Source of the DNA: Magallana gigas
Taxonomy: Eukaryota
Length of the DNA stretch: 64,000 bases
Assembly: GCF_963853765.1 (NCBI RefSeq)
Contig: NC_088858.1
Span: 50,654,001-50,718,000 of the forward strand
Reading direction: 5' to 3'
Positions 1 to 64,000 of this stretch are shown here, piece by piece. The notes below the pieces were generated by a model, which was not told where the DNA came from, made no database searches, and saw only the letters and a list, made by a program, of their open reading frames with translations. The first letter of the stretch is position 1; the number at the start of each line of letters is the position of its first letter. Both the position numbers and the translations under genes were made by a program.

Positions 1-115
1 TGGTACGCCACTTTTGAAAATTGAAAATTAATTATTAAATTAGGTGTAAATCAGTGATTAATTTTCTTTCTTTTACCTTTAAAAGGGAGCAGTTCTCCAG
101 AGACCATGGGAAGGC

Positions 116-2393
116 TCATGAAGGAGCTGGATTCAGTCCATACAAAGCGTTCCAACATTGGACACACTTACCTGACTTTAGAGAGGGCTTGGTACATATG
201 CGGTGACTCCACCTCTTACACACCTCACACTCAACCCAAACAATCTTTCGAGACTTTCCAGGAGCATTGTAATCACCACATATGCAACAAGTGACTTCAT
301 TGTCAGACTCCTCAACGAAGCCCATGGATTCGTCAGAGTCAGAGTCATTTTCGTCATCACCAGAATCTGTGTCCATGTCACTGTCACTGTCTTCCGAGTC
401 CGTCAAGTCTATGACCACAGGAGCAACCTCCTCATCCTGGACTCCGTCGAGTTTCCACAGTTTTTCTTCGACCTCTCTTATCACGTGACTCTCTACCTTA
501 CGCCACTTCTCAACCCCATAAGTTGATCTAGCCTGATTAAAGAGTTCCTTCACTTTATCTTTCTTAAATGTGGAATTGCTCCTGGCGACGAAACTTTTTA
601 ATTCAGCCCAGACCAACTCAATAGGATTAAGCTCACAGTGATAGGGAGGTAGACGCAAAACTGTGTGACCTGCCTTTGAAGCCAAATCGTCTATAACATA
701 TTTAGGACGAGGCTTATGTTGCTTCACCAATGTGATCAATTCAGCCTTGATCATTCCCGGGGCGTAATGGATACCCTTTCTATCAAGCCAAGACTGGATC
801 TCGGCCTTCGGTGTCGACGAAGTCGGACACTTAGACTCAGGATCCAGATGACTGTGATAGGAAGCATTATCCATCACTATGACTGAATTAGCCGGTAGGT
901 TAGGGAGCAACTGCTCAGTGAACCACTTCGTAAAGTTTTCCGAGTTCATCTCATCATGATAATCCTGGTTGCCTGTTTTCGACTCGAAAATGAGAGCAGA
1001 TCCCGGGATCATGCCCACAGCCGAAGAACCTGCATCCACAATTATCAGACGAGAGCCTTTCCCAGATGGGACAAAACGCCCATGACCTCCACGATGTGAC
1101 TCAAAGGCAGAGGTAGATGTCCTAGAACAGTCCACCCAATCTCCCCTTGCTACATGATTGGTGTTCAACCAAGTCTCATCCAAATACACAATAGGACGAC
1201 CCTCCTCTCTAAACTTCCTAATGGACCTCAGGTAAGTATGTCGCATACTTACGATGTCATTCCGATCTCCAATGTAGCGTTGGTTGGAACCTGCTTTGTA
1301 GAACCTGAAAAAATGGATATCATGTTGTTATGCACCTATCATTTTTCATCACATAATTTTATTTTGGTTTGAATGTTTTATTGTCATTGGTCTTTGTCCA
1401 TCATAGTCTGTTAAAATTTTACATTTTTAACATCATCTTAAGTACAAGATATATTGTCAATTTGCCATGTTAGGATGTAGACACCAATAATGAAGCTTTA
1501 AATGCAACCATGACACTCACTGACAGGTCCATCTATGGGCTATGGTATTCCAGGACCGTCATGACCTGTGAGGCATGTTTAATTGGCCATGATATGCTTT
1601 AGTAAAGTCTACCTGTAATTTTTATTTTTTCAGATCTACAGTGCATATGACTCTTCAGTTTTACGTCATGACAAAGTAATTTGTCTTAATGTGCTTACCT
1701 GAACCCAAGATCCTTCACGAGTCTCCCCAATGAAGACTTGAAGAGCCTGACTCCCTTTTCTACCAGAACATCCGACAGTTGGCGCAATGAAACGTACTGG
1801 CCCTTCAACTGCATGTCATGGATGGTCCTCTTCACCAGGTCTGCATCGAAGTCATCCAGCTTCCTATCGGGTCCAGGTTTCTTCTTTGGAGCAGGGACTT
1901 GCAAATCCTCCACCACCATATCAACTGGGTCTTGCATAACTTTTCTCTTTAGAGTATTCTCAGATATTCCTATAGATGTAAAAACAGATTTTATTAAATA
2001 TGTATTTACTAGTACATGTACGATGTAAACAAAACATTTGTGTTGCATGGATTAATACAAATTCATGCTAACAATTTTATAAATTTAGGTCTCTAAGCTA
2101 AGTCACTCAGAGAACCTACTGGCTTGCTATCTGTGAATGTAAGTTGTCATCCATGGTGCTTTGTGCCAATGTTGAATTTAATTTTCATCATTTGTTTTAG
2201 GAAAAAAATGCATCCAAAGTATCAAAAAGGATATCGATTTTTAAAAGGAATTTAATGAGTTTTCTATTTACAAAGACTTATTTTTACCTGTTGCGAGTGA
2301 GAGTCTTTTCAAAGGGTTTTTGATATTCTTCACCCTCCCCTGCTTGCATTCCATGGTAAAATGCTCAAATATCTTCTTTAAAAGATCTGTAGG
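116..2393 (-). CDS. Spliced IS630/Tc1/mariner-superfamily transposase (DD83E, Sailor-like) with acidic linker and C-terminal PHD finger; exons 2393-2288, 1969-1699, 1304-116; 5' end uncertain
   Basis: Three track ORFs join in frame through GT-AG introns (ACAG|gtaaaa..ctatag|GA; TTCAG|gtaagc..tttcag|G), giving ~521 aa (508 aa from the ATG at 2354). Catalytic motifs VYLDETW, VIVMDNASYH and LPPYHCELNPIELVW; 83 residues between the second D and the E. C-terminal C4HC3 pattern CCIC..CEVC..H..C..CVQC after a D/E/S-rich tract. Element termini not found. Confidence 0.85.
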
Positions 2394-2496
2394 CTGTAGA
2401 AAAGAACATGCATGTTTTAGATTAAGAACACTAGAATCATTGCATAGGTGTTGGAAGCAGGGGGCTGGGGGCTTTTGCAAAGTTAGTCCTAACCAT

Positions 2497-2855
2497 TAGG
2501 CATATAGCATCAGGGAGGGGCCACCCCCCCCCCCCCATTCAGGGAGGGGCCAACCCCCCCCCCCCCACCCCCACTTCTTCTCGCAGCAAGCATAATTGTT
2601 CATAAATTTAAATATCAAATAAAATATCAAAAGTGATATTGAAAATTGGACCCACGGATTAGGAATTTTTCATGATTCTGGAGAAAAAAAATTTTTGGTA
2701 GGTAAGATTCTTTTTTGGAGTAATAGTTATACCCCTCCCAAACGGATTAGAATTTTCATGATTTTGGGAATTAGGTTTTTTTTTGCTTGTCAGATTTCTG
2801 ATGATTAGTCTAGCCCCCCCCCCCCCCCACTTTCAATTTGCTTCCGACGCCACTG
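2497..2855. mobile_element. Short non-autonomous repeat with poly-C/G tracts, ending ...TTTCAATTTGCTTCCGACGCCACTG
   Basis: Its last ~70 bp are homologous to the small element in every tandem unit (e.g. 38204-38363); both begin (T)AGGCATA; C-runs at 2524-2570 and 2813-2828. Confidence 0.5.
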
Positions 2856-3766
2856 TATTCATTTGATTCAATACCTAATCATGTATAAAATTAACCTACA
2901 GAAAAGCAAAAAACATCGAATTCTATTGAGCATTTTAATGATGTCAAATTCATTACTGCACACGCTTTAAGATTGCATGATTTTAACATTAAACATGAAA
3001 CACACTGTTATCTTCATATATCTGAATCGGATCAATTTGCCTTTTTCAAACATAGATATACCGGTAAGTAATAAACAGCTATGTTAAAAAGTTCACAGTG
3101 ATACTAGGAACTTGGTTGGCACCCCAGACCTTGAAAGTGAAAATAAAAATCCTTGCCAATTTAACCTTTTTAAAATTTTGTTCTATAGGTTAAGCTTACT
3201 TTTTTTTTAAACTGTCCCCAAAAATGTGTGGGGGGAGGGGTATCTTTATTTTAAATTTATTTTAAAATATGTCAAATTGCATTGTTCATTTTGAGAAAAA
3301 TGCTCCATGGTGTATACCTGTTTATAGTATTCCAGTTTATTCTATTCATTACAAATTAAATTTTGCAGGACACGTATCTTATGTTTGTTGAAAATATATT
3401 CAGTCTGACTCTCAATATGATAGTACACCTGAATATACACTCAAAAACCAAAGAATATCAGTTTTTCTTTTTTTCCCTTTACTATTTTAAAGTATTTTTC
3501 ATGGAAAACAGATGTTGGCACTTGCAATTTTTCTAATATGTGAACATTTTGATTTATGATGAATATTATTCAATGATTGCTCATTTTTAATATGTTTTTA
3601 AATTTCAAACCCTTCATTGAAATAAAATTTTAAAGCTGTTATTTCCCTTGCAGTTTGTTTATGCAAATTAACTGATCTGATTAAAGAATGCTTTTTGCAC
3701 ATTAATGTAATTATCTTATATATATCAAGATCAAGATGTATATATAGCATTTATACACAGGTACCT

Positions 3767-3905
3767 TGTTACATATTCGCCCTAGCACTATAACACATGG
3801 ATCACAACAGAGGCTGCCATCTTGAAACTACTTTATTATTATGTATTAATGCGCATGACATAAACAACATATAGAACCGAGCATGTAAACATTCCGGATA
3901 TAACA
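3767..3905 (-). repeat. 3' LTR of gypsy element
   Basis: TGTTACATATTCGCC...GGATATAACA; direct repeat of 8432-8570 with one A/G difference. Confidence 0.97.
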
Positions 3906-3919
3906 TCTTCTCCCTCCTT
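3906..3919 (-). promoter_or_regulatory. Polypurine tract
   Basis: AAGGAGGGAGAAGA on the minus strand directly abutting the 3' LTR. Confidence 0.85.
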
Positions 3920-4247
3920 AAGAATGATGTACATACCTGTTTCATTATACAATATTACTTATGCTAACTGTCAGATATTGTTGGTTGTCTGTGTTTATTG
4001 TTATTGCATAGCAAGTTCTCAAGAATTTTCCTTTTTATATATATAAACAAAGGTTTACTATAATACACATGCATTACGACCTTAGCATGTAAATAAAGAT
4101 ACATACAAAATACAAACATTCTTGACTAGGATTAATTGCAATGAAACCTCTTGGTTCCTGTAAGTTGCACAGGGGATTATTATGCCCCAAAACACAGTAC
4201 AACTGAAAACTTAAACTAGATAACAAATTGGTTGGGGTTTCGTTGAG

Positions 4248-7200
4248 TTACTTGGAGTATACATAATCTTCCAGGATTTTTGGTTGACGGGTACGTAACG
4301 GGTAACGTCTCTCGGACTGGATGGGTGCTGTTGATTTCAGCGGTGTAGACAGACTAGACTCCATGTTTTTCGCAATAGTAGGTTTAACCAACGGAGTTGA
4401 TCTCCTCGCACTGTCCGATAAAACCGACGGTAAAGATCTGCTGTTCGGCGTCTTTAACTTCTCTGCCCAATTGTCCATTGAAACTGAACTTGAAACACTC
4501 GGCTCAGGTATCTCGACATCTGGTAACATGATTGGAATCTGTGATGTTACAATCTGATCTGCATGCCTCCTCCACTGTGTTGAAGGGTCCACTTGCACAC
4601 GATAGGAAACAGGTCCAGTTCTTTGAGCAATCATTCCCGGAATCCATTTATCCTTCCCACGATAATCACGCATCATTACCGACTGTCCTGGTTCAAATTC
4701 TCTGTTCTGTGTAGTTCTCTGTAAACACATTTCTTCTTGCTTCTGCTTGACATGTAACTCTGTGTTTGGCCTCAAAAGATCCATTTTCGTTCTCAACTCC
4801 CTCCCCATCATGAGCTTTGCTGGTGTTTCATTTGTTGTTGCATGTGCAGTATTTCTATACGCCAACAAGAAATTTGCCAGTTTTCTTTCAATGCTCCCTG
4901 CATCATTCTTACTGCATTTCATGGCTTGCTTGAAAGTTTGGACAAAACGCTCTGCAAGTCCATTACTAGATGGGTGGTACGGTGATGTCTTGATGTGCTT
5001 TATGCCGTTAGCATTCAAGAACTCTTCAAATTCTCTTGAGGTAAATTGTGGGCCATTGTCACTCACAATTGTTACTGGAAGTCCATTTCTGGAGAAAATG
5101 GTTCTCAGAACATCAATAGTACGTGTTGATGTGGTTGTGCTCATTTTCACCACCTCTGGCCACTTTGAATTTGAATCCACCATTATAAGAAACATATATC
5201 CTAAAAACGGTCCTGCAAAATCTATGTGAATTCGCTCCCATGGCTTGGTTGGCCACTCCCAAGCATTCAATGGTGCTCCCTTAGGCGAATTCTGGTTTTG
5301 TTGACATCCATTACATCTTTTGGCGATAGTTTCAATGTCCTGGTCAATTCCTGGCCACCAACAGAAACTCCTAGCAAGTGTTTTCATTTTGACCACTCCT
5401 AGATGTCCTTCATGTATCTGTGAAATCACCAAGTTGCGGAGTTTGGTAGGTATAATGACTCTTACTCCCCACATGATACAGCCATGGTGAATAGATAGTT
5501 CACTTCGTCGTGAGTAGTATGGTGCTAACTCTCCATCTTTGTCAGTAGAAGTCCAATCACTGTTAATGCACGACATGACACGACCTAGAACTAAGTCTTT
5601 ACGAGTTTCGTTTTGAATGTTTTTGCTAGAAACTGGTAGAGTTTCAATCTGTCCAAGATAAAAAGCGTCCACCATATCTATGGTTACATCAGACTCTGTG
5701 CTTTTCAGTGGTAAGCGTGACATGGAATCTGCATTCGCATGCTTAGAAGTTTTACGGAATCCAATTTCGTAGTCATAAGCAGACAAGAAGAGAGAATAGC
5801 GCTGTAATCTTGAAGATGCTGTAACTGGGACTCCTCTCTGAGGACTGAAAATGTGTATCAAGGGCTGATGGTCGGTGATCAACTTGAATTTCCTACCAAA
5901 CAAGTACGAATGGAATTTCTTGATCCCCCATATGATTCCCAAGGCTTCTTTATCAATCTGAGAATAGTTTTTCTCCGCTGGTGCTAATGTGCGAGAGGCG
6001 AATGCGATTGGTCTCTCTGTTCCATCAGGTAGCTCATGAGAAATAACTGCACCGAGTCCATAAGGTGATGCATCACATGCCAGGGAAATAGGCAATTCAG
6101 GGCTATAATGTGTAAGTACCAGATCTGATGCTACTAAGTCCTTCACCTTGTTGAATGATTCTTCACAGGATTCTGTCCAATTCCAATGGCTGTCTTTTCG
6201 CAACAAGTTATGCAACGGTCCAAGCACTGTTGCCAGGTCAGGTAAGAATTTACCATAATAGTTCACTAAACCTAAGAACGATCTTAGTTGAGAGACATTA
6301 CATGGGGAAGGTGCTTTAACTATGGCATCAATCTTCTCTGGTGTCTTGTGTAGACCATTTCTATCAATCACATGTCCACAAAAGGTAATGCTTTCCTTGA
6401 AGAATTCGCACTTCTCTAGATTTGCTCTCAGTCCATATTGGCTCAATCGTTTCAGTACCATGTCCAAATTCTTGAGATGTTCTTCATTACTCTTGCCGGT
6501 TATAACCATGTCGTCTAACATACACTGAGTTCCAGGGACTCCTTGTAATACTTGCTCAATGGTCCTCTGCCAAATAGCAGGCGCTGACGCTATGCCAAAG
6601 GCCATGCGATTATAACGATATAATCCCTTATGTGTGCTAATGGTAAGTAGCTCCTTGCACGATTCATCCAGTGGAAGTTGCAAGTATGCTTGCTTCAAAT
6701 CGATCTTGGAGAAATGCGTTCCACCATTTAGGTTGGCGAAGATGTCATCAATTTTAGGTAATGGATACTGATCAACATTGAGTAGTGGGTTAAGCGTAAC
6801 CTTAAAATCGCCACATATTCTGATGCTTCCATTCTTCTTTAGAACAGGCACAATTGGAGTTGCCCAATCACTATGCTGTACTTTGGTCAGAGTTCCTTCC
6901 GCTTCTAATCTCTGGAGTTCTTCTTCCACCTTTGTTCGTAAGGAAAAAGGAACAGTCCTGGCCTTGACATATTTTGGTTTGTTTTCTCTGAGTGTCAGTT
7001 TTGCTGTAATGCCCTTCACAGTTCCAACTTCATCAACGAAGACATCTTTATATTTGTCTATAATTTCACTTACGCTGGTAGGCTTCACAGTGCTAATAGC
7101 ATGCGTGTCCTTAATCAATCTCCAGTCAAGTTGAATTTTTCTCAGCCAATCCCTGCCAAGAAGAGCTGGTCCTCCCTTTTCAACTATGTATAATGGCAAT

Positions 7201-8342
7201 GTCTGTTTAGTGCCACCGTATTCCACTTCCACGTCCATATAACCCACTGGCTTGATGTGTTCTCCCGAGTACGTGCGTAGAGTGATGTCTGCAGTTTTTA
7301 ACTTCAGATCTCTGAACTTCCTCCTGAATTCTTCCTCCGCCATGACCGAAATAGCTGAACCAGTGTCCAATTCCATTTTCATCCTCATTCCATTTATTTT
7401 CAGATGGATCCATATGATGTCCGCACTTGTTAAATTGTTTAGTTCTAAACTAGCTATATAGTTGTCATCACTCACATCCTGAGGGTCATTTTCAACATAA
7501 TGAACAGGTTTTCTTCTTTCATGTTTTCCAGATGTAGGCATTTGAGGTTTTGAAGTTTTACACGCTTTCTTTATGTGTCCCGTATTATGACAGTTGTGGC
7601 ACTCAGCATTCCTGAATTTACAGTCCTTTGCTACGTGGCCACTTCCATTACAACGATAACACCGTGCTCCTCCTGACCGACAGTCTTTCGCTATATGTCC
7701 TTTCTCACCACACCGATAACACTGTACTTCATTTTTCCTGTCGTTTCCTCTGGAACGTCTATTCTTCACATGCAGTCTGTTCACGGCTCCTGTATCTGTC
7801 CGATTCCTAGCCTGTACTAATTCTGTTGCATCCTTAGCTGCCGCCTCCATTGCCACACTGATCTCCATAGCTTTTTCAAATGTCAAGTCTTTCTCTGACA
7901 GCAAGCGCTTTTGAATGTGAGGGTGTCTTATACCACATACCACTCTATCCCTCAACTTTTCATTTAGCGAAGCATTAAAATCACAATAAATCGAGAGTTT
8001 CTTTAACTGAGCTACATACTCCGTTATTGTTTCTCCTTCCTTCTGGTCTCTTTTATCGAAACGGAAGCGTTCTGCTGTTTTGATGGGCTTAGGGGACAAA
8101 TGGCTGTTGAGTAATGTCACCAAGTCCTGATAAGTCTTCTCAGCTGGTTTATCAGGAAAAGTCAAGTCCCGCAGGAGAGAATATAATCGTCCACCGATGA
8201 GACATAATAAAGACGGTACCTTTTTTCCAGGATCTATCTCATTCACTGTAAAGTACTGCTCAAATCGTTCGACGTACGATTCCCACGGTTCGATAGTCTC
8301 GTCAAATGGGTCAATCTTTCCAATTAAACCAAACGCCGCCAT
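4248..8342 (-). CDS. gag-pol: Gag-Pol polyprotein (3 CCHC knuckles, aspartic protease, RT, RNase H, integrase), 1364 aa from the ATG at 8342
   Basis: CX2CX4HX4C three times; protease ELDTGSAIS; RT with KIDLKQAYLQL, FGIASAP and MLDD; RNase H CDASPYGLGAV; integrase HEGH..CNGC, HIDFAGP, SDNGPQF and SNGLAER. Order PR-RT-RH-INT is the gypsy order. Confidence 0.96.
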   Translation of the reverse strand: MAAFGLIGKIDPFDETIEPWESYVERFEQYFTVNEIDPGKKVPSLLCLIGGRLYSLLRDLTFPDKPAEKTYQDLVTLLNSHLSPKPIKTAERFRFDKRDQKEGETITEYVAQLKKLSIYCDFNASLNEKLRDRVVCGIRHPHIQKRLLSEKDLTFEKAMEISVAMEAAAKDATELVQARNRTDTGAVNRLHVKNRRSRGNDRKNEVQCYRCGEKGHIAKDCRSGGARCYRCNGSGHVAKDCKFRNAECHNCHNTGHIKKACKTSKPQMPTSGKHERRKPVHYVENDPQDVSDDNYIASLELNNLTSADIIWIHLKINGMRMKMELDTGSAISVMAEEEFRRKFRDLKLKTADITLRTYSGEHIKPVGYMDVEVEYGGTKQTLPLYIVEKGGPALLGRDWLRKIQLDWRLIKDTHAISTVKPTSVSEIIDKYKDVFVDEVGTVKGITAKLTLRENKPKYVKARTVPFSLRTKVEEELQRLEAEGTLTKVQHSDWATPIVPVLKKNGSIRICGDFKVTLNPLLNVDQYPLPKIDDIFANLNGGTHFSKIDLKQAYLQLPLDESCKELLTISTHKGLYRYNRMAFGIASAPAIWQRTIEQVLQGVPGTQCMLDDMVITGKSNEEHLKNLDMVLKRLSQYGLRANLEKCEFFKESITFCGHVIDRNGLHKTPEKIDAIVKAPSPCNVSQLRSFLGLVNYYGKFLPDLATVLGPLHNLLRKDSHWNWTESCEESFNKVKDLVASDLVLTHYSPELPISLACDASPYGLGAVISHELPDGTERPIAFASRTLAPAEKNYSQIDKEALGIIWGIKKFHSYLFGRKFKLITDHQPLIHIFSPQRGVPVTASSRLQRYSLFLSAYDYEIGFRKTSKHANADSMSRLPLKSTESDVTIDMVDAFYLGQIETLPVSSKNIQNETRKDLVLGRVMSCINSDWTSTDKDGELAPYYSRRSELSIHHGCIMWGVRVIIPTKLRNLVISQIHEGHLGVVKMKTLARSFCWWPGIDQDIETIAKRCNGCQQNQNSPKGAPLNAWEWPTKPWERIHIDFAGPFLGYMFLIMVDSNSKWPEVVKMSTTTSTRTIDVLRTIFSRNGLPVTIVSDNGPQFTSREFEEFLNANGIKHIKTSPYHPSSNGLAERFVQTFKQAMKCSKNDAGSIERKLANFLLAYRNTAHATTNETPAKLMMGRELRTKMDLLRPNTELHVKQKQEEMCLQRTTQNREFEPGQSVMMRDYRGKDKWIPGMIAQRTGPVSYRVQVDPSTQWRRHADQIVTSQIPIMLPDVEIPEPSVSSSVSMDNWAEKLKTPNSRSLPSVLSDSARRSTPLVKPTIAKNMESSLSTPLKSTAPIQSERRYPLRTRQPKILEDYVYSK

Positions 8343-8415
8343 TACCACAGATCCAAAATATAATGGGACGGGTTAGAAACAGACAATTTGGAATAATTTG
8401 AGGTTACCGGAGTTT

Positions 8416-8428
8416 ATCCTCGTCGCCA
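8416..8428 (-). promoter_or_regulatory. Primer binding site, complementary to the tRNA-Ser(GCU) 3' end
   Basis: TGGCGACGAGGAT lies 3 nt inside the 5' LTR and matches the recalled metazoan tRNA-Ser(GCT) 3' end ATCCTCGTCG+CCA. Confidence 0.8.
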
Positions 8429-8431
8429 ATA

Positions 8432-8570
8432 TGTTACATATTCGCCCTAGCACTATAACACATGGATCACAACAGAGGCTGCCATCTTGGAACTACTTTA
8501 TTATTATGTATTAATGCGCATGACATAAACAACATATAGAACCGAGCATGTAAACATTCCGGATATAACA
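8432..8570 (-). repeat. 5' LTR of gypsy element
   Basis: Direct repeat of 3767-3905, followed by TACCT. Confidence 0.97.
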
Positions 8571-9530
8571 TACCTGATATTTTTTTTTGAATATTTTTTA
8601 CAAGAAAATAAGTCCGTGTACTGGTACTATATTAAACAAAATAATTCCATGTACATAATACATGTAATTATATTAATTATAGAACATGGACAAGTACATG
8701 GAATTATTTTATTATAAAAATGTAAAAAAAAAAAAAAAAACCTCAGGCGCCTGTGCATTTAAATTGTTTGTCCATTCACAACTTAATGTAGCATAATTTT
8801 GATCATTATAAGTTGTGAATAGCTCATATTGTTAAAACATTTGAAGTGATTTTCAAGAACAATGCATGTAATATGAATATAACTTTGTCCATTCACAACT
8901 TGTATTTTACACCCCCATACACCTTTTTTAAGAAATCCAAAATATTTCCATGTTATTGAAAGTTGTGAATGGCTCATGATATATCAGATTTACAAAAATG
9001 ACTTCACTGTATTCTTTATGTATACGGATTTAATTAATTGGGGTCTTAAATGACATGGTACCTGTTGGTATTTATACAAAGGTCATGGTCAAATTTTCGT
9101 GACATCATACAAAGCAGACAGCAAAAAAAACGTTGAGGATGTAACTTGAAATTCAAATCTTGCAGTGTTATGTCCAGGTGGTGATATATGGTCTTGCTTT
9201 TGGATTGCTATGGACGTTTAAAATATGATAATTGTGTTGTTCTTCTGAGGATAAGGAATAGTTTCAACGATGATTTCAAGGTAGGCCTATGTGTTTTCAA
9301 AATACTGTATTAATCTCACAGAAATAATGGAGAAATAAAACATTTGGATGGAAGATTTTACCGTTAAACGGTTTCAAATTACGCTACGTTGATATCATTA
9401 ACGTGTATACTGTACAATAAATAGAAACAATGAAGTCCTTTTTGCAATAAAATCGGAAAAACTCGAGTTGCAAGAAAAAAATTTACCTCCATACACTTGA
9501 CTGTCTTCCCACCCTTAATCATAGGCATCT

Positions 9531-9550
9531 TTCTTCTTCTTCTTCTTCTT
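9531..9550. repeat. (TTC)n microsatellite
   Basis: Directly visible short trinucleotide run. Confidence 0.8.
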
Positions 9551-10789
9551 GTTTTTAAGGTTTTTTTTTTAAGTCAAAAGCAGACTATATTAGGCCTATA
9601 TTTTTGGTTATTCTCGGAGCAGATGTGTTAAATTAAACGGCAAGTACAGAAACTTTCCGAACGTAAGCGTGAACGCGATCAACGTGCGCGACGTTACATA
9701 CGTCACAAACGTAAAATTACGTATAGACACGAACTTATGTGAATAATGACAGGCCCCTGCCGAAGTGGTAGCCATTTTCTCCAATGTTAAATTCCCGTAA
9801 GGATCGAATTTTTGGCTGTGTAGGTTAACTGTTAGACTTTGAAAAACTATGAATATAGCAGATGTCTTGGAAATTTTTCATATTATTGAATGGATATCTT
9901 TTTAACTCAGTGATATGTATAAATATCGAGTAATCGTGCAAAATCTGCATCCAAAAAATCTTGGGACAGACTTTAATTGATTTTTTTTAAAAGTAACCAT
10001 AGACTGCCGGTCCAGGGTATCTGACCACGATTAACGACGAACTCGTCCTACACTTTTTGCCATGACGTTAATATTTCATAAGTTGAAATCATGTTCTTGG
10101 ATACTCCGTTGTGGAAAATTCTATCCAACGCTCTTACCAGAGGTCGTGCTTTGCATTCATCTATCCATCAAAACTAAAATCGCGCATTCAAGAAACAAAT
10201 TACCTTATATTATTTATTTAACATTTGTCAAAACTTAACTTCTATGCATATGATCAGTAAGTCAGTAAGTGTTCATCATCCAAAAAAATTTGCAAGCAAA
10301 AAGAAAAAAAACCAGTAATTTTTTTTTAAAGTGGAGGGGGCAAATCCATGATAAGTCGATTTTCTATGTGTAAATTGGAAGAAAAAAATGAAATATTATT
10401 TTTTTCAACATGGGGGGAGCTCTATGATGAGTCAAGTTTTATATGTAGGTTTAAGAAAAAATGTCTTCTGCAAAAAAAGGGGGATGAACTGACATTACAA
10501 TCACTTTAAAAGAGGAGATACAGTGCAATGAATATTTATATATTAAAATCTTTATTATTCAACAACATTGTATCTGAGATTAAACTACTGTTCTACTTAT
10601 AAATAAATAAATTATAAAAAATCTTATAAACTATGAATAATGAAAATTTACTGAAAAATAGATATGTTTTATTTTTTTGCATTCAAATTTTACGTTGTTA
10701 ATTTTATTTTTATTGATTTATTATAATTCATTGTTTGATCACATGCTGTGCTCGCCCCAACGGTCCCACCGTAAAACAGATTATGTCTT

Positions 10790-11800
10790 TAAATTTTCTC
10801 ATGGTTTTATAACCTTCAGTAAGTTTGCTATTGATGCTGTTTCTAATATGTTAACTAGATCCACTAACTCAAATGCTAGATCGGGTTGTGAACCTAGCAC
10901 TGCTTAGTTGAGTTGTGCAACTAATTTCTGGTATAAAGTTTGCTCTTCAGTAACAAGTTTTAAATGTTTTTGTATCTTTTGTTTTCGGGTGAATGTGTGG
11001 ATGATCCAATTCCACCATAGATTTTGACTGATCTACCATAACTTCATTTTCACACTGTTTGATATATATAATTCTATGTACTGGACATCGTTCTCTTCCA
11101 CTTATTAACTAGAAGTCTCTGTTTCAGATTGCACAACAAATCCTGAAATTCTAATTCTCCGGCATGTAGGTCATCTACATGACAGCATACTATTCCTGTC
11201 AGTTTTTCCGCATTGTTTGGTAATCTTTGACTGATTGCACCCTGATTCAAGTAGTTCATTCCGTACACTTATTTATTTCCATCCAATCCAACAGGTGTAT
11301 CACTTTTCTTGGGAGATTTAATGCAGACATCTCGTTTTAGTTTGTTTCCTTGCAGGAAGGCATACTTTATATCAGTAGACTGTTTATAATCCAACACTTG
11401 CTTCCTGCTACTGCAAGAAAAATTCTAATAGCTCCATTTCCAACTGTTGGACTATATGAAGGGATAAAAAAATGTTCTTCAAAACCCCGTGGAATCAATC
11501 TGGCTCTTGTACTTGTAACTTCGCCAGTTAAACCCATCTTGTTGATATTGTTTTCTGTTCATGGTCCTCTATTTCTTCAAATTTGTCGAAATGATAAAAC
11601 ATTTTTAGCTCGGTTTTCTCGGCTTTCTCTATCAACATTTGACTCTGTGATGCTTCACTTTTAATTTCAGCTCTGTTTACTTTCCTTTCATCAAATGCTT
11701 TCCACTCCACTTCGTCTAACTCTCCACTTTTATCTTCATTGTCGATACTGTCCCTAAGACTAAACAATAAGGTGTATCTTCCTGTTGCCTTTAAGTACGC
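10790..11800 (-). pseudogene. Degenerate Ty1/copia reverse-transcriptase fragment
   Basis: Broken frames give KTISTRWV, RARLIPRGFEE..SPTVGNGAIRIFLAVA..DIKYAFLQG, CCHVDD and PDLAFELVDL..NLLKVIK, colinear with copia RT. Multiple stops and frameshifts; no LTRs seen. Confidence 0.8.
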
Positions 11801-12601
11801 CCCAATTATGCTTTTGAGATTGCGCGGGTAGGTAAAGGCAACTCTGTTTAATGTTTGATGACCGTCAAAATTATGATCAATTTAAAAACTGTTTATTTTC
11901 ATTAAAACAGTGCTGAATATATATACCAAGTGAATGTGTTCACCAAGGTATTATTTCTCTACTTCGGAATCGACTTGATCTTTGAAGCTGTGTCATGGTA
12001 TCACGTGACAGTTAAAAATAAATCACTTTTCGACCTTAACAAAAAATCAAAAAGTGTAACGAAGTGCATTTGTATGTTTGCTACGAAAAATCGATCGACA
12101 ATTTGTTCATGTTTTTTAAAATTACTGCTAAAATCCTATTGTTAATCGAATAAAATAAATATTGTCAAGATTTATCGGAAACTTTCTCAACTTCAATTTC
12201 ATTGAAAATACTACGTATTTTTCATTTACAACAACGAAGCGCAAAATTCTAGCAGCACTTTTCAAATAGTTTAGGTCACAAATTGTTGATATTTACAAAA
12301 GTCATCTGTCATAATATCCGGGGTAGTGTTACACTTTTGCCTTTTAACTCTATGTTATAACAGGAATACCGATGGATTACACTAAGTCTTTTTATAGGGT
12401 GTACAAAATCATCGATAATGCATCTGTCATTTCAATAACAAACGATCCAAGCTATTAACACTAATCAGGAGGTGTCCTTTTTATTCACTTTTGTTTTAAA
12501 ATCATCAAAATTACGGCAGATTTCCTATGATTCATTGTATGAAATAGGGCTGCTGAAATATGTTAGTTATATTATACTTTACATTCAATTTAGTACATAG
12601 A

Positions 12602-12604
<3 letters not shown>

Positions 12605-12636
<32 letters not shown>
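12605..12636. repeat. (AG)16 microsatellite
   Basis: Directly visible. Confidence 0.95.
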
Positions 12637-12638
<2 letters not shown>

Positions 12639-13669
12639 AAATGATTAGTTCCGACATAATCATATAACGTAAAAATCGCGAATACTTTTGTCATACCGCT
12701 GTATACATATTTCCAAAAGAACCACGTGTTGTTTGCCTTGTTCGGTTCAGCTCGATAGAAGTACATGTATAATATTGACCGGATATTGGCGGGGAATTGA
12801 CGTTTCTGAAGTTTGATAAACATGATTTAAACAACAAATTAAAACATTCGGATTTCCGACCATGATAGTCGTATGTACGACGAAACCGCATACTGATTTG
12901 TTACAGGTAAAAGGACTGTAGTGGGGGTTTTTTCTAATGAAAAAAATTAAAGTATCTGATGTAAATACATTTAAAATGTCTCAGTAGTAAAAGATAAACA
13001 TATATTTTTCCAATAGATGAAATATTCTAACTGGAATATACGGAAAAATTAAGTATACAATAAGTAAATGAGAGAATTCGAAAGCGAGAGAGAGGGGGGG
13101 GGGGGCGTAAATAATCTTACTTTTGTTACTTGAATACGGCGTTTTATGGTGCAGCATAAACTTTTCCATTCTCCCTGGACATCAAGAATAAATATTCTAA
13201 ATAGCGATAGAATTAACTTGCTTTATGAAAAATATTGTACGCACTATCATTTATTTTTGGATGATTGACGGTTATAAAATGGAAAAGAGATGCGTAATTG
13301 ACGTCGTGTCGTATAGAAGGAACGTCAAAACTAACGTATTGAATTCTAAACACCGCCTTTTAGCACTAAATCCGTGTTGTTAAACATGATCAGATATAAA
13401 CAAGTTATATATCATTAGAAAGAGAACATTCTCAACTATGACTCGTGTAAACCTCATTGTCCTTCAAGATTTGGCCAAATTCCGTCAATAACGTCCCTTG
13501 TTCTTTGGAGTTTAAATATTAACTGATGGCTGATGAAACCGTTCCACATTTGCAAGTAGTTTCTTGCCATATTTTCCCATGCCAGGAGTATCTCGATGTT
13601 AACAGTTTTGTTTTCCTCTTCAAGTTTAATAAGCATCATTTATGTTACCGGATTTCAAAAGAAACTTGA

Positions 13670-14430
13670 ACCATTTATAGTTACCATGCAAAAAAAAAAG
13701 AAGATTGATTATTTTAAAATGCATGTACCGTCATTAAATATATGCAGGTATACATTGGCAGATCATCAATTCTTGCGCGGATAATATGTTTAGTAATATT
13801 ATGGTACATGTTTATGCCATTATTTTTTAATATCAAGATTTAGAAATAATATTGTTTCGGTCAGGATATAAGTAACAGATTTATAGGCACATTACAATAA
13901 CTCATCGCGGTAATTGTTCAAGAAAACTATAATATGTTAATGACTGCAAAGTATGCTAATATGATATTAACAATGATTTTATCAAAATACCAAAAAAAGT
14001 AAACCTTACAGAGGAAGGAAAGTAGGACAGATCATAAATATTTGATTGACACTGAAGCATATCGATTGCAGATTATTATCAACAAAACAATTTATTATGA
14101 TTTTAGAAATAGTTTTAAAAATATTTTTTTTAAGATCAGTAATCTTTAATACGGTGAAATGTTATAAATTGGATTTAAAATAGAATTAATGTGGTATAGA
14201 ATTTCATGTGATCCTCATACTTTTATATACAGTTTACCCATTAAAGATATAGAAAAGAAACTAAAGGTAAAAAATCGCGTAGAGTTTTCTTTTTATAAAT
14301 GAAACTTAAAGATGATTGTTAAGTGTGTAATATTTTAAAAGTTATATTTTTCAAAACATTTTTCACCATAAGCTGAAAATTAGACCAAAAAAATCAGTCG
14401 TCCTCTATAAATCAGCTGGGTTCTCAACAA
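13670..14430. repeat. Diverged gene-less copy of the 3' flank of the Gly/Tyr-rich gene unit
   Basis: Shares ordered blocks (AAAATGCATG, GATTGCAGATTATT, CATGTGATCCTCATACTTT, CTATAAATCAGCTGGG) with ~35920-36720 and ~17690-18490, but homology stops ~100 bp before the stop-codon position. Confidence 0.75.
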
Positions 14431-15002
14431 GCAATAGGATAATCACAAGCATGAGTTGTCTAATGAGAAACATTACTCAGTCAGATGAGGATGATTGTTT
14501 GTTAATGATATGTACAAGAGATATGTTGTCTATATGTAAGATTATTTTTTTGTTTGGAGTGTTTTAGCCCAAATAGTGAATGAAAAAAGAATGGGGACTA
14601 ATTTTTAAAATGTAATGTCATGAATGATTGGTTTGTTTGCCCATGACGATGGCCACTGGAGATAGGCCCACTGCCCTTGAAAATATTAACCGCATCCTAA
14701 TATAGCTGTTCCAGAGCTATCTGTAATCAAAGTACTGAAGTACTGAGGGGAGTTGATTTTATCGATTATCATTTATTTTAAAATCAACTTATCTTGCATG
14801 GCAATTAATTTCTAGTCTGTATTTGAATTACGCACTTTTTTATTATATGAATTTTTAAACTTTTCCGACATGAATTTCGAGAAGCCCCATATGAATCATG
14901 TTGTGTACTAGTAATATTTAAAGATAGATTTCAAACTATGTATTAGTAATCGAAGCAATTCTAAAAATCGTATGGATCCAAGCACTATTGATATCGAACT
15001 CT

Positions 15003-15114
15003 AGTCTCGTTCAACCAGACGCTCGGCTGTCTCCGTTAATCTCCGACAAGCAAGAGAGCCTCTCTGCTTGTCGGAAATTTAAGGAGACAGCCGAGCGTGT
15101 GGTTGAACGAGACT
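15003..15114. mobile_element. Palindromic (fold-back) MITE-like element
   Basis: The ~50-bp arms AGTCTCGTTCAACCAGACGCTCGGCTGTCTCC...CCGACAAGCA and their reverse complement pair with few mismatches around a GAGAG-C-CTCTC centre. Confidence 0.85.
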
Positions 15115-15121
15115 TTATTAC

Positions 15122-15342
15122 ACTCTGGCGTAGGAACACATGAGACTACAAAAAATATCTAAATTGTTCATATTATATAAAATCTGACTATTTTCAAAGT
15201 GTTTATAGATAAGTTTATTTGAAAAACAATGCTTCAGCATACGTTACATCGAATTTTTCTATTATTTAAAGAACTAAGTCTTGTCAGCGGCGATGATTTG
15301 TGCTAAGGTCCAAACACTGTTTCACTTTCGGTTTGCCAGAGT
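15122..15342. mobile_element. 221-bp MITE-like element with 8-bp TIR ACTCTGGC/GCCAGAGT
   Basis: Perfect short inverted termini, non-coding interior; sits between the palindrome and the truncated end of the DIRS fragment. Confidence 0.55.
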
Positions 15343-15374
15343 AACTGCATAGGAGAGTTGATTAAAATCAACTC

Positions 15375-16560
15375 CCAAAAAGGTTAAGTGTTTCTTGGGA
15401 ACTCCATTCGGAATCCGGAAAATATACAACCCCATTGAAATTGGTCAGAAGATCGAGCCACATTTGCATATCTAATTTCATTGCAGAGGTAATGTTAACA
15501 TGGTGATAGGGTTTAACTTTACCAATAATAGCATTATAAAAACGTCTATTATTGAATGCTCGACTACCTTTTATGGCCCTGCCAAAGAAATTAAGTTTGC
15601 CTACAATGCTCTGCGGTGAATTGCAGTGAATTGATGGTATTTGTTCTTTTCTAAATATGATGTGTGAGAATTGACAACATTTCTTGAATCTTTGGTAGTA
15701 GTATGCAAATTTGCATTTGAATTGTATCTATGACCAGACCCAAGAACACAAGTGATGTTGTAGGCCCCTGTGCTTTGTCCTTATTAAGTGCAATCCCCAT
15801 ATCTGTACATAGGCTATAAAATGTGTCGACTAGCATATGCCAATAATTAGTCACAGACCTACCGGCAAAAATAAAATCGTCTAGGTAACGATGGGTGGTT
15901 TCTAAACCAGATTGCCTTCTGACCAACCATTCGACCAATGTAGAAAATGATTAAAAAAAATTTACACGAAATTATGCAGCCAAAGGGCAACATTTAATCA
16001 AAATAGTAAGCACCCCCAAAGAAAAGTTCTAGAAGTTCAAAATCCCCAGGGTATACGGGTATTAGCCCCTCTTTTGCTAACAAGGCCCCCTTCCCAATTT
16101 GCTTATGGTATTTACGACTGTGTCGAAGGAAGTGTAGGTAACTGTTGTATCTTTATGTATGTATTTATGCTACACGACGGTGGGTAAGATAAATGTGTTA
16201 ACATTCTCCAACCGCCACAGCTTTTGGAAACTAAAACGATTGGCGAGACATGAATGTTGGGCATAGGTGGTTGTAGGAGGGGGCCGGTCATGCGGCCCTT
16301 ATCCGCCTATATAGAGAAAATATCTGGGTATTGATTGGCTGATACTAAGTTGTGAGAAAATATAGGAAGTCTGGGTCCTGCGTACAACAATTCAAATCCT
16401 TCCTTAAAACCGGTATTTAAAGTTTGTGCGTCTTGCCTGTCTGGGTAATGTTGTAAATACTGTGAAATGGACTTAATGAGGATTGGGGTGCTTTCCAGAG
16501 AACAAAGGCTATTATTGTTTGGGGTGTCGAGATAACGTTTTAAATTGTGCAAGATAATGG
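15375..16560 (-). pseudogene. Degenerate DIRS-type (tyrosine-recombinase retrotransposon) pol fragment: RT through the start of RNase H
   Basis: Colinear broken frames: STPI..QHYPDRQDAQTLNTGFKEGF, GRMTGP..HVSPIVLVSK..GWRMLTHLSYP, YTSFDTVV, PGDFELL..MLPFGC, RYLDDFIFAG..KAQGPTTSLVFLGLVID, GKLNFFGRAI..RAFNRRFY, WLDLLTNFNGVVYF. Confidence 0.88.
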
Positions 16561-18583
16561 AGAAATCTTTAAATGCGCTTTTCTTAATGTTGCCAAGATT
16601 GAAAATCCTGTGGTCATAAAAACTGCCAAAACTAACATGACGTAAGACCAGAAACAATAATACTCTTAATAAGACAAGAGTTAAAGGTACGAGTTAATAG
16701 CTTTGGTGCTACAAGACTCTTGGAACACCATGAAGGCTATGTTCGGTGTCAAAAGATAGCTCCATCTGGCCAAAGCTTATTCATGGCGTATAGTCGCATT
16801 AGACAGAAAATAAAATTGTCCTTATCACTAAGAAAAGGTTTATGTCGGAGTGTAGGAGTTAACCCTTTTGCATAGAGTAATGACCATGGTACACACTTTA
16901 TTCTGAGCCAAATACCATCATTAACTAAACATTCTAAATTCTTAGATTATGATTTTCTAAAACATCTTAGTAAGCATCTTAATGATAGTGTTCAACTGTT
17001 GCCTTTAAGGCGGCAATCTGTCCGTGTGGCTCGCTACAACTCTTATTTCCAATTTGTTTCTTTGTTATAATTAGGTATGTTGATTTTTCAGTATCGTTTT
17101 AACAGCTTTACATGTATATTTCAAAAGTTTTGGTTTATTTGCATATTTCACGTGCATTTCCATTTACATGTATTTGCAATTTCGTTGCTATTATCCCTAT
17201 AACCTTGCTTACAAATGTAACCAGTTAATAATTGGTAAGAAAAAGCAAGAGTCAAATCAAATAATTCATCTCTGTGGAAAGAATTTCAAAAAAATTATAT
17301 TGTTGATATTTAAGTAAACCGATCAATGCTCCTGAGCAGGTCTAGTGAATGAATCCAAATAGAAATATCCTTTTAATGCGACAAAATCATTTTTTTTTTA
17401 AATTTTCGCGTCTTATATCTTTTAATACATTTCGTTTGAATGTTTTGACATATCAATTCCCGGGAAAACTATAACACGGTCTTCATATTAGATAAAAGCT
17501 AAATACCACAAACAACACGTGTGATAAATCTCGATACTAATTGAAGAAATAGACTGATAAAACAAAGTCTGAGTTTTTCCCTTACATGTTTTTATTTGGT
17601 GTGTTAATCATTCATATACAGTTTTAAAGTACATTTTACAGATGTAGTTTCCTGGGACGTCAAATGAAACTGGAACCATTAATAGTAACCCTGCAAAAAA
17701 GGGAGATTTATTATTCTAAAAATGCATTTACCATCTTAAAATTTCTTATATAATACATTGGCACAATATCAGTTCTTGCACGAAATATAATATTCAGTAA
17801 TATTAAGGTACATGTACATGTATACGCTATCATTATTTTAATTTCATTGACTAGAAATAATAGTGTTTGCTTGGAACATACGAAAAACAGTTTAAAGCAC
17901 ATTAAAATTATTATCACATTTTTTTTTCAAGAAAATTATAATATGTTAATGACTGCAAACTGATCTAGTATGATCTTAATGGAAAACAATGGAATCATCA
18001 AAATATCAAAAAAGTAACCTTTACAGAAGAAAAAAAGCTGGACATTTCATAATTAATTGATTGACAATTGAAGCATTTCGATTGCAGATTATTCTCAACA
18101 AAACGGTATTATATATTCTAAAAACATAAAAACAGTTTTTAAGATTAGAAATATTCCATAGCGTCAAAAGTTTTGGTTTTAAAAGAGCATTTATGTGGTA
18201 TATAATGTCATGTGATCCTCATACTTTTAAAATATGACGGTCTGAAAGATGGAGGCAACGTATTTCATTCATAACTCTTACATTTGCATGTTACATGTTT
18301 TGATCAGAAACTATATATAGTTTACCGATTATAGTTAACAAAGGTAAATCATTGTATAATTTAAAAAAAAATTGCAGAGGATTGTTAAGATTGTAACATT
18401 TTGAAAATCATAATTTTCAAAACTTTTTCTCTACCGTTTGCTAAAAATGAAAGAAAAAAAAAGTCAATAAGCCAGCTGGGCCCTCAACACCTTGATTTTA
18501 AATATATCAATCAAAAAGATTTTTAATGAAAAAGAAAGAAAATACCTTGAGTATCGGGAAAAATTTTTGATTAGAATTTTTTA

Positions 18584-19045
18584 TTAAGCTCTTTTTACCT
18601 TGCCTAACCTGCTATGGCCAAGTCCTCTTCCGTACACCCCTTTTCTCGGCAGTCTGTTTTCAACAAGAACTTTTCCGTACCCTCCCCAATACAGATCGTT
18701 TCGAGGAAGAACACCATACAATTCGTTTCCATAGAGTCCACCATACAGAACATTCTTTCTATTTGTTCTTGTTTCAATCAGACCTTTTCCGTACGATCCT
18801 GTATACAGTTCGCTCCCAATAAGATCACCATACAATTCATTTCCATAGGGTCCACCATAGTGACCATAGAGACCATTCTTTTCATTTATTCTCTTTTCAA
18901 AAAGACCTTTTCCGTACCATCCTCCATACAGTTCGCTCCCAATAAGATCACCATACAATGTGTTTCTACCATAGAGACTGTTTGTTTTGTATCCATAGCA
19001 AAAGGCCACAGAAAAAAGGACCACAAAAAAGATCAGTCGGATCAT
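18584..19045 (-). CDS. Secreted Gly/Tyr-rich repeat protein, copy A (153 aa, shematrin-like composition)
   Basis: Hydrophobic N-terminus MIRLIFFVVLFSVAFCYG (signal-peptide-like); three LYGDLIGSELYGG-type repeats; basic tail RLGKVKRA; ATG directly after acceptor TTTTTGTTCTAG. Confidence 0.88.
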   Translation of the reverse strand: MIRLIFFVVLFSVAFCYGYKTNSLYGRNTLYGDLIGSELYGGWYGKGLFEKRINEKNGLYGHYGGPYGNELYGDLIGSELYTGSYGKGLIETRTNRKNVLYGGLYGNELYGVLPRNDLYWGGYGKVLVENRLPRKGVYGRGLGHSRLGKVKRA

Positions 19046-19161
19046 CTAGAACAAAAATATTGATTGATCTTATTTCAAAATAAGGACCATTTGATTCATC
19101 GAGTATTGTGAAAACAATAACATACGTCAATAATGAAATTTAAAATAAGCATTTGGCCTAC

Positions 19162-19232
19162 CTTGCTGATAAACAAAAAGGATTTGGTAAAGATCCTGTG
19201 TGCTTAAAGCTCAATGTGCAGGAGTATATATA
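19162..19232 (-). promoter_or_regulatory. TATA box (19225-19232) and short non-coding exon 1 (3' end 19162) of copy A
   Basis: TATATATA lies ~60 nt upstream of donor CAGCAAG|GTAGG; a 116-nt intron ends at the AG before the ATG. The same arrangement is conserved in B (TATA 32191-32198, donor 32127) and all C copies. Confidence 0.65.
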
Positions 19233-19531
19233 CTAACAGTCACGTAAAAGACAACCAAATATCATCAATAAAAACAGTCGTAATAAACCACAATGTGACA
19301 CAACCCCAACGAACATTAAACATTGATACAAATAATAAATCACAAGAGGCCATAGTAAAAAAATTGAAAAATTGCACAGGGTCATCGAGATTACGGAGCA
19401 ACATTTCAGATCATTAACGTAATTGTTTTATTTTACATATTGTGGTTATCGTTTGTCCCTAATTGACAAACATGATTAAATGTACTATTTCTTGGTATCA
19501 TTTTCATTATTAATTTCCTTTTTGAGTACAA

Positions 19532-19534
<3 letters not shown>

Positions 19535-19620
<86 letters not shown>
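19535..19620. repeat. (AT)43 microsatellite
   Basis: Directly visible; marks where homology of the copy A upstream region to the array unit ends. Confidence 0.95.
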
Positions 19621-19624
<4 letters not shown>

Positions 19625-19919
19625 AATTTAAGACCAAAGAGATGAGGTGTTGAACTTTTTCTTGCAGATAAATTGATGTTTTAATGTTGACTATTTATAT
19701 CGTAGTGCACATAAATGCTGTGTTGTTGATTTTGGTTGTAGTTTTGTGTATAAACATTCGTTCAGAAGTTGTTAAAGTATCGATTGTTGGATCTTCAATT
19801 ATTTGGCTTGCATTTGGTTAAGCTAGAATGAATTAGGGAGGGGAATCTTGATTTTCTCCCTGGGAGTTAAAATAATAGTGACAAGGTAAAGACAGAATGA
19901 AATGGCAATTATTTCAATT

Positions 19920-22594
19920 ATTACTTTAAATTCCAATTCGTTTAAGCTTATTTGTTTCAAATGTGATTTGGTAGATTTTCCAGAATGTTTTTAATAGCTT
20001 CTTATAAGTATTTTTTTGGCTTCCTTTTTCTAAAAAAAAAATCATTTGGGTAATATAAGGGACTGTTTCAAAAGCTTTGTAATAAATCAAATTGTATGAG
20101 ATAAGTAGAGCATCTACAATTGTGTGATTGTACATTTACTTTAAAAATATCCAACTCGTTGAAATGGTTATATTCGCTCGACAAGGCTCACGAATATATA
20201 CACTATTTCAACTCGCTGGATTTAGCAAATATAAAATCTCACTCTATAGATATCCTCTATATATTTGCAAAATGTAAACATAAGCATGTATACCATCATT
20301 GTTTATATACATGCAATAAGACTGGGATTATTGAAGAGGATAGATAAAGAAAGGGGGATGAGTAAATGGGCCTTGGGTAGAGGATGGGGTATATGGTTTT
20401 ATGTTAATGGTAAAAAACAACACGTTACAAAAAAAGTTATTGATTTGATACTTTTATGACTATCTTACAGTAAGAAACAATTATAATTTAGTACTGATAT
20501 GTTGCCAGTGTCTTCCATATTAATTATTTCCACAATGTTTTAGTAGTAAATATTTCTATTATTATTTTCTCTTGACAACAAAACTATGGGGGGGGGGGGG
20601 GCAGGAGTTTGCTAAATACAAGTTTCTTTCTTTCTTCTGTCATTTTGCAAAGTCGCCAGACGACTCGTTATCAATTCAATACCATTTCGAAGAAATCTCT
20701 GTCATGCATTTGAGTAAAAAATACAAATCATATTCCTTTGGTATAAAGGAGGTGCTACAACAGCTTCTATCAATAGCATTTCAGATGGTCAAATTAAAAA
20801 TCCGGGCGCTGGAAGTCAAGAGCTTATAAGTGCTTCGTAAATGTACCAACCTCAAAGTTAATTCATCATTGAAGTGTTGAAGTGTTCCCCTTTTTTCTTG
20901 CAGCTTACTTGATTATTTGTATGTTGTCTGTTCATAATATTGTGCACAGAAATGTTGAGTTGTTTATTTTGATTGTGTTTATGTATATTTATTATTTCAG
21001 AAGTTGTTGGATCTACAATTATTTGGTATGCATTTGGTTATGCTAGGATTAATGGGGGATCCAATCTTGAGTTTCTCCCATAAGATCTTACATAAGGTGG
21101 CAGGGAAAAGGCGGCATGAGATGGCCACATGTACCCCCCCCTAAATCAGGAAATTGTTACGGTATTGGTACGGCATTGTCTGATTCATCATTGTGCTATT
21201 TACAAACGGGGATTATTGATGCGCATGCGCAATTCCGTCAATGTTGATATTATGTAAACAGTCAAGTTAAAAATAGCATTGAACTAAGGAAGACACATGG
21301 CAACATACATAAACCATTTATTACCATAAATTATTTTAGTAAGCATCTAAATGAAAGTGTTCAGCTGTTGCCTTTAAGGCAGAAAACACTCCGTGTCCAT
21401 ATGGCACAATCTTTAGCTATACTGGAATAGGGTTATGTTTAGTGAGCATCTGGTCCTATGGCTCGCTACAACTCTCATTTCCGATTTGCTTCTTTGTTAA
21501 AATTAGATATGTTTCATTTTCCAGTATTGTTTTAACAGCTTTATATGTATATTTCAATGTTTCTGGTTTATTTGCATACGTTACGTGCATTTTCATTGAC
21601 GTATTTGCCATTTGGTTGCTATTATCCCTATGTATATGGGTCGGTAACCTTGCTTACAAATGTAACCAGTTAATAATTGTTTAAGAAAAAGCAAAATTCA
21701 ACTCAAATGAATCATTTCTGCGGAAAGAGTTTGAAAATTATATCATATTGTTGATAATTCAGTAAACCGATTAATTCCCTTGTACTGGCTCAGTGAATGA
21801 TTCCAAAAAGAAATATCCTTTTAATGCAACAAAATCATTTTTTTTTAAATTTCTCTGCCTTTCATGTTTTAATACATTTTGTTTGAATGTTTTGACATAT
21901 CAATTTCTGGGAAAATTATAACACTTTCTTCATATTAAATTAAAGCTAAATACCAAAGACAACACGTTTCATAAATCATGAAACTAAGTAAAGAAATAGA
22001 CTGATCAAACAAAGTCTGCGTTTTTCCCTTGCATGTTTTTTTTTATTTTGTGTGTCAATCATTCATACACAGTTTTAAAGTACAATGTACAGATGTAGTT
22101 TTCTGGGACGTCAAATGAGACTGGAATAAGTAATAGTAACTCTGCAAAGAAAAAAAAAGAAGATTTATTAATTTAAAAACGCATGTACCATCCTTAAATT
22201 TATTATAGAATAAATTAGCACGATATTAATTCTTGCACGAAATATAATGTTCAGTGATATTAAGGAACAGGTATACGGTATCAGTATTTTAATTCCATTG
22301 TTAAGAAATAATAGTGTTTCAGTTGGAGCATAAGCAAAACATTTATAAGCACATTAAAATTATTAATCGCAGTATTTCTTTCAAGAAAACTATATTATGT
22401 TAATGACTGCAAACTGATTCAATATGATCTTAACGGATAACAATGGAATCATCAAAATACCAAAAAAGTTACCTTTACAGAAGAAAAAAATGACGATCTG
22501 AAAGATGGAGGCAACGTATTTCATACATAACTCTTACATTGGCAGATTAATGTTTTGATCAGAAACTATATACAGTGTACCCATTATAGTCAAC
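19920..22594. repeat. Diverged unit spacer / 3' flank belonging to copy B (left part)
   Basis: Colinear with ~33500-36570 of the array unit apart from an internal ~450-bp absence; resumes at 31326 after the insertion. Confidence 0.8.
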
Positions 22595-22832
22595 TTGAAA
22601 GAATAGAATTCGTTTAATATCACATTTGGCCCCATAAATTTAATAAAAATGAAGTACACATTGAATCAAAACTATACATTGAAAATAAAAGCTGAACATA
22701 TGCTTCTTAAAAAAATAAGCAAAATTTATTGAATGCGTTACGTATGTGCTATTTTTTACAAGTCAAAGTATGCACGGAACGCGTATTTCCGGAAAAATCA
22801 ACAAAATTTAAAGACTTATAAGCATAATTGAA

Positions 22833-22935
22833 TAGGTCCGCATGATATCACCACTCTAAAACTTTTACACATGAGAGATCGTTATATAAGCTCTTTGCAT
22901 GCAAAAAATTACGATGGTGATATTGCGCGGACCTA
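22833..22935. mobile_element. ~100-bp TA-flanked MITE
   Basis: TAGGTCCGCATGATATCACCA ... TGGTGATATTGCGCGGACCTA: 21-bp inverted ends with 3 mismatches, TA at both termini. Confidence 0.75.
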
Positions 22936-23660
22936 GTTTTATTTTTAAATATGTTCATTTTTACGTCATGGAAATACACATGCATATGAATGTGTTGTTA
23001 TATAAACATTAAGTTTGTGCATTAAAGTCAAAATACTATACTCTTATTGTTAAGTATCGATGAATAAACCCAATGAATGAGAAAGTCATCACACTACTAA
23101 TATGAAGAGCGGGTCTGTTACGAATAACATGATATTTCACACGTCTTTCCTTGTATTAGCCATATCATTTTACTTCCGCGTTGCCGTATCTAAGCGACAG
23201 CGGACCAAGGTGCGTGTATTGTACAGGTAACGTTACGCACGACCAAGATCAATGAGACGAGACGGGTGAAGAATCAGTTTAGAAGAAGTGAAGGTAAATA
23301 AAATGTTTATCTTTATTTTAATATTATATTGAACATTACACACTGTATAATTTATTATAGTCATTCTCAAAGAGAAAAGTGGCACGATCACAATAGTCTC
23401 ATAGAAATAATTAATAGTATAACGTTATATATCAATACAAATCTGAAACATTATAGGGCTAACATGCTCATGTACATGTAATACGCACAGGAATTCAAGT
23501 ATTTTGCACTGTAGGCCAAAAATATTAATGCATTACATTCCTTTAATTATCAGATACTGGCCATATAGTCTTTATGTCTCGGTGAATATAGACGTCATTT
23601 TCCAAAAGTGACGTCACAATGCTTTTACATTATTTATTGACACTCGAGTCATATGATAAT

Positions 23661-23813
23661 NNNNNNNNNNNNNNNNNNNNNNNNNNNNNNNNNNNNNNNN
23701 NNNNNNNNNNNNNNNNNNNNNNNNNNNNNNNNNNNNNNNNNNNNNNNNNNNNNNNNNNNNNNNNNNNNNNNNNNNNNNNNNNNNNNNNNNNNNNNNNNNN
23801 NNNNNNNNNNNNN
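23661..23813. other. Assembly gap (153 N)
   Basis: Run of N. Confidence 1.
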
Positions 23814-24671
23814 GTAGTCTATATATAGCTGATTGCCATCAATTGTCCACCTCAAAAAAAAAAATCCATTAAATCACCCAAGTCCATGTAACGTGATTCA
23901 CTTTTTTCGGACACATATATTGGATCGAATAATACTTTTAGATAATTAATTATAAACGAAATAAGAATTTGGAAGTATAGTTTTCTATGTAGCGCAAGGA
24001 AACGATAAACAATAACGGTTGATGTACATGTAATCCAAAATAACTCCTGAGAAAGACAGGTGTGTGTAATAAAATATAACCTTACAAATGACAACATGAA
24101 GAAGTATACAATTTATCGGACTATGTGACATAATTATAAATACTTTATTACGAAGGTGATATTTTATTTTACTTTGTGAATTGGGTCATTCATTTTTATG
24201 CAGTTCATTTCGAATTTCGTACTTAATCTTTGTTTTGAAGATTTAAAAAGTCCTGCAAAAAATAAAAGTTACCGGTAAATACATGTAGTTTTAGATTTTA
24301 CATTTTCTTTGTTTTTTAATCTTTCATCAACTTTATTACCTTTATTGCCTGGTGGGTATTTTAACTAAGGAACATATTAGATATATCTTACAGCTTTAAT
24401 TTCCGCAGCACATATAAGATTTTATATCTCTGTTAGTCTAATTATTGTCATTTCGATACAATAATACTCAGAACGTACGATCCAAGTTGCACTCTGTCCA
24501 CTCTGTTGTTAAATTGCAGAACTTTAATTTTTTTATACAATTTGAGATTTTTGGCATTAATTCATTTAGAGGTATTCGTGAATTATAGACTTATTTTCAC
24601 AAAAAAGAAAACGATCACAATATTATCCATACAAAGTATTCTTCTTAAAAAGCAATATGAAGATAACGAAC

Positions 24672-24688
24672 AGAGAGAGAGAGAGAGG

Positions 24689-24726
<38 letters not shown>
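24672..24726. repeat. Interrupted (AG)n microsatellite
   Basis: Directly visible. Confidence 0.9.
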
Positions 24727-24727
<1 letters not shown>

Positions 24728-24772
24728 TTACATGTACATGTATATCACTTTCTGACTGTATTGTATTGGTAT

Positions 24773-24820
24773 CAGAGGCGGATCCAGCAATTTTGAAAAG
24801 GGGGGGGGGGGTTCCAATTG
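24773..24820. repeat. Fragment of a G-tract repeat beginning CAGAGGCGGATCCAGC
   Basis: GC-rich terminus followed by AAAAG(G)nTTCC; the AAAG(G)nTTCC motif recurs at 25441-25456. No matching other end seen. Confidence 0.35.
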
Positions 24821-25452
24821 ATGAAAATTAATACGTGCAAAATACATTATTTATCAATAAACAAAGCCTTTTGAACACTAAGAAACGAAAAATAATTCAG
24901 ACTTATTACGAAAAGCTATTATAAAAATGAATTTTTGGTAAAAAAAAAAAATATGTCTTTGATGTTTAAATTCTGAACGATTCTTGGAAACAAAACAAAA
25001 AAGGGCTTTCTTTTGTGTTTCATGTGGGTATGAAGGTACGGTATAGCTAGCATTCCAGAAAAATAGCCTAACTTGCATAAAATTAACTGTAATCGATTTT
25101 TTTAAAAAATAGAGTTGACAATACATTGTAGATGTTATTATAAATCTGTGTTTCTAGCGACACAGCTTAGTTAATTTTTTTTTAAAAATTCCACATGTTT
25201 ACTCATAGATGTGAGCACCGGATGCTGATGGGGAGTACCTTTTTCGATAAAAAAAATCGTTAGGGTTTTTCATATAAGAAATACATGTACATGTAAATTA
25301 CGGTGCGTTGTAAAAAAATCTTTCAATTAGCAATTTTAAAAGTATTTATTTGAAATAATTACAGTATTTATATTATAAATGGGGACAATTGCCTTTAAAT
25401 AGGCATTACAAGTTTTCAAAAAAATTTATATGTCCCAGATAAAGGGGGGGGG

Positions 25453-25456
<4 letters not shown>

Positions 25457-25526
<70 letters not shown>
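25457..25526. repeat. (GA)35 microsatellite
   Basis: Directly visible. Confidence 0.95.
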
Positions 25527-25528
<2 letters not shown>

Positions 25529-26465
25529 TTATCTTGTTTGCTATGATACAATATACCAATATACTGGTTTCAGTAAATGAAGAAAAAAATCAAAAATCAT
25601 TTTAAAGGCTGAACATTTTTACCGGGTGGGAAATCTCTGGTGCGGACAGGACTTAATTTTAAGAGGTGTGAAAGCCTCCGGGGCTGGAAGTCTACCCACA
25701 TATGCGGTCGTGAACGCTACTCATCACTATACACAGGAAGCAGATACTACACAAGATATAAATAATTGGTCAGAATTGGTCTTTGTTTGAATATCTTATT
25801 GTTCTAAAGACAACACGAAGCGATTTTATAAGGAAATGTTACGTGTCATCCGGATTTTCTTTAAGTGTGTAAAGCACAATTTAAAAAAAAATCAGTAAAC
25901 TACATATAATTCAGCTCCCAAAAATTTTACTCGGTACATTGTGTTTAGCATTTGACATTGTTTAATTCAACAAACATAATTGTGTAAGAAAACCATACGA
26001 TCAGTTAAAATGTTGAATGTAAAGGCAGCCATTATACGATGACAACTAATAGGTTCGTTCTCAATGGAGTGACGTTTTTGTGAAACAAGTTCCAATTGTC
26101 TGTATAACCAGTAAATACACCTTTAATAGCTCATAAGTTTGTTTTCAAAAGAAAATTGTATATGCATGATTTGGGCTGCACGCTCATTCATCTTCGTGGA
26201 ATTCATTTGGTCATAAACATTCACAATGATTCAAATATAAATTGCGTATTTTCAATTACTGAATAACAAAAATATTTTTCTCATTTATCCGACCTGTATA
26301 CAATTCACCTATTACGGAAAAAGAAAATAAATATGTTTGCCTATTAATTGAGGTGTCGCTTATAATTCAAGAGATGCTAAAATTAAATTGTGATGCATCA
26401 AAAATACTTGGGGTGTTTATGCCTCCCTGACTTTGGTCCGTAAACATTTGGGAGGATAGTTACAA

Positions 26466-26471
<6 letters not shown>

Positions 26472-26519
<48 letters not shown>
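26472..26519. repeat. (AG)24 microsatellite
   Basis: Directly visible. Confidence 0.95.
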
Positions 26520-26522
<3 letters not shown>

Positions 26523-27056
26523 TAAAACATCACTGGAGAAAAAATGTAGGTCCCATGATGGCATCCATTGTGTATTCCCCCCAATAACTGAACACATAGT
26601 GGAAAATAGCAATTTTCGAAAATAAAAATACAGTTACAGTAGAGCACATTTATAACGAACACAATTTTATCAGATCTCGTTTACGGCAAAATTATTTTCA
26701 TTCACTACATTTTTCAATCGTACAATGAACTCATTATTGATAGCAAATTGTGGTTTAAATCACTGTCACTGACACTCTTCGTTTTAGTTTAGTTTGTTTT
26801 ACTGCTGAAGGAAAACTAATGAACAAGAGAGTGCTAACTTTCGGGATAGAAATAAATATTGATGATATTTAAGAGTGTAGAAATGTCCTTAAATATACAG
26901 TGTGTCAGAATTTTCAAGACAGAAAATATGGGGAATTATAAATTAGGTTCACAATAAAATAAATTGCATAATTTTTTTATTTTTGTGGTAAATGTCGTGA
27001 ATAAAATTGCATATAACTGGCAATCGATGTAATAACGATTGTTCTCATTCAAACAG

Positions 27057-29325
27057 ATGCCAGGCACAGGAAAACGGGAATTCCCGTGTATTCTATGCAG
27101 GAAGCGAACAAAACCAACTGAGAGACGAACACTGACAGCAGAACTGAAACAATTGGTGCAGAAAATGTGTGTGTCCGATCCGTCTGATGAAGATGTACTT
27201 TGCACTGCATGTCGGATTAAATGCCATGTAAAGCTTAAGAAACACATAGAGAAAAAAGACACAGCGCCAAAGGATACGTTATTTTCACCACAACAACAAG
27301 GAAGCTCCTCCAGATACGCCAGGAGTCCACCCTCTGTCACCCTTCCGCTACCTTCGTCCGCCACCAGCCATGCCCGTTGTTTCATTTGCAAACGACCCGG
27401 ACCCAAACTAATTGTTGTGCCAACTAGTGAGAGAAACTCTGTTTTTCTGCATCAGAAAATCCTTATTCCATACGGTTCAAGGTGCTGTAGTAAACATATT
27501 CCGGATGGCAGGTTTACCTCAGATGCTCTGAAACAGATTCCCGTTTTCTCACAAACATCAAGCTTAAACAGGAGCTCCATCGTCGACATTTTACTGTATT
27601 TGCGAGAAACTGCTTTGAGATATGATACATCTCGAATTGATTTTGACCGAGAAAATGCTTTCAGTGATCAACAGTACACAACTCTTACCGGTCTTAGCAA
27701 GAATTCCTTTAACGACCTGTTGTCTTATATCAGCGACAGTGTTAAGAATACATCTGTACGCAGCGCTAGGAATAGCCTGGGGATTTTTCTTGTGAAGATG
27801 AAGTCCGGCCTTTGCAACAGTATCCTGTCAACCATTTTCAACGTCTCCAAAGCAAGCATCCGTCGGGCTATTCATACAGTGCGGAGGGCATTAATGGAAA
27901 ACTTTGTTCCCCAGAACCTTGGTTTTCAACACATATCAAGAGAAAGTATTATTCAACATCATACACGACCATTAGCTGAATCATTGTTTGGTGGAACCGG
28001 AAGTCAAGCCCTACTAGTGCTGGATGGTACCTATATATACATTCAAAAGAGCTCCAACTTCACTTTCCAAAGAAAATCCTACAGTTTGCATAAAGGCCGA
28101 CCACTCGTAAAGCCGATGGTGATTGTATCTACAAGCGGTTATTACATCTCTGTAATTGGACCCTATCTCGCAAGAAACAACGATGCAGCCATCCTTCAGC
28201 ACATCATGAAATCAAACAGGGAGGATGTATTGAAGTGGGTTGAGGAAGACGATATCTTCATTATTGATAGGGGTTTCAGGGATTCTGTTGCATACCTGGA
28301 AGAACTTGGCATTCAGGCTATCATGCCAGCTTTCATGAAAAAGGGGGAGAAGCAGGTGTCTACTCCAGATGCAAATACAAGTCGACTTGTAACAAAGGTA
28401 TACTGAGATTGATGCAATAACTATGAAAACCAATTTACAGTCATATCTTAAGTACATGTACTAATACGTTTCCTACTTATTTTTAGATTCGATGGGTTGT
28501 TGAATCGGCAAACGCTAGAATAAAACGATGGAAACTGCTTGACTGTATTCTACCCACTAGCCAAATACCATTTATTGGTGACTACGTCAAAATTGTTTGT
28601 AGCATATCAAACAAATACTACTCACCACTTTCTTCGGGTTCGTATATGTAATACATACATAAGATTTTAAAAGATTGCATGATAGATATTTTTAATCACT
28701 GAAATAAATATCAAACGTTTATTAATACATGTATTAATGATATTAATAACTTCATGCAGGTGACAGAGATGCCGATATGGCTGTTGCAGCCAAAATGCAG
28801 TTCCTTGCGAAACAAGTGAACCACCTTAAGGAGGAAGTCGAAGCCAGGAAACTGCACTCACGAGTAGCCATGTGGAGAAATCCTGAAGATCTCGATTCCT
28901 TGGGCTTCCCACATTTGGATGAAGATGATATTCGCAACATAACGTGTGGAGTGTATCAGCTTAAACTTGCTAGCAGTTATGCGGCGGAACATTTTCAAGA
29001 TGGAAGCAATATCTTGATACACAAAGAGGACCCGAATCTGCTGAGAATCAAAATTCAGAGTAGACATGTCTCTGCGAAATCATATCTGCTTTGGATTCGT
29101 TTTGATGAATCAAGTATAACGGGTTGGTACTGTCAGTGCAAAGCTGGGGCCCGAGTGGTAGGGGTTTGTGCGCACGTCGCGGCAGTTATTTGGTATATAG
29201 GACTCCGTAACTACAAAGGATCGTTTAAATCTGTCCAAGACTGGGGACGATTCGTTGATGACGCTTCAGTTTTGCCGGAACCAGTAGACGAGTCTGAGTC
29301 AGACGAAGATCTAGTTGAAGAGTAA
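27057..29325 (+). CDS. Spliced DDE_Tnp_4-type (Harbinger/ISL2EU-like) transposase with N-terminal Cys/His zinc motifs and C-terminal SWIM finger; exons 27057-28397, 28487-28637, 28760-29325 (685 aa)
   Basis: Joins ACAAAG|gtatac..ttttag|ATT and TCGG|gttcgt..atgcag|GT give an uninterrupted frame [28 protein letters not shown]. Catalytic motifs [15 protein letters not shown] and WVVESAN; HTH-like [24 protein letters not shown]; [21 protein letters not shown]. Confidence 0.9.
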
Positions 29326-31595
29326 ATTAAACGGAAGTTGTCAAATGAAATCACTGATATGTATCAATTGAATTGTAGATAGGGTAATTTTTTTGAAAGG
29401 TAGTTTTCATTTGTTGTTGTTTTTTAATTCTTTAAATCGACTCTCTTAAATGATATCTGATTTGTAGTACATATCATAATTATCAAAAGTTGAATTCAAT
29501 AACATGCTTGTCAATATGTGAACGTTTACTTTTCTAATGGCCACTTGCTGCTTTCATAGTCATCATATTATGTACTGTATGATTTTAAAGAATAACGATC
29601 GAAATTTTGATACATGAAAATATGTATAATGAAGGGGGAATCCAATATTCTTCTTTTTCAGTGTATTGTGTGTACGTTTAATATAGACATATAGTTTATA
29701 TAATGTCTTATGATATAGGTAAGTTCAAATAGAAAGTTTGATTAATATTTGTGACTAAAAATTTAAATAAAACATTTTTTTTTCATTTTATCGTAGACAA
29801 AAGTTTTTCATTGAGAAATGATAAAAATGTTTGAAAATTAAGAAAATTATGTGAATAAAAATCGTACATATGTATTCAACATGATCCTCAACAAGAGTCG
29901 CTTATAATTAGCGGACGATCCTAATATTTTTTACGCCTGAAGAAAATAATTTTAGATTGGGGGAAGGGCATAACTTTACTTTTCTTTAATTATTTTCGAA
30001 GGGGGGGGGGGGCAACTAAGCAAAAACCCCTTCACAAACAAATAAAAACAATTGTTTCATTTAGAGGGCACAAGCATTAGAATATGTTTAATACAGTACT
30101 CTGTAGAAATCAGCAATATTATGGAGGGGGTCACACTGTATCAGCAATATTATTTGGATGGGGTATGTACATGTACATATGCGTATTCACTAGGAAAGTG
30201 TCCGATTCGTTTCTTCTTCCGTTGCCCTTCCATATTCGGTGTAAATATATATACGAAAGTATCCCCAAACAACTTACCTCAGATTTTTTATTTTTACTTG
30301 TTTCTGCACCATCGATCACCAGCTCAATACGGTTGCGTGGTTTCACTGGTTTGTTTACGCATAAAAACGACGGTTTTTGATCCGCTTTCCGAGTAAGCCT
30401 AAGGTTGTTTAATAGGAGAAACTTTGGGGCAAGTAAAGCTACAATTATTAACAGAAGAACTACATGTAACTGAATAATTTTTAAAATAAATTATTTGCAC
30501 AAAATGTGATTATGTTAATCTTTTTAAAACCAGCGTATTTTTTGTGCTGTAAATTGCAATTTTTTTCGTAAGTATCATATGCACTGTAGCTTTATATTTA
30601 CCTCCCCATATTTTCTTCGTAGAGCTTCAGCCATATGTACCGTATGTATGTTTTGTCACAAGTATGTACACTTTCGAAAAATACCCCAGTTCGACGGACA
30701 CGAGTAACCCGGTGAATTTTTCATTCTCTGATAATTTGTCGTGCATAATTTAGTCTGAACCAGCAGCCAACCAAGCATTAAGCAGAATCCACCGATAAAA
30801 AAGTTTGTGGTTAAGGCGCGGGTATTTTTTATGCACGAAGTAGCTGTTAGAATTGAACGCGACGCCATCGATAAAAGTCAACCAAATCGGTTTTAATAAC
30901 ATTTATATAATTTTAAGCAATTAAACAATTAAATATCTGAATATAAATAAGGAAACCCCGCATGCGCCTCAATTATATGTTATTTGAATTTATTGGGCTG
31001 AATAGTAAAAAATAGATACGCAGTGTTATCACAGGCAACGACACTGAAAAATGTAAATATTTAATATAAAAAATAACATGAAAAAATGAATTATTTGAAA
31101 ATCTGACGTAGTCTTCTTGCTCATGACGTTGCATAGAGCAACGTCAAAATGATGCTACGTTATCGCAAAGTATACTGCATTTACCTTTCAGTAAAACATA
31201 AACAAAGCTTTAAACAGTTATAAATTGGTGATTTTATGAAAATATACCCTCTGTAAAAGTATTTTGAGGAACATTATCTAAGTTGGACATGGGGCCGAAA
31301 TTGACCCCAAACGCACTTGGTCCTTTGAAGAGGATTGTAAAGATTGTAATATTTTGAAAATCATACTTTTCAAAACTTTTTCTCCACCATTAGCTTAAAA
31401 TGAGAAAAAAAAATCAGTCGTCGTCTTTAAGCCAACTGGGCCCTCAATACCTTGATTTTAAATTTATCAATCAAAAAGATTTCCAATGAAAAAGTAAGAA
31501 AATACCTGAAGTATCGGATAATTTTCTTATTAGATTTTTTACTAAGCTGTTTTTACCTTGCCTAGCCTGTTATGGCCAAGTCCTTTTCCGTAAAG

Positions 31596-32009
31596 TCAGC
31601 CGTACACCCTTTTTCTCGGCAGTCTGTTTTCAACCAGAACTTTTCCGTACCCTCCCAAAAACAGATCGTTTCGAGGAAGAACACCATACAATTCCTTTCC
31701 ATAGAGTCCACCATACAGAACATTCTTTCTATTTGTTCCTGTTTCAATCACACCTTTTCCGTACGATCCTCTATACAGTTCGCTCCCAATAAGATCACCA
31801 TACAATTCCTTTCCATAGGGTCCACCATATAGAACATTCTTTTCATTTATTCTTGTTCCAATCAGACCTTTTCCGTACAATCTACCATACAGTTCGCCGC
31901 TCCCAATGAGATCACCATACAATGTGTTTCTACCATAGAGACTGTTTGTTTTGTATCCATAGCAAAAGGCCACAGAAAAAAGGACCACAAAAAAGATCAG
32001 TCGGATCAT
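31596..32009 (-). pseudogene. Gly/Tyr-rich gene copy B with in-frame premature TGA (137 aa; ancestral stop TAG at 31542-31544)
   Basis: Reads ..GTG TAC GGC TGA CTT TAC GGA AAA GGA.. and continues in frame as LYGKGLGHNRLGKVKTA*, homologous to the tails of the other copies. Confidence 0.75.
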
Positions 32010-35000
32010 CTAGAACAGAAATATTGATTGATCTTATTTCAAAATTAGGACTATTTGATTCATTTGGTATTAAGAAAAAATTAACATACGTCAATAATGA
32101 AATTTAAAATAAAGCAATTTGGCCTACCTTGCTGATAAACAAAAAGGATTTGGTAAAGATCCTGTGTGTTTAAAGCTCAATGTGCAGGGGTATATATACT
32201 AACATTCACGTAAAAGACAACCAAATATCATCAATAAAAACAGTCGTAATAACCACAATGTGACACAACTCCTACGAACATTAAACATTGAAAGAAATAA
32301 TTCATCACAGGAGGCCATAGTAAAAAAAAAAAAAGCAATACGAATTTATAAATTTGAAAAATAAGACAGGGTCATCGAGATTACGGAGCAAAAAACAGTC
32401 ATTAAGGTAATTGATTTATTCTACATATTGTGGTCCTCGTCGTCCCTAATTGACAATCATGATTTAATGTACTATTTCTTGGTATCATTATCATTATAAA
32501 TTTTCCAGTTTGAGTTCGACATATGCATGTCATTAGTTGATATTTAAATCAATGTTAAAGCTCATAAAAACATAGATTAGTTATTTAATTTCTAATTTTA
32601 CTATTTTTATAAGCTCAATAAAGTAGAGAATAATTACATAAACAAAAATTATGCGTAATAAAGACTATACACATATATGGATATACAAATTTAATTCATA
32701 CGTGTGGTTATACTACTCGTGTGAGAAACCTTTGCTTTATCACACGGGCGATGCTTCATCAATACTTCCGGTCCGAACTAATTTTGACATAGCCCTCGCT
32801 TAAACGCTTCAGCGACCTATTTTCGAAGATTTGCAAGTACTTTCAACATAATTGTATCTACTACCAAAAATTAAAATATAATGGATTTTGTCAAAGATTT
32901 AAATTACAAATATGAAAGAAAACACATAACTGTTAGGCATAAGCGTCAGAACCGGAACCGGAGGAGAGGGGGTTTTAGGGGGAGGTTATACATAACCGTA
33001 ACCAAAGACTTTTCGTTTTTTGCTTGTCGAAACTTTTGATAAGTTTAGCCCACCACCCCCTTTCAATTTGCTTCCAGCGCCACTATCTGGTTTTTAAAAC
33101 TCCAAATCACTTAATCTATAAAGGAGTACATCCTGACGACGCGATGAAAACAGAACGTTTTGGTTGTGTTTATATACAAGAATGCACAGAAAATAAAGTT
33201 TTTAAAGACTTTTATTCCACCACCAGTAAGCATCCTAACTCAATATTTTCAATTTCAAATCATTAAGCTACAATTTGTTTTATAAATCATCAACAGCTGT
33301 TCCTCGTTCGAGTCAATTCAAACTAACGAGCATTCGCAACTTTCTGAATGTCAACAAACTTGATTCTTCGAGTCGTCTGATCAGTATTTCAATTAAATCA
33401 AGTGATTATGCTCTAAGAAATATTATTAAGAGCTGAAAATATTTTTCAAGGTTTATTTTAGTTTGACTTTACATTTAAACAGATAGATTGATCTTCGAAA
33501 TGACGTTCTAAATTGCATTGCGCATGGACATAGTAACTGCTTAACAAAGGTCAAATGTATGAGATAAATAGAACATCTATAATTGTGTGATTTATTTTAC
33601 ATTTGCTTTAAAATTATCCAACCAGTTGAAATGGTTATATTTGTTCTGCAAGACTTGCGAATATATACACCATTTCAACTTGCTGGATAAAGCAAATATA
33701 AAATCTCAAAATATAGATATCCTCTATATATTTGCAAAAATGTAAACATAAGCATGTATACCATCATTGTTTATATACATGCAATGAGACTGGGATTATT
33801 GAAGAGGATAGATAGAGAAAGGGGGTGAGAAAATGGGCCTTGGATAGAGGTTTTGGTATATGGATTTATTTTTATGGTAAAAAAAAACACTGGACAAAGA
33901 AAGATTTCGAAATGATACTTTTATGACTTTCTTATAGTAAGAAACAATTATAATTTAGTACTGATATGTTGGCAGTGTCTTCCATATTAATAATTACCAC
34001 AGTGTTTTAGTAATAAATATTTCTATTATTGTTTTCTCTAGACAACGAAACTATAGGGGGTAATCTGGTGTTTGCTAAATACAAGTTTCTTTCTTTCTTC
34101 TGTCATTTTGCAAAGTCGCCAGACGACTCGTTACCAATTCAATACCATTTCGAAGAAATCTCTGTCATGCATTGGAATAAAAAATACAAATCACATTCCT
34201 ATGGTATAAAGGAGGTGCTACAACAGCTTCTATCAATAGCATTTCAGATGGTCAAATTAAAGAACCTGGGCGCTGGAAGTCAAGAGCTTATAAGTGCTTA
34301 GTAAATGTACCAACCTCAAAGTCAATCTATAATTGAAATGTTAAAGTGTGTACCTTTTTTCTTGCAGCTTACTTGATTTTTGTATGTTGTCTGATCATAA
34401 TGGTGTGCACAGAAATGTTGACTTGTTTATTTTGATTGTGTTTATATATATTTATTCTTTCAGAAGGTGTTGGATCTTCAATTATTTGCCATGCATTCGG
34501 TTATGCTAGGATGAATGGGGGATCCAATCTTGAGTTTCTCCCATAGAAGCTATCATAAAGTTGCAGGGAAAAGACGGCATGTGATGGCGACATGTCCTCT
34601 CCTAAATCAGGCAATTGTTACGGTATTGGTACGGCATTGTCTGGTTTATCATTGTGAAGGTAATGACATTGGTAAGATAAAATGTTTTGAATTGTGCGAG
34701 ATAATGGAGAAATCTTTGAATGCTCTTTCTTGAATGTTGCGAAGAACGAAAATCATGTGGTCACAAATACTGCCAAAACCAACATGGCGTAAGACTAGAA
34801 ACAATAATGCTCTCAATAAGACAAGAGTGTGAGTTAAAAGCTTTGGTGCTACAAGAATCTTGGAACACCATGGAAGCTATGTTCGCTATCTAAAGATAGC
34901 TTCAACTGACCAAAGCTTATTTAGGGCCTATGGTTGCATTAGAAAGAAAATAAAATTGTCCTAGCCTTATAACTAAGAAAAGTTTTATGTCGTCTGGTGT

Positions 35001-36815
35001 ACGAGTTAACCCTTTGGCTTAGGGTAATGACCATGGCACACACTTTATTCTTAGCCAAATACCAATCATTAACTAAACATTCTAAATTCTTAGACTATGA
35101 TTTTCTAAAACATTTTAGTATTCATCTTAATGATAGTGTTCAGCTGTTGTCTTTAAGGCGGCAAACACTTCGTGTCCATATGGCACAATCTTTAGCTAAA
35201 CTTGAATAGGGTTATATTTAGTGAGCATCTGGTCCTATGGCTCGCTGCAACTCTTATCTTCAATTTGCTTCTTTGTTAAAATTAGATATGTTTGATTCTC
35301 CAGTATCGGTTTAACAGCTTTATATGTATACTTCAATATTTCTGGTTTATTTGCATACTTCAAGTGCATTTCCATTTACATGTATTTGCCATTTGGTTGC
35401 TATTATCCTTTTTTACATGGGTCGGTAACCTTGCTTACAAATACAAATGTAACCAGTCAATGATTGTTAAAGTAAAAGCAAAATGTAACTCAAATGAATC
35501 ATCTCTGCGTAAAGAATTTGAAAATTATATCATATTGTTGATAATTCAGTAAATCGATCAATGCTCCTGAGTTGCATAGTGAATGATTCCAAAGAGAAAT
35601 ATCTTTTCAATGCAACGAAATCAATATTTTTTAAATTTTCGTGCCTTTCATCTTTAAATACATTTTGTTTGAATGTTTTGACATATCAATTCCCGGGAAA
35701 ACTATAACACGGTCTTCAAATTAAATACAGGTTAAATACCACAAACAACACGTGTGATAAATCTCAATACTAAGCAACGAAATAGACTGATAAAACAAAG
35801 TCTGAGTTTTTCCCTTCCATGATTTATTTGGTGTGTTAATCATTCAAAGACAGTTATAAAGTACAATGTACAGATGTAGTTTCCTGGGACGTCAAATGAG
35901 ATTGGAACCATTAATAGTAACCCTGTAAAAAAGGAGATTTATTAATGTAAAATGCATGCACCATCCTTAAATTTATTATAGAATACATTGGCACGATATC
36001 AGTTCTTGCACGATATAGGATGTTCAGTAATATTAAGGTACATGTATACACTATATTATTTTCATTTCGTTGACTAGAAATAATAGTGCTTTGGTTGGAA
36101 CATAAGCAAATCAGTTATAAGCACATTAAAATTATTTATCACAGTATTTCTTTTTCCAGAAAATTATAATATATCAATGATTGCAAACTGGTCTAATATG
36201 ATCTTAACGGATAACAATGTAATTATCAAAATGCCAAAAAAGTAACCTTTACAGAAGAAAAAGGCTGGACAGTTCATAATTAATTGATTAACAATTGAAG
36301 CATTTTGATTGCAGATTATTCTCAACAAAACGGTATTATATATTCTAAAAACATAAAAATATTTTTTAAGATTAGAAATATTCCACAGCGTCAGAAGTTT
36401 TGATTTTAAAAGAGCATTTATGTGGTATATAATGTCATGTGATCCTCATACTTTTAAAATATGACGGTCTGAAAGATGGAGGCAACGTATTTCATACATA
36501 ACTCTTACATTGGCAGGTTACATGTTTTGATCAGAAACTATATACAGTTTACCAAATATAGTAAACAAAGCTAAATCATCGTATACTCTTAAAAGAAAAA
36601 AATTGAAGAGGATTGTAAAGATTGTAACATTTTGAAAATCATAATTTTCAAATCTTTTTCTCTACCACAAGTTAAAAATGAAAAAAAAGTCGTTGACTAT
36701 AAATCAGCTGGGCCCTCACACCTTGATTTTAAATATATCAATCAAAAAGATTTTCAATGAAAAAGAAATAAATACCGGTATGAGTATCGGATAGTTTTCT
36801 TATTAGAATTTTTTA

Positions 36816-37280
36816 CTAAGCTTTTTTTTTTACCTCGCCTAGCCTGCTATGGCCAAGTCCTCTTCCGTACACCCCTTTTCTTGGCAGTCTGTTTTCAACC
36901 AGAACTTTTCCGTACCCTCCCAAAAACAGATCGTTTCGAGGAAGATCGCCGTACAATTGCTTTCCATAGAGTCCACCATACAGAACATTCTTTCTATTTG
37001 TTCTCGTTTCAATCAGACCTTTTCCGTACGATCCTCCATACAGTTCGCTCCCAATAAGATCACCATACAATTCATTTCCATAGGGTCCACCAAAGTGACC
37101 ATAGAGACCATTCCTTTTATTTGTTCTTATTTCAATCAGACCTTTTCCGTACGATCCTCCATACAGTTCGCTCCCAATAAGATCACCATACAATGTGTTT
37201 CTATCATAGAGACTGTTTGTTTTGTATCCATAGCAAAAGGCCACAGAAAAAAGGACCACAAAAAAGATCAGTCGGATCAT
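36816..37280 (-). CDS. Gly/Tyr-rich secreted protein, copy C1 (154 aa; G26D and Y63F relative to C2)
   Basis: Same signal peptide, repeats and tail ..GEVKKKA. Confidence 0.88.
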   Translation of the reverse strand: MIRLIFFVVLFSVAFCYGYKTNSLYDRNTLYGDLIGSELYGGSYGKGLIEIRTNKRNGLYGHFGGPYGNELYGDLIGSELYGGSYGKGLIETRTNRKNVLYGGLYGKQLYGDLPRNDLFLGGYGKVLVENRLPRKGVYGRGLGHSRLGEVKKKA

Positions 37281-37398
37281 CTAGAACAGAAATATTGATT
37301 GATCTTATTTCAAAATAAGGACCATTTGATTCATTTGGTATTAAGAAAAAATTAACATACGTCAATAATGAAATTTAAAATAAAGCAATTTGGCCTAC

Positions 37399-37470
37399 CT
37401 TGCTGATAAACAAAAAGGACTTGGTATAAGATACTGTGTGCTTATGGCTCAATGTGCAGGGGTATATATA
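37399..37470 (-). promoter_or_regulatory. TATA box (37463-37470) and non-coding exon 1 (3' end 37399) of C1; repeated in each unit
   Basis: GTATATATAC upstream of donor CAGCAAG|GTAGG; 118-nt intron to TTCTAG|ATG. Confidence 0.65.
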
Positions 37471-38203
37471 CTAACAGTCACGTAAAAGACAACCAAATAT
37501 CATCAATAAAAACAGTCGTAATAACCACAATGTGACACAACTCCAACGAACATTAAACATTGAAAGAAATAATTCATCACAGGAGGCCATAGTAAAAAAA
37601 AAAACAATACTAATTGATAAATTTGAAAAATTAGACAGGGTCATCGAGATTACGGAGCAAAAATAGTCATTAAGGTAATTGTTTTATTCTACATATTGTG
37701 GTCCTCGTTTGTCCCTAATTGACAATCATGATTTAATGTACTATTTCTTGGTATCATTATCATTATAAATTTTCCAGTTTGAGTTCGATTTATGCATATC
37801 ATTAGTTGGTATTTAAATCAATGTTAAAGCTCATAAAAACATAGATTAGTTATTAAATTTCTAATTTCACTATTTTTATAAGCTCAATATAGTAGAGAAT
37901 AATGACATAAACAAAAATTATGCGTAATAAAGACTATACACATATATGGATATACAAATTTAATTCATACGTGTGGTTATACTACTCGTGTGAGAAACCT
38001 TTGCTTTATCACACGGGCGATGCTTCATCAATACTTCCGGTCCGAACTAATTTTGACATAGCCCTCGCTGAAACGCTTCAGCGACCTATTTTCGAAAATT
38101 TGCTTGTACTTTCAACATAATTATATCTACTACCAAAAATTAAAATATAATGGATTTTGTCAAAGATTTAAATTACAAATATGAAAGAAAACACATAACT
38201 GTT

Positions 38204-38363
38204 AGGCATAAGCGTCAGAACCGGAACCGGAGGAGGGGGTGGGGGGGGGGAGATTAGGGGGAGGTTATACATAACCGTAACCAAAGACTTTTCGTTTTTT
38301 GCTTGTCGAAACTTTTGATAAGTTTAGCCCACCACCCCCTTTCAATTTGCTTCCAGCGCCACT
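38204..38363. mobile_element. Small G/C-tract element carried once per unit (representative copy)
   Basis: AGGCATAAGCGTCAGAACC..(G)n..TTTCAATTTGCTTCCAGCGCCACT; weakly inverted ends; related to 2497-2855. Confidence 0.45.
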
Positions 38364-41300
38364 ATGTGGTTTTTAAAACTCCTAATCACTTAATCTATCA
38401 AGGAGTACATCCTGACGACGCGATGAAAACAGAACGTTTTGGTTGTGTTTATATACAAGAATGCACAGAAAATAAAGTTTTTAAAGACTTTTATTCCACC
38501 ACCAATAAGCATCCTAACTCAATATTTTCCATTTTAAATCATTAAGCTACAATTTGTTTTATAAATCATCAACAGCTGTTCCTCGTTCGAGTCAATTCAA
38601 ACTAACGAGCATTCGCAACTTTCTGAATGTCAACAAACTTGATTCTTCGAGTCGTCTGATCAGTATTTCAATTAAATCAAGTGATTATGCTCTAAGAAAT
38701 ATTATTAAGAGCTTAAAATATTTTTCAAGGTTTATTTTAGTTTGACTTTACATTTAAACAGATAGATTGATCTTCGAAATGACGTTCTAAATTGCATTGC
38801 GCATGGACATAGTAACTGCTTAACAAAGGTCAAATGTATGAGATAAATAGAACATCTATATTGTGTGATTTATTTTACATTTGCTTTAAAATTATCCAAC
38901 TAGTTGAAATGGTTATATTTGTTCTGCAAGACTTGCGAATATATACACCATTTCAACTTGCTGGATAAAGCAAATATAAAATCTCAAAATATAGATATCC
39001 TCTATATATTTGCAAAAATGTAAACATAAGCATGTATACCATCATTGTTTATATACATGCAATGAGACTGGGATTATTGAAGAGGATAGATAGAGAAAGG
39101 GGGTGAGAAAATGGGCCTTGGATAGAGGTTTTGGTATATGGATTTATTTTTATGGTAAAAAAAAAAACACTGGACAAAGAAAGATTTCGAAATGATACTT
39201 TTATGACTTTCTTATAGTAAGAAACAATTATAATTTAGTACTGATATGTTGCCAGTGTCTTCCATATTAATAATTACCACAGTGTTTTAGTAATAAATAT
39301 TTCTATTATTGTTTTCTCTAGACAACGAAACTATAGGGGGTAATCTGGTGTTTGCTAAATACAAGTTTCTTTCTTTCTTCTGTCATTTTACAAAGTCGCC
39401 AGACGACTCGTTACCAATTCAATATCATTTCGAAGAAATCTCTGTCATGCATTGGAGTAAAAAATACAAATCATATTCCTTTGGTATAAAGGAGGTGCTA
39501 CAACAGCTTCTATCAATAGCATTTCAGATGGTCAAATTAAAGAACCTGGGCGCTGGAAGTCAAGAGCTTATAAGTGCTTAGTAAATGTACCAACCTCAAA
39601 GTCAATCTATAATTGAAATGTTAAAGTGTGTACCTTTTTTCTTGCAGCTTACTTGATTTTTTGTATGTTGTCTGATCATAATGGTGTGCACAGAAATGTT
39701 GACTTGTTTATTTTGATTGTGTTTATATATATTTATTCTTTCAGAAGGTGTTGGATCTTCAATTATTTGGCATGCATTCGGTTATGCTAGGATGAATGGG
39801 GGATCCAATCTTGAGTTTCTCCCATAGAAGCTATCATAAAGTTGCAGGGAAAAGACGGCATGTGATGGCGACATGTCCTCTCCTAAATCAGGCAATTGTT
39901 ACGGTATTGGTACGGCATTGTCTGGTTTATCATTGTGAAGGTAATGACATTGGTAAGATAAAATGTTTTGAATTGTGCGAAATAATGGAGAAATCTTTGA
40001 ATGCTCTTTCTTGAATGTTGCCAAGAACGAAAATCATGTGGTCACACATACTGCCAAAACCAACATGGCGTAAGACTAGAAACAATAATGCTCTCAATAA
40101 GACAAGAGTGTGAGTTAAAAACTTTGGTGCTACAGGAATCTTGGAACACCATGGAGGCTATGTTCGCTGTCTAAAGATAGCTTCATCTGACCAAAGCTTA
40201 TTAAGGGCCTATGGTTGCATTAGAAAGAAAATAAAATTGTCCTAGCCTTATAACTAAGAAAAGTTTTATGTCGTCAGGTGTACGAGTTAACCCTTTGGCT
40301 TAGGGTAATGACCATGGCACACACTTTATTCTTAGCCAAATACCAATCATTAACTAAACATTCTAAATTCTTAGACTATGATTTTCTAAAACATTTTAGT
40401 ATTCATCTTAATGATAGTGTTCAGCTGTTGTCTTTAAGGCGGCAAACACTTCGTGTCCATATGGCACAATCTTTAGCTAAACTTGAATAGGGTTATATTT
40501 AGTGAGCATCTGGTCCTATGGCTCGCTGCAACTCTTATCTTCAATTTGCTTCTTTGTTAAAATTAGATATGTTTGATTCTCCAGTATCGGTTTAACAGCT
40601 TTGTATGTATACTTCAATATTTCTGGTTTATTTGCATACTTCAAGTGCATTTCCATTTACATGTATTTGCCATTTGGTTGCTATTATCCTTTTTTACATG
40701 GGTCGGTAACCTTGCTTACAAATACAAATGTAACCAGTCAATGATTGTTAAAGAAAAAGCAAAATGTAACTCAAATGAATCATCTCTGCGTAAAGAATTT
40801 GAAAATTATATCATATTGTTGATAATTCAGTAAATCGATCAATGCTCCTGAGTTGCATAGTGAATGATTCCAAATAGAAATATCCTTTCAATGCAACGAA
40901 ATCAATATTTTTTAAATTTTCGTGCCTTTCATCTTTTAATACATTTTGTTTGAATGTTTTGACATATCAATTCCCGGGAAAACTATAACACGGTCTTCAA
41001 ATTAAATACAGGTTAAATACCACAAACAACACGTGTGATAAATCTCAATACTAAGCAACGAAATAGACTGATAAAACAAAGTCTGAGTTTTTCCCTTCCA
41101 TGATTTATTTGGTGTGTTAATCATTCAAAGACAGTTATAAAGTACAATGTACAGATGTAGTTTCCTGGGACGTCAAATGAGATTGGAACCATTAATAGTA
41201 ACCCTGTAAAAAAGGAGATTTATTAATGTAAAATGCATGCACCATCCTTAAATTTATTATAGAATACATTGGCACGATATCAGTTCTTGCACGATATAGG

Positions 41301-42096
41301 ATGTTCAGTAATATTAAGGTACATGTATACACTATATTATTTTCATTTCGTTGACTAGAAATAATAGTGCTTTGGTTGGAACATAAGCAAATCAGTTATA
41401 AGCACATTAAAATTATTTATCACAGTATTTCTTTTTCCAGAAAATTATAATATATCAATGATTGCAAACTGGTCTAATATGATCTTAACGGATAACAATG
41501 TAATTATCAAAATGCCAAAAAAGTAACCTTTACAGAAGAAAAAGGCTGGACAGTTCATAATTAATTGATTAACAATTGAAGCATTTTGATTGCAGATTAT
41601 TCTCAACAAAACGGTATTATATATTCTAAAAACATAAAAATATTTTTTAAGATTAGAAATATTCCACAGCGTCAGAAGTTTTGATTTTAAAAGAGCATTT
41701 ATGTGGTATATAATGTCATGTGATCCTCATACTTTTAAAATATGACGGTCTGAAAGATGGAGGCAACGTATTTCATACATAACTCTTACATTGGCAGGTT
41801 ACATGTTTTGATCAGAAACTATATACAGTTTACCAAATATAGTAAACAAAGCTAAATCATCGTATACTCTTAAAAGAAAAAAATTGAAGAGGATTGTAAA
41901 GATTGTAACATTTTGAAAATCATAATTTTCAAATCTTTTTCTCTACCACAAGTTAAAAATGAAAAAAAAGTCGTTGACTATAAATCAGCTGGGCCCTCAC
42001 ACCTTGATTTTAAATATATCAATCAAAAAGATTTTCAATGAAAAAGAAATAAATACCGGTATGAGTATCGGATAGTTTTCTTATTAGAATTTTTTA

Positions 42097-42561
42097 CTAA
42101 GCTTTTTTTTTTACCTCGCCTAGCCTGCTATGGCCAAGTCCTCTTCCGTACACCCCTTTTCTTGGCAGTCTGTTTTCAACCAGAACTTTTCCGTACCCTC
42201 CCAAAAACAGATCGTTTCGAGGAAGATCGCCGTACAATTGCTTTCCATAGAGTCCACCATACAGAACATTCTTTCTATTTGTTCTCGTTTCAATCAGACC
42301 TTTTCCGTACGATCCTCCATACAGTTCGCTCCCAATAAGATCACCATACAATTCATTTCCATAGGGTCCACCATAGTGACCATAGAGACCATTCCTTTTA
42401 TTTGTTCTTATTTCAATCAGACCTTTTCCGTACGATCCTCCATACAGTTCGCTCCCAATAAGATCACCATACAATGTGTTTCTACCATAGAGACTGTTTG
42501 TTTTGTATCCATAGCAAAAGGCCACAGAAAAAAGGACCACAAAAAAGATCAGTCGGATCAT
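42097..42561 (-). CDS. Gly/Tyr-rich secreted protein, copy C2 (154 aa)
   Basis: Intact ORF; tail GEVKKKA (A10 run). Confidence 0.88.
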   Translation of the reverse strand: MIRLIFFVVLFSVAFCYGYKTNSLYGRNTLYGDLIGSELYGGSYGKGLIEIRTNKRNGLYGHYGGPYGNELYGDLIGSELYGGSYGKGLIETRTNRKNVLYGGLYGKQLYGDLPRNDLFLGGYGKVLVENRLPRKGVYGRGLGHSRLGEVKKKA

Positions 42562-45500
42562 CTAGAACAGAAATATTGATTGATCTTATTTCAAAATAAG
42601 GACCATTTGATTCATTTGGTATTAAGAAAAAATTAACATACGTCAATAATGAAATTTAAAATAAAGCAATTTGGCCTACCTTGCTGATAAACAAAAAGGA
42701 CTTGGTATAAGATACTGTGTGCTTATGGCTCAATGTGCAGGGGTATATATACTAACAGTCACGTAAAAGACAACCAAATATCATCAATAAAAACAGTCGT
42801 AATAACCACAATGTGACACAACTCCAACGAACATTAAACATTGAAAGAAATAATTCATCACAGGAGGCCATAGTAAAAAAAAAAACAATACTAATTGATA
42901 AATTTGAAAAATTAGACAGGGTCATCGAGATTACGGAGCAAAAATAGTCATTAAGGTAATTGTTTTATTCTACATATTGTGGTCCTCGTTTGTCCCTAAT
43001 TGACAATCATGATTTAATGTACTATTTCTTGGTATCATTATCATTATAAATTTTCCAGTTTGAGTTCGATTTATGCATATCATTAGTTGGTATTTAAATC
43101 AATGTTAAAGCTCATAAAAACATAGATTAGTTATTAAATTTCTAATTTCACTATTTTTATAAGCTCAATATAGTAGAGAATAATGACATAAACAAAAATT
43201 ATGCGTAATAAAGACTATACACATATATGGATATACAAATTTAATTCATACGTGTGGTTATACTACTCGTGTGAGAAACCTTTGCTTTATCACACGGGCG
43301 ATGCTTCATCAATACTTCCGGTCCGAACTAATTTTGACATAGCCCTCGCTGAAACGCTTCAGCGACCTATTTTCGAAAATTTGCTTGTACTTTCAACATA
43401 ATTATATCTACTACCAAAAATTAAAATATAATGGATTTTGTCAAAGATTTAAATTACAAATATGAAAGAAAACACATAACTGTTAGGCATAAGCGTCAGA
43501 ACCGGAACCGGAGGAGGGGGTGGGGGGGGGGAGATTAGGGGGAGGTTATACATAACCGTAACCAAAGACTTTTCGTTTTTTGCTTGTCGAAACTTTTGAT
43601 AAGTTTAGCCCACCACCCCCTTTCAATTTGCTTCCAGCGCCACTATGTGGTTTTTAAAACTCCTAATCACTTAATCTATCAAGGAGTACATCCTGACGAC
43701 GCGATGAAAACAGAACGTTTTGGTTGTGTTTATATACAAGAATGCACAGAAAATAAAGTTTTTAAAGACTTTTATTCCACCACCAATAAGCATCCTAACT
43801 CAATATTTTCCATTTTAAATCATTAAGCTACAATTTGTTTTATAAATCATCAACAGCTGTTCCTCGTTCGAGTCAATTCAAACTAACGAGCATTCGCAAC
43901 TTTCTGAATGTCAACAAACTTGATTCTTCGAGTCGTCTGATCAGTATTTCAATTAAATCAAGTGATTATGCTCTAAGAAATATTATTAAGAGCTTAAAAT
44001 ATTTTTCAAGGTTTATTTTAGTTTGACTTTACATTTAAACAGATAGATTGATCTTCGAAATGACGTTCTAAATTGCATTGCGCATGGACATAGTAACTGC
44101 TTAACAAAGGTCAAATGTATGAGATAAATAGAACATCTATATTGTGTGATTTATTTTACATTTGCTTTAAAATTATCCAACTAGTTGAAATGGTTATATT
44201 TGTTCTGCAAGACTTGCGAATATATACACCATTTCAACTTGCTGGATAAAGCAAATATAAAATCTCAAAATATAGATATCCTCTATATATTTGCAAAAAT
44301 GTAAACATAAGCATGTATACCATCATTGTTTATATACATGCAATGGGACTGGGATTATTGAAGAGGATAGATAGAGAAAGGGGGTGAGAAAATGGGCCTT
44401 GGATAGAGGTTTTGGTATATGGATTTATTTTTATGGTAAAAAAAAAAACACTGGACAAAGAAAGATTTCGAAATGATACTTTTATGACTTTCTTATAGTA
44501 AGAAACAATTATAATTTAGTACTGATATGTTGCCAGTGTCTTCCATATTAATAATTACCACAGTGTTTTAGTAATAAATATTTCTATTATTGTTTTCTCT
44601 AGACAACGAAACTATAGGGGGTAATCTGGTGTTTGCTAAATACAAGTTTCTTTCTTTCTTCTGTCATTTTACAAAGTCGCCAGACGACTCGTTACCAATT
44701 CAATATCATTTCGAAGAAATCTCTGTCATGCATTGGAGTAAAAAATACAAATCATATTCCTTTGGTATAAAGGAGGTGCTACAACAGCTTCTATCAATAG
44801 CATTTCAGATGGTCAAATTAAAGAACCTGGGCGCTGGAAGTCAAGAGCTTATAAGTGCTTAGTAAATGTACCAACCTCAAAGTCAATCTATAATTGAAAT
44901 GTTAAAGTGTGTACCTTTTTTCTTGCAGCTTACTTGATTTTTTGTATGTTGTCTGATCATAATGGTGTGCACAGAAATGTTGACTTGTTTATTTTGATTG
45001 TGTTTATATATATTTATTCTTTCAGAAGGTGTTGGATCTTCAATTATTTGGCATGCATTCGGTTATGCTAGGATGAATGGGGGATCCAATCTTGAGTTTC
45101 TCCCATAGAAGCTATCATAAAGTTGCAGGGAAAAGACGGCATGTGATGGCGACATGTCCTCTCCTAAATCAGGCAATTGTTACGGTATTGGTACGGCATT
45201 GTCTGGTTTATCATTGTGAAGGTAATGACATTGGTAAGATAAAATGTTTTGAATTGTGCGAAATAATGGAGAAATCTTTGAATGCTCTTTCTTGAATGTT
45301 GCCAAGAACGAAAATCATGTGGTCACACATACTGCCAAAACCAACATGGCGTAAGACTAGAAACAATAATGCTCTCAATAAGACAAGAGTGTGAGTTAAA
45401 AACTTTGGTGCTACAGGAATCTTGGAACACCATGGAGGCTATGTTCGCTGTCTAAAGATAGCTTCATCTGACCAAAGCTTATTAAGGGCCTATGGTTGCA

Positions 45501-47377
45501 TTAGAAAGAAAATAAAATTGTCCTAGCCTTATAACTAAGAAAAGTTTTATGTCGTCAGGTGTACGAGTTAACCCTTTGGCTTAGGGTAATGACCATGGCA
45601 CACACTTTATTCTTAGCCAAATACCAATCATTAACTAAACATTCTAAATTCTTAGACTATGATTTTCTAAAACATTTTAGTATTCATCTTAATGATAGTG
45701 TTCAGCTGTTGTCTTTAAGGCGGCAAACACTTCGTGTCCATATGGCACAATCTTTAGCTAAACTTGAATAGGGTTATATTTAGTGAGCATCTGGTCCTAT
45801 GGCTCGCTGCAACTCTTATCTTCAATTTGCTTCTTTGTTAAAATTAGATATGTTTGATTCTCCAGTATCGGTTTAACAGCTTTGTATGTATACTTCAATA
45901 TTTCTGGTTTATTTGCATACTTCAAGTGCATTTCCATTTACATGTATTTGCCATTTGGTTGCTATTATCCTTTTTTACATGGGTCGGTAACCTTGCTTAC
46001 AAATACAAATGTAACCAGTCAATGATTGTTAAAGAAAAAGCAAAATGTAACTCAAATGAATCATCTCTGCGTAAAGAATTTGAAAATTATATCATATTGT
46101 TGATAATTCAGTAAATCGATCAATGCTCCTGAGTTGCATAGTGAATGATTCCAAATAGAAATATCCTTTCAATGCAACGAAATCAATATTTTTTAAATTT
46201 TCGTGCCTTTCATCTTTTAATACATTTTGTTTGAATGTTTTGACATATCAATTCCCGGGAAAACTATAACACGGTCTTCAAATTAAATACAGGTTAAATA
46301 CCACAAACAACACGTGTGATAAATCTCAATACTAAGCAACGAAATAGACTGATAAAACAAAGTCTGAGTTTTTCCCTTCCATGATTTATTTGGTGTGTTA
46401 ATCATTCAAAGACAGTTATAAAGTACAATGTACAGATGTAGTTTCCTGGGACGTCAAATGAGATTGGAACCATTAATAGTAACCCTGTAAAAAAGGAGAT
46501 TTATTAATGTAAAATGCATGCACCATCCTTAAATTTATTATAGAATACATTGGCACGATATCAGTTCTTGCACGATATAGGATGTTCAGTAATATTAAGG
46601 TACATGTATACACTATATTATTTTCATTTCGTTGACTAGAAATAATAGTGCTTTGGTTGGAACATAAGCAAATCAGTTATAAGCACATTAAAATTATTTA
46701 TCACAGTATTTCTTTTTCCAGAAAATTATAATATATCAATGATTGCAAACTGGTCTAATATGATCTTAACGGATAACAATGTAATTATCAAAATGCCAAA
46801 AAAGTAACCTTTACAGAAGAAAAAGGCTGGACAGTTCATAATTAATTGATTAACAATTGAAGCATTTTGATTGCAGATTATTCTCAACAAAACGGTATTA
46901 TATATTCTAAAAACATAAAAATATTTTTTAAGATTAGAAATATTCCACAGCGTCAGAAGTTTTGATTTTAAAAGAGCATTTATGTGGTATATAATGTCAT
47001 GTGATCCTCATACTTTTAAAATATGACGGTCTGAAAGATGGAGGCAACGTATTTCATACATAACTCTTACATTGGCAGGTTACATGTTTTGATCAGAAAC
47101 TATATACAGTTTACCAAATATAGTAAACAAAGCTAAATCATCGTATACTCTTAAAAGAAAAAAATTGAAGAGGATTGTAAAGATTGTAACATTTTGAAAA
47201 TCATAATTTTCAAATCTTTTTCTCTACCACAAGTTAAAAATGAAAAAAAAGTCGTTGACTATAAATCAGCTGGGCCCTCACACCTTGATTTTAAATATAT
47301 CAATCAAAAAGATTTTCAATGAAAAAGAAATAAATACCGGTATGAGTATCGGATAGTTTTCTTATTAGAAATTTTTA

Positions 47378-47842
47378 CTAAGCTTTTTTTTTTACCTCGC
47401 CTAGCCTGCTATGGCCAAGTCCTCTTCCGTACACCCCTTTTCTTGGCAGTCTGTTTTCAACCAGAACTTTTCCGTACCCTCCCAAAAACAGATCGTTTCG
47501 AGGAAGATCGCCGTACAATTGCTTTCCATAGAGTCCACCATACAGAACATTCTTTCTATTTGTTCTCGTTTCAATCAGACCTTTTCCGTACGATCCTCCA
47601 TACAGTTCGCTCCCAATAAGATCACCATACAATTCATTTCCATAGGGTCCACCATAGTGACCATAGAGACCATTCCTTTTATTTGTTCTTATTTCAATCA
47701 GACCTTTTCCGTACGATCCTCCATACAGTTCGCTCCCAATAAGATCACCATACAATGTGTTTCTACCATAGAGACTGTTTGTTTTGTATCCATAGCAAAA
47801 GGCCACAGAAAAAAGGACCACAAAAAAGATCAGTCGGATCAT
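47378..47842 (-). CDS. Gly/Tyr-rich secreted protein, copy C3 (154 aa, protein identical to C2)
   Basis: Intact ORF; A10 run. Confidence 0.88.
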   Translation of the reverse strand: MIRLIFFVVLFSVAFCYGYKTNSLYGRNTLYGDLIGSELYGGSYGKGLIEIRTNKRNGLYGHYGGPYGNELYGDLIGSELYGGSYGKGLIETRTNRKNVLYGGLYGKQLYGDLPRNDLFLGGYGKVLVENRLPRKGVYGRGLGHSRLGEVKKKA

Positions 47843-50800
47843 CTAGAACAGAAATATTGATTGATCTTATTTCAAAATAAGGACCATTTGATTCATTTGG
47901 TATTAAGAAAAAATTAACATACGTCAATAATGAAATTTAAAATAAAGCAATTTGGCCTACCTTGCTGATAAACAAAAAGGACTTGGTATAAGATACTGTG
48001 TGCTTATGGCTCAATGTGCAGGGGTATATATACTAACAGTCACGTAAAAGACAACCAAATATCATCAATAAAAACAGTCGTAATAACCACAATGTGACAC
48101 AACTCCAACGAACATTAAACATTGAAAGAAATAATTCATCACAGGAGGCCATAGTAAAAAAAAAAACAATACTAATTGATAAATTTGAAAAATTAGACAG
48201 GGTCATCGAGATTACGGAGCAAAAATAGTCATTAAGGTAATTGTTTTATTCTACATATTGTGGTCCTCGTTTGTCCCTAATTGACAATCATGATTTAATG
48301 TACTATTTCTTGGTATCATTATCATTATAAATTTTCCAGTTTGAGTTCGATTTATGCATATCATTAGTTGGTATTTAAATCAATGTTAAAGCTCATAAAA
48401 ACATAGATTAGTTATTAAATTTCTAATTTCACTATTTTTATAAGCTCAATATAGTAGAGAATAATGACATAAACAAAAATTATGCGTAATAAAGACTATA
48501 CACATATATGGATATACAAATTTAATTCATACGTGTGGTTATACTACTCGTGTGAGAAACCTTTGCTTTATCACACGGGCGATGCTTCATCAATACTTCC
48601 GGTCCGAACTAATTTTGACATAGCCCTCGCTGAAACGCTTCAGCGACCTATTTTCGAAAATTTGCTTGTACTTTCAACATAATTATATCTACTACCAAAA
48701 ATTAAAATATAATGGATTTTGTCAAAGATTTAAATTACAAATATGAAAGAAAACACATAACTGTTAGGCATAAGCGTCAGAACCGGAACCGGAGGAGGGG
48801 GTGGGGGGGGGGAGATTAGGGGGAGGTTATACATAACCGTAACCAAAGACTTTTCGTTTTTTGCTTGTCGAAACTTTTGATAAGTTTAGCCCACCACCCC
48901 CTTTCAATTTGCTTCCAGCGCCACTATGTGGTTTTTAAAACTCCTAATCACTTAATCTATCAAGGAGTACATCCTGACGACGCGATGAAAACAGAACGTT
49001 TTGGTTGTGTTTATATACAAGAATGCACAGAAAATAAAGTTTTTAAAGACTTTTATTCCACCACCAATAAGCATCCTAACTCAATATTTTCCATTTTAAA
49101 TCATTAAGCTACAATTTGTTTTATAAATCATCAACAGCTGTTCCTCGTTCGAGTCAATTCAAACTAACGAGCATTCGCAACTTTCTGAATGTCAACAAAC
49201 TTGATTCTTCGAGTCGTCTGATCAGTATTTCAATTAAATCAAGTGATTATGCTCTAAGAAATATTATTAAGAGCTTAAAATATTTTTCAAGGTTTATTTT
49301 AGTTTGACTTTACATTTAAACAGATAGATTGATCTTCGAAATGACGTTCTAAATTGCATTGCGCATGGACATAGTAACTGCTTAACAAAGGTCAAATGTA
49401 TGAGATAAATAGAACATCTATATTGTGTGATTTATTTTACATTTGCTTTAAAATTATCCAACTAGTTGAAATGGTTATATTTGTTCTGCAAGACTTGCGA
49501 ATATATACACCATTTCAACTTGCTGGATAAAGCAAATATAAAATCTCAAAATATAGATATCCTCTATATATTTGCAAAAATGTAAACATAAGCATGTATA
49601 CCATCATTGTTTATATACATGCAATGAGACTGGGATTATTGAAGAGGATAGATAGAGAAAGGGGGTGAGAAAATGGGCCTTGGATAGAGGTTTTGGTATA
49701 TGGATTTATTTTTATGGTAAAAAAAAAAACACTGGACAAAGAAAGATTTCGAAATGATACTTTTATGACTTTCTTATAGTAAGAAACAATTATAATTTAG
49801 TACTGATATGTTGCCAGTGTCTTCCATATTAATAATTACCACAGTGTTTTAGTAATAAATATTTCTATTATTGTTTTCTCTAGACAACGAAACTATAGGG
49901 GGTAATCTGGTGTTTGCTAAATACAAGTTTCTTTCTTTCTTCTGTCATTTTACAAAGTCGCCAGACGACTCGTTACCAATTCAATATCATTTCGAAGAAA
50001 TCTCTGTCATGCATTGGAGTAAAAAATACAAATCATATTCCTTTGGTATAAAGGAGGTGCTACAACAGCTTCTATCAATAGCATTTCAGATGGTCAAATT
50101 AAAGAACCTGGGCGCTGGAAGTCAAGAGCTTATAAGTGCTTAGTAAATGTACCAACCTCAAAGTCAATCTATAATTGAAATGTTAAAGTGTGTACCTTTT
50201 TTCTTGCAGCTTACTTGATTTTTTGTATGTTGTCTGATCATAATGGTGTGCACAGAAATGTTGACTTGTTTATTTTGATTGTGTTTATATATATTTATTC
50301 TTTCAGAAGGTGTTGGATCTTCAATTATTTGCCATGCATTCGGTTATGCTAGGATGAATGGGGGATCCAATCTTGAGTTTCTCCCATAGAAGCTATCATA
50401 AAGTTGCAGGGAAAAGACGGCATGTGATGGCGACATGTCCTCTCCTAAATCAGGCAATTGTTACGGTATTGGTACGGCATTGTCTGGTTTATCATTGTGA
50501 AGGTAATGACATTGGTAAGATAAAATGTTTTGAATTGTGCGAAATAATGGAGAAATCTTTGAATGCTCTTTCTTGAATGTTGCCAAGAACGAAAATCATG
50601 TGGTCACACATACTGCCAAAACCAACATGGCGTAAGACTAGAAACAATAATGCTCTCAATAAGACAAGAGTGTGAGTTAAAAACTTTGGTGCTACAGGAA
50701 TCTTGGAACACCATGGAGGCTATGTTCGCTGTCTAAAGATAGCTTCATCTGACCAAAGCTTATTTAGGGCCTATGGTTGCATTAGAAAGAAAATAAAATT

Positions 50801-52646
50801 GTCCTAGCCTTATAACTAAGAAAAGTTTTATGTCGTCAGGTGTACGAGTTAACCCTTTGGCTTAGGGTAATGACCATGGCACACACTTTATTCTTAGCCA
50901 AATACCAATCATTAACTAAACATTCTAAATTCTTAGACTATGATTTTCTAAAACATTTTAGTATTCATCTTAATGATAGTGTTCAGCTGTTGTCTTTAAG
51001 GCGGCAAACACTTCGTGTCCATATGGCACAATCTTTAGCTAAACTTGAATAGGGTTATATTTAGTGAGCATCTGGTCCTATGGCTCGCTGCAACTCTTAT
51101 CTTCAATTTGCTTCTTTGTTAAAATTAGATATGTTTGATTCTCCAGTATCGGTTTAACAGCTTTGTATGTATACTTCAATATTTCTGGTTTATTTGCATA
51201 CTTCAAGTGCATTTCCATTTACATGTATTTGCCATTTGGTTGCTATTATCCTTTTTTACATGGGTCGGTAACCTTGCTTACAAATACAAATGTAACCAGT
51301 CAATGATTGTTAAAGAAAAAGCAAAATGTAACTCAAATGAATCATCTCTGCGTAAAGAATTTGAAAATTATATCATATTGTTGATAATTCAGTAAATCGA
51401 TCAATGCTCCTGAGTTGCATAGTGAATGATTCCAAATAGAAATATCCTTTCAATGCAACGAAATCAATATTTTTTAAATTTTCGTGCCTTTCATCTTTTA
51501 ATACATTTTGTTTGAATGTTTTGACATATCAATTCCCGGGAAAACTATAACACGGTCTTCAAATTAAATACAGGTTAAATACCACAAACAACACGTGTGA
51601 TAAATCTCAATACTAAGCAACGAAATAGACTGATAAAACAAAGTCTGAGTTTTTCCCTTCCATGATTTATTTGGTGTGTTAATCATTCAAAGACAGTTAT
51701 AAAGTACAATGTACATATGTAGTTTCCTGGGACGTCAAATGAGATTGGAACCATTAATAGTAACCCTGTAAAAAAGGAGATTTATTAAAGTAAAATGCAT
51801 GCACCATCCTTAAATTTATTATAGAATACATTGGCACGATATCAGTTCTTGCACGATATAGGATGTTCAGTAATATTAAGGTACATGTATACACTATATT
51901 ATTTTCATTTCGTTGACTAGAAATAATAGTGCTTTGGTTGGAACATAAGCAAATCAGTTATAAGCACATTAAAATTATTTATCACAGTATTTCTTTTTCC
52001 AGAAAATTATAATATATCAATGATTGCAAACTGGTCTAATATGATCTTAACGGATAACAATGTAATTATCAAAATGCCAAAAAAGTAACCTTTACAGAAG
52101 AAAAAAGCTGGACAGTTCATAATTAATTGATTAACAATTGAAGCATTTTGATTGCAGATTATTCTCAACAAAACGGTATTATATATTCTAAAAACATAAA
52201 AATATTTTTTAAGATTAGAAATATTCCACAGCGTCAGAAGTTTTGATTTTAAAAGAGCATTTATGTGGTATATAATGTCTTGTGATCCTCATACTTTTAA
52301 AATATGACGGTCTGAAAGATGGAGGCAACGTATTTCATACATAACTCTTACATTGGCAGGTTACATGTTTTGATCAGAAACTATATACAGTTTACCCAAT
52401 ATAGTAAACAAAGCTAAATCATCGTATACTCTTAAAAGAAAAAAATTGAAGAGGATTGTAAAGATTGTAACATTTTGAAAATCATAATTTTCAAATCTTT
52501 TTCTCTACCACAAGTTAAAAATAAAAAAAAAAGTCGTTGTCTATAAATCAGCTGGGCCCTCACACCTTGATTTTAAATATATCAATCAAAAAGATTTTCA
52601 ATGAAAAAGAAATAAATACCGGTATGAGTATCGGATAATTTTCTTA

Positions 52647-53126
52647 TTAGAATTTTTTACTAAGCTTTTTTTTTTTTACCTCGCCTAGCCTGCTATGGCC
52701 AAGTCCTCTTCCGTACACCCCTTTTCTTGGCAGTCTGTTTTCAACCAGAACTTTTCCGTACCCTCCCAAAAACAGATCGTTTCGAGGAAGATCGCCGTAC
52801 AATTGCTTTCCATAGAGTCCACCATACAGAACATTCTTTCTATTTGTTCTCGTTTCAATCAGACCTTTTCCGTACGATCCTCCATACAGTTCGCTCCCAA
52901 TAAGATCACCATACAATTCATTTCCATAGGGTCCACCATAGTGACCATAGAGACCATTCCTTTTATTTGTTCTTATTTCAATCAGACCTTTTCCGTACGA
53001 TCCTCCATACAGTTCGCTCCCAATAAGATCACCATACAATGTGTTTCTACCATAGAGACTGTTTGTTTTGTATCCATAGCAAAAGGCCACAGAAAAAAGG
53101 ACCACAAAAAAGATCAGTCGGATCAT
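52647..53126 (-). CDS. Gly/Tyr-rich secreted protein, copy C4 (159 aa, extended tail)
   Basis: A12 run shifts the frame to GEVKKKKLSKKF*. Confidence 0.85.
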   Translation of the reverse strand: MIRLIFFVVLFSVAFCYGYKTNSLYGRNTLYGDLIGSELYGGSYGKGLIEIRTNKRNGLYGHYGGPYGNELYGDLIGSELYGGSYGKGLIETRTNRKNVLYGGLYGKQLYGDLPRNDLFLGGYGKVLVENRLPRKGVYGRGLGHSRLGEVKKKKLSKKF

Positions 53127-56100
53127 CTAGAACAGAAATATTGATTGATCTTATTTCAAAATAAGGACCATTTGATTCATTTGGTATTAAGAAAAAATTA
53201 ACATACGTCAATAATGAAATTTAAAATAAAGCAATTTGGCCTACCTTGCTGATAAACAAAAAGGACTTGGTATAAGATACTGTGTGCTTATGGCTCAATG
53301 TGCAGGGGTATATATACTAACAGTCACGTAAAAGACAACCAAATATCATCAATAAAAACAGTCGTAATAACCACAATGTGACACAACTCCAACGAACATT
53401 AAACATTGAAAGAAATAATTCATCACAGTAGGCCATAGTAAAAAAAAAAAACAATACTAATTTATAAATTTGAAAAATTAGACAGGGTCATCGAGATTAC
53501 GGAGCAAAAAATAGTCATTAAGGTAATTGTTTTATTCTACATATTGTGGTCCTCGTTTGTCCCTAATTGACAATCATGATTTAATGTACTATTTCTTGGT
53601 ATCATTATCATTATAATTTTTCCAGTTTGAGTTCGATTTATGCATGTCATTAGTTGGTATTTAAATCAATGTTAAAGCTCATAAAAACATAGATTAGTTA
53701 TTAAATTTCTAATTTCACTATTTTTATAAGCTCAATATAGTAGAGAATAATGACATAAACAAAAATTATGCGTAATAAAGACTATACACATATATGGATA
53801 TACAAATTTAATTCATACGTGTGGTTATACTACTCGTGTGAGAAACCTTTGCTTTATCACACGGGCGATGCTTCATCAATACTTCCGGTCCGAACTAATT
53901 TTGACATAGCCCTCGCTGAAACGCTTCAGCGACCTATTTTCGAAAATTTGCTTGTACTTTCAACATAATTATATCTACTACCAAAAATTAAAATATAATG
54001 GATTTTGTCAAAGATTTAAATTACAAATATGAAAGAAAACACATAACTGTTAGGCATAAGCGTCCGGAACCGGAGGAGGGGGTGGGGGGGGGGGAGATTA
54101 GGGGGAGGTTATACATAACCGTAACCAAAGACTTTTCGTTTTTTGCTTGTCGAAACTTTTGATAAGTTTAGCCCACCACCCCCTTTCAATTTGCTTCCAG
54201 CGCCACTATGTGGTTTTTAAAACTCCTAATCACTTAATCTATCAAGGAGTACATCCTGACGACGCGATGAAAACAGAACGTTTTGGTTGTGTTTATATAC
54301 AAGAATGCACAGAAAATAAAGTTTTTAAAGACTTTTATTCCACCACCAATAAGCATCCTAACTCAATATTTTCCATTTTAAATCATTAAGCTACAATTTG
54401 TTTTATAAATCATCAACAGCTGTTCCTCGTTCGAGTCAATTCAAACTAACGAGCATTCGCAACTTTCTGAATGTCAACAAACTTGATTCTTCGAGTCGTC
54501 TGATCAGTATTTCAATTAAATCAAGTGATTATGCTCTAAGAAATATTATTAAGAGCTTAAAATATTTTTCAAGGTTTATTTTAGTTTGACTTTACATTTA
54601 AACAGATAGATTGATCTTCGAAATGACGTTCTAAATTGCATTGCGCATGGACATAGTAACTGCTTAACAAAGGTCAAATGTATGAGATAAATAGAACATC
54701 TATATTGTGTGATTTATTTTACATTTGCTTTAAAATTATCCAACTAGTTGAAATGGTTATATTTGTTCTGCAAGACTTGCGAATATATACACCATTTCAA
54801 CTTGCTGGATAAAGCAAATATAAAATCTCAAAATATAGATATCCTCTATATATTTGCAAAAATGTAAACATAAGCATGTATACCATCATTGTTTATATAC
54901 ATGCAATGAGACTGGGATTATTGAAGAGGATAGATAGAGAAAGGGGGTGAGAAAATGGGCCTTGGATAGAGGTTTGGGTATATGGATTTATTTTTATGGT
55001 AAAAAAAAAAACACTGGACAAAGAAAGATTTCGAAATGATACTTTTATGACTTTCTTATAGTAAGAAACAATTATAATTTAGTACTGATATGTTGCCAGT
55101 GTCTTCCATATTAATAATTACCACAGTGTTTTAGTAATAAATATTTCTATTATTGTTTTCTCTAGACAACGAAACTATAGGGGGTAATCTGGTGTTTGCT
55201 AAATACAAGTTTCTTTCTTTCTTCTGTCATTTTACAAAGTCGCCAGACGACTCGTTACCAATTCAATATCATTTCGAAGAAATCTCTGTCATGCATTGGA
55301 GTAAAAAATACAAATCATATTCCTTTGGTATAAAGGAGGTGCTACAACAGCTTCTATCAATAGCATTTCAGATGGTCAAATTAAAGAACCTGGGCGCTGG
55401 AAGTCAAGAGCTTATAAGTGCTTAGTAAATGTACCAACCTCAAAGTCAATCTATTATTGAAATGTTAAAGTGTGTACCTTTTTTCTTGCAGCTTACTTGA
55501 TTTTTTGTATGTTGTCTGATCATAATGGTGTGCACAGAAATGTTGACTTGTTTATTTTGATTGTGTTTATATATATTTATTCTTTCAGAAGGTGTTGGAT
55601 CTTCAATTATTTGGCATGCATTCGGTTATGCTAGGATGAATGGGGGATCCAATCTTGAGTTTCTCCCATAGAAGCTATCATAAAGTTGCAGGGAAAAGAC
55701 GGCATGTGATGGCGACATGTCCTCTCCTAAATCAGGCAATTGTTACGGTATTGGTACGGCATTGTCTGGTTTATCATTGTGAAGGTAATGACATTGGTAA
55801 GATAAAATGTTTTGAATTGTGCGAAATAATGGAGAAATCTTTGAATGCTCTTTCTTGAATGTTGCCAAGAACGAAAATCATGTGGTCACACATACTGCCA
55901 AAACCAACATGGCGTAAGACTAGAAACAATAATGCTCTCAATAAGACAAGAGTGTGAGTTAAAAACTTTGGTGCTACAGGAATCTTGGAACACCATGGAG
56001 GCTATGTTCGCTGTCTAAAGATAGCTTCATCTGACCAAAGCTTATTTAGGGCCTATGGTTGCATTAGAAAGAAAATAAAATTGTCCTAGCCTTATAACTA

Positions 56101-57929
56101 AGAAAAGTTTTATGTCGTCAGGTGTACGAGTTAACCCTTTGGCTTAGGGTAATGACCATGGCACACACTTTATTCTTAGCCAAATACCAATCATTAACTA
56201 AACATTCTAAATTCTTAGACTATGATTTTCTAAAACATTTTAGTATTCATCTTAATGATAGTGTTCAGCTGTTGTCTTTAAGGCGGCAAACACTTCGTGT
56301 CCATATGGCACAATCTTTAGCTAAACTTGAATAGGGTTATATTTAGTGAGCATCTGGTCCTATGGCTCGCTGCAACTCTTATCTTCAATTTGCTTCTTTG
56401 TTAAAATTAGATATGTTTGATTCTCCAGTATCGGTTTAACAGCTTTGTATGTATACTTCAATATTTCTGGTTTATTTGCATACTTCAAGTGCATTTCCAT
56501 TTACATGTATTTGCCATTTGGTTGCTATTATCCTTTTTTACATGGGTCGGTAACCTTGCTTACAAATACAAATGTAACCAGTCAATGATTGTTAAAGAAA
56601 AAGCAAAATGTAACTCAAATGAATCATCTCTGCGTAAAGAATTTGAAAATTATATCATATTGTTGATAATTCAGTAAATCGATCAATGCTCCTGAGTTGC
56701 ATAGTGAATGATTCCAAATAGAAATATCCTTTCAATGCAACGAAATCAATATTTTTTAAATTTTCGTGCCTTTCATCTTTTAATACATTTTGTTTGAATG
56801 TTTTGACATATCAATTCCCGGGAAAACTATAACACGGTCTTCAAATTAAATACAGGTTAAATACCACAAACAACACGTGTGATAAATCTCAATACTAAGC
56901 AACGAAATAGACTGATAAAACAAAGTCTGAGTTTTTCCCTTCCATGATTTATTTGGTGTGTTAATCATTCAAAGACAGTTATAAAGTACAATGTACAGAT
57001 GTAGTTTCCTGGGACGTCAAATGAGATTGGAACCATTAATAGTAACCCTGTAAAAAAGGAGATTTATTAAAGTAAAATGCATGCACCATCCTTAAATTTA
57101 TTATAGAATACATTGGCACGATATCAGTTCTTGCACGATATAGGATGTTCAGTAATATTAAGGTACATGTATACACTATATTATTTTCATTTCGTTGACT
57201 AGAAATAATAGTGCTTTGGTTGGAACATAAGCAAATCAGTTATAAGCACATTAAAATTATTTATCACAGTATTTCTTTTTCCAGAAAATTATAATATATC
57301 AATGATTGCAAACTGGTCTAATATGATCTTAACGGATAACAATGTAATTATCAAAATGCCAAAAAAGTAACCTTTACAGAAGAAAAAAGCTGGACAGTTC
57401 ATAATTAATTGATTAACAATTGAAGCATTTTGATTGCAGATTATTCTCAACAAAACGGTATTATATATTCTAAAAACATAAAAATATTTTTTAAGATTAG
57501 AAATATTCCACAGCGTCAGAAGTTTTGATTTTAAAAGAGCATTTATGTGGTATATAATGTCTTGTGATCCTCATACTTTTAAAATATGACGGTCTGAAAG
57601 ATGGAGGCAACGTATTTCATACATAACTCTTACATTGGCAGGTTACATGTTTTGATCAGAAACTATATACAGTTTACCCAATATAGTAAACAAAGCTAAA
57701 TCATCGTATACTCTTAAAAGAAAAAAAATTGAAGAGGATTGTAAAGATTGTAACATTTTGAAAATCATAATTTTCAAATCTTTTTCTCTACCACAAGTTA
57801 AAAATAAAAAAAAAAGTCGTTGTCTATAAATCAGCTGGGCCCTCACACCTTGATTTTAAATATATCAATCAAAAAGATTTTCAATGAAAAAGAAATAAAT
57901 ACCGGTATGAGTATCGGATAATTTTCTTA

Positions 57930-58409
57930 TTAGAATTTTTTACTAAGCTTTTTTTTTTTTACCTCGCCTAGCCTGCTATGGCCAAGTCCTCTTCCGTACA
58001 CCCCTTTTCTTGGCAGTCTGTTTTCAACCAGAACTTTTCCGTACCCTCCCAAAAACAGATCGTTTCGAGGAAGATCGCCGTACAATTGCTTTCCATAGAG
58101 TCCACCATACAGAACATTCTTTCTATTTGTTCTCGTTTCAATCAGACCTTTTCCGTACGATCCTCCATACAGTTCGCTCCCAATAAGATCACCATACAAT
58201 TCATTTCCATAGGGTCCACCATAGTGACCATAGAGACCATTCCTTTTATTTGTTCTTATTTCAATCAGACCTTTTCCGTACGATCCTCCATACAGTTCGC
58301 TCCCAATAAGATCACCATACAATGTGTTTCTACCATAGAGACTGTTTGTTTTGTATCCATAGCAAAAGGCCACAGAAAAAAGGACCACAAAAAAGATCAG
58401 TCGGATCAT
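57930..58409 (-). CDS. Gly/Tyr-rich secreted protein, copy C5 (159 aa)
   Basis: Protein identical to C4; A12 run. Confidence 0.85.
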   Translation of the reverse strand: MIRLIFFVVLFSVAFCYGYKTNSLYGRNTLYGDLIGSELYGGSYGKGLIEIRTNKRNGLYGHYGGPYGNELYGDLIGSELYGGSYGKGLIETRTNRKNVLYGGLYGKQLYGDLPRNDLFLGGYGKVLVENRLPRKGVYGRGLGHSRLGEVKKKKLSKKF

Positions 58410-61400
58410 CTAGAACAGAAATATTGATTGATCTTATTTCAAAATAAGGACCATTTGATTCATTTGGTATTAAGAAAAAATTAACATACGTCAATAATGA
58501 AATTTAAAATAAAGCAATTTGGCCTACCTTGCTGATAAACAAAAAGGACTTGGTATAAGATACTGTGTGCTTATGGCTCAATGTGCAGGGGTATATATAC
58601 TAACAGTCACGTAAAAGACAACCAAATATCATCAATAAAAACAGTCGTAATAACCACAATGTGACACAACTCCAACGAACATTAAACATTGAAAGAAATA
58701 ATTCATCACAGTAGGCCATAGTAAAAAAAAAAAACAATACTAATTTATAAATTTGAAAAATTAGACAGGGTCATCGAGATTACGGAGCAAAAAATAGTCA
58801 TTAAGGTAATTGTTTTATTCTACATATTGTGGTCCTCGTTTGTCCCTAATTGACAATCATGATTTAATGTACTATTTCTTGGTATCATTATCATTATAAT
58901 TTTTCCAGTTTGAGTTCGATTTATGCATGTCATTAGTTGGTATTTAAATCAATGTTAAAGCTCATAAAAACATAGATTAGTTATTAAATTTCTAATTTCA
59001 CTATTTTTATAAGCTCAATATAGTAGAGAATAATTACATAAACAAAAATTATGCGTAATAAAGACTATACACATATATAGATATACAAATTTAATTCATA
59101 CGTGTGGTTATACTACTCGTGTGAGAAACCTTTGCTTTATCACACGGGCGATGCTTCATCAATACTTCCGGTCCGAACTAATTTTGACATAGCCCTCGCT
59201 GAAACGCTTCAGCGACCTATTTTCGAAAATTTGCTTGTACTTTCAACATAATTATATCTACTACCAAAAATTAAAATATAATGGATTTTGTCAAAGATTT
59301 AAATTACAAATATGAAAGAAAACACATAACTGTTAGGCATAAGCGTCAGAACCGGAACCGGAGGAGGGGGTGGGGGGGGGGGAGATTAGGGGGAGGTTAT
59401 ACATAACCGTAACCAAAGACTTTTCGTTTTTTGCTTGTCGAAACTTTTGATAAGTTTAGCCCACCACCCCCTTTCAATTTGCTTCCAGCGCCACTATGTG
59501 GTTTTTAAAACTCCTAATCACTTAATCTATCAAGGAGTACATCCTGACGACGCGATGAAAACAGAACGTTTTGGTTGTGTTTATATACAAGAATGCACAG
59601 AAAATAAAGTTTTTAAAGACTTTTATTCCACCACCAATAAGCATCCTAACTCAATATTTTCCATTTTAAATCATTAAGCTACAATTTGTTTTATAAATCA
59701 TCAACAGCTGTTCCTCGTTCGAGTCAATTCAAACTAACGAGCATTCGCAACTTTCTGAATGTCAACAAACTTGATTCTTCGAGTCGTCTGATCAGTATTT
59801 CAATTAAATCAAGTGATTATGCTCTAAGAAATATTATTAAGAGCTTAAAATATTTTTCAAGGTTTATTTTAGTTTGACTTTACATTTAAACAGATAGATT
59901 GATCTTCGAAATGACGTTCTAAATTGCATTGCGCATGGACATAGTAACTGCTTAACAAAGGTCAAATGTATGAGATAAATAGAACATCTATATTGTGTGA
60001 TTTATTTTACATTTGCTTTAAAATTATCCAACTAGTTGAAATGGTTATATTTGTTCTGCAAGACTTGCGAATATATACACCATTTCAACTTGCTGGATAA
60101 AGCAAATATAAAATCTCAAAATATAGATATCCTCTATATATTTGCAAAAATGTAAACATAAGCATGTATACCATCATTGTTTATATACATGCAATGAGAC
60201 TGGGATTATTGAAGAGGATAGATAGAGAAAGGGGGTGAGAAAATGGGCCTTGGATAGAGGTTTGGGTATATGGATTTATTTTTATGGTAAAAAAAAAAAC
60301 ACTGGACAAAGAAAGATTTCGAAATGATACTTTTATGACTTTCTTATAGTAAGAAACAATTATAATTTAGTACTGATATGTTGCCAGTGTCTTCCATATT
60401 AATAATTACCACAGTGTTTTAGTAATAAATATTTCTATTATTGTTTTCTCTAGACAACGAAACTATAGGGGGTAATCTGGTGTTTGCTAAATACAAGTTT
60501 CTTTCTTTCTTCTGTCATTTTACAAAGTCGCCAGACGACTCGTTACCAATTCAATATCATTTCGAAGAAATCTCTGTCATGCATTGGAGTAAAAAATACA
60601 AATCATATTCCTTTGGTATAAAGGAGGTGCTACAACAGCTTCTATCAATAGCATTTCAGATGGTCAAATTAAAGAACCTGGGCGCTGGAAGTCAAGAGCT
60701 TATAAGTGCTTAGTAAATGTACCAACCTCAAAGTCAATCTATTATTGAAATGTTAAAGTGTGTACCTTTTTTCTTGCAGCTTACTTGATTTTTTGTATGT
60801 TGTCTGATCATAATGGTGTGCACAGAAATGTTGACTTGTTTATTTTGATTGTGTTTATATATATTTATTCTTTCAGAAGGTGTTGGATCTTCAATTATTT
60901 GGCATGCATTCGGTTATGCTAGGATGAATGGGGGATCCAATCTTGAGTTTCTCCCATAGAAGCTATCATAAAGTTGCAGGGAAAAGACGGCATGTGATGG
61001 CGACATGTCCTCTCCTAAATCAGGCAATTGTTACGGTATTGGTACGGCATTGTCTGGTTTATCATTGTGAAGGTAATGACATTGGTAAGATAAAATGTTT
61101 TGAATTGTGCGAAATAATGGAGAAATCTTTGAATGCTCTTTCTTGAATGTTGCCAAGAACGAAAATCATGTGGTCACACATACTGCCAAAACCAACATGG
61201 CGTAAGACTAGAAACAATAATGCTCTCAATAAGACAAGAGTGTGAGTTAAAAACTTTGGTGCTACAGGAATCTTGGAACACCATGGAGGCTATGTTCGCT
61301 GTCTAAAGATAGCTTCATCTGACCAAAGCTTATTTAGGGCCTATGGTTGCATTAGAAAGAAAATAAAATTGTCCTAGCCTTATAACTAAGAAAAGTTTTA

Positions 61401-63216
61401 TGTCGTCAGGTGTACGAGTTAACCCTTTGGCTTAGGGTAATGACCATGGCACACACTTTATTCTTAGCCAAATACCAATCATTAACTAAACATTCTAAAT
61501 TCTTAGACTATGATTTTCTAAAACATTTTAGTATTCATCTTAATGATAGTGTTCAGCTGTTGTCTTTAAGGCGGCAAACACTTCGTGTCCATATGGCACA
61601 ATCTTTAGCTAAACTTGAATAGGGTTATATTTAGTGAGCATCTGGTCCTATGGCTCGCTGCAACTCTTATCTTCAATTTGCTTCTTTGTTAAAATTAGAT
61701 ATGTTTGATTCTCCAGTATCGGTTTAACAGCTTTGTATGTATACTTCAATATTTCTGGTTTATTTGCATACTTCAAGTGCATTTCCATTTACATGTATTT
61801 GCCATTTGGTTGCTATTATCCTTTTTTACATGGGTCGGTAACCTTGCTTACAAATACAAATGTAACCAGTCAATGATTGTTAAAGAAAAAGCAAAATGTA
61901 ACTCAAATGAATCATCTCTGCGTAAAGAATTTGAAAATTATATCATATTGTTGATAATTCAGTAAATCGATCAATGCTCCTGAGTTGCATAGTGAATGAT
62001 TCCAAATAGAAATATCCTTTCAATGCAACGAAATCAATATTTTTTAAATTTTCGTGCCTTTCATCTTTTAATACATTTTGTTTGAATGTTTTGACATATC
62101 AATTCCCGGGAAAACTATAACACGGTCTTCAAATTAAATACAGGTTAAATACCACAAACAACACGTGTGATAAATCTCAATACTAAGCAACGAAATAGAC
62201 TGATAAAACAAAGTCTGAGTTTTTCCCTTCCATGATTTATTTGGTGTGTTAATCATTCAAAGACAGTTATAAAGTACAATGTACAGATGTAGTTTCCTGG
62301 GACGTCAAATGAGATTGGAACCATTAATAGTAACCCTGTAAAAAAGGAGATTTATTAAAGTAAAATGCATGCACCATCCTTAAATTTATTATAGAATACA
62401 TTGGCACGATATCAGTTCTTGCACGATATAGGATGTTCAGTAATATTAAGGTACATGTATACACTATATTATTTTCATTTCGTTGACTAGAAATAATAGT
62501 GCTTTGGTTGGAACATAAGCAAATCAGTTATAAGCACATTAAAATTATTTATCACAGTATTTCTTTTTCCAGAAAATTATAATATATCAATGATTGCAAA
62601 CTGGTCTAATATGATCTTAACGGATAACAATGTAATTATCAAAATGCCAAAAAAGTAACCTTTACAGAAGAAAAAAGCTGGACAGTTCATAATTAATTGA
62701 TTAACAATTGAAGCATTTTGATTGCAGATTATTCTCAACAAAACGGTATTATATATTCTAAAAACATAAAAATATTTTTTAAGATTAGAAATATTCCACA
62801 GCGTCAGAAGTTTTGATTTTAAAAGAGCATTTATGTGGTATATAATGTCTTGTGATCCTCATACTTTTAAAATATGACGGTCTGAAAGATGGAGGCAACG
62901 TATTTCATACATAACTCTTACATTGGCAGGTTACATGTTTTGATCAGAAACTATATACAGTTTACCCAATATAGTAAACAAAGCTAAATCATCGTATACT
63001 CTTAAAAGAAAAAAATTGAAGAGGATTGTAAAGATTGTAACATTTTGAAAATCATAATTTTCAAATCTTTTTCTCTACCACAAGTTAAAAATAAAAAAAA
63101 AAGTCGTTGTCTATAAATCAGCTGGGCCCTCACACCTTGATTTTAAATATATCAATCAAAAAGATTTTCAATGAAAAAGAAATAAATACCGGTATGAGTA
63201 TCGGATAATTTTCTTA

Positions 63217-63696
63217 TTAGAATTTTTTACTAAGCTTTTTTTTTTTTACCTCGCCTAGCCTGCTATGGCCAAGTCCTCTTCCGTACACCCCTTTTCTTGG
63301 CAGTCTGTTTTCAACCAGAACTTTTCCGTACCCTCCCAAAAACAGATCGTTTCGAGGAAGATCGCCGTACAATTGCTTTCCATAGAGTCCACCATACAGA
63401 ACATTCTTTCTATTTGTTCTCGTTTCAATCAGACCTTTTCCGTACGATCCTCCATACAGTTCGCTCCCAATAAGATCACCATACAATTCATTTCCATAGG
63501 GTCCACCATAGTGACCATAGAGACCATTCCTTTTATTTGTTCTTATTTCAATCAGACCTTTTCCGTACGATCCTCCATACAGTTCGCTCCCAATAAGATC
63601 ACCATACAATGTGTTTCTACCATAGAGACTGTTTGTTTTGTATCCATAGCAAAAGGCCACAGAAAAAAGGACCACAAAAAAGATCAGTCGGATCAT
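63217..63696 (-). CDS. Gly/Tyr-rich secreted protein, copy C6 (159 aa)
   Basis: Protein identical to C4; A12 run. Confidence 0.85.
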   Translation of the reverse strand: MIRLIFFVVLFSVAFCYGYKTNSLYGRNTLYGDLIGSELYGGSYGKGLIEIRTNKRNGLYGHYGGPYGNELYGDLIGSELYGGSYGKGLIETRTNRKNVLYGGLYGKQLYGDLPRNDLFLGGYGKVLVENRLPRKGVYGRGLGHSRLGEVKKKKLSKKF

Positions 63697-64000
63697 CTAG
63701 AACAGAAATATTGATTGATCTTATTTCAAAATAAGGACCATTTGATTCATTTGGTATTAAGAAAAAATTAACATACGTCAATAATGAAATTTAAAATAAA
63801 GCAATTTGGCCTACCTTGCTGATAAACAAAAAGGACTTGGTATAAGATACTGTGTGCTTATGGCTCAATGTGCAGGGGTATATATACTAACAGTCACGTA
63901 AAAGACAACCAAATATCATCAATAAAAACAGTCGTAATAACCACAATGTGACACAACTCCAACGAACATTAAACATTGAAAGAAATAATTCATCACAGTA

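What the first reader, a model, noticed from the sequence alone, without database searches (positions are those of the whole stretch)
18584..63696. Eight-member family of secreted YG/LYG-repeat proteins: candidate undescribed shell or adhesive matrix protein family
Seen in C2: a signal-peptide-like N-terminus, 31 Gly and 17 Tyr in 154 aa, with 16 of the 17 Tyr followed by Gly and LYG nine times. There is no Cys in the mature part and the tail is Lys/Arg-rich. Established: Gly/Tyr-rich secreted proteins with basic tails (shematrins, KRMPs) form molluscan shell frameworks, and Tyr can be oxidised to DOPA or quinone for cross-linking. Inference: this is a lineage-specific structural protein under dosage amplification. 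The LYGDLIGSELYGGSYGKGLIE repeat is not one I recognise from named proteins.
Basis: partly seen in the sequence, partly recalled or inferred. Interest (0 to 1): 0.82.

Follow-up and report, generated by a model that had tools for sequence, protein, structure and literature searches.

The report
Oyster-only secreted Gly/Tyr repeat gene array
A tandem array of near-identical oyster genes encodes a small secreted protein built from a 38-residue Gly/Tyr/Leu-rich repeat; it is transcribed at an enormous level in some samples, has no relatives outside Crassostrea gigas/angulata, and is probably a building block of a secreted material, though which one is unknown.

Summary
But the ORF is not the whole gene. 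RNA contigs show a 3-exon gene:
- a short 5'UTR exon;
- a 118-nt intron ending at the TAG just before the ATG;
- one 447-nt coding exon;
- a ~911-nt intron;
- a mini-exon encoding GYY-stop.

The "Lys-rich tail" is read-through into intron 2. The true product has 152 aa and is identical to RefSeq "uncharacterized protein" LOC128175150/LOC128175117 of C. angulata.

Copy 2 is a pseudogene. The N gap lies inside an 8.7-kb insertion in its intron, so it is in no reading frame.

The whole genome holds ten members, all in one 85-kb cluster:
- a 385-aa, nine-repeat paralog;
- copy 1;
- the pseudogene;
- seven copies that are about 98.7-99.96% identical, one of them beyond the window.

One RNA data set covers the exons at about 4×10^5 summed depth against 13-70 in the intron. 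Another poly(A) run has no reads on the gene.

Exhaustive searches find no homologues outside oysters. Flanking GYGG-type genes share the exon plan and the GYY mini-exon.

A structural-matrix role is plausible but untested. The scan has noted other Gly/Tyr clusters elsewhere in this genome, but not this family.

The parts
41085..42751 (-). Reference array gene, the RNA-verified copy. TATA 42744-42751. Exon 1 (5'UTR) about 42720-42680. Intron 1 42562-42679 (118 nt). Exon 2 42115-42561 (ATG at 42561, 149 codons). Intron 2 41204-42114 (911 nt). Exon 3 from 41203 (GYY, stop at 41192-41194). AATAAA at 41104-41109.
   Evidence: Splice joints 42561/42680 (run X25, depth 4010) and 41202/42114 (X26), both CT..AC on the plus strand, which is GT..AG on the minus strand. 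Exon depth reaches 4.1e5 against 13-70 in intron 2. Sequence and translation. The product is identical to RefSeq XP_052696487.1.
35804..37470 (-). Array copy (ATG 37280). Exon 2 36834-37280, exon 3 from 35922. Two substitutions in the product (G26D, Y63F). This is the most diverged array unit.
   Evidence: It shows 63-71 mismatches per 5.2 kb against the other units.
46366..48032 (-). Array copy (ATG 47842). Exon 2 47396-47842, exon 3 from 46484. Product identical to the reference copy.
   Evidence: Two mismatches per 5.2 kb against unit 42561.
51647..53316 (-). Array copy (ATG 53126). Exon 2 52680-53126, intron 2 of 914 nt, exon 3 from 51765. Identical product.
56929..58599 (-). Array copy (ATG 58409). 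Exon 2 57963-58409, intron 2 of 915 nt, exon 3 from 57047. Identical product.
62217..63886 (-). Array copy (ATG 63696). Exon 2 63250-63696, intron 2 of 914 nt, exon 3 from 62335. Identical product.
17572..19232 (-). Copy 1, the diverged intact paralog. TATA 19225-19232. Intron 1 19046-19161. Exon 2 18599-19045. Intron 2 17688-18598. Exon 3 from 17687. Product ends ...RLGKGYY.
   Evidence: Exon 2 is 95.1% identical to the array copy with no indels; intron 2 is 90% and the 5' flank 85% identical; dN/dS 0.58. It is the counterpart of C. gigas LOC117688817.
31557..32198 (-). Pseudogene copy 2, 5' part: promoter, exon 1, intron 1 and exon 2 (31557-32009) with an in-frame TGA at 31596-31598.
22595..31324 (.). 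8.7-kb insertion that splits intron 2 of pseudogene copy 2. It holds the assembly gap and a PIF/Harbinger-like transposase ORF (27039-28406, plus strand).
   Evidence: Homology to the unit stops at unit position 41847 (window 22594) and resumes at 41884 (window 31325). Pfam DDE_Tnp_4 at 1.3e-8.
23661..23813 (.). Assembly gap (153 N). It lies inside the insertion above, not inside any exon of the family.
21934..22594 (-). Pseudogene copy 2, 3' remnant: decayed exon 3 (AGT TAC TAT TAC, so the stop is lost) at about 22136, plus the first part of intron 2.
13655..14426 (-). Old, degenerate fragment of a unit (exon 3 / intron 2 region, 74-76% identity).

Best explanation
These are real, expressed, three-exon genes of a family found only in Crassostrea (Magallana) gigas/angulata.

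The product:
- It has 152 aa. After a predicted signal peptide (cleavage near residue 16-18) the mature protein is about 15 kDa, basic (pI about 9.5) and free of Cys.
- It consists of three copies of a 38-41-residue repeat. The repeat has conserved Tyr-Gly and Leu positions and a conserved Gly-Lys...Glu.Arg segment. The protein ends in Gly-Tyr-Tyr.

Proposed function:
- I propose that it is a secreted building block of an extracellular material. The most likely material is the insoluble organic framework of the shell or its periostracum, made by mantle epithelium.
- The regularly spaced Tyr and Leu would act as stickers for self-association (condensation or beta-sheet formation).
- The Tyr-Gly-Lys sites would offer substrates for tyrosinase/quinone cross-linking and possibly for chitin binding, as shown for the Gly/Tyr region of KRMP-3.
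- The seven near-identical tandem copies would supply the very high mRNA dose.

Shown here: the gene structure, splicing, very high and conditional transcription, copy number, restriction to one locus and to these oysters, and the composition.
Inferred: secretion, the tissue, self-assembly, cross-linking and the structural role.
For: - Splice joints and an exon/intron depth ratio of about 10^4 show a mature mRNA. Summed depth reaches about 4e5 in X25, whereas poly(A) run X39 has no read on the gene.
- The spliced product equals a RefSeq model.
- The N-terminus has a charged start, a 12-residue hydrophobic core and small residues at -1/-3.
- Mature composition: Gly 23%, Leu 15%, Tyr 13%, no Cys, pI 9.5.
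- Exon 2 is better conserved than the introns and flanks, and has no indels.
- The 38-residue repeat is shared with a nine-repeat paralog. Tyr, Gly and Leu columns are invariant or nearly so.
- Seven units are about 98.7-99.96% identical.
- The cluster is embedded among same-strand GYGG-type secreted Gly/Tyr genes that share its exon plan and the GYY-stop mini-exon.
- Language-model features are nearest to arthropod cuticle proteins, as a lead only.
- Literature: Gly/Tyr-rich shematrins and KRMPs are among the most highly expressed mantle genes. The KRMP-3 Gly/Tyr region binds chitin, with quinone tanning proposed (PMC4498902, PMC4660305).
- The genome carries many tyrosinase genes.
Against: - No tissue, stage or proteomic evidence could be obtained. 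Run identities are coded and no paper names these genes.
- There is no sequence homology to any shell, adhesive or cuticle protein.
- Gly content (23%) is lower than in typical shematrin-type proteins, and the repeat is complex rather than low-complexity.
- dN/dS of 0.58 indicates only moderate constraint.
- The short protein is predicted disordered (pLDDT 39). The beta-repeat model of the long paralog (pTM 0.71) has no structural match and may be the known tendency of AlphaFold to build solenoids from perfect repeats.
- No tyrosinase gene lies near the cluster; the nearest on this chromosome is about 7 Mb away.
Confidence: 0.5

Rival explanations
1. It is a secreted material protein, but of a non-shell secretion. 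Candidates are larval or spat cement, mucus or a glandular coating, an egg coat, or a clot or wound-sealing matrix. It would work by the same Tyr/Leu-driven condensation.
For: The same sequence features as the main explanation apply. Expression is strongly sample-dependent (4e5 in X25, zero in X39), which fits any specialised gland or stage. Tyr-Gly-Lys motifs resemble adhesive chemistry (general knowledge). Squid beak and sucker-ring proteins show that GxY/GGLY-type motifs can build non-mineral materials (PMC11931252).
Against: Nothing distinguishes it from the shell reading. The neighbouring GYGG-type genes look most like shell-framework proteins, but they are also uncharacterised.
Confidence: 0.25
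2. It is a polyprotein precursor that is cut at basic sites into many small peptides (neuropeptide-like, antimicrobial or signalling), some of them C-terminally amidated at Gly-Lys or Gly-Arg.
For: It has a signal peptide followed by repeats. Every repeat ends in a basic residue: KR or RK in the short forms and GK in the long paralog. A Gly-Lys in mid-repeat is nearly invariant. Tandem gene clusters of Gly/Tyr-rich peptide precursors are known in nematodes (from memory).
Against: The dibasic sites are not conserved between the short and long paralogs, and single-Lys cleavage is unusual in molluscs. The conserved columns are the periodic Tyr, Gly and Leu rather than discrete peptide cores. The motifs are absent from two C. 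gigas neuropeptide catalogues. An mRNA level of this size and a nine-repeat paralog fit a material better than a signal.
Confidence: 0.12
3. It is a very young orphan gene array with no settled function, or an array inflated by the assembly.
For: It is restricted to two sister taxa. Constraint is only moderate. One copy is already a pseudogene. RefSeq for C. angulata lists only two identical array genes.
Against: The frame, splice sites, promoter and repeat are conserved between copy 1, the array and the 65%-identical long paralog. Transcription and correct splicing are massive. The units carry distinct variants with a neighbour-to-neighbour gradient, which argues against simple assembly duplication.
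Confidence: 0.06

Closest known systems
Shematrins (Pinctada prismatic-layer framework proteins)
   Same: Both are secreted, basic and Gly/Tyr(/Leu)-rich repetitive proteins that end in Tyr, form multi-gene families and evolve fast within a lineage. Shematrins are among the most abundant mantle transcripts and prismatic-layer proteins (PMC4660305, PMC4498902).
   Different: No sequence homology was found. Here Gly is only 23% and is arranged in a complex 38-residue repeat rather than XGnX runs. There is no RKKKY-type basic C-terminus (that motif is recalled from Yano 2006 and was not checked); the apparent Lys tail is intronic. Presence in shell is not shown.
KRMP family and Prismalin-14 (Gly/Tyr-rich chitin-binding regions)
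   Same: Small, secreted and basic (pI about 9.5-9.8), with a Tyr/Gly-rich region. That region was shown to bind chitin in KRMP-3 and is proposed to be quinone-tanned (PMC4498902).
   Different: There is no separate Lys-rich domain and no homology. Chitin binding was not tested.
Cephalopod suckerins (M2 modules GYG/GGY/GGLY/GLGGY) and squid beak HBPs (GHGLY repeats)
   Same: LYG/GLYGG-type motifs, with Tyr and Leu as stickers between Gly. In the cephalopod proteins these drive coacervation and beta-sheet networks without mineral (PMC11931252).
   Different: There are no Ala/His-rich M1 modules and no His-rich pentapeptides. It comes from a different molluscan class, has no homology, and its behaviour is untested.
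Neighbouring oyster GYGG-type genes (e.g. UniProt K1Q081, uncharacterised)
   Same: They lie in the same chromosomal cluster on the same strand. They share the exon plan: an acceptor AG 0-3 nt before the ATG, one large coding exon ending G-K|GT, and (in three of the four) a mini-exon encoding GYY-stop. They also have a signal peptide and are Gly/Tyr-rich.
   Different: There is no significant protein or DNA similarity (BLASTP E = 8.6). The neighbours are classic low-complexity GYGG proteins (Gly 29-37%), not 38-residue repeats. Their splice sites are predicted only.

Membership tests
Shematrin | Detectable sequence similarity to Pinctada shematrins | tested here: not met
   A profile search of 1.84e9 representatives and two word-indexed searches returned only oyster self-hits and junk repeats.
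Shematrin | Gly-rich XGnX repeats (very high Gly content) | tested here: not met
   Gly is 23% of the mature protein. The repeat is a 38-41-residue unit with conserved Tyr, Gly, Leu, Lys, Glu and Arg columns.
Shematrin | Basic C-terminal motif ending in Tyr (RKKKY-type; recalled from memory) | tested here: not met
   The spliced C-terminus is GE-GYY or GK-GYY. The Lys run is intron sequence.
Shematrin | Mantle-edge expression and presence in the prismatic layer | not testable with these tools
   Run metadata are coded and no proteome data are available.
KRMP | Lys-rich basic domain followed by a Gly/Tyr-rich domain | tested here: not met
   There is no Lys-rich domain. Lys is 6% and dispersed.
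Suckerin | Alternating Ala/His-rich M1 and Gly/Tyr-rich M2 modules | tested here: not met
   The mature protein has no Ala and only two His. Only M2-like LYG/GLYGG motifs are present (PMC11931252).
Neuropeptide or peptide polyprotein precursor | Repeated peptide cores flanked by conserved dibasic or Gly-basic processing sites | tested here: inconclusive
   A basic residue ends every repeat, but it is dibasic only in the short forms. Conservation follows the Tyr/Gly/Leu periodicity. The motifs are absent from two oyster neuropeptide surveys.
Oyster GYGG-type 'GYY-terminal' cluster genes (unnamed) | Shared three-exon plan with a terminal GYY-stop mini-exon | tested here: met
   The plan is RNA-verified for the LYG array. 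It is predicted in phase for three of the four neighbours.
Oyster GYGG-type 'GYY-terminal' cluster genes (unnamed) | Sequence similarity | tested here: not met
   BLASTP E = 8.6. blastn found only a 27-nt match at E = 0.004.
Ribosomal_S6e (Pfam hit of the long paralog) | A single domain match over the family's cut-off | tested here: not met
   The whole-protein score is 39 bits, but no individual stretch passes. It is the sum of weak hits to each repeat.

The most novel reading that the evidence does not exclude
The 38-residue LYG repeat defines a new class of self-assembling molluscan material protein found only in these oysters. It would be a major component (several per cent of the mRNA) of one specialised secretory tissue. 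It would build a tanned or beta-sheet network in the way suckerins or shematrins do, but would have evolved independently, with dose set by a very young tandem array whose copy number may vary between oysters.
Probability: 0.35. Interest if true: 0.6.

Novelty: new variant of a known kind. Interest (0 to 1): 0.45.

Why it matters
If the protein proves to be a main component of an oyster secretion, it adds an independently evolved sequence design to the small set of Tyr/Gly-based marine structural proteins (shematrins, KRMPs, suckerins, beak proteins). That design is a complex 38-residue repeat with regularly spaced Tyr-Gly and Leu.

It also gives a clean example of how dose is raised by very recent tandem amplification. 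It further shows that the flanking GYGG genes and this family share a gene skeleton while their repeats have diverged beyond recognition. This bears on how lineage-specific matrix proteins arise.

On the practical side, the corrected gene model (C-terminus GYY, not a Lys tail) is what proteomic searches should use.

Tried and rejected
- Literature: searches for the peptides, the RefSeq LOC and XP identifiers, UniProt K1Q081 and the mis-assigned PEX13 name together with Crassostrea found no paper. Broader searches on oyster Gly/Tyr-rich, periostracum, shematrin-like and shell-field proteins gave background only. McDougall et al. 2013 on shematrin/KRMP gene structure is not held.
- Pfam: nothing for the short protein. 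The Ribosomal_S6e hit of the long paralog is repeat-summed noise.
- Profile search hits: P0004 and P0007 look like translated CRISPR-type repeats, and P0005 and P0006 are unrelated repeat junk.
- Variant proteins: P0002 (two repeats) and P0003 (a one-repeat form of the long paralog) come from short-read contigs. They may be real repeat-number variants or collapsed assemblies, so I do not count them as evidence of polymorphism.
- Fold searches: the long-paralog model gave no match (TM 0.1-0.2; the weak rows are beta-helices) in PDB or the AlphaFold clusters. The short protein folds as disorder.
- Transcriptome contigs: an exact look-up of the spliced product found only the C. angulata genome.
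- RNA genes: no Rfam family or tRNA in the window.
- Antisense ORF: the 149-aa ORF over each coding exon is rejected as a gene. GT..AG polarity fixes transcription to the minus strand.
- Tyrosinase linkage: none is near the cluster.
- Complex prediction was not used. Self-binding of a disordered low-complexity chain would not be informative.
Full report
**What is there.** The window is G000:C6:50654001-50718000 of a 564-Mb, 29-contig genome. Runs labelled "oyster metagenome" hold the sequence. The closest annotated proteins are from Crassostrea gigas and C. angulata. Eight ORFs with the same N-terminus lie on the minus strand at the reported places. The Tyr-Gly excess is far beyond what the composition gives: 0 of 20,000 shuffles reach it.

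**The real gene.** I laid four runs on 39000-43500.
- In X25 the coding region reaches a summed depth of 3-4×10^5, while the stretch between 41265 and 42019 has 13-70.
- A joint 42561/42680 (X25, depth 4010) and a joint 41202/42114 (X26) both read CT..AC on the plus strand. That is GT..AG on the minus strand.
- The gene therefore has three exons:
  - a short 5'UTR exon downstream of a TATATATA box (42744-42751);
  - a 118-nt intron whose acceptor is the TAG just before the ATG, which explains why every ORF starts right after a stop;
  - a 447-nt exon 2 (42115-42561);
  - a 911-nt intron that starts GTAAAAAAAAAA;
  - an exon 3 that adds Gly-Tyr-Tyr-stop and about 90 nt of 3'UTR with AATAAA.
- The KKKA and KKKKLSKKF tails of the ORFs are translations of that intron. 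Their two forms differ only by the length of the A run.
- The spliced 152-aa product is identical to RefSeq XP_052696487.1/XP_052696537.1, "uncharacterized protein LOC128175150/LOC128175117" of C. angulata.
- All six distal copies splice in silico to the same structure, and so does the ninth copy beyond the window.
- Poly(A) run X39 (11 million records read) has no read on the gene, so expression is conditional.
- X25 is only guessed to be RNA by the tool. The splice joints and the 10^4-fold exon/intron ratio show that it is.

**The gap and the second copy.** The N run 23661-23813 is the only one in the window.
- Homology to the repeat unit runs up to window 22594 (unit position 41847). It resumes at 31325 (unit position 41884).
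- The 8.7 kb in between holds the gap and a PIF/Harbinger-type transposase ORF.
- Copy 2 is therefore one gene whose intron 2 was split by an insertion.
- It also has an in-frame TGA at 31596-31598. Its exon 3 remnant near 22136 has lost both the Gly codon and the stop.
- It is a pseudogene, and the gap touches no reading frame.

**Extent and age of the family.** A six-frame search of the whole genome, with the protein and with a profile of the repeat, finds matches only at C6:50,637,9xx-50,722,979.
- The members are a 385-aa paralog with nine 38-residue repeats, copy 1, the pseudogene, and seven array copies at a 5281-5288-bp period.
- Array units differ by 2-18 mismatches per 5.2 kb, with neighbours most alike. 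The unit at 37280 differs from the others by 63-71 mismatches.
- This pattern fits very recent duplication or homogenisation rather than an assembly duplicate.
- Copy 1 against the array: exon 2 is 95.1% identical with no indel, intron 2 is 90% with 40 gap columns, and the 5' flank is 85%. dN/dS is 0.58. Selection on the coding frame is therefore real but moderate.
- The long paralog keeps the promoter, exon 1, intron 1 and the donor GGCAAG|GT. A likely last exon gives ...GK-TTY-stop, which is predicted only.

**Relatives elsewhere.**
- The word-indexed search of 5.8×10^9 proteins gave only P0001, whose 90%-identity cluster holds the RefSeq models of both oysters, and a 112-aa variant.
- The long paralog gave nothing.
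- An exhaustive HMMER search of 1.84×10^9 representatives with the repeat profile gave those two, plus a 65-aa one-repeat form of the long paralog. The remaining hits are unrelated repeats.
- No C. virginica, Pinctada, Mytilus or other mollusc protein appears.
- Pfam finds nothing real.
- No paper in the library holds the peptides or the identifiers. One C. angulata isoform is auto-named PEX13, which is a composition artefact.

**The protein.**
- Mature form: about 134 aa and 14.8 kDa, pI 9.5, Gly 23%, Leu 15%, Tyr 13%, no Cys, no Ala, no Met.
- The repeat consensus is NGLYGGxYGxEVYGDxLGKDLYGGLxGKGLIExRTNxK. Asn1, a Tyr-Gly pair, a Leu and a Gly are invariant. Further Tyr, Gly, Leu, Lys, Glu and Arg columns are nearly invariant.
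- AlphaFold without an alignment gives the nine-repeat paralog an all-beta repeat with four strands per unit (pTM 0.71, pLDDT 70-86).
- That model matches no known fold, and the three-repeat protein is predicted disordered (pLDDT 39). I treat beta-structure as a possibility only.
- Language-model features are nearest to arthropod cuticle proteins (0.85; a lead only).

**Neighbourhood.** Within 50 kb on either side, outside the window, four same-strand genes encode secreted GYGG-type proteins with Gly 29-37% and Tyr 10-14%.
- All four have an AG acceptor 0-3 nt before the ATG and one large coding exon ending G-K(-x-x)|GT.
- Three of the four have, in phase, a downstream AG|GGN TAY TAY stop.
- A match to that mini-exon pattern is not expected by chance in four 1.5-kb stretches (my estimate is about 2×10^-4).
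- There is no significant sequence similarity to the LYG family.
- I read this as a common gene skeleton whose repeat region has been replaced or has diverged beyond recognition.
- One neighbour corresponds to UniProt K1Q081, which is uncharacterised.

**How it most likely works.** A signal peptide, a basic Cys-free Tyr/Gly/Leu repeat, extreme and conditional mRNA levels, tandem dose amplification and Gly/Tyr-rich neighbours together point to a secreted material protein.
- By analogy with Pinctada, the shell organic framework or the periostracum is the most likely destination. There, shematrins and KRMPs are among the most abundant mantle transcripts. The KRMP-3 Gly/Tyr region binds chitin, and quinone tanning is proposed for it (PMC4498902, PMC4660305).
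- Tyr-Tyr contacts as drivers of condensation are documented for squid beak GHGLY peptides and suckerin GGLY modules (PMC11931252).
- All of this is inference. The tissue is unknown.
- The main rivals are a non-shell secretion and a peptide polyprotein. The latter is suggested by the basic residue ending each repeat. It is weakened because those sites are dibasic only in the short forms, and because the motifs are absent from oyster neuropeptide surveys.

**Novelty and earlier notes.**
- The genes are already modelled in RefSeq as uncharacterised. The family itself is undescribed and has no homologues.
- In kind it resembles the fast-evolving Gly/Tyr-rich matrix proteins of bivalves, so I rate it a new variant of a known kind.
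- Earlier notes of this scan report other Gly/Tyr-rich clusters on other chromosomes of this genome, which one of them calls the Pacific oyster. One of those clusters is said to include shell-field markers. I did not test those claims, and they concern different genes.

Noticed in passing
window 4248-8348 (-): Ty3/gypsy-type LTR retrotransposon with an uninterrupted 1366-aa gag-pol ORF (zinc knuckle, aspartic protease, RT, RNase H, integrase).
   Followed up: partly
window 116-1246 (-): 376-aa ORF with a DDE_3 (Tc1/mariner-type) transposase domain.
   Followed up: partly
window 27039-28406 (+): 455-aa PIF/Harbinger-like transposase ORF (DDE_Tnp_4) inside the 8.7-kb insertion that splits the pseudogene's intron.
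   Followed up: partly
G000:C6:50602048-50602830, 50740035-50740619, 50753885-50754457, 50763826-50764359 (all minus strand; loci L026, L032, L033, L034): Four secreted GYGG-type Gly/Tyr-rich genes flank the cluster. They share its exon plan, and three of the four also have the GYY-stop mini-exon. One corresponds to UniProt K1Q081 (uncharacterised).
   Followed up: partly
window 43228-43500, and the same place in each unit: A stretch of the intergenic spacer is covered in three RNA runs, including poly(A) run X39. The reads are 90-99% alike and mostly run on into unlike sequence. It is probably a dispersed, transcribed repeat element.
   Followed up: no
window 41118 (X25 contig): One X25 contig continues for 255 nt beyond exon 3 into sequence that is absent from the window. 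It could be a chimeric contig, an alternative 3' exon or an allele; this is unresolved.
   Followed up: partly
window 42130-42579 (+), and the same place in each copy: A 149-aa antisense ORF overlaps every coding exon. It is a by-product of the periodic codon composition, not a gene, since splice polarity fixes the minus strand.
   Followed up: yes
L010 676-1830 (-), long paralog: Pfam Ribosomal_S6e scores 39 bits (cut-off 26) although no single stretch passes. This false positive is produced by nine repeats that each weakly resemble one S6e segment.
   Followed up: yes
RefSeq XP_052701658.1 (P0010): A C. angulata member of this family is auto-named 'probable peroxisomal membrane protein PEX13 isoform X2'. 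This is a composition-driven mis-annotation.
   Followed up: partly
window 13655-14426: Degenerate remnant (74-76% identity) of the exon 3 / intron 2 part of a unit, showing that the locus had older copies.
   Followed up: partly

What the first reader, a model, noticed from the sequence alone, without database searches (positions are those of the whole stretch)
31326..64000. Recent, ongoing tandem amplification of a 5.28-kb single-gene unit
At least six full units lie head to tail, and those after 37280 differ only by scattered SNVs and homopolymer lengths, including in non-coding spacer. There is an age gradient from relic to A to B to the first unit to near-identical units. This implies recent unequal crossing-over and probable copy-number variation among individuals; for a structural protein, dosage selection is a plausible driver.
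Basis: partly seen in the sequence, partly recalled or inferred. Interest (0 to 1): 0.72.

Follow-up and report, generated by a model that had tools for sequence, protein, structure and literature searches.

The report
Recently amplified oyster orphan-gene tandem array
A 5.28-kb stretch carrying one small gene for a secreted glycine/tyrosine-rich protein is repeated head to tail seven times in this oyster genome but only about twice in a sister assembly. This is an ordinary kind of recent gene amplification, affecting an uncharacterised oyster-specific gene.

Summary
A 5,281-5,288-bp unit repeats head to tail from window 31,325. The array runs 5.5 kb past the window end, giving 7.2 periods in all. 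Units U1-U6 differ by 0-32 substitutions and 0-6 indels, and all but one indel are homopolymer lengths. Identity falls at both array edges and in older copies upstream (75-90%).

Each unit carries one three-exon gene on the minus strand. It encodes a 152-aa secreted, basic protein rich in Gly, Tyr and Leu, built from three 41-aa repeats. The family has relatives only in Crassostrea gigas and C. angulata.

The C. angulata assembly has the same locus with one full and one partial young unit, against six full and one partial here. It also lacks the 8.7-kb transposon that splits the upstream old unit here. The terminal units of the two genomes are orthologous at their outer 115 bp, but their bodies group by genome. 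That pattern fits unequal crossing-over after the two haplotypes split.

Copy number in the source individual could not be checked with reads. A structural role and dosage selection remain untested. This is a new example of a known process, of moderate interest.

The parts
13655..14225 (-). Oldest relic of the unit (unit positions 1455-2019, covering exon 3 and part of intron 2), 75% identical to the young unit.
16534..21195 (-). Old unit A, 87-90% identical to the young unit, from an array with a period of about 4.6 kb. It carries an intact gene copy: the open frame at 18584-19045 is 153 aa when read through into intron 2. Public contigs of other individuals match it at 98.8%.
20976..22600 (-). 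The 5' part of old unit B (unit positions 1-2129), 86-93% identical to the young unit and 99.2% identical to the C. angulata orthologue.
22601..31323 (.). An 8,723-bp transposon insertion that splits unit B. It is not part of the array. C. angulata has the exact empty site. The insertion encodes a DDE_Tnp_4 transposase at 27039-28406 and contains the N run at 23661-23813.
31324..34437 (-). Mosaic edge unit: the 3' part of B grading into the young sequence, from 88% to 100% identity to U3. Its gene copy at 31596-32009 is cut short to 137 aa by a TGA stop.
34438..39718 (-). Young unit U1 (5,281 bp), with 19 substitutions against U2 and U3. Its gene has two amino-acid changes (G26D and Y63F).
39719..44999 (-). 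Young unit U2 (5,281 bp), with 2 substitutions against U3.
45000..50280 (-). Young unit U3 (5,281 bp), the reference unit used here.
50281..55562 (-). Young unit U4 (5,282 bp), of the second unit class: 17 substitutions and 6 indels against U2 and U3.
55563..60850 (-). Young unit U5 (5,288 bp), with 0 substitutions and 2 homopolymer indels against U6.
60851..64000 (-). Young unit U6, cut by the window end. It continues to 66136 in window-equivalent coordinates and is followed by the terminal partial unit U7 (66137-69491, which is L031:2137-5491).
47961..48032 (-). Gene in U3: TATA-like box at 48032-48025 and the non-coding exon 1, which ends at 47961. The start site is predicted. The last 25 nt of exon 1 are seen in a spliced RNA contig.
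47843..47960 (-). Intron 1 (118 nt, GT..AG), ending directly before the ATG. The spliced join is present in RNA run X15 (one contig) and X23 (one read) and absent from DNA run X2.
47396..47842 (-). Exon 2: 149 codons, encoding the signal peptide and three 41-aa Gly/Tyr-rich repeats (the 123-bp DNA repeats at 47455-47773).
46485..47395 (-). Intron 2. It begins GT followed by a run of 10 A (12 in U4-U6). The mechanical ORF tails 'VKKKA*' and 'VKKKKLSKKF*' are read-through into this intron.
46365..46484 (-). Exon 3: GGT TAC TAT TAA, encoding GYY and the stop at 46475-46473. AATAAA lies at 46390-46385, and the 3' end of the exon is predicted.
48497..49571 (.). Dispersed non-autonomous repeat inside every young unit (unit positions 3498-4572). 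At least 40 scored copies across the genome are 74-81% identical. Its last ~170 bp match the other copies on both strands (palindromic).

Best explanation
This is a real, young expansion at the distal end of an older tandem gene cluster on chromosome-scale contig C6 of an oyster of the Crassostrea (Magallana) gigas/angulata group.

The repeated unit is 5.28 kb. It holds one three-exon gene on the minus strand and one ~1.07-kb dispersed repeat. The gene encodes a 152-aa precursor: a signal peptide followed by a 134-aa basic protein (pI 9.5; G 23%, L 15%, Y 13%) built from three 41-aa repeats and ending in GYY.

The ancestral state, still seen in the C. angulata assembly, was one full young unit plus a terminal partial unit. 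Misaligned pairing between these copies, followed by unequal crossing-over or gene conversion, then produced six full units plus the terminal one on the window's haplotype. This happened in steps, leaving the sub-blocks U1, U2-U3 and U4-U6. The exchange kept unit bodies alike and left the array edges diverged.

Shown here: the array structure, the unit identities, the edge gradient, the copy difference between the two assemblies, the grouping of units by genome, and the splicing of intron 1.

Inferred: unequal crossing-over as the mechanism, real copy number in the source individual, and polymorphism among individuals.

The protein's role rests on composition alone. I think it most likely an extracellular matrix or other structural secreted protein that can be cross-linked through tyrosine, at about 50%.
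For: - Period and identities.
- Nine open gene copies in one orientation, with seven identical or nearly identical proteins.
- Gene model: canonical splice sites in the sequence. The C. angulata RefSeq models XP_052696487 and XP_052696537 are identical over residues 1-149 and end in GYY. The intron 1 join is seen in RNA and not in DNA.
- The C. angulata locus has two old units, one full young unit (98.7%) and one partial young unit (97.8%). It shares the same distal flank.
- Flank divergence between the two assemblies is 1.05%, against at most 0.6% among U1-U6.
- In unit positions 1-3240, 10 sites group U1-U7 against both C. angulata units and none group by position. In the last 115 bp, 18 sites group U7 with the C. 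angulata terminal unit. The tree gives (U1,(U2,U3)) 87/95, (U4,U5,U6) 93/89 and the two C. angulata units together 77/99.
- The longest exact repeat inside the array is 3,664 bp, so accurate long reads can place every unit.
- The coding sequence is better conserved than its surroundings. A versus U3 is 95.2% in the CDS against about 88.5% in the flanks, with dN/dS 0.58.
- The family is confined to one cluster on C6.
Against: - No reads from the source individual were available, so the count of seven units rests on the assembly alone.
- The two-copy state in C. angulata could be a collapsed assembly.
- The one independent DNA run is Logan contigs, whose depths the tool itself says are not copy numbers.
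- Grouping by genome has only moderate tree support for the C. angulata pair (77/99), and U7 is unresolved.
- Expression was barely detectable: two polyA/cDNA raw-read runs gave one spliced read in total, and one metatranscriptome gave contigs at depth 5-9. Function and dosage benefit are therefore open.
- dN/dS of 0.58 indicates only weak constraint.
Confidence: 0.68

Rival explanations
1. The array is old and fixed at about seven units in the species group, and gene conversion alone keeps it uniform. The two-unit C. angulata locus would then be a collapsed assembly, so there would be no recent amplification and no copy-number variation.
For: - Concerted evolution can make old arrays look young.
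- The pattern of 10 sites grouping by genome shows homogenisation, which does not by itself require a change in copy number.
- Near-identical 5-kb repeats are a classic place for assemblies to collapse.
Against: - The C. angulata locus aligns colinearly through old unit, full unit, partial unit and 8.7 kb of shared distal flank, without a break.
- The summed contig depth of the unit in an independent DNA run is only about 2-3.6 times that of the unique flank, not 7 (rough).
- The sub-block pattern, in which neighbouring units are most alike (2 differences for U2/U3 and 0-4 within U4-U6), is what stepwise local duplication predicts.
Confidence: 0.15
2. Assembly over-expansion: the individual has fewer units, and the assembler laid extra copies, or the two haplotypes' units, in tandem.
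For: - Oyster genomes are 2.6-2.9% heterozygous (PMC10546077), and false duplications occur in such assemblies.
- U5 and U6 differ only at two homopolymer runs, which could be read errors.
- No reads of the source individual were examined.
Against: - The period is exact and no flank is duplicated.
- The units fall into four distinguishable classes with fixed substitutions: U1, U2-U3, U4-U6 and U7.
- No exact repeat exceeds 3,664 bp, so accurate long reads place each unit.
- Differences between units (at most 0.6%) are well below the allelic divergence seen here: 1.05-1.3% against C. angulata and 1.2% against public contigs of copy A. The units therefore do not look like two haplotypes stacked together.
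- The assembly's contiguity (564 Mb in 29 contigs) suggests accurate long reads. That is an inference.
Confidence: 0.12
3. Rival for the protein's function only. The gene may encode a precursor of several cationic Gly/Tyr-rich peptides (immune or antimicrobial, or signalling) released at the basic sites between repeats. Amplification would then serve defence and not structure.
For: - A signal peptide is followed by three repeats separated by KR, RK and RK pairs.
- The mature protein is basic, with pI 9.5.
- Small Gly/Tyr-rich cationic defence peptides encoded in gene clusters are known in other invertebrates (from my own knowledge, not tested here).
- RNA traces came from oyster metatranscriptome runs.
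Against: - The dibasic pairs are not conserved in the 385-aa paralogue, where most repeats are separated by GKN or VKN.
- There is no homology to any known peptide family.
- No expression or induction data exist.
Confidence: 0.15

Closest known systems
Young tandem gene arrays and copy-number variants made by non-allelic homologous recombination (unequal crossing-over), as reported genome-wide in oysters. PMC10546077 cites copy-number variation in C. gigas and C. virginica.
   Same: Head-to-tail units in one orientation. Near-identity that includes non-coding DNA. Diverged edge units. Units that group by genome instead of by position. A different unit count in a closely related assembly.
   Different: The locus and its gene are not described in any paper found. 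Copy number among individuals was not measured here.
Gly/Tyr-rich shell matrix proteins of pearl oysters (shematrins and the KRMP family).
   Same: Signal peptide, high Gly and Tyr content, basic charge, short tandem repeats in the protein, and membership of a small clustered gene family. These comparisons rest on composition and on my own knowledge of those families.
   Different: No sequence homology was detected. A phmmer search of 1.84 billion representatives found only this gene's own cluster and one low-complexity false hit, and Pfam gave nothing. The 41-aa 'LYG' repeat and the high Leu content are distinct. Presence in shell or mantle is untested.
Arthropod Gly/Tyr-rich cuticle proteins, the nearest ESM Atlas clusters.
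   Same: Similar language-model features (score 0.81-0.84), reflecting composition.
   Different: The scores are below the tool's 0.9 threshold for anything beyond a lead, and recognition was low. There is no alignment-based support, so I treat this as compositional resemblance only.

Membership tests
Recent tandem amplification by unequal crossing-over (NAHR array) | Head-to-tail units, same orientation, constant period | tested here: met
   Period 5,281-5,288 bp over 7.2 periods, with all gene copies on the minus strand.
Recent tandem amplification by unequal crossing-over (NAHR array) | Near-identity across coding and non-coding parts of the unit | tested here: met
   0-32 substitutions per 5.28 kb among U1-U6, and only 2 of the 36 variable sites fall in the coding exon 2.
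Recent tandem amplification by unequal crossing-over (NAHR array) | Identity decays at the array edges | tested here: met
   The proximal mosaic unit rises from 88% to 100%. The last 115 bp of the distal unit differ from U1-U6 at about 18 sites.
Recent tandem amplification by unequal crossing-over (NAHR array) | Paralogues within a genome more alike than orthologues between genomes | tested here: met
   10 sites group by genome and 0 by position in unit positions 1-3240. The tree places the two C. angulata units together at 77/99.
Recent tandem amplification by unequal crossing-over (NAHR array) | Unit divergence below orthologous or allelic divergence | tested here: met
   At most 0.6% among U1-U6, against 1.05% in the flank between assemblies.
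Recent tandem amplification by unequal crossing-over (NAHR array) | Copy number differs between genomes or individuals | tested here: inconclusive
   Six full and one partial unit here, against one full and one partial in C. angulata GCA_025612915.2. Contig depth in one DNA run is about 2-3.6 times the flank, which is not a true copy number. No raw DNA reads were on offer.
Recent tandem amplification by unequal crossing-over (NAHR array) | Copy number confirmed by reads of the assembled individual | not testable with these tools
   Only Logan contigs of DNA runs were available and read laying is capped at one call. Indirect support: no exact repeat longer than 3,664 bp.
Shematrin/KRMP-type Gly/Tyr-rich shell matrix proteins | N-terminal signal peptide with a Gly/Tyr-rich, basic, repetitive mature part | tested here: met
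   Hydrophobic N-terminus MIRLIFFVVLFSVAFCYG. The mature part has G 23%, Y 13% and pI 9.5, with three 41-aa repeats. The rest is predicted disordered, at pLDDT about 30. No dedicated signal-peptide predictor was run.
Shematrin/KRMP-type Gly/Tyr-rich shell matrix proteins | Detectable sequence homology to family members | tested here: not met
   phmmer against 1.84 billion representatives returned only the protein's own cluster and a false low-complexity hit. Pfam returned 0 families.
Shematrin/KRMP-type Gly/Tyr-rich shell matrix proteins | Mantle expression and presence in the shell proteome | not tested
   The tissues of the RNA runs are unknown and no proteome data were searched.
Multi-peptide precursor (antimicrobial or neuropeptide type) | Repeated peptides bounded by conserved dibasic cleavage sites | tested here: inconclusive
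   KR, RK and RK pairs lie between the repeats of the 152-aa protein, but they are mostly absent between the repeats of the 385-aa paralogue.

The most novel reading that the evidence does not exclude
The seven-copy array may be a segregating, lineage-specific copy-number variant of an oyster-restricted orphan gene. Its product, a tyrosine-cross-linkable secreted matrix protein or a cationic defence peptide precursor, would be dosage-limited. Copy number (2 versus 7 or more) would then underlie an adaptive difference between C. gigas/angulata lineages or farmed strains, for example in shell, periostracum or adhesive properties or in resistance.
Probability: 0.15. Interest if true: 0.6.

Novelty: new member of a known kind. 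Interest (0 to 1): 0.36.

Why it matters
Oysters are known for extreme structural and copy-number polymorphism, but few cases are resolved to the base.

This locus shows the whole history in one place. It has a relic, old units, a transposon-split unit, a mosaic edge and a young homogenised core. A sister assembly preserves the pre-expansion state and the empty transposon site.

That makes it a clean example for studying unequal crossing-over and concerted evolution in a highly heterozygous animal. The repeat-containing young unit can be told from the old units, so it offers a simple depth or PCR marker.

The amplified gene is a taxonomically restricted, secreted, repeat-built protein. If its dosage matters for shell, adhesion or defence, the array could be a useful marker in breeding. 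As it stands, it is an ordinary mechanism acting on an uncharacterised gene.

Tried and rejected
- **Known RNA families.** Rfam found nothing in the window.
- **Pfam on the protein.** No family matched.
- **Word-indexed protein searches.** The 154-aa ORF found only its own 90% cluster and a two-repeat variant. The 385-aa paralogue gave no significant hit.
- **Exhaustive phmmer search.** The only hit outside the family was a Haliotis cytochrome P450 with a 'YDTSVGKKV' repeat insert. I rejected it as a low-complexity artefact.
- **ESM Atlas.** Only sub-threshold arthropod cuticle-protein clusters for the 154-aa ORF, and nothing usable for the paralogue.
- **AlphaFold2 on the 152-aa protein, single sequence.** Mean pLDDT was 38.8, with only the signal-peptide helix confident, so no fold search was run.
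- **Literature search by RefSeq gene and protein identifiers.** No papers.
- **Public contigs L041-L046 as transcript evidence.** Rejected. They are colinear with copy A through intron 1 and 500 nt upstream of the ATG, so they look genomic.
- **RNA raw reads.** Two runs of about 1.66 billion letters each gave one spliced read on the gene. This shows splicing but says nothing about expression level or tissue.
- **Depth-based copy number.** No raw DNA reads were offered. The Logan contig depths are reported only as a rough ratio.
- **U1-private substitutions as a conversion tract from the old units.** Only about 5 of 16 match old-unit alleles, so this was left open.
Full report
**1. The observation**

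Tandem Repeats Finder shows the same 123-bp internal repeat recurring at 36893, 42174, 47455, 52739, 58022 and 63309, a spacing of 5,281-5,287 bp. A BLAST of the stretch 45000-50282 against the window gives full-length hits at 34438, 39719, 45000, 50281 and 55563. It also gives a 3.1-kb partial hit at 31325 (95.3%) and the first 3.15 kb of another unit at 60851.

Pairwise alignment gives 99.4-100% identity among the full units. Counted over whole units, that is 0-32 substitutions and 0-6 indel events per 5.28 kb. Of the seven indel sites, six are homopolymer-length changes and one is a 5-bp deletion in U4. Only 2 of the 36 variable sites lie in the coding exon.

Older copies lie upstream:
- a relic at 13655-14225 (75%)
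- unit A at 16534-21195 (87-90%)
- the 5' part of unit B at 20976-22600 (86-93%)

The first array unit is a mosaic. Its identity to U3 climbs from 88% at 31325 to 99.5-100% by 33297.

**2. Extent beyond the window**

The window is G000:C6:50654001-50718000, in a 564-Mb assembly of 29 contigs. I fetched 100 kb downstream. The array goes on for one more full junction and ends at window-equivalent 69491, which is L031:5491.

In total there are 7.2 periods:
- the mosaic edge unit
- six full young units (U1-U6)
- a terminal partial unit U7 (unit positions 1-3356)

An ~840-bp dispersed repeat and other inserted DNA follow. Diverged unit sequence resumes 6.3 kb further on.

**3. What each unit contains**

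The only substantial open frame is on the minus strand. The sequence around it reads as follows, using U3 coordinates:
- a TATA-like box at 48032-48025
- a short non-coding exon ending at 47961
- a 118-nt GT..AG intron ending directly before the ATG
- a 447-nt coding exon (47842-47396)
- a second intron beginning GAG|GT followed by 10-12 A
- an acceptor at 46486-46485, followed by GGT TAC TAT TAA
- AATAAA at 46390-46385

RefSeq models of C. angulata (XP_052696487 and XP_052696537, two adjacent genes 5,284 bp apart) are identical to the array protein over residues 1-149 and end in GYY. Their gene span is 1,371-1,373 bp, which matches this model.

The join across intron 1 was seen in an RNA contig of run X15 and in one raw read of run X23. 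It was absent from the DNA run X2.

The unit also holds a ~1.07-kb dispersed repeat at unit positions 3498-4572. No other gene is called in the C. angulata units. 'Single-gene unit' therefore holds.

**4. The protein**

The precursor is 152 aa. After a hydrophobic signal sequence, the 134-aa mature part is basic (pI 9.5) and has 23% Gly, 15% Leu and 13% Tyr. It is built from three 41-aa repeats.

AlphaFold2 on the single sequence is confident only for the signal helix. The rest has pLDDT near 30, consistent with a low-complexity, probably disordered chain.

Searches for relatives gave the following:
- Pfam finds nothing.
- The word-indexed search of 5.8 billion proteins finds only its own cluster and a two-repeat variant.
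- An exhaustive phmmer search of 1.84 billion representatives adds only a false low-complexity hit in an abalone P450.
- Named cluster members are all 'uncharacterized protein' of C. angulata or C. gigas, apart from one isoform (P0005) named PEX13, apparently on composition alone.
- In the genome, the family is confined to this cluster plus a 385-aa, nine-repeat paralogue 15 kb upstream of the window.

All nine copies in and next to the window are open, except that the B copy stops early at 137 aa. Copy A against U3 gives dN/dS 0.58. The coding sequence is 95.2% identical, against about 88.5% for the surrounding DNA, so constraint is weak but present.

**5. Comparison with a sister assembly**

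The C. angulata locus (GCA_025612915.2, CM046778.1:52335840-52362494; L057 plus L058) was aligned to the young unit and to the extended window. It contains:
- two old units
- one full young unit (98.7%)
- one terminal partial unit (97.8%)
- the same distal insertion and flank

Three results follow.

First, the 8,723-bp insertion at 22601-31323 is absent there, at an exact empty site.

Second, the shared distal flank is 98.95% identical between the two assemblies. U1-U6 differ from one another by at most 0.6%. The expansion from one to six full units is therefore younger than the split of these two haplotypes.

Third, the site patterns fit unequal crossing-over. In unit positions 1-3240, ten sites separate all window units from both C. 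angulata units, and none separates units by position. In the last 115 bp of the terminal unit, 18 sites are shared by U7 and the C. angulata terminal unit, against all internal units. This is what misaligned full and terminal units would produce. The outermost segment cannot be exchanged and stays orthologous, while unit bodies are replaced within each lineage.

A maximum-likelihood tree gives (U1,(U2,U3)) 87/95, (U4,U5,U6) 93/89 and the two C. angulata units together at 77/99, with U7 unresolved. Neighbouring units are the most alike, as expected for stepwise local duplication.

**6. Is the copy number real and variable?**

No raw DNA reads were offered, so I could not test the source individual.

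Intrinsic evidence favours a real array. The units fall into four distinguishable classes. The longest exact repeat anywhere in the array is 3,664 bp, so accurate long reads can place each unit. That this 29-contig assembly used such reads is an inference. Unit differences are also well below the allelic divergence seen here, so the units are not stacked haplotypes.

In one independent DNA run (X2, Logan contigs), summed contig depth over the unit is about 60-140, with a mean near 100. Over the unique flank it is 28-52. The ratio of about 2-3.6 is closer to the C. angulata state than to seven copies. The tool warns that such depths are not copy numbers, so I count this only as a hint.

For context, heterozygosity is 2.6-2.9% in these species, their divergence is estimated at 2.7-4.8 million years, and copy-number variation has been reported widely in C. 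gigas and C. virginica (PMC10546077).

**7. Verdict**

The finding is a genuine, recent tandem amplification of a single-gene unit at the young end of an older array, most likely by unequal crossing-over. The pre-expansion state is preserved in a sister assembly.

Three points remain unproven:
- the copy number in the source individual
- polymorphism among individuals
- any selective or structural role of the protein

The mechanism is a textbook one and copy-number variation is common in oysters. The main interest is the clarity of the example and the orphan, repeat-built secreted protein involved.

**8. Notes on other first-stage findings**

The 'C-terminal isoform switch' noted by the scan (s1-375780) lies in the poly-A run directly after the intron 2 donor, so it is probably intronic.

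The 'hidden 8.7-kb transposon' (s1-375848) is confirmed by four observations:
- the empty site in C. angulata
- a DDE_Tnp_4 transposase ORF
- 99%-identical copies elsewhere in the genome
- a shared first base among those copies

Noticed in passing
window 22601-31323: An 8,723-bp insertion splits old unit B. The C. angulata assembly has the exact empty site (…CTTGAAA|TTTGAAG…), with no target-site duplication visible. The insertion encodes a DDE_Tnp_4 (PIF/Harbinger-type) transposase at 27039-28406 and a weak SWIM-like ORF at 28777-29325. Copies 99% identical, starting at the same first base, lie on C7 and C9, so it is a young, low-copy DNA transposon. The N run at 23661-23813 lies inside it and was left alone.
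   Followed up: partly
window 47384-47393 (A10) and 52666-52677 (A12), and the same place in each unit: The homopolymer that seems to switch the C-terminus (…EVKKKA* versus …EVKKKKLSKKF*) sits directly after a canonical GT donor (GAG|GTAAAA…). RefSeq models of the identical C. angulata gene splice from there to a tiny exon encoding GYY*. The two 'isoform classes' are therefore most likely an intronic length polymorphism. Splicing of intron 2 was not seen directly in RNA here.
   Followed up: partly
G000:C6:50637914-50639023, about 15 kb upstream of the window (L056:673-1830, minus strand): A 385-aa paralogue with the same kind of signal peptide and nine 41-aa repeats (…NGLYGGxYGSEVYGDILGKDLYGGLNGKGLIEIRTNGK…). 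It is the only other family member in the genome. Neither its exact sequence nor any significant relative was found in the public protein collections.
   Followed up: partly
L031:5505-6346 (window-equivalent 69505-70346): A dispersed repeat of about 840 bp, with many copies 93-97% identical, abuts the distal end of the array. Together with other sequence it forms a 6.3-kb block, after which diverged unit sequence (unit positions 3271-3689, 80.6%) resumes at 75765. C. angulata has the same arrangement, so it predates the expansion.
   Followed up: partly
protein P0007 (Logan contig, 139 aa): A public short-read contig encodes a chimera: an A-type N-terminal half joined to a B/array-type C-terminal half with the B-type early stop. 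It is either a real recombinant paralogue in another individual or a chimeric short-read contig.
   Followed up: no
protein P0005 (XP_052701658.1, C. angulata): One RefSeq isoform of the A-type gene is named 'probable peroxisomal membrane protein PEX13'. This looks like a name transferred on Gly/Tyr-rich composition alone. Pfam found no family in the array-type ORF, which is about 91% identical.
   Followed up: no
window 34700-35660 (unit positions 263-1219 of U1): Fifteen of the U1-private substitutions cluster in about 1 kb of the unit. About five match old-unit alleles. This may be a retained older tract or a conversion tract.
   Followed up: partly
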